Assembly (NCBI GenBank): GCA_964291215.2
Contig: OZ219791.1
Location: 1,312,001 to 1,376,000 of the forward strand
DNA length: 64,000 nucleotides
Direction: 5' to 3'
DNA from: Alphaproteobacteria bacterium
GTDB lineage: Bacteria > Pseudomonadota > Alphaproteobacteria > MPNO01 > UBA830
Part shown: positions 1-64,000 of the stretch, piece after piece
Numbering within the stretch: position 1 is the first letter of the stretch
Layout: the number at the start of each line of letters is the position of its first letter
Made by a program: the position numbers and the translations under genes
The notes under the pieces: generated by a model
Told to the model about the DNA's origin: nothing
What the model saw: only the letters and a program-made list of their open reading frames with translations
Databases searched by the model: none

Positions 1-82
1 AAACACCTGATAGTCGCGGACGTGACGCTTGCCGGCATCGAAGCTGACGGCTATCTTCGCATCCGCTGTCGGTGGCGGTGCA

Positions 83-158
83 GCCGATGTAGCTCAGATG
101 GTAGAGCAACGCATTCGTAATGCGTGGGTCGGGGGTTCGAGTCCCTCCATCGGCACCA
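83..158 (+). tRNA. tRNA-Thr (anticodon CGT)
   Basis: GCCGATG/CATCGGC acceptor stem, D-arm AGCTCAGATGGTAGAGC, anticodon arm ACGCA-TTCGTAA-TGCGT, T-loop GGTTCGAGTCC, encoded CCA end. Confidence 0.97.
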
Positions 159-218
159 GCCCCGGCGCGGCCGTCCGCAGGGGCCTCAAGATCTTCCACC
201 TGCGGCAGAGCCGGCCCC

Positions 219-247
219 GCGTCACAAAAAATTCATCAAATTGTCAC
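219..247 (+). promoter_or_regulatory. Putative PhoB box (Pho box)
   Basis: GTCAC (221), TTCAT (232) and GTCAC (243) at exact 11-bp spacing with A-rich spacers, about 105 bp upstream of pstS. Confidence 0.8.
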
Positions 248-351
248 GCCGTCATTAAATAGGCGCAATAGATTCATACTGCCAACGACAGGCGTTGGCT
301 GACGAGGCGCCAGTGTCTCGTGTTTCCCAAGCCCATCTCCATGGAGGTAAG

Positions 352-1389
352 ATGCAAGCGAAAACCCTTGTCGCGGTCACCGCTGCCGCGCTTGTCGCAG
401 TCGGCGCGGCGGAGGCCCGCGACCAGATCAAGATCGTTGGATCGTCGACGGTGTTTCCGTTCTCGACCACGGTTGCCGAACAGTTCGGTAAGAGAACGCA
501 GTTCAAGACTCCTGTGGTCGAGAGCACGGGGTCCGGCGGCGGGCTAAAGCTGTTTTGCGCCGGCGTCGGCGTGCAGCATCCGGACATCACGAACGCCTCG
601 CGCAGGATCAAGAAATCGGAGGTGGAGAAGTGCGCCAAGAACGGCGTGACCAAGATCACGGAAGTCAAGATCGGCTATGACGGCATCGTGCTCGCGCACT
701 CCAAGTCCGCCAAGCAGATGAACATCACCCTCAGACAGCTGTTCCTGGCCCTGGCCAAGGATGTTCCGGCGAACGAGGACGGCTCGAAGCTGCAGCCGAA
801 CCCCTACAAGAAATGGAGCGAAGTCGACGTCTCGCTGCCGGACCGCAATATCGAGGTTCTTGGCCCGCCGCCGACATCGGGCACGCGGGATGCGTTCGTG
901 GAGCTTGCCATGGAGGGCGGCTGCAAGACGTTCGCGGCGCTCAAGGCCATGAAGAAGACCGACAGTAAGATGTATAAGGCGGTCTGTCGCGGCGTTCGTG
1001 AAGACGGCGCCTTTGTCGAGGCGGGCGAGAACGACAACCTGATCGTCCAGAAGCTCAGCGCCAATCCGAAAGCTCTGGGAATCTTCGGATTCTCGTTCCT
1101 CGATGCCAATGCCGACAAGCTTCGAGGCAGCAAGGTCGACGGGGTCGACCCGGAATTCGAGTTGATCGCGTCGGGCAAGTATCCGATTTCGCGGTCCATG
1201 TACTTCTACGTCAAGAACGCGCATGTCGGTGCCATCCCCGGGATCACCGAATACGTCAAGGAGTTCACGTCCGAGAAGGCGTGGGGCGAGGACGGCTACC
1301 TGGTTGACAAGGGCCTGATCCCGCTCGGGGATGCCGATCGGAAGAAGGCCAGCGCCATGGCGAGGAAATTTGCCCCGCTCAGCATGTAG
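352..1389 (+). CDS. pstS: Phosphate ABC transporter substrate-binding protein PstS
   Basis: Signal peptide; motifs IKIVGSSTVFP, ESTGSGGG, NASRRIK, GPPPTSGTRDAF, YPISRSMYFY; GGAGG RBS before ATG 352. Confidence 0.95.
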   Translation: MQAKTLVAVTAAALVAVGAAEARDQIKIVGSSTVFPFSTTVAEQFGKRTQFKTPVVESTGSGGGLKLFCAGVGVQHPDITNASRRIKKSEVEKCAKNGVTKITEVKIGYDGIVLAHSKSAKQMNITLRQLFLALAKDVPANEDGSKLQPNPYKKWSEVDVSLPDRNIEVLGPPPTSGTRDAFVELAMEGGCKTFAALKAMKKTDSKMYKAVCRGVREDGAFVEAGENDNLIVQKLSANPKALGIFGFSFLDANADKLRGSKVDGVDPEFELIASGKYPISRSMYFYVKNAHVGAIPGITEYVKEFTSEKAWGEDGYLVDKGLIPLGDADRKKASAMARKFAPLSM

Positions 1390-1426
1390 CTGCGTGACAG
1401 CGGTCGAGGCCTTTCGGCCCGCCGCG

Positions 1427-1458
1427 GGGGCGGCGCTCTCTGGAGAGCCGCCCCTTCT
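1427..1458 (+). terminator. Possible intrinsic terminator after pstS
   Basis: GC-rich hairpin GGGGCGGC-GCTCTC-TG-GAGAG-CCGCCCC followed by a short TTCT; weak U-tract. Confidence 0.45.
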
Positions 1459-1806
1459 GCGTTCAGAGCCCGGTGTGGTGCAGACGGGGCCTGCTGGCGG
1501 AACCTGCCGCGCATGCTGCGGGTGCGCCAGGTGCAGGCAGGAGCTATCCGGTTGTCACGCGGCGTCTGGTCGTGCAGACGGTCCGGATACGGTGGCTCCG
1601 GACGGTCGACTGTAGGCGCGCGATGACCGCGACAGTCGTCGGTCGGCGCGCAATCCCGCTGATGCTGCGCGCCGGACCAGGCCGGGTCGTTGTCCGCGTT
1701 CACTCGTATGTTCGGATTGGGAACGGTCCGGCCCTGGCGGAGAGTAGTACGGACGGTTCGATGGGCTCCGGCGCGCCAGCGCCGGGAGAAGGCTGTGGAT
1801 GCTGAC

Positions 1807-2148
1807 TTACTGGTTTTCCGCTTCGGCGAGCGCTGCGTCTCTCGAATCGTGGACCGGGATGATCTTGTGAAATCCTGAAATCTCGAAGACTTCCTTGATC
1901 GAGCCGGGGAGGGAACAGAGCATGAACTTTGCGTCCCTCTTCCAGAGGGTCTTCGCCAACAGGAGAATGGCGCGCAGGCCGGCACTGCTGATGTAGGACA
2001 GTTCGGTCATGTCGACGACCACGGCCGTGTCCGAACTGTCAACGGCGACATTCATCGCATCTTCGAAATTGCGGCTGTTGGAGCCGTCGATGCGGCCTTC
2101 CACCCTGACAATCAGGACGCCACTCTCGCGTTCAGTCTTTAGATCCAT
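1807..2148 (-). CDS. STAS-domain anti-sigma factor antagonist
   Basis: 113 aa; GRIDG and VVVDMTELSYISSAGLRAIL (phosphorylatable Ser motif), VFEISGF. Confidence 0.92.
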   Translation of the reverse strand: MDLKTERESGVLIVRVEGRIDGSNSRNFEDAMNVAVDSSDTAVVVDMTELSYISSAGLRAILLLAKTLWKRDAKFMLCSLPGSIKEVFEISGFHKIIPVHDSRDAALAEAENQ

Positions 2149-2540
2149 GGGATTTTCCTTACGCTGGCTTATTCGAATCCAGAATCGCCCACGGATGGTA
2201 ACACGATTCCAGATGCGTTCAAACTACCTGCCGCCCACTTCACGCCGTCGGACGCAAGCACCTTCGGGCAGGATGGACGTTGGCAACCTCGTCGAAGCTA
2301 TTATCACTTGTCCGGGTGCAAGATGCAACAGCCGATAGGGCCAGGACCATTCTGTTGTCCCGATCGGCGGCGGACAACCGTGTCAGAGTGGCCGTTCTTG
2401 AAGTTGGTGGCACCGTCTCAAGGTCGAAACCGGCATATCGACAACGAAATCCGCTCCCGAATGGACCTCCAGATCTGCCTACAACGCCCCCTCGTCGGAC
2501 GAAACATGACAAAAGAAGAGTCCTGCCGATAGGACACTAT

Positions 2541-2733
2541 CACGGTGATCCCATGCTGATTCCGAGACGCGAAATCCGAGTGCGTTGGGGCTCGCGTCAT
2601 CACAGATCGCCTCCTTGATCGCAATTTTTCGCGCCGAGAAGGCCCCATCGGGCCTTGGCGGCACGATTGCAGCGCGACGCAGACTGAAAAATCTCGCCAG
2701 TCGTCGCTGGATTGGCAGCGTGGGATCATCGTG
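2541..2733. mobile_element. MITE with the termini of the local ISAs1/DUF4338 element
   Basis: Begins CACGGTGATCCCA and ends TGGGATCATCGTG, matching the ends at 6855, 18236/20083 and 22579/25662; 193 bp, no ORF. Confidence 0.75.
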
Positions 2734-2891
2734 CGATAGGGAGCGGGTTCCGCCGAACCGCCAGAGCAGCTCAGCTATCGCTCCGACGGCTTCCTGCCGG
2801 CGCCGGTTTTGCCTCCTCGTCCCTAAGGTTCTACAAATGGCGTGCGCCGTTCAGCGGATTGCGGAGCGGCAGACTTCCGGAGACCGTTCGC

Positions 2892-4505
2892 ATGGGTGAA
2901 GCGCCGCGTCAGTTCGACTATGTCATTGTCGGAGGCGGATCGGCCGGCTGCGTCCTGGCCAATCGCTTGTCCGAGGACCCGTCGACGACGGTGTGCCTGC
3001 TGGAGGCCGGCTCACGGGACCGGCGTCCCTGGATACATGTTCCCCTTGGCGTCATGCGCTGCATGTTCGACGGGGCGATCAACTGGAAGTTCTCCAGCGC
3101 CGCCCAGACAGGCATGAGTGGCCGCAACATCTACATGCCGCGCGGCAAGACGCTGGGCGGTTCGAGCTCCATCAACGGAATGATCTATGTCCGCGGCCAT
3201 CGCGGGGACTATGACGACTGGGCCGCGCTCGGCAACGAGGGCTGGGGCTTCGACGATGTGGTGCCCTACTTCCGGAAATCGGAGAACAACCTCGAGTACG
3301 GTGACGCCGAGCTTCACGGCGACAGCGGTCCGCTGGACGTCACCTACATCAACAGGCCGAGCCCCCTGCACGAGACGTTCTTCCACGCCGCCGAGGAGTT
3401 GCAATACCGCCGCAACGACGATTTCAACGGCGCCGCTCAGGAAGGGTTCGGGATCTATCAGGTAACCCAGAGGAAGGGCCGGCGGCTGTCGACCGCGCGC
3501 GCGTTCCTCAAACCGGTCGAGAAACGCAAGAACCTGTCGGTGATCACCGGCGCCACGGCAACCCGCATACGGATTGAGGATGGGCGCGCCTCCGGGGTCG
3601 AGGTCAGGATCGGCAACGTTCCCGCGGTGATTGCCGTCCGGCGGGAACTCGTTCTCTCCGCCGGTGCGCTGCTTTCTCCGAAGCTCCTGATGCTGTCCGG
3701 CATCGGCGGCGGCAACGAGCTCAAGGCGTGCGGAATCGAGCCGGTCCACGAACTTCCCGGAGTCGGCCGGAACCTGCACGACCATCCCGCGATACACGCC
3801 TTCTACCGTACTCGTAGCCGCAGGGCTTACGGCCTCACGGTCGGCGCGATTCCGGAACTCGCATGGTGGATGCTTGAATATGCGGCGGCCCGGACGGGGC
3901 TCCTCGCAAGCAACATGGTCGAAGCGGGTGGATTCGTGAAGACCCGCCCCGGCGTCGAACGGCCCGACATCCAGCTCAATTTCATTCCCGGTTACCGCGA
4001 GTCGCCGAGCCGGATGATCGGTTACGGTCGCGGCTACGTGGTGACGGCGGCCCTTCTGCGGCCGACCAGCCGGGGTTCGCTAACTGTGGAGACCGCCGAT
4101 CCCGACACCCCGCCCCGCATCGATCCCAACCTGCTCGGCACCGACGAGGATCTCGAGATCCTGACCGACGGGTTCGGCATCGGACGCAGGATTGCCAATG
4201 CTCCGGCATTCTCCGGAATTGACGGCACGGAACGCTATCCGGGCGATGCCGTTCAATCCAGGGACGAGCTCAAGGCGTATGTCCGGAACAATGGAGCGAC
4301 TATTTTTCACCCTGTCGGCACCTGTAAGATGGGTTCGGACGATATGGCCGTGGTGGATTCGCGCTTGAAGGTCAGGGGTCTTGCCGGCCTGCGCGTCGTC
4401 GACGCCTCGATCATGCCGAGCATTGTCGGTGGCAACACCAATGCGCCGACCATCATGATCGCGGAGAAGGCCTCCGACATGGTCAAAGAGGACGCGCGCG
4501 CCTGA
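2892..4505 (+). CDS. GMC family oxidoreductase (choline dehydrogenase-like)
   Basis: DYVIVGGGSAGCVLANRLSE, RGKTLGGSSSINGMIY, GVGRNLHDH, FHPVGTCKMG, GNTNAPTIMIAEK. Confidence 0.95.
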   Translation: MGEAPRQFDYVIVGGGSAGCVLANRLSEDPSTTVCLLEAGSRDRRPWIHVPLGVMRCMFDGAINWKFSSAAQTGMSGRNIYMPRGKTLGGSSSINGMIYVRGHRGDYDDWAALGNEGWGFDDVVPYFRKSENNLEYGDAELHGDSGPLDVTYINRPSPLHETFFHAAEELQYRRNDDFNGAAQEGFGIYQVTQRKGRRLSTARAFLKPVEKRKNLSVITGATATRIRIEDGRASGVEVRIGNVPAVIAVRRELVLSAGALLSPKLLMLSGIGGGNELKACGIEPVHELPGVGRNLHDHPAIHAFYRTRSRRAYGLTVGAIPELAWWMLEYAAARTGLLASNMVEAGGFVKTRPGVERPDIQLNFIPGYRESPSRMIGYGRGYVVTAALLRPTSRGSLTVETADPDTPPRIDPNLLGTDEDLEILTDGFGIGRRIANAPAFSGIDGTERYPGDAVQSRDELKAYVRNNGATIFHPVGTCKMGSDDMAVVDSRLKVRGLAGLRVVDASIMPSIVGGNTNAPTIMIAEKASDMVKEDARA

Positions 4506-4550
4506 GGCGCCGCGCCCGGGACTGCTGTGGCGGGAACCGAGGGTGTCAGG

Positions 4551-5510
4551 ATGAACTCTGCGCTGGTCTGCACCTCGCATTCGCCGATTCTCTATGTCCG
4601 CCCGGAAGCGCCGCCCTACGAGGAAGAGGTCTTCGCAGCCCTTGCGGCGCGGCGCGACGCCATTCTCGCTTTTAATCCTGAGGTTGTGTTCTTTTTCGGC
4701 GCCGATCATTTTGCAGGCTTTCATCTGAACGCGATGCCGGCGTTCTGCATCGGTACCGGCGCCGCGACGGCGATTGACGATGTCGGCGGCTTTCCCGGCG
4801 ATTTCGATGTGGATACCGCCGCCGCCCGGGGCTTGGTGCGGCATCTGCGCGGCCAAGCGTTCGATGTCGCGCTCTCGGAACGGATGACCGTGGATCACGG
4901 GTTCTCCCAGACCATGAAGAACGTCTTCGGTGAACTTGACGCTTTTCCCTGTGTTCCGATCTTCATTGGTGGAATATGCCAGCCGTTTCTGCAGTTCCAA
5001 AGGACGCGGCAGTTTGGCAGCGCGATCGGTCAGTATGCCACCTCGCTCGGCAAGCGGGTGCTCTTTGCCGGGTCGGGAGGCCTTTCACACCATCCGACGC
5101 GCTACTACCCGCTGCCCGGCGAGGCCGATCCCGAAGTCGAGGCTTGGCAGATGGCAGGACCCCTCGGCGGAACCTTCACGCAGGAGGAATGGCTGAAGCG
5201 GCTCTTCGACATGCATGTCGAGGGCGGACGGATGCTCAGGGACGGGCGCAGGACCCGCGAGCAGATCAGGCTCAATCCGGCGGTCGACCGGGCGTTCCTC
5301 GACGTGCTGGCGTCGGGGGACCTTTCTCCGCTCGACGGTTGGTTGATGGAGGACCTGTTCGAGACGGCCGGCATCGGTTTCACCGAACTGCATGGCTGGG
5401 TGGCTGCGGTGGCGGCGAATCTCGCCTGCGATGGTGCGGCGCCTACGGTCGATTTCTATCTCGATTCGCTGGATTACGCGATTGGCTTTGGCATCATTCA
5501 CGCTGACTAG
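4551..5510 (+). CDS. mhpB: MhpB/LigB-family extradiol ring-cleavage dioxygenase
   Basis: CTSHSP, DHFAGF, VDHGF, GSGGLSH motifs of LigB-type dioxygenases; substrate uncertain. Confidence 0.75.
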   Translation: MNSALVCTSHSPILYVRPEAPPYEEEVFAALAARRDAILAFNPEVVFFFGADHFAGFHLNAMPAFCIGTGAATAIDDVGGFPGDFDVDTAAARGLVRHLRGQAFDVALSERMTVDHGFSQTMKNVFGELDAFPCVPIFIGGICQPFLQFQRTRQFGSAIGQYATSLGKRVLFAGSGGLSHHPTRYYPLPGEADPEVEAWQMAGPLGGTFTQEEWLKRLFDMHVEGGRMLRDGRRTREQIRLNPAVDRAFLDVLASGDLSPLDGWLMEDLFETAGIGFTELHGWVAAVAANLACDGAAPTVDFYLDSLDYAIGFGIIHAD

Positions 5511-5527
5511 CCGCCGCGCACGAACAG

Positions 5528-6775
5528 TCAATCGGTGCCGCGGTGGCCGTGGTGATGCGATTGCATGTAGTGCAGCCGTAGCAGGTCCACTCCGTAATCA
5601 TTGCCGTTCGGCGTGCGCACGATCGTGTGGATGTGAAAATTCCGCGGTTCCGCGTTGGTCAGAAACAGGCCGGAATGCTGGTCGAACTCGATGAATATGA
5701 CCGGGCTCTGGATGCGGTAGTAGAAGGCCGCCGTCTCCTCCATTCCCCCGATCCAGCAGAAATGCGTGTCCCCGAGATGACGCGCGACCTCGTCCATCCT
5801 TGCCTGCAACGGTCCCGAGGGGAGCGGATCGACATAGGCCTCGATCAGGTCGAGCAGTATGCGTTGCTGCGGCCCCGTCAGGGTGTCGCAGGGCAGACCC
5901 TCATAGGGAACGATCCTGTTGTCCTGGTAGGCGCCTCCGAGGTGGAAATGGTCTGCGGGATGCCATCTGCCGGGCGGATGATCCTCGCCGTTCATGGACG
6001 CCGAAACGCGTGCCTTATTGCGCATCTGCAGCGTCAGCGAACGCATCAACTCGAGGCCTCGCTTCTCTTCGTCCGTGAACACGCTGATGCCCTCGAAGCG
6101 GCCCTGGTCGGCATAGGTCGGTTCGGCGCCCATGAAGCAGGGGGTCAAGACCATTTGTCCGCCGATCACGAGGCAGTTCAGGCTTAGGTGATGTCCGAAG
6201 AGCTGCCAGCCCCAAGGCTCGGAAACCGACGGAACCCCGAACAGCGCGAACGTGTAGCTCCATTCCCCGAGCACCCCGGGGGCATCCAGAAGTTCGCCTA
6301 GAAAGGCGTTCAGGCGCATCACCGAGCGTGATTTCTCCATGCCCTTCGAGCTCAGGCTGGCTTCGAGCACCGAGAGCACCGCCTCGCGGAGGTCCGGCTC
6401 CACCCCGTCGAGGCGCAGGCCGTGCCCGTCGACGCAGAGTTCGGTGTTCTGCCAGTGTCGCCACTGTTCCGACTCGACCGCAAACACCGTCTTCTGCTTC
6501 TGTTCGGTGGACAGGCGGGCGAGGAGGGCGATCGCAGCATTGGTCATGGTCGATGCGGGCGCATCCTCGGACCGCAACGAAAAGAGTTCGCCTCGGACCT
6601 GCCCGTCGGACGTCAGGCCGGTGAAAGGCCGTTCTCGGAGCTCCGCCCAGCCAGCGAGCAGCTTCCGGGCTCGTTCCCGTCTGCAGATTGCGGCCGTGTG
6701 TTCTTCGGCTGTCGCCCCCGCTATGCGTGACTGTCCGGTCTCCGGCACGAAGGGGCGGAAGTCGGCGCGGCTCAT
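5528..6775 (-). CDS. DUF3500 domain protein
   Basis: PWGWQLFGHHLSLN, TPCFMGAEP, FYYRIQSPVIFIEFD, HIHTIVRTPNGNDYG motifs. Confidence 0.85.
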   Translation of the reverse strand: MSRADFRPFVPETGQSRIAGATAEEHTAAICRRERARKLLAGWAELRERPFTGLTSDGQVRGELFSLRSEDAPASTMTNAAIALLARLSTEQKQKTVFAVESEQWRHWQNTELCVDGHGLRLDGVEPDLREAVLSVLEASLSSKGMEKSRSVMRLNAFLGELLDAPGVLGEWSYTFALFGVPSVSEPWGWQLFGHHLSLNCLVIGGQMVLTPCFMGAEPTYADQGRFEGISVFTDEEKRGLELMRSLTLQMRNKARVSASMNGEDHPPGRWHPADHFHLGGAYQDNRIVPYEGLPCDTLTGPQQRILLDLIEAYVDPLPSGPLQARMDEVARHLGDTHFCWIGGMEETAAFYYRIQSPVIFIEFDQHSGLFLTNAEPRNFHIHTIVRTPNGNDYGVDLLRLHYMQSHHHGHRGTD

Positions 6776-8038
6776 ATGTCCTGTCCCCGTGTGGAAGGTT
6801 TGGGGCAGGATAGAACTCCGGAGCGTGGTCTTTCAACCTGACACTGTTAACTCGCACGGTGATCCCACGCCAAGTTTGTTGGAAGGGTCGGTTTCGCTTG
6901 TTCAGGATGATTCGCATTTTCGCTGACTTTTTGTGAAGCGGCGCAGTATCCGTTGTCGTGATGGAAGGGGCAGCGGATTTTTTTGAGACGACTCTGGAGG
7001 GTTTTGCGCTCCGGGATGTAGTTGTGCGCCTTGCGTGGCCTGATGTCGCTGGAATCGTGCGGTTGACGGTATCCTGGTTTCAAGCAGTTTGCCGGTCGAG
7101 GTCTGCGCTACGTGTTCACCTGGCGCGGGCAGTGGATTGGCGCTGCGGGCTGGCAGACGGGCGCCCTCGGCTGCGCACCGCGGGACCGTTGGATTGGCTG
7201 GCGCCGCGAGGAACAGTTCAGGCGGTTGCCGGGAACAACACGAGGTTTGTTGTTCTTGGTGGTCGCCGGGTGCTGCCGGGCCTTGCCTCGTTTGCGTTGT
7301 CGCGGATGGTGCGGTGGCGACCGGGAGGCTGCCGTTGCTTGTTGCGGAGTCGTTTGTCTCGCCGACGAAGTTCAGCGGCACCATGTACAAGGTGGCGAAC
7401 CGGGAGGGCGTTGGCAGGAGCTATGCGCGCGCCAACGGGCGCCGACCGGCACAGGGAGGCGAAGGATCTTTACGTGTTTCCGCTGCGTCGTGACGTCGGC
7501 TGCGGGACCGTTCGTCGCGGGTGCAGTTCTCGTATGGCGAATCCAATTCATTGATTTAACACGGTTGTGCGGTCGCGAGGCAGCGGCGAAAACGGGTTTT
7601 CGTGACAATCGCCCGTTTCGGGACAGGATTTTGTCACGACCCCCGCGGCATCGACAGGGTGATCCGGGCGCTGCGCCATCTTCGCGACACCGCGGCGCCA
7701 ACGGGCCGACATCGACAGGGAACCGGCCTTTTTCCGCAAGCATCGCCACCGCATGCGCTACCACGCGCTGAAGCAACCGGCTCGGGAATTGTCGAGGCGG
7801 CGTATCTACTCACCCCTAGTTGGGTTCTGATTCATAGTGCTCGTTGATGATGTCTGCGGCTTTTCCGTCGAGGGCGATCTGGGTGGCGACGAGTGGGTTG
7901 TAGCCGAGTGCGGCCATGGAGGTGAGGTAGCTTGAGCTCCGGCACCATGCTTTTGCGTGGAGCGGAAGCATCCGGACACCTTGACCTTTGCCATCCTGAT
8001 CTTCTGTTCTCCGGCATTGTTGGTGAAGCTGACATTGG

Positions 8039-9681
8039 GTGCGCCAGGCTAACTGGTGGAATGTTGCCGGGTGCAAGTCCCGGCAGGAAGAGAGGCTAAC
8101 CACCACTTTCTCCGTGAACCATGCGTCGTGAGGCGTCAGGCGAAGCGTTGGGGAACGGCAGGCCGGGCTATTGAGCCACGAGATGCTTTGAAACCGGAGT
8201 GCCGAGGTCGTGGCCGAAGGCAACGAGCCGCGTTGGTGAGGGGGGCTCCGCGGGGTCCGAGAACCATGGCCGAAGCAGGGACCTGGGAGGTCTTTCAATC
8301 GCCCCTCTGTCGTGGAGGGGCCGCAGAGGAAAGGAACTATTCCATAAACCGATGATGAACGAGAAGTCAGATCCGGCCATAGTACCGTTGAAGGCGGCGA
8401 ACAAGGGTTCTTCGGAGCCTGCGGAGTTGCTGGAGGGAAGGGCAATGCGGTTGGCCCGCGCCGCGCGCAGAAGCGGGGGTCACAGGCGGCTGAACGCAGG
8501 TAGCGAAGAGGAACCCGGAAGAGCGTCTTTACTCCACCACGTGACGGTCGACGCTCTGCACGATGCGTTCCATTCCTTGAGGAAGGACGCGGCGGCGGGG
8601 CGTTGTGTGGCAAGCGTATGCGGAGGGTGTGGAACTGCCTGCACGCCCGTGTGCACAGGGGCGGGCGCCTCCGGGGTTTACATACCCAAGGAGGATGGAG
8701 GGCAACGACCGCTTGCCTCGGACAAGATTCTTCAGCGGGCGGTGTGATTCTGGTGCCGCGAGACGGAGTTCCTCGGGTTTAGTTACGGTTTCCGGCCGGG
8801 GCGCATCACGCGCTCGACGCCGTCACGGTGGAACGGCGGAAGGTCAACTGGATCGTTGACGCCCGCGGGTTCTTCGACAATCTCGACCGCGACCACCTGA
8901 TTGCGATGCTCGGGAAACGGATCGGGGGGTTATCCGGCTGATCATCAAGTGGCTGAACGCCGGCGTCATGGAAGGGACCGACTGGTCGGATACGGGCAAG
9001 GGAACACCGCAGGGGGCGATTGTATCGCCCTGCCTCGCGAACGTTTACCTGCACTACGTGCGACTGGTTCCAGAACCACTGGCGCAAGCGGATGGCTGGA
9101 GGCGACACGATCATTATGCGGACGACTTCGTGTGCGGCTTTCAGCATCTGGGCGATGCGCAGCGCTTTCTCCGGGACCTTGGGGAGAGGCTGGCCCACTT
9201 GAACTGCACCCGGACAATCATCGAGTTCGGTCGGTTTGCCAGAGCGAACCGCCGGAAGCAGGGCAAGACATTCGACTTCCTCGGCATGACGCACTTCTGC
9301 GAACAGACGAGGAAAGGCAGGTTCAGGGTCGGTCGCAAACCGTCTCGCAAACGGGCACCCTGCGGCGGATCAAGGGGGCCTTGCGCATGCGATGGCACGA
9401 CAACCGGCACGAAACGGCCAAGTGGTGAGTCATCAACGGCTGCTACTACGCCGTCCCGGGAAGCAGTCAATCCCTGCAGGGGTTCATACACCAATGCAAA
9501 CGGCTGCGTGCCCTTCGGCGACGCTCCCAAAAGGACTTCACCGGGGACATAGACACCCTCGCCGCTGCCCACTGAGCCAGCATCCGCCACCCGTGGCCAA
9601 ACCAGCGCCTTGTCGTCAGGGGAGGAGCGAACAGCGCACGTCCGGTTCTGTGCGGGGGGTAACCCGGTTCCCTACCGCAAT
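8039..9681 (+). mobile_element. Group II intron copy 1 (RT pseudogene)
   Basis: 5' GTGCG; 3' DV/DVI-like ..GCACGTCCGGTTCTGTGCGGGGGG..CCCTACCGCAAT; RT fragments YIPKEDG, FSYGFRPGR, GTPQGA, YADD, FDFLG; frameshifted. Confidence 0.93.
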
Positions 9682-11324
9682 GTGCGCCAGGCAAACTGGT
9701 GGAATGTTGCCGGGTGCAAGTCCCGAGAGAGGCTAACCACCACTTTCTCCGTGAACCATGCGTCGTGAGGCGTCAGGCGAAGCGTTGGGGAGCGGCAGGC
9801 TGGGCTATTGAGCCACGAGATGCTTTGAAACCGGAGTGCCGAGGTCGTCCAAGTGGGCAACACCCCGCGAGCCGCGTTGGTGAGGGGGGCTCCGCGGGGT
9901 CCGAGAACCATGGCCGAAGCAGGGACCTGGGAGGTCTTGCCCCTCTGTCGTGGAGGGGCCGCAGAGGAAAGGAACTATTCCATAAACCGATGATGAACGA
10001 GAAGTCAGATCCGGCCATAGTACCGTTGAAGGCGGCGAACAAGGGTTCTTCGGAGCCTGCGGAGTTGCTGGAGGGAAGGGCAATGCGGTTGGCCCGCGCC
10101 GCGCGCAGAAGCGGGGGTCACAGGCGGCTGAACGCAGGTAGCGAAGAGGAACCCGGAAGAGCGTCTTTACTCCACCACGTGACGGTCGACGCTCTGCACG
10201 ATGCGTTCCATTCCTTGAGGAAGGACGCGGCGGCGGGGCGTTGTGTGGCAAGCGTATGCGGAGGGTGTGGAACTGCCTGCACGCCCGTGTGCACAGGGGT
10301 GCGTACCGGGCGCCTCCAGGGTTTACATACCCAAGGAGGATGGAGGGCAACGACCGCTTGCCTCGGACAAGATTCTTCAGCGGGCAGTGTGATTCTGGTG
10401 CCGCTCTACGAAACGGAGTTCCTCGGGTTTAGTTACGGTTTCCGGCCGGGGCGCATCACGCGCTCGACGCCGTCACGGTGGAACGGCGGAAGGTCAACTG
10501 GATCGTTGACGCCCGCGGGTTCTTCGACAATCTCGACCGCGACCACCTGATTGCGATGCTCGGGAAACGGATCGGGGGGTCTGATCATCAAGTGGCTAAA
10601 CGCCGGCGTCATGGAAGGGACCGACTGGTCGGATACGGGCAAGGGAACACCGCAGGGGGCGATTGTATCGCCCTGCCTCGCGAACGTTTACCTGCACTAC
10701 GTGCGACTGGGTCCAGAACCACTGGCGCAAGCGGATGGCTGGAGGCGACACGATCATTATGCGGACGACTTCGTGTGCGGCTTTCAGCATCTGGGCGATG
10801 CGCAGCGCTTTCTCCGGGACCTTGGGGAGAGGCTGGCCCACTTGAACTGCACCCGGACAATCATCGAGTTCGGTCGGTTTGCCAGAGCGAACCGCCGGAA
10901 GCAGGGCAAGACGTTCGACTTCCTCGGCATGACGCACTTCTGCGAACAGACGAGGAAAGGCAGGTTCAGGGTCGGTCGCAAACCGTCTCGCAAACGGGCA
11001 CCCTGCGGCGGATCAAGGGGGCCTTGCGCATGCGATGGCACGACAACCGGCACGAAACGGCCAAGTGGTGAGTCATCAACGGCTGCTACTACGCCGTCCC
11101 GGGAAGCAGTCAATCCCTGCAGGGGTTCATACACCAATGCAAACGGCTGCGTGCCCTTCGGCGACGCTCCCAAAAGGACTTCACCGGGGACATAGACACC
11201 CTCGCCGCTGCCCACTGAGCCAGCATCCGCCACCCGTGGCCAAACCAGCGCCTTGTCGTCAGGGGAGGAGCGAACAGCGCACGTCCGGTTCTGTGCGGGG
11301 GGTAACCCGGTTCCCTACCGCAAT
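9682..11324 (+). mobile_element. Group II intron copy 2 (RT pseudogene)
   Basis: Directly abuts copy 1 (CGCAAT|GTGCGCC); same RT motifs, frameshifted. Confidence 0.93.
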
Positions 11325-12961
11325 GTGCGCCAGGCAAACTGGTGGAATGTTGCCGGGTGCAAGTCCCGAGAGAGGCTAACCACCACTTTCTCCGTGAACC
11401 ATGCGTCGTGAGGCGCCAGGCGAAGCGTTGGGGAGCGGCAGGCCAGGCTATTGAGCCACGAGATGCTTTGAAACCGGAGTGCCGAGGTCGTCCAAGTGGG
11501 CAACACCCCGCGAGCCGCGTTGGTGAGGGGGGCTCCGCGGGGTCCGAGAACCATGGCCGAAGCAGGGACCTGGGAGGTCTTGCCCCTCTGTCGTGGAGGG
11601 GCCGCAGAGGAAAGGAACTATTCCATAAACCGATGATGAACGAGAAGTCAGATCCGGCCATAGTACCGTTGAAGGCGGCGAACAAAGGTTCTCCGGAGCC
11701 TGCGGAGTTGCTGGAGGGAAGGGCAATGCGGTTGGCCCGCGCCGCGCGCAGAAGCGGGGGTCACAGGCGGCTGAACGCAGGTAGCGAAGAGGAACCCGGA
11801 AGAGCGTCTTTACTCCACCACGTGACGGTCGACGCTCTGCACGACGCGTTCCATTCCTTGAGGAAGGACGCGGCGGCGGGGCGTTGTGTGGCAAGCATAC
11901 GCGGAAGGGGTGGAACTGGTTGATCTACACGCCCGTGTGCACAGGGGTGCGTACCGGGCGCCTCCAGGGTTTACATTCCCAAGGAGGATGGAGGGCAACG
12001 ACCGCTTGCCTCGGACAAGATTCTTCAGCGGGCAGTGTGATTCTGGTGCCGCTCTACGAAACGGAGTTCCTCGGTTTCAGCTACGGTTTCCGGCCGGGAC
12101 GCATCATGCGCTCGACGCCGTCACGGTGGAACGGCGGAAGGTCAACTGGATCGTTGACGCCCGCGGGTTCTTTGACAATCTCGACCGCGACCACCTGATT
12201 GCGATGCTCGGGAAACGGATCGGGGGGTTATCCGGCTGATCATCAAGTGGCTGAACGCCGGCGTCATGGAAGGGACCGACTGGCAAGGGAACACCGCAGG
12301 GGGCGATTGTATCGCCCTGCCTCGCGAACGTTTACCTGCACTACGTGCGACTGGGTCCAGAACCACTGGCGCAAGCGGATGGCTGGAGGCGACACGATCA
12401 TTATGCGGACGACTTCGTGTGCGGCTTTCAGCATCTGAGCGACGCGCAGCGCTTTCTCCGGGACCTTGGGGAGAGGCTGGCCCACTTGAACTGCACCCGG
12501 ACAATCATCGAGTTCGGTCGGTTTGCCAGAGCGAACCGCCGGAAGCAGGGCAAGACGTTCGACTTCCTCGGCATGACGCACTTCTGCGAACAGACGAGGA
12601 AAGGCAGGTTCAGGGTCGGTCGCAAACCGTCTCGCAAACGGGCACCCTGCGGCGGATCAAGGGGGCCTTGCGCATGCGATGGCACGACAACCGGCACGAA
12701 ACGGCCAAGTGGTGAGTCATCAACGGCTGCTACTACGCCGTCCCGGGAAGCAGTCAATCCCTGCAGGGGTTCATACACCAATGCAAACGGCTGCGTGCCC
12801 TTCGGCGACGCTCCCAAAAGGACTTCACCGGGGACATAGACACCCTCACCGCTGCCCACTGAGCCAGCATCCGTGGCCAAACCAGCGCCTTGTCGTCAGG
12901 GGAGGAGCGAACAGCGCACGTCCGGTTCTGTGCGGGGGGTAACCCGGTTCCCTACCGCAAT
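11325..12961 (+). mobile_element. Group II intron copy 3 (RT pseudogene)
   Basis: Directly abuts copy 2; ends CGCAAT and IS66 sequence resumes with GGTCGTCTGTGAAGC. Confidence 0.93.
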
Positions 12962-15086
12962 GGTCGTCTGTGAAGCGCAGGTTTTCGTGTTTCACGAGAC
13001 GTTCGTGCAGGTTGTGCGCGCCGGACTTGCGTCCACGTTTTCCTTTCGGCGGGATATCGGGCAGTTCCCTGGCGCCCTGATGGTGCGGTAGCGCTTGCGC
13101 CCGGCGTCGTTCAGGGTTTTGGATGCGCTCTTGTTGACCTTGTGGCAGGGAGCAGGCTCTTCATCAGTCGCGCGGTAGCCTCGACGACAAAGGTCAGTTC
13201 GCGCAGCAGGTGGCTGCCGCTGGTGGCTACACTGGCCCATGTACGAGGCCCAGGACGCCCTTGTAACACGGGATGATGCCGATCTCTTGCCCGCGCTTGC
13301 GGTGCGGGAACTTGCACGTCAGGGTCCCACGACATGGAGCCACTTACTGTTGATCCGAAATCGTCGACATCGGGCGTTGCAGGAGGTGCGCCACGGCGGC
13401 CTCCTCCCATGACGCATCGTGAAAGCATAGCCGAGGCCTCGGAGAGCTTGATATCGCCTGCACGAGCGCGACGGCGCAGGGACAGCATTTGGGCGACCAG
13501 CAGGTTGATGACGAGGGCCTGGATGCCGATGCCGTAATGCACGGGATGTTGTCGGGGAACCGGCCCCGGGCCTTGCACTTCGGACATTCCTTGATCTCGG
13601 CGCGGCGCTCGACGACCTCGAACACGATGTCGTGCGGCGCTCCCGATCGACGGGGCCGTCGATGTCGGCGCCGCAGGCCGCGACCGTTTCCTCGACGATG
13701 GTCTTGCGCAGGTTGTCGCCCATCTGCCGGTTCGGCTTCGGGCCGTTGCTCCCGGCACGCTCTCGTCCTTGTCCGTCTGTGACGGCGGCAGACCGGAGTT
13801 CCGGCTCGTGCGTAGTCTTCTCCAGAAGGACGACGATGATGATGTCGAGCAGGATGACGAGGACGCGGATCACGGCCTCTTTCGGCACCTTGCCGGCAGC
13901 GCCGCGGTCTTGGCCGCTTCGAACTCCTCGCGCGCCGCGTTGACCGTCGCCATCACCCGGTCTTGCGCTTCATCAGCGCGCCGCCTCCGAGATGCGTTTC
14001 CACATACAGATCATGCGGGGGCTGGAGCCTCGGAAGCAGCTGGCACAGCCCGCTCGTCGCCTTCGATCCAAAGTAGCCCACTGGCGGTCCCCTCGATTAC
14101 CACCACTAAACGAATCGGCCTGCAGTGTCAAATCTCCACGAAAACCCGTTCATTGCTCTACCCCGACATCAAGCCGGAACCAGGGGGTGAGCAGTTACGA
14201 GGCGGCAAATAAGACCCTCGTCACACAGCGCATGAAACGCTCTGGCATGCGCTGGCGCATCGTCGGCGGACAATCACCTTCCGCGCCCTGCTCGAAGCCA
14301 GCCGCTTCGAGAGCGCGTGGACGGCCATGATCGGTGCAGACGACGCACCAGCCAACGACAACATCAGCCCAAATCACACCCCGGCACTGGCCGTACGAGA
14401 TGAACAAATGGTACTGAGCCTGCAACTGTGCCATACGAAACTCTCACCCTTCGCCGCTTCCTGTGGCGTGGGAGTTGCGGGCGCCGCTGGTCGCGCAGGA
14501 GTTGTGCTCGATTTATCAGCGGCGCTTTCCGGCGCGCGCAGGGGCATCGCCTCGGTACTGTGCGTGATGGCGCGGCTTGCGAACCGGCGCGGCGGCGCAC
14601 TACGACGCAGAAGGAGCTGGAGCAGCATGGAAGAACAGGGACAAGCCGGTCTCGACCGTGCACCGGGTGCTGCAGAACACCGACCCGGGATGGATCGAGG
14701 ATGCGGCGCGCAGCCGCAGGTCGGCAACGCGGTCGACGGCAAGCGCACCGGCGAGGATCATTACGAGACAGTCTCGCTGGCCGGTATTCGATCCTCAACT
14801 ATCACGACGGGGAGATCGCTGCCGTCCACGCCGCGACGGCGCTGGCCGTCTGCTCACCCTCGACGCGCTCCACACCACCCGCGAGGCTGATCATCGAGAC
14901 CCATCGCGCGGACTGATGGTCAAGGGCAACGCACCTTCGAGAGAGCATCAACTGGAAGACCGCCAGCGCTACAACGAAAAGCCCGCGCATGGCCGCCAGC
15001 GCATCATCTTCACCCCGCTGGCGAAGATGATCAACTATGTCAAGCAGATCTTCCGCGTCACCCGGCACGTCGAATTCAGGAAATCC

Positions 15087-16288
15087 GCCCCACTTCCAGT
15101 CTGAAGTGCAACATCCGGCCCTCATCGCAGTGAGGGCGTAGCCCGAACGGAGATGAGGGCCGGATGTTGCGCAAATTTTTCCCCTCTGCTCTTCTCGATT
15201 CCGCCTGGGAACAGCTTCAGTTCCTTCAACATCGAGCTTATGCAACGCCTTTGTCGGCTTCAAGCCACTATTTCGTCGTCGCGCGGCATGGACCCTGCTG
15301 CACGTTGCGGCTTTGGAACGCAGATGGTCAGCGCGGTTTCACTTCAAGATTACCTCCGTCGGCGATCCCAGGACTTTCCGAGTGTTGAGCCGCACCTTCT
15401 GAACATCTTCGTTGCATGTCGCGCGAAAGTCCGTGCCCTTCGGGAAGTACTCCCGCACCAGGCCGTTGGTGTGCTCATTCAAGCCGCGCTCCCAGGAATG
15501 GAAAGGCGAAGAAGAAATCTGCGTCAAGTGCGACACGCCTGTGGTCTGCGAACTCTTTGCCGTTGTGATTGTGTGGACCAATAGCGCACCAGAGCCGAGC
15601 AGGCGGATCATACCAACCGTGTCTTTCTGTCCACCCAGCAAGGTGTATTTCGTGGCACGAGCGACACGACAGCTCCACTGTGAGCTTTGCCGATGATGGC
15701 TCCCAGTCGCCGATCCGTTCCTTTGCCTCCGCAGGGCGCTCGGAAATGTCCACTCGGCCAGGAATGTGGCCCCGATGGCATCCGCCCTTCCAGTTCGGCT
15801 TCTTGCCGCGCCGCCGAAGCTTCTTCCACAAGACGCCCCGGCTCTCCGATCTTCGGCGATCATGGATCCGTTGCCAACCCACGGCCCTCCAGTCGAAAAC
15901 GGCCGCTGCTCGGGGCCCTCCCGCAGCTTTTTCTGAGCTTCAGCCCGAGGCGTCAACCGCCAAGAAACAGACAAGGCGGCCCTGCGGCGCGTTTCTGCCA
16001 TCCTTTGCGCCTGCTTGTGACGGTAACCCCGTCCCCCGGTGTTGCGCTTGATCTCCCGGAAAATTGTTGATCGGCCCAGCTGCCGAGCAATCGCACCTCG
16101 TGAAAGACCGCTTTTCTGCCTCAATCTGACATCGCTCTTCGTAGGTGACGGTAGCCTTTGGACATGAACAAGCTCCCTTCATCTTGTACAGGAACTCTCG
16201 CCGCTGCTGGACAGCTCCGCAACATCATGCGTCTAAAAACACATGGCCACAGCCCATCATGTGTTGCACTTCACTATGGAACGGGGGG
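15087..16288 (-). mobile_element. IS30-family element copy A (degenerate)
   Basis: IRs CCCCACTTCCAGTCTGAAGTGCAACA / TGTTGCACTTCACTATGGAACGGGG; STIFREIKRN, RIGDWE, NGKEF, WERGLNEHTNGLVREYFPKGTDF. Confidence 0.92.
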
Positions 16289-16672
16289 ACAAATTCTGGC
16301 TAGTTTGGCGTATAAGCCCCATGCGGAATGGCGGAGTATCCCGGCGCGACAACGTTGCCGATTGTGTGGAACATGTGGCACAGGGTCCGGGCGGGCAAGT
16401 GTTGTCGGCCAGCCGCGACTCCTTGCCGGCGTTGAGGATGCACGACTTCCCGCGGCATTGACTCGCCCGGTGCAGCCGGACATCGTCAACGTCATCCGAA
16501 ACGTTCATGCCCGGAGCGGGGTCATGGAGCAGATGCAGGGCAAGATCGAACGACGGGGTGGCGATGATCCGGCAAATGGCCGGTGCGGGCGAACGGTCGG
16601 CCTTCAGAGCAGGTTGGCGCGAATGACCTTCGCGCCGGGCGAGGGATCACTGCTGATCTCGGAGAGACTTCG

Positions 16673-18124
16673 GTGACGTCCGTCGATGTCGCCGTCGTGG
16701 GCGGCGGATACACTGGCGCCGTCTTTGCGATCTACCTGTCGCGTCTGGTCGGGCGGCCGCTCGACATCGCGATCGTCGAGCCGCGCAAACGTCCCGGTCG
16801 CGGCGTCGCCTACGATACCGACGATCCCGACCTTCGGCTCAACGCGCCGCTGCCGGTGCATTTCGTCTTCCCGGATGCGCCGGACCATCTGAGCGACTGG
16901 TACGCCGAACAGAACTCCTTGGCGCGCGATCCCGGCGCGCTGGTCGCGGATGGCAGCATCTATATGCGCCGCGGGGATTTCGGACGCTACGTCGAAGAAC
17001 AGCTTCGCGCGCATATCGACGGCAATCCTTCCGGCTCGAGGCTCCGGCATGTCCGATCCCGCGCCTTGGCCGCGCACCGAACGCCCGATGGCTACAGGCT
17101 GGCCTTGGATGACGGGCGGACGCTGTCGGTCGGGCTGACGGTTCTTGCCTCCGGCTACGATGCCCCCCGTGCGCCGCCGCCCTTTGATGGTGCAATCTCC
17201 GGTCATGCCGGGTTCGTTGTCGATCCGTGGAATACCGCTCGGGTCCGGGAAATTCCGGCCGATGCCAGGGTCCTGGTGCTCGGCATGGCGCAAACGGCTG
17301 CGGATGTAATCGCTGTGCTGGTGCGTTCCGGGCACAGGGGATCCATCACGGCGGTCTCGCGTCACGGCCTCTATCCCCGCCGCCGCCCGCCCGCAATTCC
17401 CGGCTCGCCACCGGACGTCATGGAACGCTTGGTTCGGCCGGTTTCCCTGTTCACGGCGGCGCACGGCCGGCACAAAAGCGTGCGCTGCCTGCTTCGGACG
17501 CTGCGGTCCGAAGTGCGCCGGGCCGAGGCCGTGGGCGGCAGTTGGGTCGAGCCCTTCGGCGATTTGAGGGATTCGGTCTGGGAGCTCTGGCCGGCGCTGC
17601 CGCTGGCGGAGAAGCGCCGGTTCTTGCGCCACTTGCGGGCCTGGTACGATGTCTACCGGTTCCAGCTGTCGCCGCAGGTCGACAGCCGCATCGCCGGTGC
17701 CGAGGTCCAAGGACAGGTTTCGTTCGAGGCGGCTTTCTGCATGTCGGCCGCGTCGGAGGATGGCGCCCTGTTGGTCACCCTGCGCCGAAGGGGTGGTCGC
17801 GAGTGCCGCCGCAAGGCGTTTGATGCCGTCGTGAACTGCACCGGGCCAAGCATGCGGCCGGACCGGTCCAACAATCCCCTTGTGGCAAGTCTTGTGGCGT
17901 CCGGCTACGCGGCGCCCCATCCGGCCGGAGTGGGTTTCAGAGTCGACGACGAGTGCCGCGCGATCGGCGCCGATGGGCGCGCGGATCCGCATTTGCGGAT
18001 CGTCGGCCCGTTGACCTATGGCGCGTTCGCTGACCAGCAGGGCGCCGCGTTCATCGCGCTGCGGCTGCACCGAATTATGCCCGGCGTCGTCGCCTCGCTG
18101 AACCCGGTAGGGCGGTTTCGTTGA
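16673..18124 (+). CDS. FAD/NAD(P)-binding protein (NAD_binding_9/YdhS-like oxidoreductase)
   Basis: VAVVGGGYTG, GRGVAY..LRLN, RGDFGRYV, VLVLGMAQTAAD, VVNCTGP, GPLTYG; GTG start after GGAGAG. Confidence 0.82.
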   Translation: MTSVDVAVVGGGYTGAVFAIYLSRLVGRPLDIAIVEPRKRPGRGVAYDTDDPDLRLNAPLPVHFVFPDAPDHLSDWYAEQNSLARDPGALVADGSIYMRRGDFGRYVEEQLRAHIDGNPSGSRLRHVRSRALAAHRTPDGYRLALDDGRTLSVGLTVLASGYDAPRAPPPFDGAISGHAGFVVDPWNTARVREIPADARVLVLGMAQTAADVIAVLVRSGHRGSITAVSRHGLYPRRRPPAIPGSPPDVMERLVRPVSLFTAAHGRHKSVRCLLRTLRSEVRRAEAVGGSWVEPFGDLRDSVWELWPALPLAEKRRFLRHLRAWYDVYRFQLSPQVDSRIAGAEVQGQVSFEAAFCMSAASEDGALLVTLRRRGGRECRRKAFDAVVNCTGPSMRPDRSNNPLVASLVASGYAAPHPAGVGFRVDDECRAIGADGRADPHLRIVGPLTYGAFADQQGAAFIALRLHRIMPGVVASLNPVGRFR

Positions 18125-18235
18125 CGGTGTATCCGTACGGACCGGCGCAGGGTAGGTTTCCGCGGGCAGGACCGGTCCGGCTGGAACCCTTTGATGCGCC
18201 TGGTGGTCTGTCCTCCGCCGGCAAGGGCTGAGCGC

Positions 18236-20083
18236 CACGGTGATCCCACGCTAGGTTTGTTGGAAGGGTCGGTTTCGCTTATTCAGGATGATTCGCATTT
18301 TCGCTGGCTTTTTGTGAAGCGACGTAGTATCCGTTGTCGTGGGGGCAGCGGATTTTTTTGAGACGACTCCGGAGGGTTTTGCGCTCCGGGATGTGGTTGT
18401 GCGCCTTGCGCGGCCTGATGTCGCTGAAATCGTGTCGTTGACCGTATCTTGGTTTCAAGCAGTTTGCCGGTCGAGGTCTGCGTGTTCACCTGGCGCGGGC
18501 GGTGGATTGGTGCTGCGGGCTGGCAGACGGGCGTCCTCAGCTGCGCACCCGTTGGATTGGCTGGCGCCGCGAGGAACAGTTCAGGCGGTTGCCGGGAACA
18601 ACACGAGGTTTGTTGTTCCTGGTGGTCGTTTCCGGGCCTTGCCTCGTTTGCGTTGTCGCGGATGGTGCGGCGTGGCGACTGGGAGGCTGCGTACGGCCAT
18701 CCGTTGCTTGTTGCGGAGTCGTTTGTCTCGCCGACGAAGTTCAGCGGCACCATGTACAAAGCGGCGAACTGGGAGTGCGTTGGCAAGGGCTATGCGCGCG
18801 CCAGCGGGCGCTATACCGACCGGCACGGGGAGGCGAAGGATCTTTACGTGTTTCCGCTGCGTCGCGATGCCTGTCGTCGGCTGCGGGATCGTTCACCGCT
18901 TCCTGTGGCGTGGGAGTTGCGGGCGCCGCTGGTCGGCGCAGGAGTTGCGCTCGATTTATCAGCGGCGCTTTCCGACTTCCGGCGCGCGCAGGGGCACCGC
19001 ATCGCCTCGGTGCTGTGCGTGATTTTGCTGGCTTGCGAACCGGCACGGTGCGGTTGCGGCGGCGCACTACGACGCAGAAGGAGCTGGAGCAGCATGGAAG
19101 AACAGGGACAAGCCGGTTTCCAAATCGACCGTGCACCGGGTGCTGCAGAACACCGACCCGGGATGGATCGAGGATGCGGCGCGCAGCCGCAGGTCGGCAA
19201 CGCGGTCGACGGCAAGCGCATCCGCGGCCGCACCGGCGAGGATCATTACGAGACGGTCTCGCTGGCACGGGACCGGTATGCCGGTTTCGATCCTCAACTA
19301 TAACGACGGGGAGATCGCTGCCGTCCACGCCGCGACGGCGCCGGCCGTCTGCTCACCCTCGACGCGCTCCACACCACCCGCGAGGCTGATCATCGAGACC
19401 CATCGCGCGGACTGATGGTCAAGGGCAACGCACCTTCGAGAGAGCATCAACTGGAAGACCGCCAGCGCTACAACGAAAAGCCCGCGCATGGCCGCCAGCG
19501 CACCATCTTCACCCCGCTGGCGAAGATGATCAACTAGTCAAGCAGATCTTCCGCGTCACCCGGCGCGTCGAATTCAAGAAATCCGGAAAACGGACAACCG
19601 AATACGGCATGACCTCGGTCAAGGCCGAACGCGCCTCGCCGCAACAGCTGCTCGCATGGAATCGCGGACACTGGGTAGTCGAGAGCCATCATCATGTCCG
19701 CGACGCCACCTTCCGCGAAGACGACTCCATGCTCCGAACGCGCCCGCAAACAACGCGATCACCCTCGCAATCATCATCCGCAACAAGCTGCCCAAACCCT
19801 TCAACAGCTTCGTCGACACCACTATGCCGACAAACGCAAGCAGGTCCTGCACGCAATCACAAGACCAGGCTGACCGCGCCTCTCTCCCCGACAGAAACCG
19901 CAAGCCTTCGAGCCCGGCAACCAAACTCGGCAGGCCTCTCGCTCGCCCCGGATACGCCGACCAATCGCGCCCCGCGCCGCAACAGCGCGTCAGCAAATCT
20001 CAAAATCGCAGTCTCGAACGCGTCGACCCGCGCCGCGATCAGGACTCCGATCACATCACATCAACAAGCATGGGATCATCTTG
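18236..20083 (+). mobile_element. ISAs1/DUF4338 element copy 2 (both ends present, degenerate)
   Basis: Ends CACGGTGATCCCA / TGGGATCATCTTG; C-terminal WNRGHWVVESHHHVRDATFRED (ISAs1 signature). Confidence 0.88.
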
Positions 20084-20112
20084 CAAGCCGGAACCAGGGG
20101 GTGAGCAGTTAC
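20084..20112 (-). mobile_element. IS66 terminal remnant
   Basis: CAAGCCGGAACCAGGGGGTGAGCAGTTAC, identical to the IS66 end at 14170-14198. Confidence 0.85.
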
Positions 20113-20173
20113 GTACTGGGAAAAAGGGATCACGGACTGATCAAGTCAACTCACGAGGTCAGGACCTCTGAGT

Positions 20174-21880
20174 CTACTCCGTGTCTATCCTCGCTGCGTA
20201 GCCGCCGGCAGCGTGCCCGGTCCCGAAGTGGGCGTTGAAGGTGCCGATCATGCCGTCCGGACGCCCCGGGCCGGAATGGTGATAGCCCTCACCCTGCCAC
20301 TCGCCGGCTTGAGGCATGTCGCCGCCGGGAGCGGCGGAACCCTGGGCAACGCCTTCAACGTCGATGAGGTCTTCGTATTCAGCCGTCCCCTCCTGGAGCG
20401 TAACGCTCCAGTCCGAGCCGACGGCACTCCCCTTGAAGTTGTCGATCTTTCCTTTCAGTTTGGACTTGACGGCGCCAACCACGAACGTCGCGTTGAGCGT
20501 CACATCCGCCGTGAACTGTCCCGACTTTTGCCCCGTATGCGTGCCGGCGGTGTAGGTCTTCAGCACCGACAGGCCAAAGGCCTCGCCCTTGTAGGTGGCG
20601 GTTTTGGCGAGCCCGGCGGTCTCGCTGACATCCCCGCCATAGCCGGCGGGGGCGTGGGCGAAGAGACGAATCCCGACATCCTCGCCGGTCTCATACAGCC
20701 AGTACCCGTAGCGGGCATAGGCTCCATACCGCGTGTAGTGGGCGTCGGTCGCCTTCATCCGGTAGTAGCGCGTTTGATCGCCGCTCTCTTCCCCGAGCCA
20801 CTGGAAAAACAGGTTGCCGGTCAGCTTGCCTTCGTCAACCGTGCAGCTGCCCTGGCAGTGCAGCGTCCCCTTGACCCCCTTGTAATACTGGGTATCGGCC
20901 TTGTTGTTGGGGAATGCGGGAAGCGCCGTCAGGGCCGTTCCATCCGAGCCGGTGAGTACGGAAAGGGGCATCCCGGCAAGGGGCAGGACATCGACATCCA
21001 TGTTGTCGGTGCCGAAGGCCTTCTTGATCAGGTTCCCCGCTCCGGCAATCTGCTCCCAGGTCATGACGTCTTCCGGGAGGCCGCGCAGGTCATACTTGAG
21101 GTAGGCCCTGGAGCGGCCAGTGTTGTCGGTCTGGTCTGGATCGGAAGTGGCGGGGAGGACAACCTTCGTCGGTACAACACCAATAAGATCATCATCGGTA
21201 TCGTCTTCCCTCCGGCTCGTCGTAGCCCCGACCTTCGGTGCGCCGTCGCTCTCGCTGAAAGGCTGCAGCATGTAGAGGACCCCCCGTGCGCCAGAGTAGG
21301 TGCCCTGGTTCCCGGAGGCGTCGGCGTCGCCAGCGGGGGTTTCGTCGGCGCGCGCCTTGATCTTCGCCTCGGTATCGACCCTCCCGGCATAGCCGTTGAT
21401 CGTTCTCAGATACCCCTCGATGAGCTTGATCTCCGCCTCCACTTTCTCGATCGCACTCGCGGCCACTTCTTTTTGCGCCGCGAGGCCGGGCGTGTCGGAC
21501 GACGCGGCGTCCAACTCCTTCTTCGCCTCCTCGGCCTTCATCTTCTCCGCCTTGGCCTCCGCCAGCGCCTTCTCGACCGCCGCCTTCGCGTCCGTTATGA
21601 TCTTGGCGTTGGTCGCGACTACCCCGCTGTCGCCGCCTGTGTTGTAGATGTCAGCTGGGTCCGCCTTCTTGGCCGCGTCAAGCTGCGTTTTCGCTGTCGT
21701 CCTGGCCGTCATGGCCGCCTTTTCGGCCGCCTTGGCGTTGTTGTACCAGTCGTCCGGCGTCATCATCTGCTCCTCACCGCCCATCGCCGTGGCCGGCTTC
21801 TTCGACCCGCCGCCGCAGCTCGCGAGCGCCAAACCCGCAGCGGCCAGCGCCGCCAAGGTCACATATTTCATAGTTCTCAT
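20174..21880 (-). CDS. Surface lipoprotein with Ala/Lys-rich stalk and C-terminal TbpB-like beta-barrel (putative Slam/type XI secretion cargo)
   Basis: Lipobox LALASC followed by GGGS; helical N-terminus; C-terminal ATYKGEAFG..FTADVTLNATF..GKIDNF..GEWQG..GTFNAHF..AGGYAA; AAGGAG RBS. Confidence 0.75.
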   Translation of the reverse strand: MRTMKYVTLAALAAAGLALASCGGGSKKPATAMGGEEQMMTPDDWYNNAKAAEKAAMTARTTAKTQLDAAKKADPADIYNTGGDSGVVATNAKIITDAKAAVEKALAEAKAEKMKAEEAKKELDAASSDTPGLAAQKEVAASAIEKVEAEIKLIEGYLRTINGYAGRVDTEAKIKARADETPAGDADASGNQGTYSGARGVLYMLQPFSESDGAPKVGATTSRREDDTDDDLIGVVPTKVVLPATSDPDQTDNTGRSRAYLKYDLRGLPEDVMTWEQIAGAGNLIKKAFGTDNMDVDVLPLAGMPLSVLTGSDGTALTALPAFPNNKADTQYYKGVKGTLHCQGSCTVDEGKLTGNLFFQWLGEESGDQTRYYRMKATDAHYTRYGAYARYGYWLYETGEDVGIRLFAHAPAGYGGDVSETAGLAKTATYKGEAFGLSVLKTYTAGTHTGQKSGQFTADVTLNATFVVGAVKSKLKGKIDNFKGSAVGSDWSVTLQEGTAEYEDLIDVEGVAQGSAAPGGDMPQAGEWQGEGYHHSGPGRPDGMIGTFNAHFGTGHAAGGYAARIDTE

Positions 21881-21917
21881 CGAACTTTTCTCCTTAGGAA
21901 TCTCGCCAAAATGAATT

Positions 21918-21983
21918 GAAAGCCGCAGACATCATCAACGAGCACCACGACCAATCAGAACCCAACTAGGGGTGGGTAGATAC
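21918..21983 (+). mobile_element. IS66 right-end remnant truncating the FN3 gene
   Basis: Matches the IS66 end at 46862-46928 (..CAGAACCCAACTAGGGGTGGGTAGATAC). Confidence 0.85.
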
Positions 21984-22462
21984 ACGGAAAGCTGTATTGG
22001 CATCAGTCTGCGCGTAGACAATGAACTGATAAGGGGTTCCGTTCGTCAGGCCCGTTACCGTGTGGCTTCTTGTGCCGGAGTTGGAAGCTGGAATAGCGAT
22101 GGGTGTCCCAGCCCAACGATGTGCGCCGCCATTGATCTTGTACCCCCAACCGGTTAGCCCGCCGCCGGTATACGTCCAGTTCAGCGTCACCTGTCCGTTG
22201 CCCGCCGTGGCGGTGAGGACCGGCGATTGCGCCTGCGCGTATTGGGGCGCGAGGGCGGCGGCCAGCGCGATGAGGAAGAGGGCAGCGAATGCCGCCTTCA
22301 GGAGGCGGGCGGTTCTTTCGAGGGCGCCCACCGGCTCAGCCCCGCGCCCTGACTCTTGAGGGGGGGGGGGGGGGGGGGTACAACGAGTTCGCGCGCGCGT
22401 GAGGCGCTCCGTCCGAAGAGCCGCAGGTCATGCATCCCGACATCGCCCGGCGTCTGCGTCAT
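21984..22462 (-). pseudogene. Truncated secreted fibronectin type III domain protein with poly-C tract in its 5' coding region
   Basis: Signal peptide ending AQA|QS, FN3 motifs LTATAGNGQVTLNW and HTVTGLTNGTPYQFIVYA; ATG 22462 with GGAGG RBS is out of frame across the C19 tract. Confidence 0.75.
22360..22378. repeat. G19 homopolymer (C19 on the coding strand)
   Basis: 19 consecutive G. Confidence 0.95.
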
Positions 22463-22578
22463 GGCCCCATCCTCCCGTGCCGAATTCCACGCCGCCGCGC
22501 CCGAACGGCCGCAGCGAACCCGTCATCGCAATCTATAACCCGTCCGCTGGCCGGTTTCAAGGCGCGCCGCGCCCGATA

Positions 22579-25500
22579 CACGGCGATCCCACGCCAGGTT
22601 TGTTGGAAGGGTCGGTTTCGCTTGTTTAGGATGATTCGCATTTTCGCAGGCTTTTTGTGAAGCGACGCAGTATCCGTTGTCGTGGAGGCAGCGGATTTTT
22701 TGAGACGACTCCGGAGGGTTTTGCGCTCCGGGATGTGGTTGTGCGCCTTGCGCGGCCTGATGTCGCTAGAATCGTGTCGTTGACCGTATCTTGGTTTCAA
22801 GCAGTTTGCCGGTCGAGGTCTGCGTGTTCACCTGGCGCGGGCGGTGGATTGGTGCTGCGGGCTGGCAGACGGGCGCCCTCGGCTGCGCACCCGTTGGCTG
22901 GCGCCGCGGGGAACAGTTCAGGCGGTTGCCGGGAACAACACGAGGTTTGTTGTTCCTGGTGGTCGTTTCCGGGCCTTGCCTCGTTTGCGTTGTCGCAGAT
23001 GGTGCGGCGGCGACCGGGAGGCTGCCGTTGCTTGTTGCGGAGTCGTTTGTCTTGCCGACGAAGTTCAGCGGCACCATGTACAAGGCGGCGAACCGGGAGT
23101 GCGTTGGCAGGGGCCATGCGCGCGCCAGCGGGCGCCGACTGGGGAGGCGAAGGATCCTTGCGTATTTCCGCTGCGTCGCGATGTCGGCTGCGGGATCGTT
23201 CGCCGCTTCCTGTGGCGTGGGAGTTGCGGGCGCCGCTGGTCGGCGCAGGAGTTGCGCTCGATTTATCAGCGGCGCTTTCCGGCGCGCGCAGGGGCATCGC
23301 CTCGGTGCTGTGCGTGATGGCGCGGCTTGCGAACCGGCGCGGTGGCGCACTACGACGCAGAAGGAGCTGGAGCAGCGTGGAAGAACAGGGACAAGCCGGC
23401 CTCCAAATCGACCGTGCACCGGGTGCTGCAGAACACCGACCCGGGATGGATCGAGGATGCGGCGCGCAGCCGCAGGCCGGCAACGCGGTCGACGGCAAGC
23501 GCACCGGCGAGGATCATTACGAGACGGTCTCGCTGGCCGGTATTCGATCCTCAACTGTCACGACGGGGAGATCGCTGCCGTCCACGCCGCGACGGCGCCG
23601 GCCGGCTGCTCACCCTCGACGCGCTCCATACCACCCGCGAGGCTGATCGTCGAGACCCATCGCGCGGACTGATGGTCAAGGGCAACGCACCTTCGAGAGA
23701 GCATCAACTGGAAGGCCGCCAGCACTACAACGAAAAGCCCGCGCATGGCCGCCAGCGCACCATCTTCACCCCGCTGGCGAAGATGATCAACTAGCAGATC
23801 TTCCGCGTCACCCGGCGCGTCGAATTCAGGAAAACCGAACACGCCATGACCTTATATGACTAGGTTTTGTCTCCTTGATGATGAAATCATCCACAGCAGT
23901 TGGGGGCGGGAAAATGTGGATCTGTGGGAGAGCGTCCGGTTTATGGTTGCAGAGAGATTCCGCTCCCCTGAGCGAACATGCACAGGGGATCAAACGATCT
24001 CCGCGGAGGTTGCCGTTTTGACCTTGACAGAGCCGCGACCGAGTGTGGTCGGCCAACCTCCCTTGACGTCCCTCGCATGGATGCCTGGGTTTGAACCCAT
24101 CGTAAGGCGAGGAGCAAGGGACGATGGTCAAGGTAGTAGCAGGGGTCAGCCAGTCTGGACATCTGGCGCATTGTTTTGCGGACGACGCCACGGGCAGGTG
24201 GCTTCGCGGCCTCGGGGTGAGCCGGGTGGTGGGCGACAGGCCGCTATCACCGCAAGGTTCACCAGTGTCTTCATGACCGGGGCTTCGAGGTTATTCTCGT
24301 CAACCCGTTGCGGGCGCTTCGCCGAGGCGCCAACCGCGTCGACGCCAAGATCGGCTGGGCGATCTCGAGCCTGTGGCTCCGCCTTCCTCAAGAGCCTGGA
24401 GGATCTCCTGGTGCCGCGCTTGTCGACGCGTGGCAGATGAGGTAGATGGCGAGACCGTCACAAGGGCCTCGGCGGCCGATCTCGATGATCGCATTGCCGG
24501 CGCGGCGATCAAAGCGGTGATCACCGGTGATTCCGAGCAGAGGTACGCCATCCTGACCTCGATCCCCGGTCCGATGACCGCCGCGGCCCTTCTTTGCTGG
24601 ATGCCCGAACTCGGCAGCGTCGGCAGCCTTGATCGGGGTGGCGCTGATGGCCAACGACCACGGTGCTCGGCACATCCGTGGCGGGCGCCGAAGGCCACGC
24701 GATCTCCTGGCCGCAACCGGCACGCTTCAACGCGGACCTGGTGCGCCTCAAGACTGCCGGCAAGCAAGGTCGCGATTGTCGCCGTGATGCGCAAGCTCTG
24801 GCGAACACCTTGCTGCGACAGCAGCGTTGCTGGTCGACCGAAGCACCGGTGAGTGAGCGAAGGAGACCACCTTCATGGCCCTCACCCCTGCCGAGAGCGC
24901 GATCGGGACTGTCTCGACAGTCTCCCTCTACGACACGACTTGGGAAGAATGTCTGCAGATCATCGTCGAGGCCGACATCGAGGAGATCGAACCGCCTTGG
25001 GACACCTGGAACCCGGACGGTCACGTGCCCGGGGACGGCAAGGTAGCCGCGTTCACGTGACCAATGGACGGCAACCCGCCGCCGGGACCACAAGCTTCAT
25101 GTCGCCTCGCTCGCAGAGCAAACCCCACACCGCTTGTGGACAACCACAGAAAAAATCACCGCAGACACCCGCAAAAACCTTGCCAAGAAACATGGATGCT
25201 CGGTCGAGCGCGCCTCGCCGCAACAGTTGCTCGCATGGAATCGCGGACACCGGGTAGTCGAGAGCCATCATCATGTCCGCGACACCACCTTCCGCGAAGA
25301 CGACTCCATGCTCCGAACGCGCCCGCAAACAACGCGATCACCCTCGCAATCATCATCCGCAACAAGCTGCCCAAACCCTTCAACAGCTTCGTCGACACCA
25401 CTATGCCGACAAACGCAAGCAGGTCCTGCACGCAATCACAAGACCAGGCTGACCGCGCCTCTCTCCCCGACAGAAACCGCAAGCCTTCGAGCCCGGCAAC

Positions 25501-25662
25501 CAAACCCGGCAGGCCTCTCGCTCGCCCCGGATACGCCGACCAATCGCGCCCCGCGCCGCAACAGCGCGTCAGCAAATCTCAAAATCGCAGCCTCGAACGC
25601 GTCGACCCGCGCCGCGATCAGGACTCCGATCACATCACATCAACAAGCATGGGATCACCTTG
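22579..25662 (+). mobile_element. ISAs1/DUF4338 element copy 3 (degenerate, interrupted)
   Basis: Ends CACGGCGATCCCA / TGGGATCACCTTG; colinear with copy 2 except for an insert at about 23852-25198. Confidence 0.88.
23852..25198 (+). mobile_element. Insert of IS remnants including a degenerate IS110-family transposase
   Basis: Absent from copy 2; fragments ILTSIPG..AAALLCWMPELG and KVAIVAVMRKL typical of IS110; outer parts unclassified; boundaries approximate. Confidence 0.65.
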
Positions 25663-25843
25663 GCTGAGCGCTCGGCGAGCTTTGCCAAATATCCACGACG
25701 CTGATATAGTTGCGGCACGGAGCGAGGAACGGTAGGCGCGCGGCGTCCCGGATCAGCGCGAAGAGCTTGTGGACTACGATTCCGCGTTTTTGCTCCTGCC
25801 GGTGCGCAGCGAAGCGGAGCAGAGTGTGCAGACGACGGGAGGG

Positions 25844-27103
25844 ATGACGAGGCGGGCGGTGCTCCGCGCTGGATTGGGCGGCTGCGTGGCTGCGCCCCTG
25901 TTCGGATCTGCCAGCCTCGCGCAGCAGGGCGACGGAGTGACCGACACCGAGATCGTTCTTGGAATGTCGGCGGCGTTCTCGGGCCCATCGCGGGGCCTCG
26001 GCATCGAACTCTACCGTGGCGCCAGCGCCTATTTTACCCATGTCAACCGGGCTGGCGGGGTGCAAGGCCGGAGGATCGTCGTCAAGACCTATGACGACGG
26101 CTATCAGCCGATCCCGTCGGTCGAGAACACTATGAAGTTGATGCTGCGGGACCGGGTGTTCGCGCTCTTCGGGTATGTAGGTACGCCGACGGTCACGCGC
26201 GTGCTGCCGATGCTGAAGAAATTTCAGCAGGAAAACGTTTACCTGTTTTTTCCGTTCACTGGCGCCCAGCCCCAGAGGGAGCCGCCCTACGGCGACTTTG
26301 CCTTCAACCTGCGCGCTTCCTACCGTCAGGAGACTGGAGGACTCGTTGACCAGTTCGTGTCGGTTGGCCGACGGCGCATCGGGATATTCTATCAGGCGGA
26401 TGCCTATGGTCGAAGCGGCTGGGCAGGCGCGCGACGCGCGCTCGCGAGGTACGGGGAGCGAATCGTCGGGGAGGCCACCTATCGGCGCGGCGAGAAGTTT
26501 ACCGGCAGCATGCGCCGCCAGGTAGACATCCTCAAGGCGGTCCGCCCCGATGCCGTGATTTGCATCGGCGCTTATGCGGCATGCGCTGCCTTTCTCCGCG
26601 ACGCCGTCGATCGAGGGCTGCGGGTTCCGATAGCCAACCTGTCCTTTGTTGGCAGCGAGAACCTGCTCAAGCTGATCAGGCGCGCGCGCGCGGACAGTGC
26701 GCCTTACACCCGACTTCTGGTGAACTCGCAGGTTGTTCCGAGCTACGAGGACGACTCGATTCCGGCGGTACGGCAGTATCGCGAACTGATGGGCCGCTAT
26801 GATCCGTTACCGCCGCAGGAACTGGTTACCGAACCCTACGCGCCGTTTCCGCACAGCTTCGTCGGCCTCGAGGGTTTCCTCGACGCCAAGCTGATGGTCG
26901 AGATATTGAATCGTCTCGGCGACAGCCCGCAGCGGGCGGCGCTCGACAAGGCCGTTTTCTCGGTGAAGGACTTCGATCTAGGGATCGATGAGCGCGTCTC
27001 ATTCGACCTCGGCCGGCGGCAGGGTTTGCAGCGCGTCTACTACACGGTCGTCGAAGGGGACAGGTTCGTGCCCCTGAAGGACTGGAAGGACAGGTTTTCG
27101 TGA
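25844..27103 (+). CDS. ABC-type (branched-chain amino acid family) substrate-binding protein with Tat-like signal
   Basis: MTRRAVLRAG; IVLGMSAAFSGP, YDDGYQP, LFGYVGTPT, FNLRASYRQE, QADAYG. Confidence 0.88.
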   Translation: MTRRAVLRAGLGGCVAAPLFGSASLAQQGDGVTDTEIVLGMSAAFSGPSRGLGIELYRGASAYFTHVNRAGGVQGRRIVVKTYDDGYQPIPSVENTMKLMLRDRVFALFGYVGTPTVTRVLPMLKKFQQENVYLFFPFTGAQPQREPPYGDFAFNLRASYRQETGGLVDQFVSVGRRRIGIFYQADAYGRSGWAGARRALARYGERIVGEATYRRGEKFTGSMRRQVDILKAVRPDAVICIGAYAACAAFLRDAVDRGLRVPIANLSFVGSENLLKLIRRARADSAPYTRLLVNSQVVPSYEDDSIPAVRQYRELMGRYDPLPPQELVTEPYAPFPHSFVGLEGFLDAKLMVEILNRLGDSPQRAALDKAVFSVKDFDLGIDERVSFDLGRRQGLQRVYYTVVEGDRFVPLKDWKDRFS

Positions 27104-27104
27104 G

Positions 27105-27839
27105 ATGAAGATTCCCAAGCTCTTTCAGAAGACGCTGTTCGGTATTTTCCTGCTGTTCGGCGTCATAGGCGTGTCGACCTCGATCCTCTGCATCTACACG
27201 GTTGATGTCCACCTGTCCGAGGAATATGAGAGTAACAGCAAGGGCATCGCGAAGACGATCGCCGATGCCAGCGTCGACATCATTCTCAACCGCGAACTGT
27301 CGGCGCTGCAGTCGCTGATCGACCAGTTCGTCGAAATCCAGGGCATAAGCTACATCTATGTCACTAGCGAATCGGGAGAGTTCCTCGCGCACACCTTCGT
27401 ACCCGGCATCCCCGAACAGATCCTGAAGGGCGACCCGACCAGCACCGCGACGGTCGAGCGTAGACTGCCGGGCATGGGTGACTTCGTCGAGGTCAGCAGC
27501 CCCATTCTTGCGGGTGTCGCGGGCGCAGTTCATATCGGCATGGATACCGGGCTGATCACGCTCCAGATCCAGCGGGCCATCGGCCATCAGATCTATCTCA
27601 TTTCCCTGATCTTCATCGGCGGCATCTTTGCCGCCCTGTGGCTGGTCAACCTTGCCGCGAAACCGATCGCTACGCTCCTCGCCTCTGCAGCAAGCGTTGC
27701 GCGTGACGGCGGCAGTGATGTCGACGAGAAGCTGCTTGCCCGCGGCGACGAGGCCGGGCACCTTGCCCGCCTGTTTCTGCATGTTGCCGGGACCGCCGCC
27801 CCGCCAGTGACCGCCGCCTCGTCGGACGAGCGCGCCTGA
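27105..27839 (+). CDS. Two-TM membrane protein with periplasmic sensor-like region and HAMP-like tail, no output domain
   Basis: Two hydrophobic segments; AKPIATL..RGDEAGHLARLF resembles HAMP; ends shortly after. Confidence 0.7.
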   Translation: MKIPKLFQKTLFGIFLLFGVIGVSTSILCIYTVDVHLSEEYESNSKGIAKTIADASVDIILNRELSALQSLIDQFVEIQGISYIYVTSESGEFLAHTFVPGIPEQILKGDPTSTATVERRLPGMGDFVEVSSPILAGVAGAVHIGMDTGLITLQIQRAIGHQIYLISLIFIGGIFAALWLVNLAAKPIATLLASAASVARDGGSDVDEKLLARGDEAGHLARLFLHVAGTAAPPVTAASSDERA

Positions 27840-27865
27840 CCGGCCGGCATGCGGACAAGCCTTCG

Positions 27866-29173
27866 ATGAGAGTTCCGCGGACGATAATCGTTATTCTCTG
27901 CACCGTGTTGCAGATCTGCTTCGGCACGGTGTATGCGTGGAGTTTCTTCCAGACACTCCTCGTTATGCAGCTCGGCTGGTCGTTCACCAATACCGCGGTC
28001 GCGTTCAGTGTCACCATCTTCTCGCTCGGCGTTTCCGCCGCTTGGGCAGGCTGGATGCTGCCGCGCCTCGGTCCGCGGAATCTGGCGCTGATCGGAAGCC
28101 TGATGTTCTCGGCCGGCTACATCATCGGCGGTCTCGCGCTGTACCTCGAGAACCTGCTCCTCTTCTACGCGGGCTACGGCGTGATCGGCGGTGCCGGAAT
28201 CGGGCTCGGCTACGTGACGCCGGTTGCTACCGCCGCAAAATGGTTTCCCGATCGCAAGGGGCTGGCCACGGGAATCGTGATCATGGGATTCGGGGTCGGG
28301 GCGTTCCTGCTGAGCAAGGCGCTGGCCCCGTTTCTGGTTGTCGTCACCGACAAGGATCTGCCTCTCGTGTTCGCCTGGCTCGGCGTGGTGTTTGCCGGCA
28401 TCCTGATTCCGTCGAGCCTGCTGTTGAGGGATCCGCCCGACGACTCCGGTGCCGCAGGCGCGAAAGCCGCGACGGGCGCGGAGGAGGCCGAAGAGGCGGA
28501 CGCTATCGGAGCGTGCCTCCGGTCGCGCGAGTTCATGATCATGTGGCTGGTATTCTTCTTCAACATCGCCGCCGGAATCTCGGTGATCAGCTTCCAGTCG
28601 TCCCTCCTTCAGGACGTCTGGGGTCTTGCCGATCCGTCGATCGAGCCGGAAATCCTGGCCGAATACGGGGCAACCCTGATCGCGGTGAGCTCGCTCTGCA
28701 ACGGGGCAGGACGCCTGTTCTGGGGATTGTTGTCGGACCGCCTCGGCCGCGTCCGGGTGTTCCGCATCCTGCTTGCCAGCCAGATGGTCGTCTTCGGCAT
28801 CCTGATGACGGAACGCGACCCATGGATATTCTCGATCCTGGTCTGCTACATCCTGCTGTGTTTCGGGGGCGGTTTCGCCACCATGCCGTCTTTCGTGGTC
28901 GATGTATTCGGCGCAAAACGGATGTCGGTGATCTACGGCGCGATCCTGACGGCTTGGGCGGCGGCGGGCATCTTCGGTCCCCTCTATGTCGGATATCTCA
29001 AGGACCAGTATCCCGACCGTGCGGTCATATACTGCTTCCTGATCGGGGTTTTGATTCTCGGCCTCGGCTTCATTTTTTCCTATTTGCTCAGCGATGACCG
29101 CATCCGTCTCGGCCGGCCGACGCTGGAGGGGACGCTGCGCGAATTCGGCATCCCCCTAGCGCGGCGAAACTGA
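27866..29173 (+). CDS. OFA-family MFS transporter
   Basis: GTVYAWS, GLGYVTPVATAAKWFPDRKGLATG, NGAGRLFWGLLSDRLGR, FGGGFATMP. Confidence 0.92.
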   Translation: MRVPRTIIVILCTVLQICFGTVYAWSFFQTLLVMQLGWSFTNTAVAFSVTIFSLGVSAAWAGWMLPRLGPRNLALIGSLMFSAGYIIGGLALYLENLLLFYAGYGVIGGAGIGLGYVTPVATAAKWFPDRKGLATGIVIMGFGVGAFLLSKALAPFLVVVTDKDLPLVFAWLGVVFAGILIPSSLLLRDPPDDSGAAGAKAATGAEEAEEADAIGACLRSREFMIMWLVFFFNIAAGISVISFQSSLLQDVWGLADPSIEPEILAEYGATLIAVSSLCNGAGRLFWGLLSDRLGRVRVFRILLASQMVVFGILMTERDPWIFSILVCYILLCFGGGFATMPSFVVDVFGAKRMSVIYGAILTAWAAAGIFGPLYVGYLKDQYPDRAVIYCFLIGVLILGLGFIFSYLLSDDRIRLGRPTLEGTLREFGIPLARRN

Positions 29174-29319
29174 CGGGCGGGGTGGCTCCTGCCGCCGGTC
29201 CTGAGCCCGGGGCGCGGGATGTCGTACTCCCGGTTCCTTGCTGGCCGCATTCCTCTCGACAGGGCCGCGGCTATTCTGCATTCTGTGCCATGATCGGGAT
29301 ATGCAGCGAGGCAGCCGAG

Positions 29320-32115
29320 ATGATGGAACAGGCAAAGCGAGACGATGTCTATCTCGTTGACGGGTCGGCATACATCTTCCGCGCCTACCATGCGCTGCGA
29401 GCGATGACCCGCGCCGACGGTACGCCCGTCAATGCTGTCTACGGTTTCGTCCGGATGCTGACCAAGCTCGTTGACGATGCCGACCCCGACTACCTGGTCG
29501 TGATCTTCGATGCCGCCCGCGAGACCTTCCGCAACGACATCTATCGCGAGTACAAGGCGCATCGGCCGCCCCCTCCTCCCGAACTCGTGCCCCAGTTCGA
29601 CCTGATCCGCGAGGCCACCAGGGCCTACAGCCTTCCCTATATCGAGATGGCTGGATTCGAGGCTGATGACCTGATCGCGACCTATGCGCGGATGGCGTGC
29701 GAGCAGGGGCTCGGCGTGACCATCGTGTCCTCGGACAAGGATCTGATGCAGCTCATCGGTCCCGATGTCCGCATGATGGATCCGATGAAGAACCGGTTTG
29801 TCGGGCCGGAGGAGGTCTTCGAGAAATTCGGCGTCGGACCGGACCGGGTGATCGACGTGCAGGCGCTGGCCGGCGATTCTTCGGACAATGTGCCCGGGGT
29901 GCCGGGAATCGGCATCAAGACGGCGGCGCAGCTGATCGGGGAGTACGGCGATCTCGATTCGCTGCTCGAACGCGCCGGGGAGATCCCGCAGAATAGGCGT
30001 CGCGAGAACTTGATCGAATTCGCGGAGCAGGCGCGCATTTCGCGCAAGCTGGTCACGCTGAGAACGGATGTTCCGGTTGAGGCCACGCTCGACGAGTTCA
30101 GGCGCCGGCAGGCGGATCCGGCGGTCCTGATACCGTTTCTCGAAGAGCAGGAGTTCAAGTCGATTCTCGCAAAGGAGCGTGCGCGGCTGCCGCCCGGCGA
30201 GGTGCTCGCCGGGTCCGGCGATTCGCCGGCGGCCGGGGAGGAGACATACGAGCTCGTGGGCGACGAAGAGGCGCTCAGCGCTTGGGTCGCGCACATCGCC
30301 GATGTCGGCTTTGTTGCCATCGATACCGAGACCACATCGCTCGATGTTGCCGAGGCTGAGCTTGTCGGGATGTCACTTTCGGTCGCTCCGGGTCACGCCT
30401 GCTACATCCCGCTCGGACATGTGGTCTCGGGACAGGACGCGGAGCAGGAGGCGCCGGAACTTGATTTCGACGGCGCTTCAAGCCTGGCGCCGGAGCTTGC
30501 GCCGGGGCAGATTCCCCGCGACGCCGCCCTCGCGCTGCTCCGGCCGGTCCTTGAGGATCCCGGAATCCTCAAGATTGGCCACAACATTAAGTATGACATG
30601 CATATTTTCACCCGCTGCGGCATCGCCATGGCGCCGATCGACGACACCATGCTTCTGTCCTATGTGCTCGAGGCGGGAAAACAGCGGGGGCATGGGCTCG
30701 ACATGCTTTCGAGCGAGCATTTCGGCCACGACAACATCAAGTATGGAGATGTTGCGGGAACGGGTAAGAAGCAGATCAGTTTCGCCGAGGTCGCCATAGA
30801 CAAGGCGCTCGGCTACGCCGCCGAAGATGCCGACATGACCAATCGGCTACATCGTCTGCTGCGCCCGCGCATCGCCGCCGAGCGCATGGCCAGCGTCTAT
30901 GAAACCCTGGAGCGGCCCCTTGTGCCGGTACTTCTCGACATGGAGCGCACCGGAATCGCCGTTGACAGGACGGTCCTCGACAGGCTCTCGGTGGATTTTG
31001 CGGAACGCGCCGCCGAGATCGCCTCGGAAATCCACGGCCTTGCCGGGCGCGAGTTCAATATAGGCTCGCCCCGCCAGCTCGGAGAAATTCTGTTCGACGA
31101 GCTTGGCCTAGGGGATGGTAAGAAGACCAGAAGCGGTGGCGGTTATGCAACCGATGCGCGCGTGCTCGAGGATCTTGCGGCGCAGGGGCACGAGCTTCCG
31201 GCTCGGGTGCTTGACTGGCGCCAGCTCACCAAGCTCAGGAACACCTACACTGCTGCGCTCGTCGGGCAGATCAACCCGCGGACCGGCCGCGTGCACACCT
31301 CCTATTCGCAGGCTGTCGCTTCCACGGGACGGTTGAGCTCCAACGATCCCAACCTTCAGAACATTCCCGTCCGGACCGAGGAGGGCCGCAAGATTCGCCA
31401 CGCCTTCGTCGCGGTTGAGGGTTCAGAGCTTCTTTCGGCGGATTATTCGCAGATCGAGCTCAGGCTGCTCGCGCATGTCGCGGGCATCGAGGAATTGCTT
31501 GAGGCGTTCCGCGACGACGCTGACATCCATGCGATGACGGCGAGCGAAGTCTTCGGCGTGCCCGTCGAAGGCATGGACCCCGCGGTACGCGACCGCGCCA
31601 AGGCGATAAATTTCGGAATCATATACGGTATCAGCCCATTCGGTCTTGCCCGCCAGCTTCGGATTCCGCGCGGTGACGCGAAGGATTTCATCGACGGGTA
31701 TTTCAAGAGATTTCCCGGCATCAGGAAATACATGGACGATACAATAGGGTTTGCCCGCGAACACGGCTATGTGGAGACAATTTTCGGACGCAAGTGTCAT
31801 ACGCCCGGCATCGCCGACGACCGCAATCCACGCAAGAGCTTCCTGCAGCGTCTTGCGATCAACGCGCCGCTGCAGGGCGCCGCGGCTGACATCATCAAGC
31901 GCGCGATGATCCGGATCGGTCCGGTGCTGGCCGCCAATGGGCTGCGGGCAAGAATGCTGCTCCAGGTCCATGACGAACTTATCTTCGAGGTTCCGCGCGA
32001 GGAACTCGAAAAGACTGCAGCCGTGGTGGGCCGGACCATGTCGACGGCGGCGGATCTTGATGTGCCGCTTGTCGTCGATACCAAGCACGGCCGGACCTGG
32101 GACGAAGCTCATTGA
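29320..32115 (+). CDS. polA: DNA polymerase I
   Basis: LVDGSAYIFRAYHA, DTETTS, TGRLSSNDPNLQNIP, ADYSQIELR, AKAINFGIIYG, LLQVHDEL. Confidence 0.98.
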   Translation: MMEQAKRDDVYLVDGSAYIFRAYHALRAMTRADGTPVNAVYGFVRMLTKLVDDADPDYLVVIFDAARETFRNDIYREYKAHRPPPPPELVPQFDLIREATRAYSLPYIEMAGFEADDLIATYARMACEQGLGVTIVSSDKDLMQLIGPDVRMMDPMKNRFVGPEEVFEKFGVGPDRVIDVQALAGDSSDNVPGVPGIGIKTAAQLIGEYGDLDSLLERAGEIPQNRRRENLIEFAEQARISRKLVTLRTDVPVEATLDEFRRRQADPAVLIPFLEEQEFKSILAKERARLPPGEVLAGSGDSPAAGEETYELVGDEEALSAWVAHIADVGFVAIDTETTSLDVAEAELVGMSLSVAPGHACYIPLGHVVSGQDAEQEAPELDFDGASSLAPELAPGQIPRDAALALLRPVLEDPGILKIGHNIKYDMHIFTRCGIAMAPIDDTMLLSYVLEAGKQRGHGLDMLSSEHFGHDNIKYGDVAGTGKKQISFAEVAIDKALGYAAEDADMTNRLHRLLRPRIAAERMASVYETLERPLVPVLLDMERTGIAVDRTVLDRLSVDFAERAAEIASEIHGLAGREFNIGSPRQLGEILFDELGLGDGKKTRSGGGYATDARVLEDLAAQGHELPARVLDWRQLTKLRNTYTAALVGQINPRTGRVHTSYSQAVASTGRLSSNDPNLQNIPVRTEEGRKIRHAFVAVEGSELLSADYSQIELRLLAHVAGIEELLEAFRDDADIHAMTASEVFGVPVEGMDPAVRDRAKAINFGIIYGISPFGLARQLRIPRGDAKDFIDGYFKRFPGIRKYMDDTIGFAREHGYVETIFGRKCHTPGIADDRNPRKSFLQRLAINAPLQGAAADIIKRAMIRIGPVLAANGLRARMLLQVHDELIFEVPREELEKTAAVVGRTMSTAADLDVPLVVDTKHGRTWDEAH

Positions 32116-32816
32116 CTTTCTGTAAGCGTTCGCGGTCACACGGTGATTGTCGCCGGTTGAGGATGCGTTTTCGGTCCTTGCGCAGCGGTCTCAGCCAGAT
32201 GTCCTTTTTTTGGCTTGTCGTGTTTGTTGAGCGTATCGTAACGCCCTCGTCCCTTGGCGGTTCCGACACGGATTCACCCTGACGCCCGAGCGGTTGAACA
32301 CTTTCTGACAGGGATTCCTTGCGCCACTTGCGGCAGAAGGCGTGGGCGATGGCTGCAGGGTTCGGTGCCGTGGTGATCAGGGCGCGCACCAGCGCCATCT
32401 CGTGCGCGGTGAGGTTACGGCCGTGGCTCACCCCGGTTCCATGAGGTTATGTCGGCGCTCCGGGCTCATCGACCGTGGCTGCTACGGCTTGAGGTCGTCC
32501 GGCTGTCGGCGGCGGTTTAAAACGGCGAGATTTCGGCGGAGATCCGCGTTTTTGAGCGGTTGGCTGTGTGGTTTCGGTGAACCCGGGTACGAGGTCGCGC
32601 GGCGTTGATGAGAGGCTACCCGGTCTTCGTTTTCTCTCTGTTTTTGGAGCTTATGGGTCTTTTGCTTTGGCGTTGACTACGGTCCAGCCGGCGTTTTCTG
32701 GCGGTCGACATCTGTGGAACGAGACATGGGAGGGGGCCTTCAGCCTTTTGCGCAGGGTTTCGGCCTGGCGCTCTGCGGCCTTGTCGTGGTCTTGCGCGTA
32801 GGGGGACTTGCAGCAG

Positions 32817-32941
32817 GTAAGCGTTCGGTCACACAGTGATGGCTGATTCTGGTCGGTTTCGAGCCTTCTGACAGTCTGCCCATAAGACACATCCTCAACC
32901 GATGATAATCATCAACAATCACCTCGTGACCGAACGATTAC
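32817..32941. mobile_element. 125-bp IS66-type MITE
   Basis: GTAAGCGTTCGGTCAC ... GTGACCGAACGATTAC; flanks TGCAGCAG / GGCAGCAG. Confidence 0.85.
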
Positions 32942-33179
32942 GGCAGCAGTCCGGAAGAGTGATCCGTAACGGTTTCTTCGTAACCGGTGGCTCCAGATGT
33001 CGCCGGAACGTCGCCAAGCGGCACTGCGACAGCCGTCTCCGTGCTCATCATCGTGGCCGACCATGGTGATCTTGACCGCACGCGTGCGCTCCGCTTGGCG
33101 GAGACGATAAGCGCGCTGGCGGCGACGACCCGTCCCATCGGTCGTCGCGGCGGCGGGCGGTCGTAGCGGGTGCCGCGCA

Positions 33180-33897
33180 GGCCGCGGTCTGCGAGCGCAG
33201 GAACTCGTTCCAGAAGATCTCTGCTTTGCTGGACAGCGATGCCCAGAACCTCGCGCCGGCCGTCCAGGTTGACCGCAACAGCTGCTATGGCTGCGGCGCT
33301 GACGATCCGGCGCGCCGTACCTTAATGTAGTGGCATCAAGCCAGAGGTAGGGCCATTCGCCTGCCAGCGGGCGGTTGAGGAAGACATTTACCCGCTCCTC
33401 GCCACAGAGCCGCGACACCTGGCTTTTCGACACATGCCCATGGCTTTAACCAGGTCGTCCACCGGTGTCGAGTAAGCCTCCGACAGCTTTCATGGCCTTT
33501 TCCGCTGCGGGGAAACTCGGGGAAGTAGCTGCCTTTGCGCAGCTTCGGGATAGTTACCGTCCTGGCGCGCGTCTCCCAGGCTCCGGTATCCGGGTTCACC
33601 CGGTCGACCATGCGTTCGTGCACGCCGGCACCGCTGTTCGATATCCAGCGCCATAAGGCGGTCGGCGACGAACCCAAGCATCTCGGCCAGCAGGTTGGTG
33701 TCGGACATCTCTGACAAAAGCGCGCCGCGGTCTCTGATAGGGTGTCTTTGGTGATGGTTGAACTCCTCAGTCAAAGGTCAGGTTGGCAACCAAGCCTTAG
33801 AACAACCGTGGCCGCCAAGCCGCCCGCGCGGGCTTTGCTACGCGAAGGCTCCGCCCGCGCTAACGGCGGAAGTTACACCGATCGTTGGGACGCTGCT
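33180..33897 (-). mobile_element. IS256-family remnant
   Basis: LAEMLGFVADRLMALD, IPKLRKGSYFPEF, SKSQVSRLC, FLNRPLAGEWPYLWLDAT across frames; boundaries approximate. Confidence 0.8.
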
Positions 33898-33921
33898 CCG
33901 GAACGGCCGGCAGCCCGCTGT

Positions 33922-34635
33922 TCACGATGGCGGCGTCTCGTGTTCGACGCCTTCCGGCCACGGCTTCGGAGATGCGGCCGACGGCTTGTTGAGACAGAGC
34001 AGCAACCGCGTGCAGCCGGTGCCCGCGACCGGCGGCGAGCGGTGCACGATTCCGCTGCCCGGTCCGACAAAGCTTCCCTTGAAAACTGCCACATCGTGGA
34101 CCCGGAACCGCTCCAATGGTCCCTTGTATGATTTCTGCTCGCGCAACGCCCGCCCGGCGTCGACCGGCCGGACCCACTCGGTGGCAGGACCGCGGTATGT
34201 CGTCAGGAGGCGGGCCTCCACGCAGTCGCGGTGGAATTTCCAGCAGGCATCGTGGCTGACGCGCTCCAGCCGGACATCGACGAGACCGCTTCGGGCGATC
34301 CCGGCGAACGCCGAGACGAGATCGCCGATATCCCCGAGCAGCAGGTCCCGCATGTCTCCCGCAGGCATACCGCAGTCATCCAGATGTGGTTTCACCGCCT
34401 GTCGAAGGCTGCCCGGCCGGACGAGAACCCGCAGGTCGGGAAGACACGCCGCGTCCATTCGTTCGAGCCAGGCCTGCAAGCGCCGGGGCAGCGCGCGGCG
34501 CCAGATCACGAGTTCCATGCCGGGGTTGCCGATGGCGGCGAGACCTTCCGCTGCATTGCATGTCCCGACGCCCGCACCGAACGCGGCCGGCGCGCCGGCG
34601 AAACCGCCTTCCGGGGATACCGACGGACCGGTCAC
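33922..34635 (-). CDS. DUF1826 domain protein
   Basis: [47 protein letters not shown]; coupled to a COG0523 GTPase. Confidence 0.85.
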
Positions 34636-35855
34636 GACGGCTCGGCCCGCTTCCAGGCCGGGAACGGGTCCTTCAGCATTTTCCAGACTGCGGGCTGCAT
34701 GGCTTCGGCATCGGCGTCACCGACAAGGCAGGCGTCGAGGTGGTGGCGGATCGCATCCTCGTCCATATCGGTACCGATGAAGACGATTTCCTGGCGGCGG
34801 TCCCCGTAGACGGCGTCCCAGAAGTCGGCGATGTACCGGCGCCATTCTCGGTGGTCAGGCCACCGCTCTTTCGGCACATTCGCCCACCAGAAGCCCACCG
34901 CCTCATGGCGCACAAGGGCGCCGGCCTGGCTCAGCTCGCCGATCCATTCCGGACGGGTGGCCAGCCAGAAATGCCCTTTGGCGCGAATGACTCCCGGCCA
35001 AGAGGAATTGATGAAGGCGTAGAACTTCTCTGGATGGAACGGGCGGCGTTCCCGATATACGAAGCTGCGCACGCCGTATTCCTCCGTCTCCGGCTTATGG
35101 TCCGCAAAGCCGTACAGCTCCTTGAACCAGAGCGGATGTTCCTCGGCCTTGTCGTGGTCGAACCGCCCGGTGTTCAGGACTTTGTCCAGCGGCACGCGCG
35201 ACATGCTGGTTTCGATGAGTTCCGCATCGGGATTGAGCGAGCGGATGATCTTGCGCGCGACATCGAGCCGTTCAGGCGTTGCCGCGTCTATCTTGTTCAG
35301 AACGATGACATCGGCGAACTCGATCTGGTCGACAAGCAGGTTGACCAGCGTGCGGGTGTCCTCCTCGCCCAGAGCCTCGTCGCGGTCCTTGAGGAAGTCG
35401 GTCGAGGCGTAGTCGCGCAAGAGGTTCGCGGCATCGACCACGGTTACCATCGTATCGAGGCGCGAGACATCCTCTAGGCTCTCGCCCTCTTCTGTCCGGA
35501 AGCTGAAGGTGGCCGCCACGGGCAGCGGCTCGGAAATGCCGGTTGATTCGATGAGGAGGTAATCGAACCGGCCGTCCTCCGCGAGTGGTCGCACCTCCTT
35601 GAGAAGGTCGTCGCGCAAGGTGCAGCAGATGCAGCCATTGGTCATCTCGACAAGCGTTTCTTCCGTGCGGCTCAGATCGGCCCCGCCGTCCCGGATGAGG
35701 TCGGCGTCGATGTTGACCTCGCTCATGTCGTTGACGATGACCGCGACGCGCTTGCCTTCACGGTTGTTGAGGATGTGGTTCATCAGGGTAGTCTTGCCGG
35801 CACCGAGGAAGCCGGACAGTACGGTGACGGGAAGGTTCAGTCGTTCCAGGGTCAT
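34632..35855 (-). CDS. zigA: COG0523 zinc metallochaperone GTPase (ZigA/YciC-like)
   Basis: [63 protein letters not shown]. Confidence 0.9.
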
Positions 35856-35973
35856 GGCAGGCCTCCAGAGCGTGATTACGAGAAGTCGGGGGCGTCACAG
35901 GTGCGGGCGCCGCGTGAAGCCGGGGAAAGCAGCCGGGCTAGCGCCGGAAGCATGAGAGGCGTCTCACCGTCCC

Positions 35974-36445
35974 TCAAAGCTGGATCGGGTTCGGCGCGTC
36001 GCCATAGACGGTCCCGAAATCGAAGGATTTTCGGGATTTCGTGAACACGAGCCGGGCGGGTCCGCCGAGAGGGCCTTCGACCGACCGATAGAAGCAGGAA
36101 CGGTATCCGACGTGGCAACTGGCGCCCGAACCGGAGACCCGGACGCGCAGCCAGACGGCGTCCTGGTCGTCGATGCGTCTCGACAATCTCCTGGACGAGG
36201 CCGCCGGTCGCGCCTTTGCGCCAGAGGCACCGGCGGCTCCAATAATGCGCCTCGCTGGTCGCGATCGTTCGCTGCAGAGCCTCGCCGTTCATGTAGCCCA
36301 GCACTTCGCCCGTGTTCGCGTCGGTCGTGTCGCAGGGGATCAGCCCGTCGGCGTCGAATCTGGGCGCGAGCGCGAGGTCCTGCTTGACCGTGGTACGGGA
36401 CGCGAAGGGGGCGGCGGCGGCTGGAACGGACCTATCAGACGCCAT
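35974..36445 (-). pseudogene. hisI: Phosphoribosyl-AMP cyclohydrolase paralog (frameshifted)
   Basis: RFDADGLIP, YMNGEAL, HYWSR, LWRKG then in another frame [19 protein letters not shown]; Asp-rich in place of the usual DCD. Confidence 0.82.
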
Positions 36446-36510
36446 TTTCGAATCCTCTTCTGCGGCCGCGCCCGGCATTCGGGAGTACTTGGCTGTTGTC
36501 ATGCATAAAA

Positions 36511-36530
36511 GCAATGTTATAACATATATT
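36511..36530. promoter_or_regulatory. Putative Zur box in divergent promoter
   Basis: Palindrome ATGTTATAACAT (36514-36525) in an AT-rich spacer between hisI and the Fur-family gene. Confidence 0.75.
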
Positions 36531-36556
36531 AACTTAGCGCAAGAAGGGACAAGACC

Positions 36557-37063
36557 ATGGCGCCCCAGCCGATCCAATCCCAACCCTGTACCGATCCCGA
36601 CTGCCGCGGGCAGCATTTGCCGGCTGAACAGGTTGCGCTGGCGGTGTTCCTTTGCCGCGCGCGCGGGGTGCCGCTTACGAAGCTACGGCGCCAGGTGCTG
36701 AAACTGCTCTGGGAGAGCGGTCGCCCGACGGGCGCCTATGAACTGATCGAAGCCCTCAAGCTCCGGGACTCCCGCCCGGTCGGGCCGCCTACCGTCTACC
36801 GGACGCTTCAGTTCCTGATATCCCAAGGGCTCGTCTCGAAGATTGAAAGCCGGAATGCTTACGTCGCCTGCGCGCATCCGGAGCGCCGGCATGACAGCCT
36901 GTTTTTCGTCTGCAACGACTGCGGAGCGGCGGCCGAACGGGAGGATTTGCGGGGCGAGCGGCTGCTTGCCGAGAATGCCGCCGTCCTCGGGTACTGCGTG
37001 ATGCGGCTCGTGGTCGAGGTGGAGGGTACCTGCGCGAGTTGCATCGCGGCCGGCGCGGCCTAA
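36557..37063 (+). CDS. zur: Fur-family regulator, Zur-like
   Basis: LTKLRRQVL, GAYELI, PPTVYRTLQFL, SKIESRNAYVAC, CNDC and CASC. Confidence 0.82.
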   Translation: MAPQPIQSQPCTDPDCRGQHLPAEQVALAVFLCRARGVPLTKLRRQVLKLLWESGRPTGAYELIEALKLRDSRPVGPPTVYRTLQFLISQGLVSKIESRNAYVACAHPERRHDSLFFVCNDCGAAAEREDLRGERLLAENAAVLGYCVMRLVVEVEGTCASCIAAGAA

Positions 37064-37083
37064 GCGGAAAAGAGGGGCGCGCC

Positions 37084-38229
37084 GTGGAAAGCCGGACTCC
37101 CGATGGATCGTCGCAGCGTCTGCCGGTCTCGGTGCTGACCGGCTTCCTTGGCAGCGGCAAGACAACCGTGCTCAACCATCTGATCCGGCAACCCGCAATG
37201 AGCCGGACACTCGTGCTCATCAACGAGTTCGGCGAGATCGGCCTCGACCACGACCTCGTGACACACAGCAAGGACGATGTCGTCGTCGAGATGTCGAGCT
37301 GCTGCCTCTGCTGCACCATACGGGGCGATCTTGCCAAGACCCTGCGCGAGGCCCCCGGATGCCTTGCGCGCGGGGGCGGACCACTGTTCGACCGGGTGGT
37401 TATCGAGACCACCGGGCTCGCTGATCCGGCGCCGATTCTTCATACACTGATGACCGAACCGGCTGTCGCGCGGCGCTATCGCCTGGACGGAGTTATCTCC
37501 ACAGCCGATGCGGTCAATGGCGAGGACACGCTTGATCGTCAGATCGAGCCGGTCAAGCAGGCGGCAATGGCCGATCTCCTGCTGATCACGAAAACTGATC
37601 TCGTCGACCTCGATGTTCTGCGCCGACTGCAGGGACGTCTGCGGAAACTCAATCCAGCCGCCCCGCAGATCATCGCAGAGAACGGTGCTGTCGATCCGGG
37701 TTTGCTGTTCGATGCCGGTCTCTACGACCCGAAAACCAAGAGCCTCGACGTGCAGAAGTGGCTCAAGGCGGAAGCCTATGCCGAGCCGCACGATCATGAA
37801 CACGGAACGGCTGACCACGGCCACACCCACGAACACCATGACGTCAATCGCCATGACGCTCACATCAGGGCTGTCTGCCTCACGATCGATGAGCCGATCC
37901 ACGGCAATGCGCTCGAACTCTGGCTCGAAACACTGCTCCTGCTTCGGGGCGCGGACCTTCTGCGCATCAAGGGGATCATCAATGTGGTCGATCTCGAAGG
38001 ACCGGTCGTCATTCACGGCGTTCAGCACGTCTTTCACCCGGCGGTCACGCTCAGGGAGTGGCCGAGCGGAGATCGTCGCTCCCAAATCGTCTTCATCACT
38101 CGCAACATCGACGAGTCGCTCCTGCACGACACGCTGCGGAAGTTCAACGCCGCCTCGGTCCAGTCTCCGAGTCCCCTTCCGGTTGACAGCCGTGACCGCT
38201 CTATCGCCATGTTGGAGACGCGACGATGA
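37084..38229 (+). CDS. COG0523/CobW-family GTPase with His-rich insert
   Basis: [53 protein letters not shown]. Confidence 0.92.
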
Positions 38230-39608
38230 CCTTGCGCCTTGTCAATACACTCACCCGGACGAAAGAGCCGGTTTCTCCGGTGAACCCCGATCACGTCTCG
38301 ATATATGTCTGCGGGCCAACCGTCTACGACTTCGCCCACATCGGCAATGCCCGCCCGGCAGTCGTATTCGACGTTCTCTATCGTTTGTTGAAGCGGCGCT
38401 TCGGGAGTGTCGTCTACGCGCGCAATTTCACCGATGTCGACGACAAAATCAACGCCGCTGCGAAGGAGGCCGGCCAGCCGATCGCTGCCGTCACGGAACG
38501 CTACATCATGGCCTACCGTGCCGACATGACCGCGCTCGGAGTCCTGACGCCGGATCTTGAACCGCGCGTGACGGAGCACATTCCCGAGATCATCGGCATG
38601 GTGGAACGGTTGATCGCGCGTGGTCATGCCTATGCGGTCGAGGGGCATGTCCTGTTCCACGTGCCCTCGTACTCAGCCTACGGAGCCCTGTCGGGCCGCA
38701 AGCGTGTCGAGATGAACGCCGGCGCCAGGGTCGAGGTCGCACCCTACAAGCGAGATCCGGCGGACTTCGTCCTCTGGAAGCCCTCGACCCCGGACCTCCC
38801 GGGCTGGGGGAGTCCTTGGGGTCGCGGGCGACCCGGCTGGCATATCGAATGTTCGGCCATGATCGAGCGGCGCCTAGGTGCAACAATTGACATTCATGGA
38901 GGCGGTCAGGATCTGATCTTTCCGCACCATGAGAACGAGATCGCCCAGGGCACCTGCGTCCACGACGGAGAGCTCTACTGCCGTCATTGGGTCCACAACG
39001 GTTTCGTCAACGTCGAGGGGCGAAAAATGTCGAAGTCGCTCGGCAACGTGCTTCTTGTCCGTGATCTCCTCAGGCAAGCGCCCGGTGAAGCCATTCGCCT
39101 TGCGCTTCTGGGTGCGCACTATCGCCAGCCGCTCGGCTGGAGCGCGGACGGACTCGCCCAAGCGAAGCGCGGCCTTGATCGTCTCTATGGAACGCTTCGC
39201 AGTCTCGGAGATGCTCCCGCTGTGGTCTGTCCGCTCGGCCTGCTCGATGCGTTCGAGGCGGCCCTTGAGGACGATCTGAACTTCCCGGGAGCCATCGCTG
39301 AACTCTTCCGTTTGGCGAAGGCGGCGCGCCAGGCGGCGACCGCAGCGGACCGTGCCGCCCACAAGGCGGCCTTGCGCAACGCCGGCGGCCTGCTGGGCCT
39401 GTTGCAGGAGGAGCCGGCAGCCTGGTTCGGACAGACCGCGGGAGAAGACGAGGTCACGGCACGAGTCCAGCGTCTGGTTGAGGCGCGGTCGGCCGCCCGG
39501 TCGGCACGAGACTACGCCACCGCGGACTGCATCCGCGCCGAAATCGCTTCGCTTGGCATGACCGTCGAGGACCGCGCCGACGGTTCAGCCTGGCGGAGGA
39601 CCGGTTAG
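38226..39608 (+). CDS. cysS: Cysteine--tRNA ligase (probably a second, Zur-regulated copy)
   Basis: [40 protein letters not shown]. Confidence 0.95.
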
Positions 39609-40076
39609 ATGGAGGTTCCTCTACAAGCGGGATCCGCACCGACGGAGACCGTCGCGGATGTCCAGCAATCCATCGTGGACAGCTTCCGGTATCTCGAAAA
39701 TTGGACGGAGCGCTACCAGTATCTGATCGAACTGGGTCGCCGGCTGCCGCCATTTCCGGAGACGAAGTGGATCGAGGCCAACAGGCTGCAGGGCTGTCAG
39801 GCCGGAGTCTGGTTCGTCGCCGAGTACCGCAACGGCAAGCTCGATTTCAGGGCGACAAGCCACTCTGCCATCGTCGCCGGGCTCATCGCCCTGCTGCTTA
39901 AGGTCTATTCAGGGCGTCAGCCCGATCAGGTCTTGGCGGCCTCGCCGGCATTCATCGACGAGATCGGTCTCGCCGAGCACCTTTCGCCGCATCGGGCTAA
40001 CTGTCTCTTGCTCGCGCGCATTCGCATGTTCGCCATGGCGCATGCTCCGGGCAACTCTGCCGGGGGAGGTGCATGA
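39609..40076 (+). CDS. sufE: SufE family Fe-S protein
   Basis: WTERYQYLIELGRRLP, GCQAGVW, AIVAGL, GLAEHLSPHRAN. Confidence 0.85.
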   Translation: MEVPLQAGSAPTETVADVQQSIVDSFRYLENWTERYQYLIELGRRLPPFPETKWIEANRLQGCQAGVWFVAEYRNGKLDFRATSHSAIVAGLIALLLKVYSGRQPDQVLAASPAFIDEIGLAEHLSPHRANCLLLARIRMFAMAHAPGNSAGGGA

Positions 40077-40543
40077 TGGATCGCAAGCTGTACCACGAAC
40101 GGATCTTGCAGCTTGCCGCATCGATATCCCGGGTAGGCCGGCTGGCGGCTCCCGACGCGTCGGCAACCGTACGCAGTCGACTTTGCGGCAGCCGGATCAC
40201 CGTCGATCTCAAACTCGATGGCGATGTCATCACCGACTACGCCCACGAGATCAGGACCTGTGCTATCGGGAAAGCGGTCGCTTCCGTCGTCGCCGGGGTC
40301 GTTGTTGGCCTGACCGTCGACGAGGTGGACGAGGGCGCGAGGATTCTGAGTGCCATTCTTCGGGACAAGACGCTCCCGCCGCCGGGATCCTGGGTCGAAC
40401 TCGAACTATTCCTGCCGGTGGCGGACTTCCGCAGCCGCCATGACTCGGCGTCGCTTCCTTTCCAGGCGCTGCAGCGCGCAATTGCGGAGGCTGGCCCCAG
40501 GCAGCAGCGATCTGCCGCGGTCAGCTCCGGGCAGGTGGTATAG
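40073..40543 (+). CDS. NifU_N/IscU-like Fe-S scaffold protein
   Basis: [33 protein letters not shown] (third Cys absent). Confidence 0.8.
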
Positions 40544-40545
40544 AC

Positions 40546-40803
40546 ATGACCAAACTCCCCTCCCTGGGCCTGATCCTGCTCATCCGTGCCTATCAGTATC
40601 TGTTGTCGCTGCTGCTTGGTTCCAACTGCCGCTTTATGCCGAGCTGTTCGGCCTATGCCATCGAAGCCTTGCGGCAGCACGGCCTCGTCCGCGGCGGCTG
40701 GTTGACAGTCGGCCGCCTGTTACGCTGTCACCCTTGGCATCCGGGCGGCCTGGACCCGGTATCGCCTGCAAAGGCGCGGCGAGGGAGAGCGTCGTTTCGA
40801 TGA
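40546..40803 (+). CDS. yidD: Membrane protein insertion efficiency factor YidD-like
   Basis: [32 protein letters not shown]. Confidence 0.88.
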
Positions 40804-41359
40804 TCCGCAGAAATCCGCGCGGCGACATGCCGGTCGTCCATGAGAGCGCGTTTGTCGACCCCACTGCCATTCTCTGCAGTCGCGTGATCGTAAACGGAAG
40901 TGTCTTCATCGGACCCTATGCGGTGATCCGTGCCGACGAAGTCGATGCAGAAGGCCATATGGAGGCCATCGTCATCGGTGCGCATTCGAACATTCGGGAT
41001 GGCGTGGTCATCCAGTCCAAGTCCGGCGCGGAGTTACCGTCGGCGAGCGGACTTCGATCGCATATCGCGCGATTGTCCACGGCCTCTGCACGGTGGGCGA
41101 CGGTGTTTTCATCGGCTTTAACAGCGTGCTCTTCAACTGCGCTGTGGGTGAAGGCTGTGTTGTGAAGCACAACTCGGTGGTCGATGGCCGTGACCTGCCA
41201 CCCGGTTTCCTCGTCCCCTCGACACAGCGCATCGGACCCCGCACCGATCTCGTCGCCATCCCGAAGGTCACGGCCGATGCCTCCGAGTTCTCGGAGGATG
41301 TCGTGCGCACCAACAACTCTCTCGTCCAAGGATGCAAGCGCCTTGAGGGGGAGTTTTGA
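40800..41359 (+). pseudogene. Gamma-class carbonic anhydrase (frameshifted)
   Basis: [43 protein letters not shown], continuing in another frame as GDGVFIGFNSVLFNC; shift near 41030. Confidence 0.82.
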
Positions 41360-41440
41360 ACATGCGTGCCGTCCTCATCTTCAGGCCGTTCTTATGATCC
41401 AGATCGCGCTGCCTGACGGCGCCCACCTTACAGAGCGCGC

Positions 41441-42025
41441 GTAAGCTCGCTGAGAGAGACCTTCTGCCAGTCGTCGGCGTCGAAGTTTTCCGGCGCGAAC
41501 CATTGGGCGTGGACTTCGCGGATGGCGGCCATTTTTCGCCAGTCAGCGAGAACCAGGCCGTGTTGCGGTTCCGGCCCTTGACGATTAGGTGGTGGAGGAA
41601 AGGTCCTCGTAGCGGAAGCCGAGGCGGAGTGCCGCCGCGCGCGAGCCGGCGTTCAGCGCGTTGCACTTCCATTCGAGCCGCCGGTAGTCGCGCGTCTCCA
41701 GCACATGGTGCATCATCAGCGAGAGCACTTCCGTCGCGCGGATGTCACGCCCGAACCAGATATTGCCGATCTCGCCGACGTCGGCGGCCTGCCTGATCTC
41801 CATGAAGCTGCCCATGCCGCCCGGCGCGCCCGTGGCCCGGTCGCGATAGACCATGAAGAAGTGGGTCCTTCGACGCGGCGCAGCCGGTGAGCCATTCATG
41901 CGCGGCCTCCACGCTGGCGAACGGGCCTTAGCCGAGACAGTCCCGGATGCGGTCCGGCTCCTCGCCCTCGATCCCGGCGGCGTGCTGTCGGGAGTCGGAC
42001 AAGGGGTTGCAGGTGTATGTGAAGC
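41441..42025 (-). pseudogene. RimJ/RimL-type GNAT acetyltransferase remnant
   Basis: GEIGNIWF, YRRLEWKCNALNAGSRAAALRLGFRYE, KGRNRNTAWFS across frames; boundaries approximate. Confidence 0.78.
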
Positions 42026-42099
42026 CGCTGTCGGCGGACTGGCGGGAGGCTCTCGGGCGGGCGCCGGACCGAGTGATCGGTTCAGGCCCGCCTCTCGCG

Positions 42100-42360
42100 T
42101 CGGGGAAGGATGCGACATGGCGGAGTACGGACGGAGCGTGCACAGCGACATGCGCAAGCGTCTTGTCACGATAGGCGATGCTTGGTGCGGTCGTCCGGAT
42201 GCGCCGCTGCCGGTGATCTTTCCCGGCGAGGCGGAGCAGCTTACAGGTTCCTGTCGAACCTGAGGATCGGTATGCAAGACATCCTTATTGGACATCGTCG
42301 CGGAGAAAACGATCGACATCGCGGCCTGTGGCGCCCCCGGACGCGCAAGGGGCGCACGAA
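42100..42360 (+). mobile_element. IS4 (IS50-like) transposase N-terminal remnant
   Basis: DMRKRLVTI..PDAPLP..AAYRFLSN..ILIGH; boundaries approximate. Confidence 0.5.
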
Positions 42361-42409
42361 CGTCAAGCTACGGGCCGGTCTCGTTGACTTCGTCCCGCCC
42401 TGGGACAAT

Positions 42410-42830
42410 CCTTACTACGTACCATCGCATGGCCGCTCTCCGCGACCAGTTGCGACACCTTCCTCAGCACGTTCGGCGTCAGCTGGCTCACGTTGTCCAC
42501 CGCCGTCTGATGCTCGTAGCGTGTGTCGTCCGAGATGTGACCTAGGGACTTGCGAACCGTCTTGTTCACCAGCTCGTGCAGGTGATCGAAGTCATACCTC
42601 GGGCCCTGCTTCAGGACACCGGGATCTTCCACAGCGCCGGGACGCCCTTTCGTGTGGGACACTCCGGGAAGGATCCCCTCCTCCAGGATCTCAGACAGCC
42701 GGGTCGACGGGTCGGCGTACACGTGCTGAATCCCGCGCAGCGGGATGTTGTTCCGCGAGTTCTCGTTGAGATCGATCTCCTCGATCGCAACCTGTCCCAA
42801 TTCCAACTGAGGGCGGATGACATCTCGCAT
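42410..42830 (-). mobile_element. ISNCY/IS5-like transposase N-terminal remnant
   Basis: PQLELGQVAI, LRGIQHVY, GRPG, GVLKQG, DFDHLHEL, DNVSQLTP. Confidence 0.6.
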
Positions 42831-42982
42831 GGCAATTCTCGCGAAGTTTCCCGAAAATCCGGTTGATTCTCGGTCAAACCAGCCGATTCCCGCCCCAAAG
42901 CGGGATTCTCCGCCTCACCTATACCACGATTCAGGCATTTAAGTCAAATGGTTGTGCCTTTTCGTGCGGGCGCTAAATCGGG

Positions 42983-43107
42983 GTAAGCGTTTGGTCACGG
43001 GCTGATTGTTGGTGATCATAACCGGTCGAGGATGCGTTTTGTCGGCAGATTGTCAGAAGGCTCGGAACCGACCAGAATCAGTCGTCACCGCGTGACCGAA
43101 CGCTTAC
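42983..43107. mobile_element. 125-bp IS66-type MITE (inverted relative to 32817)
   Basis: GTAAGCGTTTGGTCAC ... GTGACCGAACGCTTAC; flanks AAATCGGG / AACTCGGG. Confidence 0.85.
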
Positions 43108-43379
43108 AACTCGGGTTGCCTTTAGTTCTCGCTTCAGCTGCTTCGCCTTTCGGCGAACCGCCTTCACCTCCGCACGGGTCGCCTTGAGATGGTGTTCCAG
43201 CGCCTCCGCTCGGATTCGCCTCGTAAAGCGCATGCCAGTCAGGCTCCTCGCAGGGCCCAGACAGCAGACACTGGCCCTCTCCCATCAGCGGCCGTGCCGC
43301 CCCGTGTGTCTCCTCGAAAGGCTCCATGGCCTCGACAATAGATGAGGCCAATTTTTTCCTAATTCCCACTCAAACTAAG

Positions 43380-44577
43380 CCCCCGTTCCATAGTGAAGTG
43401 CAACACATGATGGGCTGTGGCCATGTGTTTTTAGACGCATGATGTTGCGGAGCTGTCCAGCAGCGGCGAGAGTTCCTGTACAAGATGGAGGGAGCTTGTT
43501 CATGTCCAAAGGCTACCGTCACCTACGAAGAGCGATGCCAGATTGAGGCAGAAAAGCGGTCTTTCACAAGGTGCGATTGCTCGGCAGCTGGGCCGATCAA
43601 CAATTTTCCGGGAAATCAAACGCAACACCGGGGGATGGGGTTACCGTCACAAGCAGGCGCAAAGGATGGCAGAAACGCAGGGCCGCCTCGTCTGTTTCCT
43701 GGCGGTTGACGCCTCGGGTTGAAGCTCAGAAAAAGCTGCGGGAGGGCCCTGAGCAGATCAGCGGCCGTTTTCGACTGGAGGGTCGTGGGTCGGCAACGGA
43801 TCTATGATCGCATTCATGAAGATCGGAGAGCTGGGGGCGCCTTGTGGAAGAAGCTTCGGCGGCGCGGCAAGAAGCCGAACTGGAAGGGCGGATGCCATTC
43901 CGGCCGGGTGGACATTTCCGAGCGCCCTGCGGTCGTTGAGGCAAAGGAACGGATCGGCGACTGGGAGCCATCATCGGCAAAGCTCACAGTGGAGCTGTCG
44001 TGTCGCTCGTGCCACGAAATACACCTTGCTGGGTGGACAGAAAGACACGGTTGGTATGATCCGCCTGCTCGGCTCTGGTGCGCTATTGGTCCACACAATC
44101 ACAACGGCAAGGAGTTCGCAGACCACAGGCGTGTCGCACTTGACGCAGATTTCTTCTTCGCCTTTCCATTCTTGGGAGCGCGGCTTGAATGAGCACACCA
44201 ATGGCCTGGTGCGGGAGTACTTCCCGAAGGGCGCGGACTTTCGCGCGACATGCAACGAAGATGTTCAGAAGGTGCGGCTCAACACTCGGAAAGTCCTGGG
44301 ATCGCCGACGGAGGTAATCTTGAAGTGAAACCGCCCTGACCATCTGCGTTCCGCAGCCGCAACGTGCAGCAGGGTCCATGCCGCGCGACGGGGAAATAGT
44401 GGCTTGAAGCCGACAAAGGCGTTGCATAAGCTTGATGTTGAAGGAACTGAAGCTGTTCCCAGGCGGAATCGAGAGGGGCAGAGGGGAAAAATTTGCGCAA
44501 CCCGGCCCTCATCTCCGTTCGGGCTACGCCCTCACTGCGATGAGGGCCGGGTGTTGCACTTCAGACTGGAAGTGGGG
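43380..44577 (+). mobile_element. IS30-family element copy B (degenerate)
   Basis: Same IRs and frameshifted transposase as copy A. Confidence 0.92.
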
Positions 44578-45420
44578 AACGTATCTTGGGCAGCCTTTCC
44601 GGCATTGGCGGGGTTCTGAGCGCGATAACCTCGGGATGAGGTCGGGCAGACCGAAACGACGACGTTATTCGAACTCAGCCAGATAGCGCTGCGCATACTT
44701 GGGGCGAACCGCATGATTAGGTGCCACGCGCTCTTGACGTTGCCGAGAAGCGCGTTGACCCATCGAAACTCGGAATACTCGACGGCGGCTCGCCCGCTGC
44801 CGACCACGACCTTGGCGTGAGCGCAGCCGGCTGCGCTCACGCCGTTGAAGTACGTCAGGCCGTCAGACACGACTCGCGCCCAGGCGGCGATTTCGGTGCG
44901 CCGGAAGCCCTTGACGACGGTGAGCTTCACCCGTTGAGGGTGTCCAGCCTCTCGACGGCGGCGACGAACGGTGCCTTGCGCCCCCCGACCGCGCCACCGC
45001 TGCGCTCGCCGCAGGCGTCCGACCCATCCGGTGAGTGGGTGGGGGCACCCCATCATCACCTGCATCAGCTTGTGGCGCATGCGGCGTTGTAGGAGATGTC
45101 CAGATGACGGTGCAGCCTCATCGCCGAGATGCCCTTCTTGTCCTGGGTCATGAAGTAGATTCCGAGGAACCACACCGTCAAAGGCAGCTTGGTAGCCTCG
45201 AAGATGGTGCCCGCGGTAATCGAGGTCTGGCGATGGCACTGCTGGAGCTTGCGGGTGGTCAGTTAGCAGGCGCGGTCATTGGCCGCAATGCGGGCACACG
45301 AAGCCGTTCGGTCACCGCCAGCGATACAGGGCGTCGAAGCACTGGTCTTCGGTGCCGTAGCGGGAGAGGAACTGGTTGAGGCTGATGTCTCTCTGGAACT
45401 GTACTAGGTCGCGCACCATG
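44578..45420 (-). mobile_element. IS1595-family transposase remnant
   Basis: VQFQRDISLNQFLSRYGTEDQCFDALYRWR, FVCPHC, VVSDGL, FRWVNALLGNVKS. Confidence 0.8.
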
Positions 45421-45451
45421 AAAACATTCATATTTTCCAATAAATTACTTT

Positions 45452-46928
45452 GTAACTGCTCACCCCTTGGTTCCGGCTTGATGTCGGAGTAGAGCAACGA
45501 ACGGGTTTTCGTGGAGATTTGACACTGCAGGCCGATTCGTTTAGTGGTGGTAATCGAGAACGACGGGGACCGCCAGTGGGCTACTTTGGATCGAAGGCGA
45601 CGAGCGGGCTGTGCCAGCTGCTTCCGGGGCTCCGCATGATCTGTATGTGGAAACGCATCTCGGAGGCGGCGCGCTGATGAAGCGCAAGGCCGGGCGGTGG
45701 AGTACCGGAAGATGCCGCCGGGCGAGCGCCAGGCGATGCTCGCGGCGACCGTCGAGGCCGGGTGATGGCGACGGGCGGCGCGCGAGGAGTTCGAAGCGGC
45801 CAGGACCGCGGCGCTGCCGGCAAGGTGCCGAAAGAGGCCGTGATCCGCGTCCTCCTGCTCGACATCCTCATCGTCGTCCTTCTGGAGAAGACCACGCACG
45901 AGCCGGAACTCCGGTCTGCCGCCGTCACAGACGGACAAGAGCGTGCCGGGAGCAACGGCCCGAAGCCGAACCGGCAGATGGGCGACTACCTGCGCAAGAC
46001 CATCGTCGAGGAGACGGTCGCCGTCGATCGGGAGCGCCGCACGACATCGTGTTCGAGGTCGTCGAGCGCCGCGTCGACGCCGAGGAATGCCCGAAGTGCA
46101 AGGGCCGGTTCCCCGACAACATCCCGTGCAGTACGGCATCCAGGCCCTCGTCATCAACCTGCTGGTTGCCCAGATGCTGTCCCTGCGCCGTCGCGCTCGT
46201 GCAGGCGATCTCCGGCATCAAACTCTCCGAGGCCTCGGCTATGCTTTCACGATGCGTCATGGGAGGAGGCCGCCGTGGCGCACCTCCTGCAACGCCCGAT
46301 GTCGACGATTCCGAATCAACGGTAAGTGGCTCCATGTCGTCGGGACGTGCAAGTTCCCGCACCGCAAGCAAGAGATCGGCCCGTGCTACAAGGGCGTCCT
46401 GGGCCTCGTACATGGCAGTGTAGCCACCAGTTGTGCGGCAGCCACCTGCTGCGCGAACTGACCTTTGTCGTCGAGGCTACCGCGCGACTGATGAAGAGCC
46501 TGCTCCGCGAGGTCTGCCACAAGGTCAACAAGAGCGCATCCAGGACCCTGAACGAGGCCGTGCGCTACCGCACCATCAGGGCGCCAAGGAACTGCTCGAC
46601 ATCCCGACGAAAGGAAAACGCATCGCAAACGCGCACAACCTGCACGAACGTCTCGTGAAACACGAAAACCTGCGCTTCACAGACGACCCCGACGTCAGCT
46701 TCACCAACAATGCCGGAGAACAGAAGATCAGGATGGCAAAGGTCAAGGTGTCCGGATGCTTCCGCTCCACGCAAAAGCATGGTGCCGGGGCTCAAGCTAC
46801 CTCACCTCCATGGCCGCACTCGGCTACAATCATCACGTCGCCACCCAGATCGCCCTCGACGGAAAAGCCGCAGACATCATCAACGAGCACTACGACTAAT
46901 CAGAACCCAACTAGGGGTGAGTAGATAC
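45452..46928 (+). mobile_element. IS66-family element (uninterrupted, degenerate)
   Basis: GTAACTGCTCACCCC ... GGGGTGAGTAGATAC; CGSHLLREL, FTNNAGEQKIR; shows the empty intron site. Confidence 0.92.
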
Positions 46929-48704
46929 GTTCTTTTTTCGAATCAGCCACCATCTCGTGACCGAACGTTTACGACTTCCTGCAGCCCGGCGACCGGGCGT
47001 GCTATTCGTCGGCCGGTGTTCGTGCGCCACGCGGCCTCCCATCACGTGGGTGAGAACGATCACCGGTAGCAGGCCGAAGGCGACGATCGTGACCGCGCCG
47101 AGTGCACATTCTTCGAGGAGTTCGTCGGACGCAAACTCGTATACATAGGTCGCCAGCGTCTCGAAATTGAACGGCCGAAGCAGAAGAGTCGCTGGCAGCT
47201 CCTTCATGCTGTCGACGAAGATCAGCAGCGCGGCGGTCAGGATGCTGCCGCGGATCAGCGGGAGATTGACGCGTACGAGCGTTCTGGCCGCCGAGTGCCC
47301 GAGCGTACGCGCAGCATGGTCCATATTGGGTGTGATGCGGTTCAGCCCGGCCTCCAGCGTGCCGTAGGCGAGCGCAAGGAATCGTGCGACATAGGCGAAC
47401 AGGATGGCGAAGAACGTGCCGCTCAGTATCAGCCCCGTGCTGATGCCGAGCATCGAGCGCGCAAACCCGTCAATCGCGTTGTCGAGCGCGCCGAAAGGCG
47501 TGAGTATCCCGATTGCGAGCACCGCCCCGGGAACGGCGTAGCCGAGGCTGGCGAATCGCGCGAGGTTGCGGACGACGCCGCTTGTGGTGATGCGCGTCGC
47601 ATAGGCGAGGAACAGGCCGGTCGCTGCTGCGACGGCGGCAGCCAGTGCCGCGAGGAGGATGCTGTTGAACGCCGCCTGCGGATAACGGTTGGCGAGCGAG
47701 GTGTTGTAGAATTCGATGGCGTAGGCGATCAGCACTCCGGCCGGGATCGCGAACCCGACGAGCGCGGGGAGTGCGCAGATGGCGACCGCCAGCGCTGCCC
47801 GGCCTGACCGCAGCTGCACCGGGCCGACTTTGGTCCTGCCTCGTGTCATGTCGTGGTAGCTCCTGCTTCGGCGGGCGGTGCGCTCGGCGACCAGAAGGAA
47901 GATTACGAAGACGAGCATCATCATTGCGATCTGTGCACCGCCACTGGTGTTGTTCATGATCAGCCAGACATTGAACAGGCCGGTTGTCAGTGTCTGCACC
48001 GAGAAATAGTCGACCGTGCCGAAATCGTTCAGCGTCTCCATCATCACCAGCGCGAGGCCGACCACGATGGATGGCCTCGCCATCGGTAGCGAAATCCGGC
48101 GGAACGCGGCCCACGTGTTGCAGCCGAGGGTCCGCGCCGCCTCAATGACCCCGCCGGATTGTTCCAGGAACGCGGCATGGGCCAGCAGGTAGACATAGGG
48201 ATAGAGAGTTGCCGAGAGTACCATCGCCGCGCCTTCGGGCGAGCGGATCTCGGGAAACCAGTAGTCGCCTGCGCTTTGCCATCCGAACAGCTCCCTGAGG
48301 GCTTGCTGCACCGGTCCGGCATATTCGAGAAGGTCGGTATAGACATAGGCAACGACGTAGGTCGGCATTGCAAGCGGTAGGACGAGTGCCCATTTGAGGA
48401 CGCGCCGTCCGGGAAAGTCGCAAGTCGCGACCAGCCAGGCGGTGGTAACGCCGACCAGCGCGGTACCGATGCCGACCAGAAAGAGTAGCGACAGCGTCGT
48501 CGACACATAACCCGGCAGCACCGTGTCGAGAAGATGCGGCCAGATGTTCTCGGTCGGGAACAGCGACAGCCACGCAACAGCCAGCACGGGTAGCGTGATG
48601 ATTGCGGCGATGGCCGCGGTGCCGACGCTCCAGGCGGAGGGAAAGGGGAGTTTCCGGCGGCGCGGGAGAGGCTGCGCCGCCGAAACTCCGGATATGCTCG
48701 TCAC
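46911..48704 (-). CDS. fbpB: Fe3+ ABC transporter permease (FbpB); C-terminus extended into the island end
   Basis: LPLAMPTYVVAY, LYPYVYLL, EAARTLG, LNDFGTV, MKELPATLLLRPFNFETLAT. Confidence 0.92.
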   Translation of the reverse strand: MTSISGVSAAQPLPRRRKLPFPSAWSVGTAAIAAIITLPVLAVAWLSLFPTENIWPHLLDTVLPGYVSTTLSLLFLVGIGTALVGVTTAWLVATCDFPGRRVLKWALVLPLAMPTYVVAYVYTDLLEYAGPVQQALRELFGWQSAGDYWFPEIRSPEGAAMVLSATLYPYVYLLAHAAFLEQSGGVIEAARTLGCNTWAAFRRISLPMARPSIVVGLALVMMETLNDFGTVDYFSVQTLTTGLFNVWLIMNNTSGGAQIAMMMLVFVIFLLVAERTARRSRSYHDMTRGRTKVGPVQLRSGRAALAVAICALPALVGFAIPAGVLIAYAIEFYNTSLANRYPQAAFNSILLAALAAAVAAATGLFLAYATRITTSGVVRNLARFASLGYAVPGAVLAIGILTPFGALDNAIDGFARSMLGISTGLILSGTFFAILFAYVARFLALAYGTLEAGLNRITPNMDHAARTLGHSAARTLVRVNLPLIRGSILTAALLIFVDSMKELPATLLLRPFNFETLATYVYEFASDELLEECALGAVTIVAFGLLPVIVLTHVMGGRVAHEHRPTNSTPGRRAAGSRKRSVTRWWLIRKKNVSTHP

Positions 48705-48723
48705 GAACCGGATGTCCGGGGGG

Positions 48724-49776
48724 TCAGTTCGTCATCGGCCCTTCGTTGAAGCCGACCCTGTTGACGATCTTGAGTGCTGCTGACCGATTGTCCGCGATCT
48801 TGGTGAGCGGCATGCTGTCGCCCTTGAACTTGCCCCAGGATGCCACCAGTTCCGCCGGTTCGATAGAGGGGTCGATGGGATATTCGAAGTTCTTCTCGGC
48901 GTAGAGCTTCTGGCCCTCAGGTTTGGCGAGAAATTCCATGAGCTTGAGCGCGTTGGCCGAGTTGGGTGCGTGCTTGGTCATCATGACGCCGCTCACGTTG
49001 AGGTGCACGCCGCCGCTGTCGAATTTCGGGAACACCAGATAGGCTGAATCCGCCCACTTCTTCTGTTTTTCGTTGGTGAGCATCTTGGCCATGTAGTAGT
49101 GGTTGCCGATGGCAAGATCGCACACGCCTTCCATGATTGCCTTGACCTGTGCCCGGTCGTTGCCCTGAGGTCTGCGCGCCAGGTTGGTCCTCACCCCTTG
49201 CAGCCATTTTTCGGCGGCGACCTCACCGTTATGGCCGATCATCGCGGCAAGCAGCGCCACATTGTAGGGATGGTCGCCCTTGCGCGTGCAAATGCGACCT
49301 TTCCACTGCGGATTGGCGAGTTGCTCGTAGGACGTGATCGTCCCCTTCGGAACGCGCTCCTTCGACGCATAGATGATCCTCGCCCGGGAGGTGAGCCCGT
49401 ACCACAAGCCGTCGGGATGGCGATAGGATGCGGGTACCGCCTTTTCGAGAATGGTCGACTTGACCGGCTGTCCGAGGCCCGCCTTGACGACTTCCGTGAG
49501 CCGCGCGATGTCGACGGTGAAGATCAGGTCCGCAGGGCTGTTGCGGCCCTCGGCTTGAAGTCTCTTTAGCAGTCCCTTCTTGGCAAACACCACATTGACC
49601 TTGATCCCGGACTGTTCCGTGAAGGCGTCGAACAGCGGTTTTACCAGAAAAGGCTGACGATACGAATACACGTTGACCTCTCCGGTTCTCTTGTCGGCGG
49701 CAACTGCAATTCCCGGTGCGGCGACGCAGGCCGAGACCGCGAAGATTCCCAGACAAATTCGCAAGGTTGTCATCAT
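48724..49776 (-). CDS. fbpA: Fe3+ ABC transporter substrate-binding protein (FbpA/FutA)
   Basis: VNVYSYRQ, EGRNSPAD, GLTSRAR, PQGNDRAQ, GNHYY, NFEYP. Confidence 0.93.
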   Translation of the reverse strand: MMTTLRICLGIFAVSACVAAPGIAVAADKRTGEVNVYSYRQPFLVKPLFDAFTEQSGIKVNVVFAKKGLLKRLQAEGRNSPADLIFTVDIARLTEVVKAGLGQPVKSTILEKAVPASYRHPDGLWYGLTSRARIIYASKERVPKGTITSYEQLANPQWKGRICTRKGDHPYNVALLAAMIGHNGEVAAEKWLQGVRTNLARRPQGNDRAQVKAIMEGVCDLAIGNHYYMAKMLTNEKQKKWADSAYLVFPKFDSGGVHLNVSGVMMTKHAPNSANALKLMEFLAKPEGQKLYAEKNFEYPIDPSIEPAELVASWGKFKGDSMPLTKIADNRSAALKIVNRVGFNEGPMTN

Positions 49777-49858
49777 CTCATTTTCCTTTCGGTAGCTTGG
49801 ACGGCTGGCATGCAGCCATGGCGACAGAGTTATACGCCAGTCTGAATCCCTTTTCAAT

Positions 49859-49877
49859 GCGAATGATTATCATTATC
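49859..49877. promoter_or_regulatory. Fur box upstream of fbpA
   Basis: GATAATGATAATCATTCGC on the minus strand, 17/19 match to the classical GATAATGATAATCATTATC. Confidence 0.85.
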
Positions 49878-49914
49878 ATAAAATTTTTCGGCGGGGATAT
49901 GTCGGAAAATTAAG

Positions 49915-51034
49915 CCCCCGTTCCATAGTGAAGTGCAACACATGATGGGCTGTGGCCATGTGTTTTTAGACGCATGATGTTGCGGAGCTGTCCAGCAGCG
50001 GCGAGAGTTCCTGTACAAGATGGAGGGAGCTTGTTCATGTCCAAAGGCTACCGTCACCTACGAAGAGCGATGTCAGATTGAGGCAGAAAAGCGGTCTTTC
50101 ACAAGGTGCGATTGCTCGGCAGCTGGGCCGATCAACAATTTTCCGGGAGATCAAGCGCAACACCGGGGGACGGGGTTACCGTCACAAGCAGGCGCAAAGG
50201 ATGGCAGAAACGCAGGGCAGCCTCGTCTGTTTCCTGGCGGTTGACGCCTCGGGTTGAAGCTCAGAAAAAGCTGCGGGAGGGCCCCGAGCAGCGGCCGTTT
50301 TCGACTGGAGGGCCGTGGGTCGGCAACGGATCCATGATCGCTGAAGATCGGAGAGCCGGGGGCATCTTGTGGAAGAAGCTTCGGCGGCGCGGCAAGAAGC
50401 CGAACTGGAAGGGCGGATGCCATTCCGGCCGGGTGGACATTTCCGAGCGCCCTGCGGAGGCAAAGGAACGGATCGGCGACTGGGAGCCATCATCGGCAAA
50501 GCTCACAGTGGAGCTGTCGTGTCGCTCGTGCCACGAAATACACCTTGCTGGGTGGACAGAAAGACACGGTTGGTATGATCCGCCTGCTCGGCTCTGGTGC
50601 GCTATTGGTCCACACAATCACAACGGCAAAGAGTTCGCAGACCACAGGCGTGTCGCACTTGACGCAGATTTCTTCTTCGCCTTTCCATTCCTGGGAGCGC
50701 GGCTTGAATGAGCACACCAACGGCCTGGTGCGGGAGTACTTCCCGAAGGGCACGGACTTTCGCGCGACATGCAACGAAGATGTTCAGAAGGTGCGGCTCA
50801 ACACTCGGAAAGTCCCGGGATCGCCGACGGAGGTAATCTTGAAGGGAAACCGCCCTGACCATCTGCGTTCCGTAGCCGCAACGTGCAGCAGGGTCCATGC
50901 CGCGCGACGGCGGAATAGTGGCTTGAAGCCGACAAAGGCGTTGCATAAGCTCGATGTTGAAGGAACTGAAGCTGTTCCCAGGCGGAATCGAGAGGGGCAG
51001 AGGGGGGATGTTGCACTTCAGACTGGAAGTGGGG
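49915..51034 (+). mobile_element. IS30-family element copy C (degenerate)
   Basis: Same IRs and frameshifted transposase; lacks the subterminal hairpin present in A and B. Confidence 0.92.
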
Positions 51035-51147
51035 TGCAATTGATTCGCAAAATTGGACCGAGAACAGTACCCGGCGTGGCAAGCTTTTGCTTGGGTTCCG
51101 GATGTCTTGCTGGCGCGGGGGCGACGGGCTGTGCGTTTGCGGTGCCG

Positions 51148-52755
51148 TCAGGCGGCTGCGCGGATGCCTGCGGCCTTGACGCTGTCGACCACCTCGCCCT
51201 CGAACTGCGCGAAATTCGCCTCGAAGCGCTGGGCAAGGTCGCGCGCCGTCGAATCGTAGCTCTTTGGGTTCTCCCAGGTCTTGCGCGGATTGAGCACCTC
51301 GCTAGGGATCTCGGGCACGGCGTTCGGGATCAGCAGCCCGAAATTTGGATCGGGTGCTACCGATACGCCGGCAAGCTTGCCTTCGACCGCGGCCCGGACC
51401 ATGGCCCGTGTGTGTGCGAGCTTGATTCGGTCGCCGATTCCGTAGCGGCCACCGCTCCATCCGGTATTGATCAGCCAGCACTCGGCGCCGTGCTCGTCCA
51501 TCTTCTGACCGAGCAGCTTTGCATAGACGGTGGGATGGCGGGGCAGGAACGGCGCGCCGAAACAGGTCGAGAATGTCGCTTCCGGCTCATCGACCCCGCG
51601 TTCCGTGCCTGCGAGCCTCGCCGTGTAGCCAGACAGGAAATGATACATCGCCTGGTCGGGCGTGAGACGGCTGATCGGCGGCAGGACGCCGAAGGCGTCC
51701 GCCGTGAGCATGATGATGTTCGTCGGATGGCCACCGAGCCCGGTTTCGCTAACTCCGGGAATGAACTCGATCGGATAGGACGACCGCGTGTTTTCAGTCA
51801 GTGAGGCGTCATCGAAATTTGGCATGCCGGTTGCGGGATCGAGGATCACGTTCTCCAGCACCGTCCCGAACCGCATCGATGCCTCGTAGATCTCGGGCTC
51901 TGCGTCGGCCGACAGGTTGATTGCCTTGGCGTAGCAGCCGCCTTCGAAATTGAAGACGCCCTTTGACGACCACCCGTGCTCGTCGTCGCCGATCAATATG
52001 CGCGTCGGATCCGACGAAAGCGTCGTCTTGCCGGTTCCCGAGAGGCCGAAGAAGATCGTCGAGTTGCCGTCCATGCCGATATTGGCCGAACAGTGCATCG
52101 GCAGGACATTCTGTGCTGGCAGCAGATAGTTGAGGGCCGAAAAGACTGTCTTCTTGATTTCGCCGGTATAATGCGAACCGCCGACGAGAATCAGGCGCTC
52201 GGCAAAGTTCAGCATCACGAAGACTTCGGACTTCGTTCCGTCGATCGACGGAATCGCCTGCAGGTTGGGCGCGTGCAGCACCGTAAAGTCGGGTATGAAG
52301 CCCGTTAGTTCGTCAGCCGGCGGGTTGATGAACATGTTGCTGGCGAACAGGCTGTGCCACGCCGTCTCGGTCACCACCCGGACCTTGATCCGGTAGTCGG
52401 GATCGGCGCCGGCGTAACAGTCTTGGACGAAGACCTCGCGATTTTGCAGGTAGGCCAGCACGCGCTTGCGCATGGTCTCGAAATTCTCGATCGAGATCCG
52501 GTTGTTGACCGGACCCCACCAGATGTTGTCGGAGTTTTCCGGCTCGTCGACGATATACTTATCCTTGGGGGAGCGGCCGGTGTACTTGCCGGTGACGACG
52601 ACAAGGCCGCCACCGGCCGCGAGCTCGCCCTCGTTGCGACGCAACGCGTGCCGATAAAGCGCCGGGATCGACAGGTTCCAGTGTGGGGTCCGAGTGTTTT
52701 CTATGCCGTGATTCTCGAGACCGAATGTACTGATGACGGGGCCAGTTTGCTTCAC
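51148..52755 (-). CDS. pckA: Phosphoenolpyruvate carboxykinase (ATP)
   Basis: TGRSPKDK, MHCSAN, GLSGTGKTTLS, IGDDEHGW, FNFEGGCYAK, TENTR. Confidence 0.97.
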   Translation of the reverse strand: MKQTGPVISTFGLENHGIENTRTPHWNLSIPALYRHALRRNEGELAAGGGLVVVTGKYTGRSPKDKYIVDEPENSDNIWWGPVNNRISIENFETMRKRVLAYLQNREVFVQDCYAGADPDYRIKVRVVTETAWHSLFASNMFINPPADELTGFIPDFTVLHAPNLQAIPSIDGTKSEVFVMLNFAERLILVGGSHYTGEIKKTVFSALNYLLPAQNVLPMHCSANIGMDGNSTIFFGLSGTGKTTLSSDPTRILIGDDEHGWSSKGVFNFEGGCYAKAINLSADAEPEIYEASMRFGTVLENVILDPATGMPNFDDASLTENTRSSYPIEFIPGVSETGLGGHPTNIIMLTADAFGVLPPISRLTPDQAMYHFLSGYTARLAGTERGVDEPEATFSTCFGAPFLPRHPTVYAKLLGQKMDEHGAECWLINTGWSGGRYGIGDRIKLAHTRAMVRAAVEGKLAGVSVAPDPNFGLLIPNAVPEIPSEVLNPRKTWENPKSYDSTARDLAQRFEANFAQFEGEVVDSVKAAGIRAAA

Positions 52756-53055
52756 CTGCGTTCTCCTGGACCTGGCGATGTGCTCTATCTGGGCAGGCAG
52801 CTGGCGCCAGCTCTCAATGACCGGGAAAAACGGCTGCCGTCACGGTCGGTGCAACATACCCCGCTCGCTTGGGAAGTCAAATGACTGAGACCGCCGAAAT
52901 GCGACGGTTCTGTCCGGTTGACGCGTTCTCCGCCGAAACCCGAAAACTGTGCCTCCGGTTGTCTGGTGCAGGGTATGTGCGACAATCGGCGCCGCGCAGT
53001 CGGCCCGAGTCCGTGCGCCCGTCCGGCGACCGTCTGCGCGCAGGAGGTGCCTTCG

Positions 53056-53805
53056 ATGCCCGATCCCAGGATATCCGCCCGGAATCCGGCGGGCCGGCAA
53101 CGAAAGCTGCCGACGATTGCGATGGTCGATGACGACCGCAACATTCTCGCCGCGGTATCGATGGGCCTTGAGGCCGAGGGTTTCCGCGTCCGGACCTATG
53201 CCGATAGCGAGACGGCGCTCCGCAGCATTATCGCCGATCCGGTGGATCTGGCTCTCCTCGACATCAAGATGCCGCGGATGGACGGCATGGAGATGCTGTC
53301 GAGGCTGAGGCGCCACAATAACATTCCTGTCATCTTCGTCACGTCCAAGGATGACGAGACGGACGAAATACTCGGGCTGCGCACGGGTGCCGACGACTAT
53401 ATCAGGAAGCCGTTCTCCCGGCATCTCCTGGTTGCCCGCATCCGCACGGTGCTGCGCCGCCACGGCAAGGCCGATGCCGGAGATCCCGCGGCCGAGGCCC
53501 GGCCACCGATTCGGTGCCGGGACCTGGTCATTGACCGCGACCGGTTCGCATGCGCATGGAAGGGCGAGGCCGTCGATCTGACCGTGACGGAGCTGCTGTT
53601 GCTGGCGGCACTTGCGAAGCACCCCGGTCATGTGAAGTCGCGGGACCAGCTGATCGATGCGGCCTACGGCGAGTCCGACTACATGGATGACCGCGCCATC
53701 GACAGCCACATCAAGCGCGTGCGAAAGAAGTTCCGCGCCGTCGATGCGAACTTTTGCGAGATCGAGACCCTCTACGGGGTCGGATACCGCTACCGGCATT
53801 CGTGA
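53056..53805 (+). CDS. chvI: OmpR-family response regulator ChvI
   Basis: [50 protein letters not shown]; divergent from pckA. Confidence 0.9.
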
Positions 53806-53842
53806 GCGGTGCCGTGGCGTTGCAGCGGTCTAGGCGAGCGTC

Positions 53843-55441
53843 ATGACCGGTTGGAGATTTTCACCCCTCACCCGGCGGATCCTTATCGTCAATGTCGTGC
53901 CGCTTGCCGTCCTAGCAGCCGGGATCCTCTATCTTGCCGACTACCGGGAACGGCTGATCGATGCCGAACTGCTTGCGCTCGGGACCCAGGCGGAGATATT
54001 TGCCGGAGCCATCGCCGAAGGCGCGGTCGAGGTGAGGGGCGACGGCACGCGCTCGGCAATCGAATCGGAGCCGTCGCTGCCTTTACTGCGCCGGCTGGTT
54101 GCGCCGACCCGGACCCGCGCCCGCGTATACGGCCCTGACCGCAGACTCCTTGCCGACAGCCGGTTTCTTGGCGATCCCAGGACCGAGGTGAAGGTCGACG
54201 CGCTACCGCCCGAAGACATCGGCGATTTGCCACGCAAATGGCTTTCCGACGCCTATGAGGTCGTCACGGTCCTCCTGCTCGACCGCCGTCGGGGTCCGCC
54301 GTTCCCGGAGGCGGCGCTCGACCGCCTGGACGCACTTCCCGCGATGGCCGCGGCGCTCGACGGCGAACGGCGCTCCGCAGTATGGTCGTTGCCGAACGGC
54401 GGCCTCCGGTTCGGGGTCGCGGTGCCGATCCAGAGGTTCAAGCGGGTGTTGGGGGTCATGTTCGTGACTTCTGACGCCCAGTCGGTCGCCGCCGCGGTCC
54501 GCTACGTACGCGTTACCATTCTTCAGGTGTTCGGCGCCGTCCTCGCCGTCACGATCCTCGTTTCCCTCTACCTTGCGCGCACCATCACCCGACCGGTGCG
54601 GCGTCTTGCCGCTGCCGCCGACAGCGTCGACAGCGGCCGTGGACAGGCTCCGGAGATACCCGATCTCGAACGCCGCCGCGACGAGATCGGCGATCTCTCC
54701 AAAGCCCTGCGCCGGATGACCGAAACGCTGTGGCAGAGGATGACGGCGAACGAGCGGTTCGCGGCGGACATGGCCCATGAAATCAGAAATCCGCTTACTT
54801 CGCTCAGAAGTGCTGTCGAGACCGTGTCGCGCGTCAGCGACGACGCGCAGCGTGCGGAACTCACCGCGATAATCGAGGATGACGTGCGTCGCCTCGATCG
54901 GCTGATCACCGACATCTCGGATGTCTCTCGACTCGATGTCGAGCTGGCGCGAAGCCGCATGAGACGTGTGGATCTTGGCCGCCTGCTGCCGATGCTGGCC
55001 GACGCACACGAGAGTGCGGACGGGAACGGGCCGGCGCCGCGTGTGCGGTGCACGGACGCGAATGTGGGCGGCTGCATGGTGATGGGGATCGAGAGTCGCC
55101 TGATGCAGGTCTTCGACAATCTGATCCTGAACGCGCGGTCGTTCACGCCGTCGCGGGGGAGCATCACGCTTTCGGTCAGGTGCGACGGGGATCATGTGGT
55201 GGCCGAGGTCGAGGATGACGGCGCCGGCATACCGCCGGAGAGTCTGGATTCGGTTTTCGAACGCTTCTATTCGGACCGTCCGCCGCGTGACGGGGGCCGG
55301 CGCCATTCCGGGCTCGGCCTGAGCATCTCGCGCCAGATTGCCGAAGCGCATGGTGGTACAATCCATGCTGAGAATCGCCTTTCCGATGATGGCAGAATTC
55401 TCGGTGCGCGCTTCGTCGTGCGTCTTCCGGCGGTCGCCTGA
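53843..55441 (+). CDS. chvG: Sensor histidine kinase ChvG
   Basis: SPLTRRIL..N, VAVPIQR, HAMP, HEIRNPLTSLRSAVET, FERFY, SGLGLSISRQI. Confidence 0.92.
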   Translation: MTGWRFSPLTRRILIVNVVPLAVLAAGILYLADYRERLIDAELLALGTQAEIFAGAIAEGAVEVRGDGTRSAIESEPSLPLLRRLVAPTRTRARVYGPDRRLLADSRFLGDPRTEVKVDALPPEDIGDLPRKWLSDAYEVVTVLLLDRRRGPPFPEAALDRLDALPAMAAALDGERRSAVWSLPNGGLRFGVAVPIQRFKRVLGVMFVTSDAQSVAAAVRYVRVTILQVFGAVLAVTILVSLYLARTITRPVRRLAAAADSVDSGRGQAPEIPDLERRRDEIGDLSKALRRMTETLWQRMTANERFAADMAHEIRNPLTSLRSAVETVSRVSDDAQRAELTAIIEDDVRRLDRLITDISDVSRLDVELARSRMRRVDLGRLLPMLADAHESADGNGPAPRVRCTDANVGGCMVMGIESRLMQVFDNLILNARSFTPSRGSITLSVRCDGDHVVAEVEDDGAGIPPESLDSVFERFYSDRPPRDGGRRHSGLGLSISRQIAEAHGGTIHAENRLSDDGRILGARFVVRLPAVA

Positions 55442-55508
55442 GGGGGATGCGGACGGCGCCGGACTGCGACAAGTGATCGGAAAGCGCCCGGAGCGAACAG
55501 GTGAGAAG

Positions 55509-56423
55509 GTGAGCAGCAGCGCTCCCGCCCGACAGCAGTCTCGCGGCCACCGGCTGGAACGGCGACCCCTGCTCGTCATTACCGGCATGTCCGGCGCCGG
55601 TCGGTTCACGGCCATGAGGGCATTCGAGGACCTGGGCTACGAAGCGGTCGACAACCTGCCGCTGTCGCTGCTGCGTGATCTCGTGCAGCCCTCGCTGAAG
55701 AAACCGGCCCGGCCGCTTGCGGTCGGCGTCGATGTGCGGGCGCGCGACTTCGGGGTGAAGCAGCTGTTGGGAGAGATTGATCTTCTGGCTGGCCGCGGAG
55801 ATCTGGCCATGGAGATGTTGTTCTTCGATTGTGACACCGAGACGCTTCGCCGGCGCTTTACGGAGACTCGGCGTCGTCACCCGTTCACCCGGGGCCGGTC
55901 GATTACCGACAGCATAGAGCGTGAGCGTGAGGTCCTGGTTCCGGTTCGCGATCGGGCCGACCGGATGATCGACACCGCCGGAATGGCGCCGGCAGACCTA
56001 AAGCGCCTGCTCGACGCGGATTATGGCCTTGACCGCGTTGCCGGTCTTGAGGTGTTCGTCACGTCGTTCGCTTATCGCGACGGCCTGCCGCGCGAAGCCG
56101 ACTTGGTGTTTGACGTCAGGTTTCTGCGCAATCCCTACTATGACGACGAACTCAGACCGCTTAATGGCCTTGATGCGCGCGTCGGCGCGTTCATCGAGCA
56201 GGATCCCGAATATGCAGCCTTCATGACCAATCTGAGGGCGCTTATCGAACCCTTGATTCCGCGCTTCCGCGTCGAGGGCAAAAGTTATTTGACGATTGCC
56301 TTGGGCTGCACCGGGGGATGCCATCGCTCGGTGTTCGTGAGCGAGCAATTGTGCAGCTGGCTTGCAGGCAAGGACATCCGGTGCACGATTTCGCACCGCG
56401 ACATTCGCCAACACGACGACTAG
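55509..56423 (+). CDS. rapZ: RNase adapter RapZ
   Basis: ITGMSGAG, VDNLP, TETRRRHP, DVRFLRNP, GCTGGCHRSV. Confidence 0.92.
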   Translation: MSSSAPARQQSRGHRLERRPLLVITGMSGAGRFTAMRAFEDLGYEAVDNLPLSLLRDLVQPSLKKPARPLAVGVDVRARDFGVKQLLGEIDLLAGRGDLAMEMLFFDCDTETLRRRFTETRRRHPFTRGRSITDSIEREREVLVPVRDRADRMIDTAGMAPADLKRLLDADYGLDRVAGLEVFVTSFAYRDGLPREADLVFDVRFLRNPYYDDELRPLNGLDARVGAFIEQDPEYAAFMTNLRALIEPLIPRFRVEGKSYLTIALGCTGGCHRSVFVSEQLCSWLAGKDIRCTISHRDIRQHDD

Positions 56424-56845
56424 CCTGAAGTTCCAGATGATTTCAGCGGTAGAACCACACCAAGCGGTTGATCTTGCTGATAAAATGGCGTAGAGACGGC
56501 ACCTATTTATTTCCATGTACCGGTGATGTTTCTATTGACAACAGTGGTTGTGAACTCCATATGCGTTGCCATGTACGTAGACATCGCCCCCAACGCAACT
56601 CGCCCCCAACGCAACTCGCCCCCAACGCAACTCGCCCCCGCCGCCAATCTCTCCTCCTAGCCAATGGAGAGGATCGAAACTCTGCGGTCCTTCCAAGTCA
56701 CCACGCGGCCCACACTGCTCCAGAAAAAGGCCTTGGACCACCTCGGCGTGCGCTTCCAGCGTTCCCAGTAGCGACACACCCAATTCTCTCAAACACCAAT
56801 ACATTCATAACGATACGCCTGATCGGTGCTGGAACTTCGGACTAG
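56420..56845 (+). mobile_element. Internally deleted IS1634-like element (MITE-like)
   Basis: IRs CTAGCCTGAAGTTCCAG / CTGGAACTTCGGACTAG; N-terminal MYVDIAPN..NSP joined to C-terminal TTRPTLLQKKALDHLGV. Confidence 0.7.
56584..56639 (+). repeat. 16-bp tandem repeat TCGCCCCCAACGCAAC x3.5
   Basis: Three perfect units plus TCGCCCCC. Confidence 0.95.
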
Positions 56846-56911
56846 ACTCGATCCCTGAGCGTCTTCACGCAAATTGCTGATGCCTTTCTCACGCAATTTG
56901 ATGGATATTTG

Positions 56912-57648
56912 GTAACTGCTCACCCCCTGGTTCCGGCTTGATGTCGGGGTAGAGCAACGAACGGGTTTTCGTGGAGATTTGACACTGCATGCCGATTCGC
57001 TTAGTGGTGGTAATCGAGAACGACGGGGCCCGCCAGTGGGCTACTTTGGATCGAAGGCGACGAGCGGGCTGTGCCAGCTGCTTCCGGGGCTCCAGCCCCC
57101 GCATGATCTGTATGTGGAAACGCATCTCGGAAGCGGCGCGCTGATGAAGCGCAAGGCCGGGTGATGGCGACGGGCGGCGCGCGAGGAGTTCGAAGCGGCC
57201 AAGACCGCGGCGCTGCGTGCGGCCGGCAAGGTGGCGGAAGAGGCCGTGATCCGCGTCCTCGTCATCCTGCTCGACATCATCATCGTCGTCCTTCTGGAGA
57301 AGACCACGCACGAGCCGGAACTCCGGTCTGCCGCCGTCACAGACGGACGAGAGCGTGCCGGGAGCAACGGCCCGAAGCCGAACCGGCAGATGGGCGACAA
57401 CCTGCGCAAGATCATCGTCGAGGAGACGGTCGCGGCCTGCGACGCCTGCGGCGCCGACATCGACGGCCCCGTCGATCGGGAGCGCCGCACGACATCGTGT
57501 TCGAGGTCGTCGAGCGCCGCGCCGAGATCAAGGAATGCCCGAAGTGCAAGGCCCGGGGCCGATTTCCCGACAACATCCCGTGCAGTACGGCATCGGCATC
57601 CAGGCCCTCGTTATCAACCTGCTGGTCGCCCAGATGCTGTCCCTGCGC
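56912..57648 (+). mobile_element. IS66-family element, 5' half, truncated by IS256
   Basis: Starts GTAACTGCTCACCCC, colinear with the 45452 and 58782 copies. Confidence 0.9.
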
Positions 57649-60432
57649 GATTACGCAACCTGATGTCTGGAAATTGTCGTGAAGCTGTCAGTCATCGAGC
57701 TGTTCCCATTTGATCTTGGTTTCGGTTTCCCATTTTTCGTCGATGAGGACCGCGGTTGAGAGGCGCTCCAACGAGGCGAGGTTTGGAAAGACCCTGACTT
57801 TGGAGGTGCGCCGCTTGAGCTCTTGCTGGATCGGTCGCTCGATGCCGTTTGAGGTTCGCATACGCTTGTGGTGAGCATCGGGCAAGGTGAAGACAGCGAG
57901 CCCCGCATTGTTTTCCAGCCAGGAAGCCTGGATGCTTGTCGCGATAGCTGGCCACGAGGGTGCCCAGTTCAGCCTCGGCGGTTTGGAGTAAGGACGCATG
58001 GCTCTGAGCTGTTTTCCAATACGTTTCCTGATGTCGTTGTTCGGTGCACGGCGTTTTGTGCCAGGTGGAATTGGCAGCGCTGCCATGTCGCCGCGCCCAG
58101 CACCGCGCGTCGTGCTGCTTTCAGCCCGGCATCCGAGACGATGAAGGTCGTACCATGCAGGGCTAGCAAGCTTTCCAGGAAGGCTCTCCAATGGACCTCG
58201 GCCTCGGAGAGCGCCACAGAGAGCCCCAGAACGTGCCTGCAGCCCCTATTCCGATGGCCGAGAGCACTGCAACATCGCGCACAACGCCGTCATGGCGGGC
58301 TTTTTCGTAGCGCGCATCCAGGATCAGGTATTTCATCAGGGGCCGGTTGCGCGGCGAGTTCTTCATCGAGCAACCTGGTGGCCCGGCTGACCTGAGAAGA
58401 GGACAGGCTCCCGAACTCGCGCATTACATCTTGCCGAGTGGAAACACCCTTGATGTACAATCTCGGCTACGGCCACGGCGCGAGAAGATCGCTGGCCGCG
58501 TTCAAGCGACTGGGGATAGAACGGGTCGTCCCCGTGACCGGCCGTCTTTGGTACCTGAACGGTAACAGTGGGGGTGTCGATCCGTTTGTAGCCGTTGGCA
58601 TAGCCCTGTCGTTCCGGTGTCCGGTGGCCCGCTTTCAAGTGCTGCTCGCGCTCGATTTGCATCGCAAGCTCGAAGAGCTGACCAAAGACCCGCCCCAGAT
58701 CCGTTGCTCCGTTTGCGATCAGATGTTCCAAAACGGCCTCAATCGTCGTAGTGTGTCGCAGGTCCATTCGCTTCCTCCATGGTAACTGCTCACCCCCTGG
58801 TTCCGGCTTGATGTCGGGGTAGAGTAACGAACGGGTTTACGTGGAGATTTGACACTGCAGGCAGATTCGTTTAGTGGTGGTAATCGAGAACGACGGGGAC
58901 CACCAGGCTACTTTGGATCGAAGGCGACGAGCGGGCTGTGCCAGCTGCTTCCGGGGCTCCAGCCCCCGCATGATCTGTATGTGGAAACGCATCTCGGAAG
59001 CGGCGCGCTGATGAAGCGCAAGGCCGGGTGATGGCGACGGGCGGCGCGCGAGGAGTTCGAAGCGGCCAAGACCCGGATCGCGGCGCTGCGTGCGGCCGGC
59101 AAGGTGGCGGAAGAGGCCGTGATCCGCGTCTTCGTCATCCTGCTCGACATCCTCATCGTCGTCCTTCTGGAGAAGACCACGCACGAGCCGGAACTCCGGT
59201 CTGCCGCCGTCACAGACGGACAAGGACGAGAGCGTGCCGGGAGCAACGGCCCGAAGCCGAACCGGCAGATGGGCGACAACCTGCGCAAGATCATCGTCGA
59301 GGAAACGGTCGTGGCCTGCGACGCCTGCGGCGCTGTGACATCGACGGCCCCGTCGATCGGGAGCGCCGCACGACATCGTGTTCGAGGTCGTCGAGCGCCG
59401 CGCCGAGGAATGCCCGAAGTGCAAGGCCCGGTTCCCCGACAACATCCCGTGCAGTACGGCATCCAGGCCCTCGTCATCAACCTGCTGGTCGCCCAGATTC
59501 TGTCCCTGCGCCGTGCTGTCGCGCTCGTGCAGGCGATCTCCGGCATCAAGCTCTCCGAGGCAACCTGCCTCGGCTATGCTTTCACGATGCGTCATGGGAG
59601 GAGGCCGCCGTGGCGCACCTCCTGCAACGCCCGATGTCGACGATTTCGGATCAACGGCAAGTGGCTTCATGTCGTGGGACCCTGACGTGCAAGTTCCCGC
59701 ACCGCAAGCGCGGCCGGGAGGCAAGAGATCGGCCCGTGCTACAAGGGCGTCCTGGGCCTCGTACATGGGCCAGTGTAGCCACCAGCTGTGCGGCAGCCAC
59801 CTGCTGCGCGAACTGACCTTTGTCGTCGAGGCTACCGCGCGACTGATGAAGAGCCTGCTCCGCGAGATCTGCCACAAGGTCAACAAGAGCGCATCCAAAA
59901 CCCTGAACGACGCCGGGCGCAAGCGCTACCGCACCATCAGGGCGCCAGGGAACTGCCCGACATCCCGACGAAAGGAAAACGTGGACGCAAGTCCGACGCG
60001 CACAACCTGCACGAACGTCTCGTGAAACACGAAAACCTGCGCTTCATAGACAACCCCGACGTCAGCTTCACCAACAATGCCGGAGAACAGAAGATCAGGA
60101 TGGCAAAGGTCAAGGTGTCTGGATGCTTCCGCTCCACGCAAAAGCATGGTGCCGGGGCTCAAGCTACCTCACCTCCATGGCCGCACTCGGCTACAACCCA
60201 CTCGTCGCCACCCAGATCGCCCTCGACGGAAAAGCCGCAGACATCATCAACGAGCACTACGACCAATCAGAACCCAACTAGGGGTGAGTAGATACCCTCC
60301 ATGAATGTTTACAGCTCCATGGGATAGCACGATGGCGCCGCGTTTCACTGGGGAGCTAGCCCCCCCCCCCCCAGTGAAACGCCTCAAAGCGCAAACCTCA
60401 GACAAATTTCCAGACATCAAGTTACAGTACCG
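57649..60432 (-). mobile_element. IS256-family element (degenerate) interrupted by IS66
   Basis: IRs containing TGATGTCTGGAAATT; GYANGYK, YLILDARYEK, WQRCQFHL, RTSNGIER..ELKRRT..VFPN; outer limits approximate. Confidence 0.85.
58782..60295 (+). mobile_element. IS66-family element (both ends, degenerate)
   Basis: Both ends present; exact 8-bp target duplication CCTCCATG (58774-58781, 60296-60303). Confidence 0.93.
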
Positions 60433-60637
60433 GTGTAAAAAAAGCCGGATCGACGGCAAGGAAGCGGAGTTAAATCGTTGGGTGGTGGAAGCGGGATAGG
60501 CTTTCGCTTTCGTCAAATTCTCAAGGGCCTATGCAGACGACGAAGCTGCCACCCGCGTGGCTCGGCGGGGTATCTTGTCTGGTCGTGCGCCCGTGCCGCC
60601 TTGGGAATGGCGACGGAATTGGAAACGCGCCTCCGCC

Positions 60638-61502
60638 CTAGGTTGTGTACCCAAATGTTGGCATTTTTGCACGATCTGTCATGTCTTGTAAAAAGCGATC
60701 CACAAGGAGAATGAGGGATGAGCGGCGACCGACACGACATGAGCGACGCGGAATGGGAAGTTCTCCGCTCGGTGCTTCCTGACAAGCACCAGGGCCCGGA
60801 GCGGGTGCATGACCGGAGGGTCATGAACGGGATATTTTTCGTGCTTCGCACTGGTACGCCGTGGCGCGACCTGCCGGAGCGGTACGGTCCGTACACGACC
60901 TGCTTTAACCGCTTCAACCGGTGGAGCAAGAACGGCACTTGGGCATGGAGAAGCTTCAAAGGCTTACGAGCGGTGATGACGGGAGTGACGATGGCCCGCC
61001 CGGCTCGGTTCATCTGCGCATGGTGGACTCCTCGTCGGTGCGCGTTCACAAGCCGGGGCGTCCCGGGACGACGAGCCTTCGCAGATCGGACTGAGCCGTG
61101 GCGGACGAACGACGAAGGTCCATCTTGGCGAGAACGAGAGGGTGAAGACCGTGTTCCTGACCCCGGGCCAGGCGGCCGACTGCGCGCAGGCGCTTCTCGC
61201 CGACCTCGGGCATGGCGAGACGGTGGTCGGCGACAAGGCCTACGACACCGACGCCATTCTCGACCTGATCGAGACGGCAGGAGCAACCGCGGTCATGAAA
61301 TCCAACCGGACATCGCCCCGGCCGCTCGACCGCGAGATCTACAGGATGCGCAACTTGGTCGAGCGGTTCTTCGGTAAGATCAAGGAGTTCCGACGGGTCG
61401 CCACCCGTTATGACAAGGAACTTCCTCTCCGCCGTGCAACTGGCTGCCAGCCGATTCTTGCTCCGCAGAATCGCAAACCAATTATTTGAGTCCACAGCCT
61501 AG
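60638..61502 (+). mobile_element. IS5-family element (degenerate)
   Basis: IRs CTAGGTTGTGTACCCAAAT / ATTTGAGTCCACAGCCTAG; LRTGTPWRDLPERYG, GDKAYD, RNLVERFF..RRVATRYDK. Confidence 0.9.
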
Positions 61503-61740
61503 GTAGCCCGGCCTTCCCCATCTGGTCCAGTTTTGACGTTAGCGTTTGTCACTGAATAATCGAATCCATGTTGTTGGCGTTGGCGTTTTTGTCTGTCTGG
61601 TGGTTTTGGTTGAGTGCTTGCCCACGGGTCAGCCTGTTGGCTTCGGTTGGTTGGTGTTGGGGTCTTTCCGGAATGATTTGTCGGTCAGTTTGTTGCCGGT
61701 TTATTCTCCGGCGTTGGTTTGGTGCGTTTACATTCGGTGC

Positions 61741-62070
61741 ATGGAACAGGCAGAGAGCATAAGGCACCGGTTTGCAGTCCTTTCTCCTCATCTTGACGAG
61801 AAGGGTCGTCGGTTGCTTGCGGCGGTTGAGGCGCAATGTCTTGGGCGTGGCGGAATAACGTAGGTCTCGGATCTCACCGGAGTTGCGCGTTCGACGATTG
61901 GACGGGATCTGAAGGAGCTTGACGGAGTAACGTCGCCGCCGGCACCGAATCGGGTCCGGTGTGCGGGCGACGGGCGCAAGCCGACGACGTAGCGTCAGCC
62001 GGGTTTGCTGCCGGCGCTTGAGGCGCTAGTCGTGCCGGCGATGCGGGGCGACCCGGAGCGGTCTCCGTGG
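61741..62070 (+). mobile_element. ISAzo13-family transposase N-terminal remnant
   Basis: LDEKGRRLLAAVEA..LGRGGIT*VSDLTGVARSTIGR..GRK..GDPE, with internal stops. Confidence 0.75.
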
Positions 62071-62550
62071 ACGGCTCCGCGGCCAGCAAACCCGGCCGGG
62101 TTGGGCCTGTGCAACCTCCCTCTATAAGCAGTCGGCAAGATCGAATGCCATGTGCGAAAGTCCTGCTCCTTCCGCCGCGCCAGGATTGCATGGTGGAAAA
62201 TGTTTTGTTAATTCTGCCCCGTGCCTTGATGGCGCACGTGCTAACAGATCCTGCACCGCCTGTGGCGGCCGCAAACCTCGACGCAATGCTGGCATTCGTC
62301 CGGGTGCGGTCTACGAGGCTGGTCCGCTGCGGATCTGCCCCATTTTCGGTGCGCCGAGGAATCAGCTCGCGCACATGCGCCGGCTGGCTGCAATCACGTT
62401 CCGGGTTCTGGTCGGGAATGCCTGCTGAACATGTCGCGCTCTCGCCGAAGCGGCAACCGGACTTATCACTCACGCCTGATGTCCGATCGGGTGTGATGCG
62501 CCCGGGCTCGCGGCGATCCGGGCGGTTGGCGAGATACGGACTGGATCGCG

Positions 62551-63378
62551 ATGCCTGATCTTCGCTCACGTGTTCTGAAACTGGTCGAGAACCAAATCTT
62601 CCAGAACTGCATCATGGTTCTCATCGTTGTAAACGCGGTGATGCTGGGACTTGAGACCTCGGCAACGGTCATGGCGTGGGCCGGCTTCTTCTTGACACTC
62701 TTTGATCAGATTGTCATCGCGGTGTTCTGCGTCGAGATCCTTCTTCGCCTCTATGCCCATCGTCTTGCTTTTTTCCGCGATCCGTGGAGCGTGTTCGATT
62801 TTGTGGTGGTGACGATCACGCTGATGCCGGCAAGCGAGTCACTTTCGGTGCTGCGCGCGCTCCGGATTCTGCGCGTCTTGCGCCTGGTATCCGCCGTGCC
62901 TCGGCTGCGCCGGGTAGTGACCGCGTTGCTGCGGGCGGTGCCCGGCGTGGCATCGATCAGCGCGCTGCTCCTGCTGGTCTTTTATGTCTTCGCGGTGATC
63001 GCCACCAAGTTGTTCGGCGGCGCCTTTCCGGACTGGTTCGGCACGATCGGCGAATCCATGTACAGCCTGTTCCAGGTCATGACGCTGGAGAGCTGGTCGA
63101 TGGGTATCGTGCGGCCGGTCATGGAAGTCTATCCGTGGGCTTGGGCCGTCTTTGTCACGTTCATCGTGCTTTCGAGCTTCACCGTCCTCAATCTCTTTAT
63201 AGCGATCATCATCGATTCGATGCAGAGCCTGCACGAGGAGGAGCAGGGTCGCGTGGCTGAAGAAACCGGTCATGTGGTGCGCAGGGAGTTTCGCTTGCAC
63301 GAAGATGATTATCGGGAGCTGCGCGGTGAACTTAAAGAGATCAGGAGACTGCTGCAGGAACGGGGTCGGGAACCGTAA
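62551..63378 (+). CDS. Bacterial voltage-gated sodium channel (BacNav/NaChBac family)
   Basis: S4 RALRILRVLRL, WSVFDF, selectivity filter FQVMTLESWSMG, LNLFIAII, C-terminal coiled coil. Confidence 0.92.
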   Translation: MPDLRSRVLKLVENQIFQNCIMVLIVVNAVMLGLETSATVMAWAGFFLTLFDQIVIAVFCVEILLRLYAHRLAFFRDPWSVFDFVVVTITLMPASESLSVLRALRILRVLRLVSAVPRLRRVVTALLRAVPGVASISALLLLVFYVFAVIATKLFGGAFPDWFGTIGESMYSLFQVMTLESWSMGIVRPVMEVYPWAWAVFVTFIVLSSFTVLNLFIAIIIDSMQSLHEEEQGRVAEETGHVVRREFRLHEDDYRELRGELKEIRRLLQERGREP

Positions 63379-63461
63379 TACCCGGATCGGGGGCGGATAG
63401 CTGCCCCGAAGGACGAGTCAAATGACGGCTTGATCTTGGAGGCAGGCGCGGGCAAGGGGCT

Positions 63462-64000
63462 TTACGCCCAACCGGTAACGTCCAGCAGCGTGGTTCCCGT
63501 TACCTTCTGATAGGCTAGGTGCTCGTCCACCTTTCTCCGGAATTCGGGATTGAACCGGATTTCACGGGCGAATTCGGGACGCGCCAGCAGCGGTGCATAC
63601 CAGGCAGCGACACGGGGATGCAGCCGCTCCAGCGGATAGCCGCACCAGAGAAGCTTCATGACGTAGATGAACCAGGCGATGTCGAGAATGGTGAGGTCTT
63701 CGCCCAGCAGGTAGGAATGTCCCTCCAGCCGTTCCTCAAGCTCATCGAGAGCCGCCCTGAAGCGGTCGAGTGCGGTGCGCACCGCCTCGTCGGTGAGCCC
63801 GTTCTCGAGGACGTTTTCCCAGAACGCGGCCTGATGATCCCTTTCCGGATCATGTGCGCCCTGTACGGTGCCGCTGCCGCCCTCGCGCAGGTTCCGGACA
63901 TCTTCGGCCGTGCGCGGCACGATGCCGCGTGGCTGGGTAAACCGGAAATTAAGCGTGCGTACGTCGAGATGGAGATCGTCTTCCTGCTGCAGGAGTTGCT
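63462..64000 (-). CDS. Glutathione S-transferase family protein (C-terminal part; start outside window)
   Basis: LDELEERL..YLLGEDLTILDIAWF..HPRVAAWY..RPEF; frame open to the window edge. Confidence 0.75.
   Translation of the reverse strand, partial: QLLQQEDDLHLDVRTLNFRFTQPRGIVPRTAEDVRNLREGGSGTVQGAHDPERDHQAAFWENVLENGLTDEAVRTALDRFRAALDELEERLEGHSYLLGEDLTILDIAWFIYVMKLLWCGYPLERLHPRVAAWYAPLLARPEFAREIRFNPEFRRKVDEHLAYQKVTGTTLLDVTGWA

Follow-up and report, generated by a model that had tools for sequence, protein, structure and literature searches.

RIP of fungi introduces new C-to-T changes into duplicated DNA through a methyltransferase-like enzyme. On the usual view, IS copies in bacteria decay singly under a power-law deletion bias, and conversion, if anything, preserves them. 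Gene conversion among non-functional IS copies has been described in Wolbachia wBm (Cordaux 2009, as cited in the accessible part of PMC3205602). In bacterial pseudogenes, according to the accessible text of PMC6054270, deletions outnumber insertions in neutral DNA and follow power-law sizes with an excess of multiples of three, repeats having been masked; alternative (microhomology) end joining (A-EJ) is also named there. Bacterial mismatch repair (MMR; MutS/MutL) repairs loops well up to ~4 nt and larger ones poorly, and a separate loop-directed removal exists (PMC2504288, accessible part).

Here we analysed a stretch of 64,000 nucleotides (the window) from an uncultured alphaproteobacterium with a genome of 6.15 Mb, throughout which the shredding pattern described below holds. 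Mobile DNA makes up about a quarter of this genome. Two layers appear to be involved, namely a lineage-specific background of 5–8 bp deletions and their spread between repeat copies; in the open literature searched (subscription papers and supplements lay outside its scope), no published case of such deletion spread was found.

Elements and lesions in the window

A sequence-only reading of the window had proposed that mobile elements are shredded by small deletions next to intact core genes. This was borne out: against rebuilt family ancestors, the ten copies with tabulated counts (Table 1) carry 6–35 deletions of 5–8 bp and 11–45 substitutions each, polA is whole, and host genes are mostly whole, with 310/317 tested genes intact. 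The lesions are shared by many copies of dead multi-copy elements. The 1.5-kb IS66-related element is related to an IS66 carrying a passenger gene, the ISAs1-like assignment derives from a short match to the ISAs1 transposase, and the introns show the D1–D4 RNA fold (Rfam). ISx gave no plasmid match, and a 568-aa ORF gave neither a Pfam match nor a credible Atlas match.

Most of the individual sharing patterns listed in that reading were recovered. Introns 1 and 2 are complementary, in that intron 1 (8207) lacks 6-bp and 7-bp pieces present in intron 2 (9844), from which an adjacent 6-bp piece is missing. A base-by-base check found GTTGA at 11918 in intron 3 and its absence from introns 1 and 2. 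Likewise, ATCAG is present in IS30 copy B (43751) and missing from A (15903) and C (50286), and the GGGGCCACATTCC stretch (15761) is unique to copy A among the three. The 68-bp collapse between AGGCCGGG repeats (45687/45755), claimed for all three other IS66-related copies, was found in two (57154 and 59021), the third having no exact match.

Table 1. Positions, strands and lesions of the features in the window.
Feature	Position	Strand	Remarks
Group II intron copy 1, dead	8039..9681	+	Rfam group-II-D1D4-6; 35 deletions of 5–8 bp vs 1,879-bp family ancestor
Group II intron copy 2, in direct tandem with copy 1	9682..11324	+	35 deletions of 5–8 bp
Group II intron copy 3	11325..12961	+	34 deletions of 5–8 bp
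IS66-related 1.5-kb element, interrupted by three introns	7801..14226		target duplications of 8 bp; the genome holds 123 near-full copies
ISx (unnamed element), split copy	6855..15087 (pieces 6855–7518 and 14450–15087)		
IS30-family copy A	15088..16287	-	15 deletions of 5–8 bp, 19 substitutions
ISx copy	18236..19592		26 deletions of 5–8 bp, 13 substitutions
ISx copy	22579..23843		27 deletions of 5–8 bp, 32 substitutions
ISAs1-like copy	23850..25662		22 deletions of 5–8 bp, 28 substitutions; extra piece 19623–20083
DNA polymerase I gene (polA), intact	29182..32115	+	control core gene without shredding
hisI pseudogene, single-copy	35976..36445	-	gaps of 9, 6, 6, 5 and 6 bp
Gamma carbonic anhydrase gene	40800..41357	+	one 1-bp loss, outside 5–8 bp class
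GNAT gene	41499..42083	-	1-bp indels, 12-bp gap, degenerate 5' part
IS30-family copy B	43372..44577	+	12 deletions of 5–8 bp, 15 substitutions
IS66-related copy	45446..46928		retains 68 bp between AGGCCGGG repeats (45687, 45755)
IS30-family copy C	49907..51005	+	15 deletions of 5–8 bp, 11 substitutions
Two IS66-related pieces (56906–57648, 58750–60295)	56906..60295		flank IS256-family element (57650–58780)
IS5-family copy	60591..61514	+	6 deletions of 5–8 bp, 20 substitutions

Size class of the deletions

The key feature, overlooked by the sequence-only reading, is a fixed deletion size of 5–8 bp. Among 154 copies of five repeat families, 339 distinct deletions were counted, of which 237 measure 5–8 bp (49, 93, 78 and 17 of 5, 6, 7 and 8 bp) and 33 measure 1–4 bp (19, 4, 4 and 6 of 1, 2, 3 and 4 bp), with 3 each of 9 and 10 bp. 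Over the whole genome, and with de-duplication incomplete, distinct non-tandem indels that separate repeat copies numbered 44, 37 and 34 at 2, 3 and 4 bp and 256, 598, 366 and 109 at 5, 6, 7 and 8 bp, an excess of 5–8 bp indels far beyond chance. The rebuilt intron ancestor aligns in one frame to an outgroup RT (residues 29–535), whereas the real copies tested for this frame are frameshifted (4/4), so the polarity of the deletions is correct.

Single-copy DNA and congeners

The size class extends to single-copy DNA, 508 kb of which, compared with the 93%-identical relative G001, yielded 49 vs 3 gaps of 5–8 bp. In the 310 intact genes, where gaps are almost all in-frame and of 6 bp, such in-frame gaps numbered 12 vs 1. 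Single-copy non-coding DNA showed 21 gaps per ~3,300 substitutions per lineage against G001, several times below the private ratio in repeats; this low long-term rate could reflect recent onset or selection, but also repeat-stimulated mutation. The hisI pseudogene holds 5 gaps in ~470 bp, roughly 50% of the density seen in the intron, and seven other frameshifted single-copy genes (from 12 candidates found) average 0.1 per 500 bp. Milder lesions had been noted in hisI, the gamma carbonic anhydrase gene and the GNAT gene; those of hisI include the 5–8 bp class, and those of the other two are of other sizes (Table 1). The general deletion bias suggested on that basis is real as a genome-wide component, but it bears the fixed-size signature rather than that of an ordinary bias.

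Among the congeners, the two large ones, G000 and G002, bear the strongest signature, with a peak at 5–6 bp in G002; it is weak in G004, while the G001 and G003 samples contain too few repeats for a test (8 and 2 SNP sites). Across 73 loci in 10 other groups the copies hardly differ, and their 2 gaps among 226 SNP sites make a comparison of low power.

Spread between copies

In the five families, the mean share of copies carrying a deletion was 0.46 for 5–8 bp (n = 237) vs 0.15 for 1–4 bp (n = 33). Mean carrier frequency reached 0.68 in intron subfamily A vs a neutral 0.23, and 0.47–0.59 in four IS families vs 0.22–0.31 (singletons make up 52–63% of SNPs), the neutral values assuming a constant-size coalescent. 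Across 463 sampled 500-bp tiles binned from 2 to 40+ copies, the load of 5–8 bp deletions per copy was 0.2, 0.8, 3.2, 6.2, 10.0 and 13.8, figures that miss deletions fixed in all copies (11 such gaps are hidden in the 12-copy IS66) and are underestimates at low copy number. Private deletions per private SNP stayed flat over the same bins (0.038, 0.027, 0.058, 0.049, 0.047 and 0.019), and private variants comprise ~2–6 deletions of 5–8 bp per 100 substitutions.

The sharing had been described as non-tree-like, and the four-gamete test agreed, failing in 38–73% of deletion pairs and 29–54% of SNP pairs in the intron; linkage decays with distance among copies, and subfamily mosaics are seen. In favour of short tracts, D' at 3–20 and 21–60 bp was 0.70 and 0.56 for deletion–SNP pairs vs 0.83 and 0.74 for SNP–SNP pairs, the marker pairs in these linkage comparisons not being independent. 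Against short-tract spread, deletion–SNP r2 within 15 bp in the intron (0.38) equals SNP–SNP r2 (0.39), and ISy shows no deletion–SNP linkage drop at 3–20 bp. Of the 47 deletions of intron subfamily B, 45 are common to subfamily A, and this sharing may be partly by descent; only 18 deletions are variable in both. A-type SNPs within 15 bp occur in 27/125 subfamily B deletion carriers vs 12/40 non-carriers, with no excess in carriers.

The high carrier frequency of the 5–8 bp class, the rise of load with copy number and the mosaic copies speak for deletion-biased conversion that spreads lesions, one of three causes envisaged from the sequence alone. Features of conversion found here are shared inactivating lesions, mosaic variation that includes SNPs, and the presence of recA, addA and recJ. 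The accompanying analogy with repeat inactivation is apt for the outcome, but duplication itself was not seen to raise the rate of new lesions, the private ratio being flat.

Proposed mechanism

Background 5–8 bp deletions arise everywhere and are probably passed across repeat copies by one-way gene conversion, through removal of loops likely too large for MutS. Deletions of 5–8 bases accumulate genome-wide, in both single-copy and repeated DNA. Most likely they start with a cut of 5–7 bases, staggered or begun at a nick, which is then trimmed and joined again by a route independent of Ku; such a cut is suggested because 5–7 bp tandem duplications occur too and microhomology is mostly absent. 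Recombination would pair an intact with a deleted copy, the extra bases looping out, and once RecA had formed the heteroduplex, removal of the loop within a short patch would copy the deletion one-way to the sister copy. Each lesion, from whichever copy, would tend to sweep the family, and larger families would thus be destroyed faster, while selection would shield needed genes, which would keep only in-frame gaps. The sharp drop in deletions above 8 bp is not accounted for by MutS.

It is possible, if doubtful, that a single undescribed nuclease-ligase activity in the genus clips 5–8 base loops, both making and copying the deletions, and that the genus has retained or co-opted it as a RIP-like defence, proportional to copy number and independent of Ku, Argonaute or CRISPR guides. 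A search of G000 for seven candidate families returned no Ku, ATP-dependent ligase, topoisomerase IB, NucS, Y1 transposase, AEP primase or Piwi, the Piwi profile being one that may miss short Argonautes. Both mutS and mutL are intact, and Pol I has no telling change. MutS, MutL, XseA, Cas1, AddA, RecA, RecJ and DnaG are present in all five congeners, and these eight are therefore not discriminating for the deletion trait. PDDEXK_9 nucleases number 4, 0, 132, 1 and 20 in G000–G004, respectively, and are a lead at most.

Several other candidates were rejected. The distribution of the IS66 passenger gene (abundant in G000, three intact copies in G004, a single one in G001 and only a distant match in G002) does not track the trait. 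If the deleted piece were a lagging-strand primer, strand counts of the motif should differ, but lagging vs leading gave 59 vs 61 in single-locus repeat deletions, 20 vs 19 (10 ties) in single-copy DNA and 9 vs 14 in G002. Target-site deletion by an abundant transposase is at odds with the target duplications of the well-defined families, a non-exhaustive set, which measure 8, 9 or 10 bp and in no case 5–7. NucS-type mismatch cutting was discarded with the absence of NucS from G000 and of any SNP enrichment within deleted segments.

Alternative explanations

It is unlikely that a repeat-sensing system, analogous to fungal repeat-induced mutation, makes new 5–8 bp deletions preferentially in duplicated DNA, with conversion then spreading them. 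The climb of load with copy number, the low long-term rate in single-copy non-coding DNA and the strength of the signature in G000 and G002 relative to G004 would suit such a system; however, private deletions per private SNP are no higher at 40+ than at 2 copies, single-copy genes bear the signature, the profile search found no Piwi domain, and the shredding spares CRISPR arrays of 96 and 17 repeats.

Independent recurrence of the same deletions at sequence-defined hot spots through microhomology end joining, another of the causes proposed earlier, is quite improbable and was reduced to a minor part. Microhomology of at least 3 bp is about three times enriched (54 vs ~17 expected), purine-T-C stands at the start of 124/361 seven-base events vs 53 expected (a weak junction preference), and deletions pass from one intron subfamily to another unaccompanied by close SNPs. 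Nevertheless, 149/239 junctions have 0–1 bp of microhomology, which does not predict spread (mean 0.42 without it vs 0.45–0.55 with it) or yield a 5–8 bp window, and two-copy DNA, which would be loaded equally, is not. The 68-bp example given for microhomology is atypical.

Sharing by descent from dead, progressively deleted master copies mobilised in trans is highly improbable. It does occur in the 12-copy IS66, whose copies are 99.4–99.8% identical, with 8-bp target duplications and shared fixed gaps, but the intron, IS30, ISx and ISAs1-like families contradict it. Besides the four-gamete failures, the least-deleted intron lies a median of 39.5 deletions and 54 SNPs from subfamily A copies, for which the private ratio predicts ~3 deletions; 47/48 introns have deletions in the D5–D6 region, D5 being required in cis; and tandem intron neighbours are no more similar than distant copies.

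Still less credible is unbiased conversion with selection favouring deleted alleles since they silence elements. None of the 48 introns keeps an unshifted RT frame (0/48), and the large share of mobile DNA would also fit, but deletions of 6 bp, which keep the frame, spread as far (0.46) as those of 5 and 7 bp, indels of 1 bp gain no advantage (0.12), and the first lesion already kills a copy, yet copies bear up to 50 or more.

A consensus artefact of assembly or polishing in repeats, the last cause proposed from the window, can be dismissed: support for the variants comes from contigs rather than flank-anchored raw reads, but the same 5–7 bp variants recur in short-read contigs of three samples, one of which matches the assembly at 19,388/19,388 single-copy bases, gaps in intact genes are almost all of 6 bp and in frame, and the same IS66 in other genomes' assemblies lacks these gaps.

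Comparison with known systems

The background of 5–8 bp deletions with one-way conversion between copies is likely a bacterial counterpart of repeat inactivation. Fixed-size deletions with size-gated, one-way spread would make abundance itself lethal to a repeat family, a simple and testable route for bacteria to end IS bursts without guide-based defence. The data point to a 5–8 nt cutting-and-joining activity in a genome with MutS/MutL and without Ku, and would offer evidence from nature that conversion favours deletions at the loop limit of MutS. Any finished genome can be screened with the alignment-free gap spectrum.

As in fungal RIP, repeats are destroyed in a homology-dependent manner that grows with repetition, here from a load of 0.2 to 13.8 per 500 bp (fixed lesions being unseen); unlike in RIP, the lesions are 5–8 bp deletions rather than C-to-T changes, single-copy DNA is affected, and the effect of repetition appears to be spread, not induction.

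The pseudogene deletion bias in the accessible text of PMC6054270 shares the surplus of deletions over insertions in neutral DNA and some microhomology, but its power law contrasts with 5, 6 and 7 bp each standing ~tenfold or more above 2–4 bp in five families. A-EJ, as far as that text covers it, is similarly Ku-independent with some microhomology excess, whereas here most junctions have 0–1 bp of microhomology and sizes are fixed rather than broad. The large loop repair of PMC2504288 is matched, indirectly, by the spread of 5–8 bp deletions, above the ~4 nt MutS limit; in the accessible part of that source, it comes from transfection and extracts, is not tied to repeat families and does not stop at loops of about 8 nt. 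Finally, as in Wolbachia wBm, insofar as the accessible part of PMC3205602 describes it, ectopic conversion keeps the many dead IS copies of a single genome similar to one another; unlike there, conversion appears directional and size-gated, the lesions measure 5–8 bp, and deletions per copy rival substitutions in a genome with 310/317 tested genes intact.

Deletion sizes in the multi-copy elements

A genome-wide, size-gated deletion drive is likely real in the genome under study (G000), and likely constitutes a new form of ectopic gene conversion underlain by an unexplained mutational signature. The assembly comprises 6.15 Mb in two contigs (C1 and C2; window at C2:1,312,001-1,376,000) and is 99% complete. 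The source is an alphaproteobacterium. Its 16S sequence finds its best matches, at ~88%, among Phyllobacterium, Sinorhizobium and Tistrella records, and a permuted tmRNA and addA of alphaproteobacterial type accord with that class. Repeated 20-mers cover ~1.7 Mb, and near-full copies genome-wide number 123 for the IS66-related element, 77 for IS256, 59 for the group II intron, 44 for IS30, 34 for the unnamed element ISx, 17 for the ISAs1-like element and 11 for IS5. Many other intron copies have the same upstream flank as those of the window, which indicates homing into the IS66-related element and into the intron's own end.

Features located in the window, in G000 and in a congener (L174 and L116, loci; G001, closest relative, 93%-identical; G002 and G004, further congeners)
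Feature	Coordinates	Observation
Group II introns	window 8039-12961	Three, head to tail, at a single site within an IS66-related element
Single-copy insert	window 20174-21919	1.7 kb; 568-aa open frames on both strands, no match in Pfam or NCBIfam and none credible in Atlas; ~10 paralogues at 70% identity
Gene cluster	window 34632-41357	zigA, hisI, Fur-family regulator, CobW-like GTPase, cysS, sufE/sufU-like, gamma-CA; hisI and gamma-CA broken; looks like a zinc-starvation island; no high-identity counterpart found in G001
IS1595-family transposase fragment	window 44535-45239	Adjoins IS30 copy B
Reversed GC skew	G000:C2 ~1,400,000-1,600,000	Within one replichore; likely an IS-mediated inversion
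Young IS66	L174:287-2643 (G000:C2:2470786-2473142)	~11 sister copies, 99.4-99.8% identical; 8-bp target duplications
CRISPR array	G000:C1 ~574,000-581,000	96 repeats, regular spacing
CRISPR array	G000:C2 ~2,068,500-2,069,600	17 repeats, regular spacing
AAA-ATPase/PDDEXK_9 nuclease genes	e.g. L116:3979-5535 (G002)	132 in G002, 20 in G004, 4 in G000

Ancestors were rebuilt by script for five families (154 copies). The examples of short deletions quoted in the sequence-only reading were all present where it had placed them, except that a 68-bp collapse ascribed to three other copies was found in only two. The rebuilt intron aligned with an outgroup RT in one frame, whereas real copies were frameshifted, so the gaps are deletions. 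Among 339 distinct non-tandem deletions, a tally that leaves out element ends, 237 were of 5-8 bp, 33 of 1-4 bp, six of 9-10 bp and 63 longer, many of the last resembling adjacent pairs. A whole-genome alignment-free count peaked at the same sizes; the usual size law for indels in bacterial pseudogenes is, in a passage of PMC6054270, a power law.

An artefact in repeats, raised as an option by the same reading, is contradicted by short-read contigs assembled from three samples that belong to a single study: these elements show identical 5-7 bp variants there, and one such contig is identical to a single-copy stretch across 19,388 bases. It is also contradicted by an IS66 common to G000 and other genomes (84-89% identity). 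Its transposase half carries 11 gaps (5-9 bp) in G000 only, and the versions in two other genomes, set against each other, show zero 5-8 bp differences.

Probable one-way spread between copies

Within families, deletions had mean carrier frequencies of 0.47-0.68, compared with a neutral 0.22-0.31, and most SNPs were singletons. Spread was gated by size (0.46 for 5-8 bp deletions, 0.15 for 1-4 bp), and for 5-8 bp was equal for in-frame and frameshifting sizes and independent of microhomology. Bacterial mismatch repair, according to part of PMC2504288, weakens above a loop size that coincides with this gate. Across 463 sampled 500-bp tiles of 3,664, per-copy deletion load, counted blind to lesions fixed in all copies, climbed with copy number from 0.2 to 13.8, and private deletions per private SNP stayed level at 0.02-0.06.

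Non-tree-like sharing, as previously proposed, was borne out: four-gamete tests failed for deletion pairs and SNP pairs alike, and chromosomal neighbours were no more similar than distant copies. The window's three introns belong to subfamily B (12 copies, told apart by 34 diagnostic SNPs), which had 45 of its 47 deletions in common with subfamily A (36 copies), with no surplus of A-type SNPs beside them, and 18 deletions varied in both. Deletion-SNP linkage was below SNP-SNP linkage at 3-60 bp in four pooled families, and not below it, by r2, at ≤15 bp in the intron.

Counting against spread by conversion, one young family, IS66, does show mobilisation in trans from an already gapped master; its transposase has 11 fixed gaps and its 230-aa passenger none. 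That passenger, with its DPPY motif, is presumably a DNA adenine methyltransferase and had no match in Pfam or PDB. Other uncultured Alphaproteobacteria, as well as one Dehalococcoidia and one Binatia genome, harbour close relatives of the element in more than one copy, and the window's 1.5-kb IS66-related family is its shredded relative. Intron homing did not spread the lesions, since the RT frame was unshifted in 0 of 48 copies and the D5-D6 region was hit in 47.

Background in single-copy DNA and congeners

Over 508 kb of single-copy alignment with G001 (37,138 substitutions), G000 was the shorter at 49 non-tandem 5-8 bp gaps and G001 at three, compared with 21 and 16 for 2-4 bp gaps. In-frame 6-bp gaps in 310 intact genes numbered 12 in G000 and one in G001; of seven further, broken genes, two were broken by several 5-9 bp gaps. 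Within the window, gaps of 9, 6, 6, 5 and 6 bp were present in single-copy hisI; gamma-CA had lost 1 bp, and the GNAT gene carried lesions of several kinds. A broader search, overlapping the gene set just described, yielded seven single-copy genes with frameshifts, which averaged 0.1 gaps of 5-8 bp per 500 bp, and the long-term rate in single-copy non-coding DNA was low (21 gaps in 55 kb).

In G002, a distant congener, unpolarised indels among 603 SNP sites numbered 0, 3 and 1 at 2-4 bp and 22, 37 and 6 at 5-7 bp, in a sample (802 kb of 6.1 Mb) drawn mostly from a large nuclease gene family. In G004 (421 kb of 3.8 Mb; 176 SNP sites) four indels measured 6-8 bp and no indel measured 2-5 bp, so the trait is patchy or graded within the genus. 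An expansion resembling that of the AAA-ATPase/PDDEXK_9 nuclease genes in G002 is listed for Cardinium (PMC6387759).

Junctions and proposed mechanism

Microhomology at junctions was modestly enriched, yet measured 0-1 bp in 149 of 239. Deleted pieces showed a weak preference for purine-pyrimidine-C at the start, at either end, in G000, and favoured AT at one end in G002 (15/22 and 22/37 vs 2.4 and 4.3 expected); no leading- versus lagging-strand bias of deletions was found. Tandem duplications of the same size were also present: strain differences of 6 and 7 bp in a single-copy test region were both tandem units, and the commonest allele at one IS30 site was a 5-bp duplication joined to a 7-bp deletion. 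The junctions would best fit a staggered or nick-started cut that is trimmed or filled and then joined. Profile searches of G000 did not find Ku, ATP ligase, Piwi, topoisomerase IB, NucS, Y1 transposase or AEP primase; MutS, MutL, RecA, AddA, RecJ and XseA are present. No well-defined element had a 5-7 bp target duplication, and the CRISPR repeats displayed from both arrays had no 5-8 bp losses.

In the mechanism we propose, RecA would pair an intact copy with one carrying a deletion, the additional 5-8 bases would form a loop that escapes MutS, and the loop would then be cut away with a short patch. A lesion in any of n copies would tend to reach all, and load would thus increase with n until saturation; selection would shield needed genes, which would retain in-frame gaps only. 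A single activity confined to 5-8 nt loops could underlie both background and spread, and two activities would fit equally. Given the dense hisI and the low non-coding rate, part of the repeat excess may be induction rather than spread.

Comparison with known systems

An open-literature search for comparable fixed-size deletion spread in repeats found no such case. Fungal RIP is defined by induction through duplication and by point mutation; its outcome is like that in G000, which departs from it on both duplication-triggered induction and point mutation. The closest precedent is Wolbachia wBm, whose dead IS copies undergo conversion, as a passage of PMC3205602 relates in citing Cordaux 2009.

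Follow-up and report, generated by a model that had tools for sequence, protein, structure and literature searches.

Three decayed group II introns stacked head to tail at one site of an IS66-like element, a likely natural case of repeated homing into an occupied site

RmInt1, a group II intron that targets ISRm2011-2, has a reverse transcriptase (RT) without an endonuclease domain and prefers the lagging-strand template. Homing to one position of a multicopy insertion sequence (IS), partial occupancy of that position and later decay link RmInt1, E.c.I4 (as far as the portion of its report at hand describes it) and the locus presented here. Several introns of one family at a single locus also characterize twintrons, which Pfreundt and Hess (2015) reportedly described as nested group II introns; a twintron is an intron inside an intron, whereas the present units are whole and meet end to end at the exon boundary. 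True nested cases are also present in the genome studied here. E.c.I4 resides in IS3-family transposases (PMC3522654), and the consulted part of that report describes no head-to-tail stacks; the scale is larger here, with 115–118 empty and 42 occupied IS sites. Circularly permuted group II introns, as portrayed in the excerpts consulted (PMC8637638), share with the present locus the order of domains V–VI followed by I–IV, found here across each internal junction, and differ from it in that the units here are complete, carry catalytic lesions and have no exon between splice sites.

Tandem integration was shown experimentally in 2025 for EcKTE56.groEL, with the first G of the resident intron acting as IBS3 (PMC12584367). 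The locus described here matches that system, to the extent covered by the sections of the report at hand, in that the 5′ exon is unchanged and is followed by a second copy and then by the resident intron, with an exact 3′-end-to-5′-end junction, and in that EBS3 (a C, mapped by covariation) pairs with the G that begins the intron. In both cases, stacks occupy only a minority of the filled sites (six loci against 42 occupied sites here; 4.2–22.4% of integrants there, PMC12584367). The same sections give EcKTE56.groEL an EBS3 of U, which forms a U–G wobble, in place of the canonical pair made by C, and describe a plasmid-driven assay at the groEL stop codon instead of a natural genome with a decayed IS66-like target. 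The present intron is also of a different class (the Rfam D1D4-6 type), lies antisense to a transposase, and reaches up to three copies, all of them dead. The literature searched, with subscription journals outside it, yielded no description of natural head-to-tail group II intron stacks and this one experimental report of tandem integration.

The array and its target

The window, a 64,000-nt stretch of contig OZ219791.1 from an Alphaproteobacteria bacterium, contains at 8039–12961 one group II intron three times over, head to tail, at a single site in a decayed IS66-like element. The features are as follows.

7815..8038, minus strand: left arm of the IS66-like element, forming the 5′ exon (blastn of the empty element against the window; EBS1 covariation)
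8039..9681, plus strand: intron copy 1, 1643 nt (EBS3 C8258; domain V remnant 9625–9648)
9681..9682, plus strand: head-to-tail junction 1, CGCAAT/GTGCGCC
9682..11324, plus strand: intron copy 2, 1643 nt (EBS3 C9902; domain V remnant 11268–11291)
11324..11325, plus strand: head-to-tail junction 2, CGCAAT/GTGCGCC
11325..12961, plus strand: intron copy 3, 1637 nt (EBS3 C11545; domain V remnant 12905–12928)
12962..14198, minus strand: right arm of the IS66-like element, forming the 3′ exon, with G12962 as IBS3 (blastn of the empty element against the window)
45396..46915, minus strand: empty IS66-like copy, target between 46689 and 46688 (blastn)
58782..60282, minus strand: second empty IS66-like copy, target motif at 60051–60072 (blastn)

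The units of 1643, 1643 and 1637 nt follow one another with neither spacer nor target duplication, each opening with GTGCGCC (at 8039, 9682 and 11325) and closing with CCCTACCGCAAT (at 9681, 11324 and 12961), so that the arrangement of three fused introns proposed in the earlier note is borne out. All three copies carry the conserved group II ends, 5′ GTGCG and 3′ CGCAAT (consensus GUGYG / AY); the DNA alone leaves the boundary ambiguous by one G, and this consensus settles its placement. The array is flanked by GCTGACATTGG on the 5′ side and GGTCGTCTG on the 3′ side. Removing the introns restores the target, as had also been claimed: the unoccupied sequence GCTGACGTCGG/GGTCGTCTG stands at 46684–46705 (minus strand, there the lagging orientation) and again at 60051–60072. 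Aligned with MAFFT, the three copies have a mean column identity of 98%, and each is set apart from the other two by substitutions and by indels of 5–11 nt, copy 3 being the most diverged. Tandem Repeats Finder gave no report for the array because its longest period is 500.

The assignment of the host to IS66 was right in kind, the element being a decayed remnant of about 1.5 kb to whose transposase the introns lie antisense. In the empty copy, a plus-strand ORF (46433–46924) gives a weak PF03050 match of 20.2 bits, below the cut-off of 23.1. Other copies of the same repeat exceed that cut-off, among them C1:408449–408961 (67.6 bits), where the match covers the empty site at 408524. None of the copies of the repeat has an intact frame.

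Occupancy of these sites depends strongly on orientation: with leading and lagging assigned from a coarse GC-skew partition, introns fill 35 of 73 leading-oriented sites and 7 of 87 lagging-oriented ones (Fisher p = 8e-9), which indicates homing in place. On a tree of the IS flanks, occupancy changes 32 times against a shuffled mean of 35.6 (range 30–40), a near-random scatter on a tree that is short, affected by exchange between copies and of limited power. Transposition of a composite of IS and intron, considered as a means of spreading dead copies, was rejected on account of this scatter and of the strand bias.

Target recognition and decay of the copies

EBS1 was mapped by covariation with relatives to a hairpin loop, the stem of which shows compensatory changes. 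Its sequence CCAA is complementary to the last four bases of the 5′ exon, TTGG at 8035–8038 (IBS1), and the loop complements the 5′ exon end in five lineages (CCAA:TTGG, CCACC:GGTGG, CCTTGA:TCAAGG, CAGATT:AGTCTG and TACGAT:ATCGTA). Within the genome, copies with CCAAGT lie at TTGG sites, and two of the three with CCGAGT lie at TCGG sites, the remaining one at TTGG. At the array target the EBS1–IBS1 pairing comprises only 4 bp. The CCAAGT hexamer is present in copy 3 (11492–11497) and in copy 2 (9849–9854, with 7 nt of its stem deleted); from copy 1 it has been deleted, between 8211 and 8212, and it is absent from 37 of the 49 full-length copies of the intron in the genome. A candidate EBS2 amounts to a weak 5-bp pairing, by eye, of GCUUU with a possible IBS2, GAAGC at 8025–8029, for which covariation was inconsistent across lineages.

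For EBS3, a single column out of 376 is Watson–Crick to the +1 base of the exon in 10 of 10 sequences (7 lineages, 3 pair types); no such column arose in any of 139 label permutations. The intron has C at this column and the exon has G at +1; both EBS1 and EBS3 can pair with the junction, as the earlier note had suggested looking for. No confident placement of the column was possible in L118 and L119, two distant metagenome tandems; in L118 the aligned column, of tentative homology, may read G, which is unable to pair with G. Since the intron's own first base is G, the same as the +1 base of the empty site, an occupied site would remain a complete target for another intron, in agreement with the idea first put forward for this DNA.

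The copies themselves are decayed. Rfam RF02005 (group-II-D1D4-6) matches 8074–8265, 9717–9909 and 11360–11552 in copies 1, 2 and 3 with 91.5, 82.1 and 81.6 bits (gathering score 49), compared with 137.3 bits for the least-decayed copy in the genome. In all three, 7 nt are deleted from the 5′ strand of domain V and 7 nt from domain VI, and no RF00029 match was obtained in any of them. By eye, the domain VI end CCCTACCGCAAT has lost 7 nt of its stem and retains a candidate branch-point A. A 31-nt form of domain V is kept in 16 of the 49 full-length copies, and the same form occurs in intact relatives; both deletions are found in 31 of the 49, solo copies included. The RT/maturase of the array copies consists of frameshifted fragments (RVT_1 at 28.6, 28.1 and 34.6 bits), whereas intact relatives encode RTs of 493–559 aa with RVT_1 and GIIM and without a nuclease domain; on this basis the array copies are decayed members of an RT-encoding bacterial group II intron family. 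The RT frameshifts are likewise family-wide and occur in solo copies, the best frame in the genome (386 aa) is still frameshifted, and the genome retains no active copy. The search for an intact intron thus succeeded among relatives and failed within this genome.

The lesions common to the three copies, which had been presented as a puzzle of the array, are real and not array-specific, because variants are shuffled between copies across the family: whole blocks of substitutions and indels change jointly from one intron lineage to another. This block pattern points to genome-wide exchange between copies, and not to homogenization within the array or amplification of it, the two explanations previously offered. 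As a source of the many small deletions, RT-specific errors were rejected on the grounds that the deletion spectrum is the same in the IS part and in a third family of repeats. Strong microhomology as a driver found weak support, with at least 2 nt at 16 of 43 deletion events (37%) against 18% in a random control.

Formation of the array

Most likely, the three dead copies were stacked singly by retrohoming into an already occupied site, a reading to which we assign a probability of about 0.68. After the first insertion, the 5′ exon together with the resident's G would still constitute a complete target, and another intron RNA could insert by reverse splicing between exon and resident copy, so that each newcomer would land on the 5′ side of the resident. 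No downstream cleavage site would be needed, given that the RTs of intact relatives lack an endonuclease domain, and insertion would probably take place at replication forks, as suggested by the strong bias of occupied sites to one orientation relative to GC skew. Later decay by deletions of 5–7 nt, and exchange with some 50 other copies, would then have spread the same lesions through the family. If the lesions were already present before the insertions, the copies cannot have arrived by reverse splicing.

Recurrence across the genome accords with this route. The junction, which the earlier note had proposed to search for, recurs: eight exact head-to-tail junctions lie at six loci, the present array included, whereas a reversed-pattern control found none. 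Divergence from the least-decayed copy is greater in the 3′ neighbor in seven of the eight adjacent pairs, two of them marginally. Within the array, the order test of copy 1 against copy 2 ran opposite to expectation (6 vs 1 mismatches), and dating by private substitutions, of which each copy has 0–3, gave no order.

Amplification at the DNA level is an unlikely alternative, in which one or two copies arrived by homing and were multiplied by unequal crossing-over or replication slippage, with later homogenization. Unequal exchange is easy once two copies are present, members of this family clearly do exchange sequence with one another, all three copies have the domain V and VI lesions in common, and two positions at the 5′ end of copy 2 (12 and 45) carry markers like those of copy 3. 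However, copy 2 is no simple hybrid, like copy 3 in its 5′ part and like copy 1 in its 3′ part, the site patterns being interleaved over its whole length, and the array copies are not mutual nearest relatives: copy 2 differs by 0.2–0.3% substitutions from three copies at other loci, by 0.9% from copy 1 and by 1.4% from copy 3. Such a process also cannot make the first precise junction, and other arrays join whole copies from different lineages. In a sister array (C2:153803–157105), informative sites assign the 5′ copy to one lineage (49 of 49) and the 3′ copy to a different one (46 of 49); that entire copies of two lineages adjoin there, one upstream of the other, argues against local duplication and against circle recombination. 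Because mosaicism blurs the history, unequal crossing-over could nonetheless have added one copy in the array described here.

It is rather improbable that the array arose in one step from a multimer integrated as dimer or trimer cDNA, made when the RT either jumped at the 5′ end of an intron RNA onto the 3′ end of a second one or went repeatedly round an RNA circle. End-to-end template switching by group II RTs (PMC8363836) and multimeric cDNA from circular RNA templates (PMC8637638) are both documented in the parts of those reports consulted, and a head-to-tail junction would be expected. Against it, rolling-circle copies would begin identical, whereas the array members differ by lineage, and the exon–intron junctions and all eight intron–intron junctions are exact, without added bases. 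A variant, in which a DNA circle recombines into a resident copy, predicts reciprocal chimeras; these are absent from the sister array, and circle integration, noted earlier as giving the same junction, is therefore not favored.

We regard as very doubtful the proposal that ribozyme-dead introns kept spreading, with the EBS1, domain V and domain VI lesions older than many insertions. It would call for a route without the intron's own catalysis, such as cDNA made in trans that anneals at the replication fork, and, if true, would yield the strand bias as well as the almost complete lack of private variants.

Expansion of a single intron copy to three by the assembler is scarcely credible: some 46 sites or indel blocks distinguish the copies, which are accordingly three separate sequences, and the same junction occurs at five other loci. 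The copy number given here is that of the assembly, and the three sequencing runs examined, from one study, consist of short contigs, none spanning the array, with 0.29–0.51 of sampled words present. Contigs from two of these runs (X1 and X2), which may derive from the source sample, cross the junction sequence, one also present at another locus; the longest pieces over 9681/9682 have 26+26 letters, against a tool threshold of 31+31.

Significance for group II introns

The array is likely a natural example of a known mechanism, repeated homing into an occupied site. As such it would be a natural genomic record of an intron re-entering its own occupied homing site, an event otherwise documented, among the papers found, only in a laboratory assay. 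It would indicate that the route works with a canonical C–G EBS3–IBS3 pair, reaches three copies and recurs at six loci in one genome. A testable rule follows, namely that stacks are expected only where EBS3 can pair with G. For annotators, it means that exact intron multimers are not necessarily assembly errors.

The array and its recognition of the target

Three group II intron units occupy a decayed IS66-like element at 8039-12961, each matched by the Rfam group-II-D1D4-6 model above its gathering score.

Intron units of the array (window positions)
8039-9681, + strand: intron copy 1, starts GTGCGCC, ends CCCTACCGCAAT
9682-11324, + strand: intron copy 2, starts GTGCGCC, ends CCCTACCGCAAT
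11325-12961, + strand: intron copy 3, starts GTGCGCC, ends CCCTACCGCAAT

The earlier note described three introns fused head-to-tail with no spacer, and the assembled sequence bears this out: zero nucleotides separate adjoining units, whose ends abut exactly. Its claim that intron removal restores the empty-site sequence without target duplication also holds, as the joined flanks reproduce the empty repeat copy at 46684-46705 (-). From DNA alone the intron boundary is ambiguous by one G; it was set by the GUGYG...AY rule. In alignment, mean column identity is 98%, and the copies are distinguished from one another by substitutions and by indels of 5-11 nt. The array is a real feature; three units is the copy number given by the assembly.

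Target-recognition elements were located by aligning domain I with that of relatives seated in other targets. One domain I hairpin has compensatory changes in its stem, and in five lineages its loop (EBS1) complements the final 4-6 bases of the exon; the main intron family has CCAA there, which pairs with TTGG. Within the genome, copies with CCAAGT are found at TTGG sites, and those with CCGAGT are found 2/3 at TCGG and 1/3 at TTGG. For EBS3, every alignment column (376) was compared with the first 3′ exon base (+1) in 10 sequences from 7 lineages. Exactly one column pairs in 10/10 sequences, through C-G, U-A, and G-C, and 0 of 139 label permutations gave any column pairing in all sequences. 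The EBS3 base of the main family is C (C8258, C9902, and C11545 in copies 1, 2, and 3). Failure of the EBS elements to pair with the exon-intron junction had been set beforehand as a refutation of stacking by homing, and they can pair, CCAA with TTGG and the EBS3 C with the +1 G. Because G stands both at +1 in the empty site and first in the intron, an occupied site retains every element read by the RNA.

A subfamily starting with GAGCGCC (82% identity) resides at non-IS sites ending GGTGG on C2, the contig containing the window (C2:331141, 757592, 3116394, 3330823). Its EBS1 is CCACC and its EBS3 is U with a +1 A; given these elements and sites, its specificity has been retargeted.

Host repeat, mode of arrival, and related introns

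Using copy 1 as a blastn query against the genome (6.15 Mb, two contigs, C1 and C2, with the window at C2:1312001-1376000) retrieved 116 HSPs, of which 49 represent full-length copies by our own filter on the HSPs. Most full-length copies share one insertion position in a ~1.5 kb repeat that has about 160-190 copies. This repeat is a decayed IS66-family remnant, with no intact frame among its copies; the Pfam score of the window's copy is just below the cut-off, and other copies score above it. Its expansion across the genome is massive (in the window, 7815-14198, 45396-46915, 58782-60282, and 56908-57648), and a small number of intact transposases from other IS66 subfamilies are present alongside it. 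Regex searching identified 115-118 empty and 42 occupied insertion sites. Searching the genome for the exact junction CGC[AG]AT/GTG[CT]GCC gave 8 instances, spread over 6 loci that all lie on C2, and 0 instances of the reversed control pattern. A tRNA gene is also present at window 83-155 (+; RF00005, 72.5 bits).

C1 as a whole and C2 up to 0.6 Mb show negative GC skew, and the remainder of C2 shows positive skew, so the contigs look like two replichores of a single chromosome whose origin would lie near C2:0.58 Mb. Introns occupy 35/73 sites at which intron sense coincides with the leading strand versus 7/87 others (odds ratio 10.5, p = 8e-9), and 6/6 arrays have the favored orientation. On a tree of IS flanks (158 elements, 40 occupied), occupancy takes 32 changes, compared with a mean of 35.6 for shuffled labels (range 30-40). 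Taken together, the strand bias and the tree point to introns having inserted in situ at replication forks, and they argue against carriage by IS transposition. Fork insertion is the established expectation for introns whose RT has no endonuclease domain.

The junction pattern was absent from the 60 relatives' genomes searched and was found in three JGI metagenome contigs (L118, L119, L120), where more distant introns form exact head-to-tail joins. L119 also has a further intron 3′ end some 1.95 kb downstream, consistent with a full tandem unit. Four other related introns (L036-L038, L064) are preceded by sequence that, by eye, resembles a tRNA T-arm and acceptor end (..GGGTCGAGTCCGG..GGGGCA..).

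The genome also has about 10-12 copies of another group II intron, which lacks an ORF and is ~850 nt long (GTGCAGCG...CCTACCCGAC); they include loci outside the window at C2:152828-153674, 126934-128651, and 1641438-1642254. Insertion of this intron at position ~128 of several main-intron copies creates twintrons, and a form of 1718 nt seems to carry a further round of nesting; the relatives L039 and L040 have a related insert at a similar place. At C1:1651029-1656879, one main-intron copy seemingly lies inside another at position 395/396, and ~1.85 kb inserts at positions ~370-395 also occur in related introns (L031, L032, L041, L042, L065-L072).

Decay and shared lesions

The genome contains no intact RT. 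Its best open frame is one of 386 aa within C2:3402931-3404765 (1835 nt), and about ten short deletions still set it apart from intact relatives in long-read MAGs. The proteins of those relatives (493-559 aa) contain RVT_1 and GIIM, with no nuclease domain found in them. These relatives and the better copies in the genome share a 31-nt domain V. Among full-length copies, a 7-nt domain V deletion is present in 33/49, a 7-nt domain VI deletion in 35/49, and the EBS1 hexamer is missing from 37/49. Copies 1, 2, and 3 each carry both deletions; the hexamer is absent from copy 1 and kept in copies 2 and 3, whose stem is 7 nt short. The puzzle raised earlier, that all three copies share lesions, is real but not special to the array, since 31/49 full-length copies have both deletions.

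Within the genome, copies 1-3 possess no private indels and 0-3 private substitutions each. Substitutions and indels switch jointly from one lineage to another, block by block (for example copy 1 at 174-185 and 623-724; copy 3 at 367-603), a pattern most simply read as exchange among many copies after insertion, probably by gene conversion. For the ORF lesions, shared descent among copies mobilized in trans is a possible alternative to exchange. Trans-mobilization cannot account for the ribozyme lesions, and this is the main weakness of the stacking model.

Deletions show an unusual size spectrum in three families, namely the intron, the IS66-like repeat, and a repeat of 1.2 kb at about window 43355-44555. 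Distinct gap events of 5-7 nt make up 42/67, 20/42, and 12/21 events, respectively, forming a sharp peak with no 4-nt and few 8-10 nt events across the three families; microhomology is modest. Loops of more than about 4 nt escape mismatch repair, which corrects smaller ones, and this size limit may underlie the peak.

Formation of the stack

Another head-to-tail pair in the same genome, C2:153803-157105, bears on how such arrays arise. At informative substitution sites, its 5′ copy matches one lineage (49/49) and its 3′ copy another (46/49), so two complete introns of different lineages adjoin each other here. Circle recombination, which predicts reciprocal chimeras, does not fit these whole copies, and local duplication is excluded at this locus by neighbors from different lineages. 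In the three-unit array, copy 2 differs by 0.2-0.3% from three copies at other loci, by 0.9% from copy 1, and by 1.4% from copy 3. With the least-decayed copy as reference, divergence is greater in the 3′ neighbor for 7 of 8 adjacent pairs, in two of them by a small margin; the sole exception is copy 1 versus copy 2.

The published account of EcKTE56.groEL describes integration of a second copy with the resident intron's first G serving as IBS3, yielding tandem copies (PMC12584367), and it offers a direct precedent for the array's proposed tandem mechanism. The array is most likely a natural instance of this recently demonstrated tandem integration.
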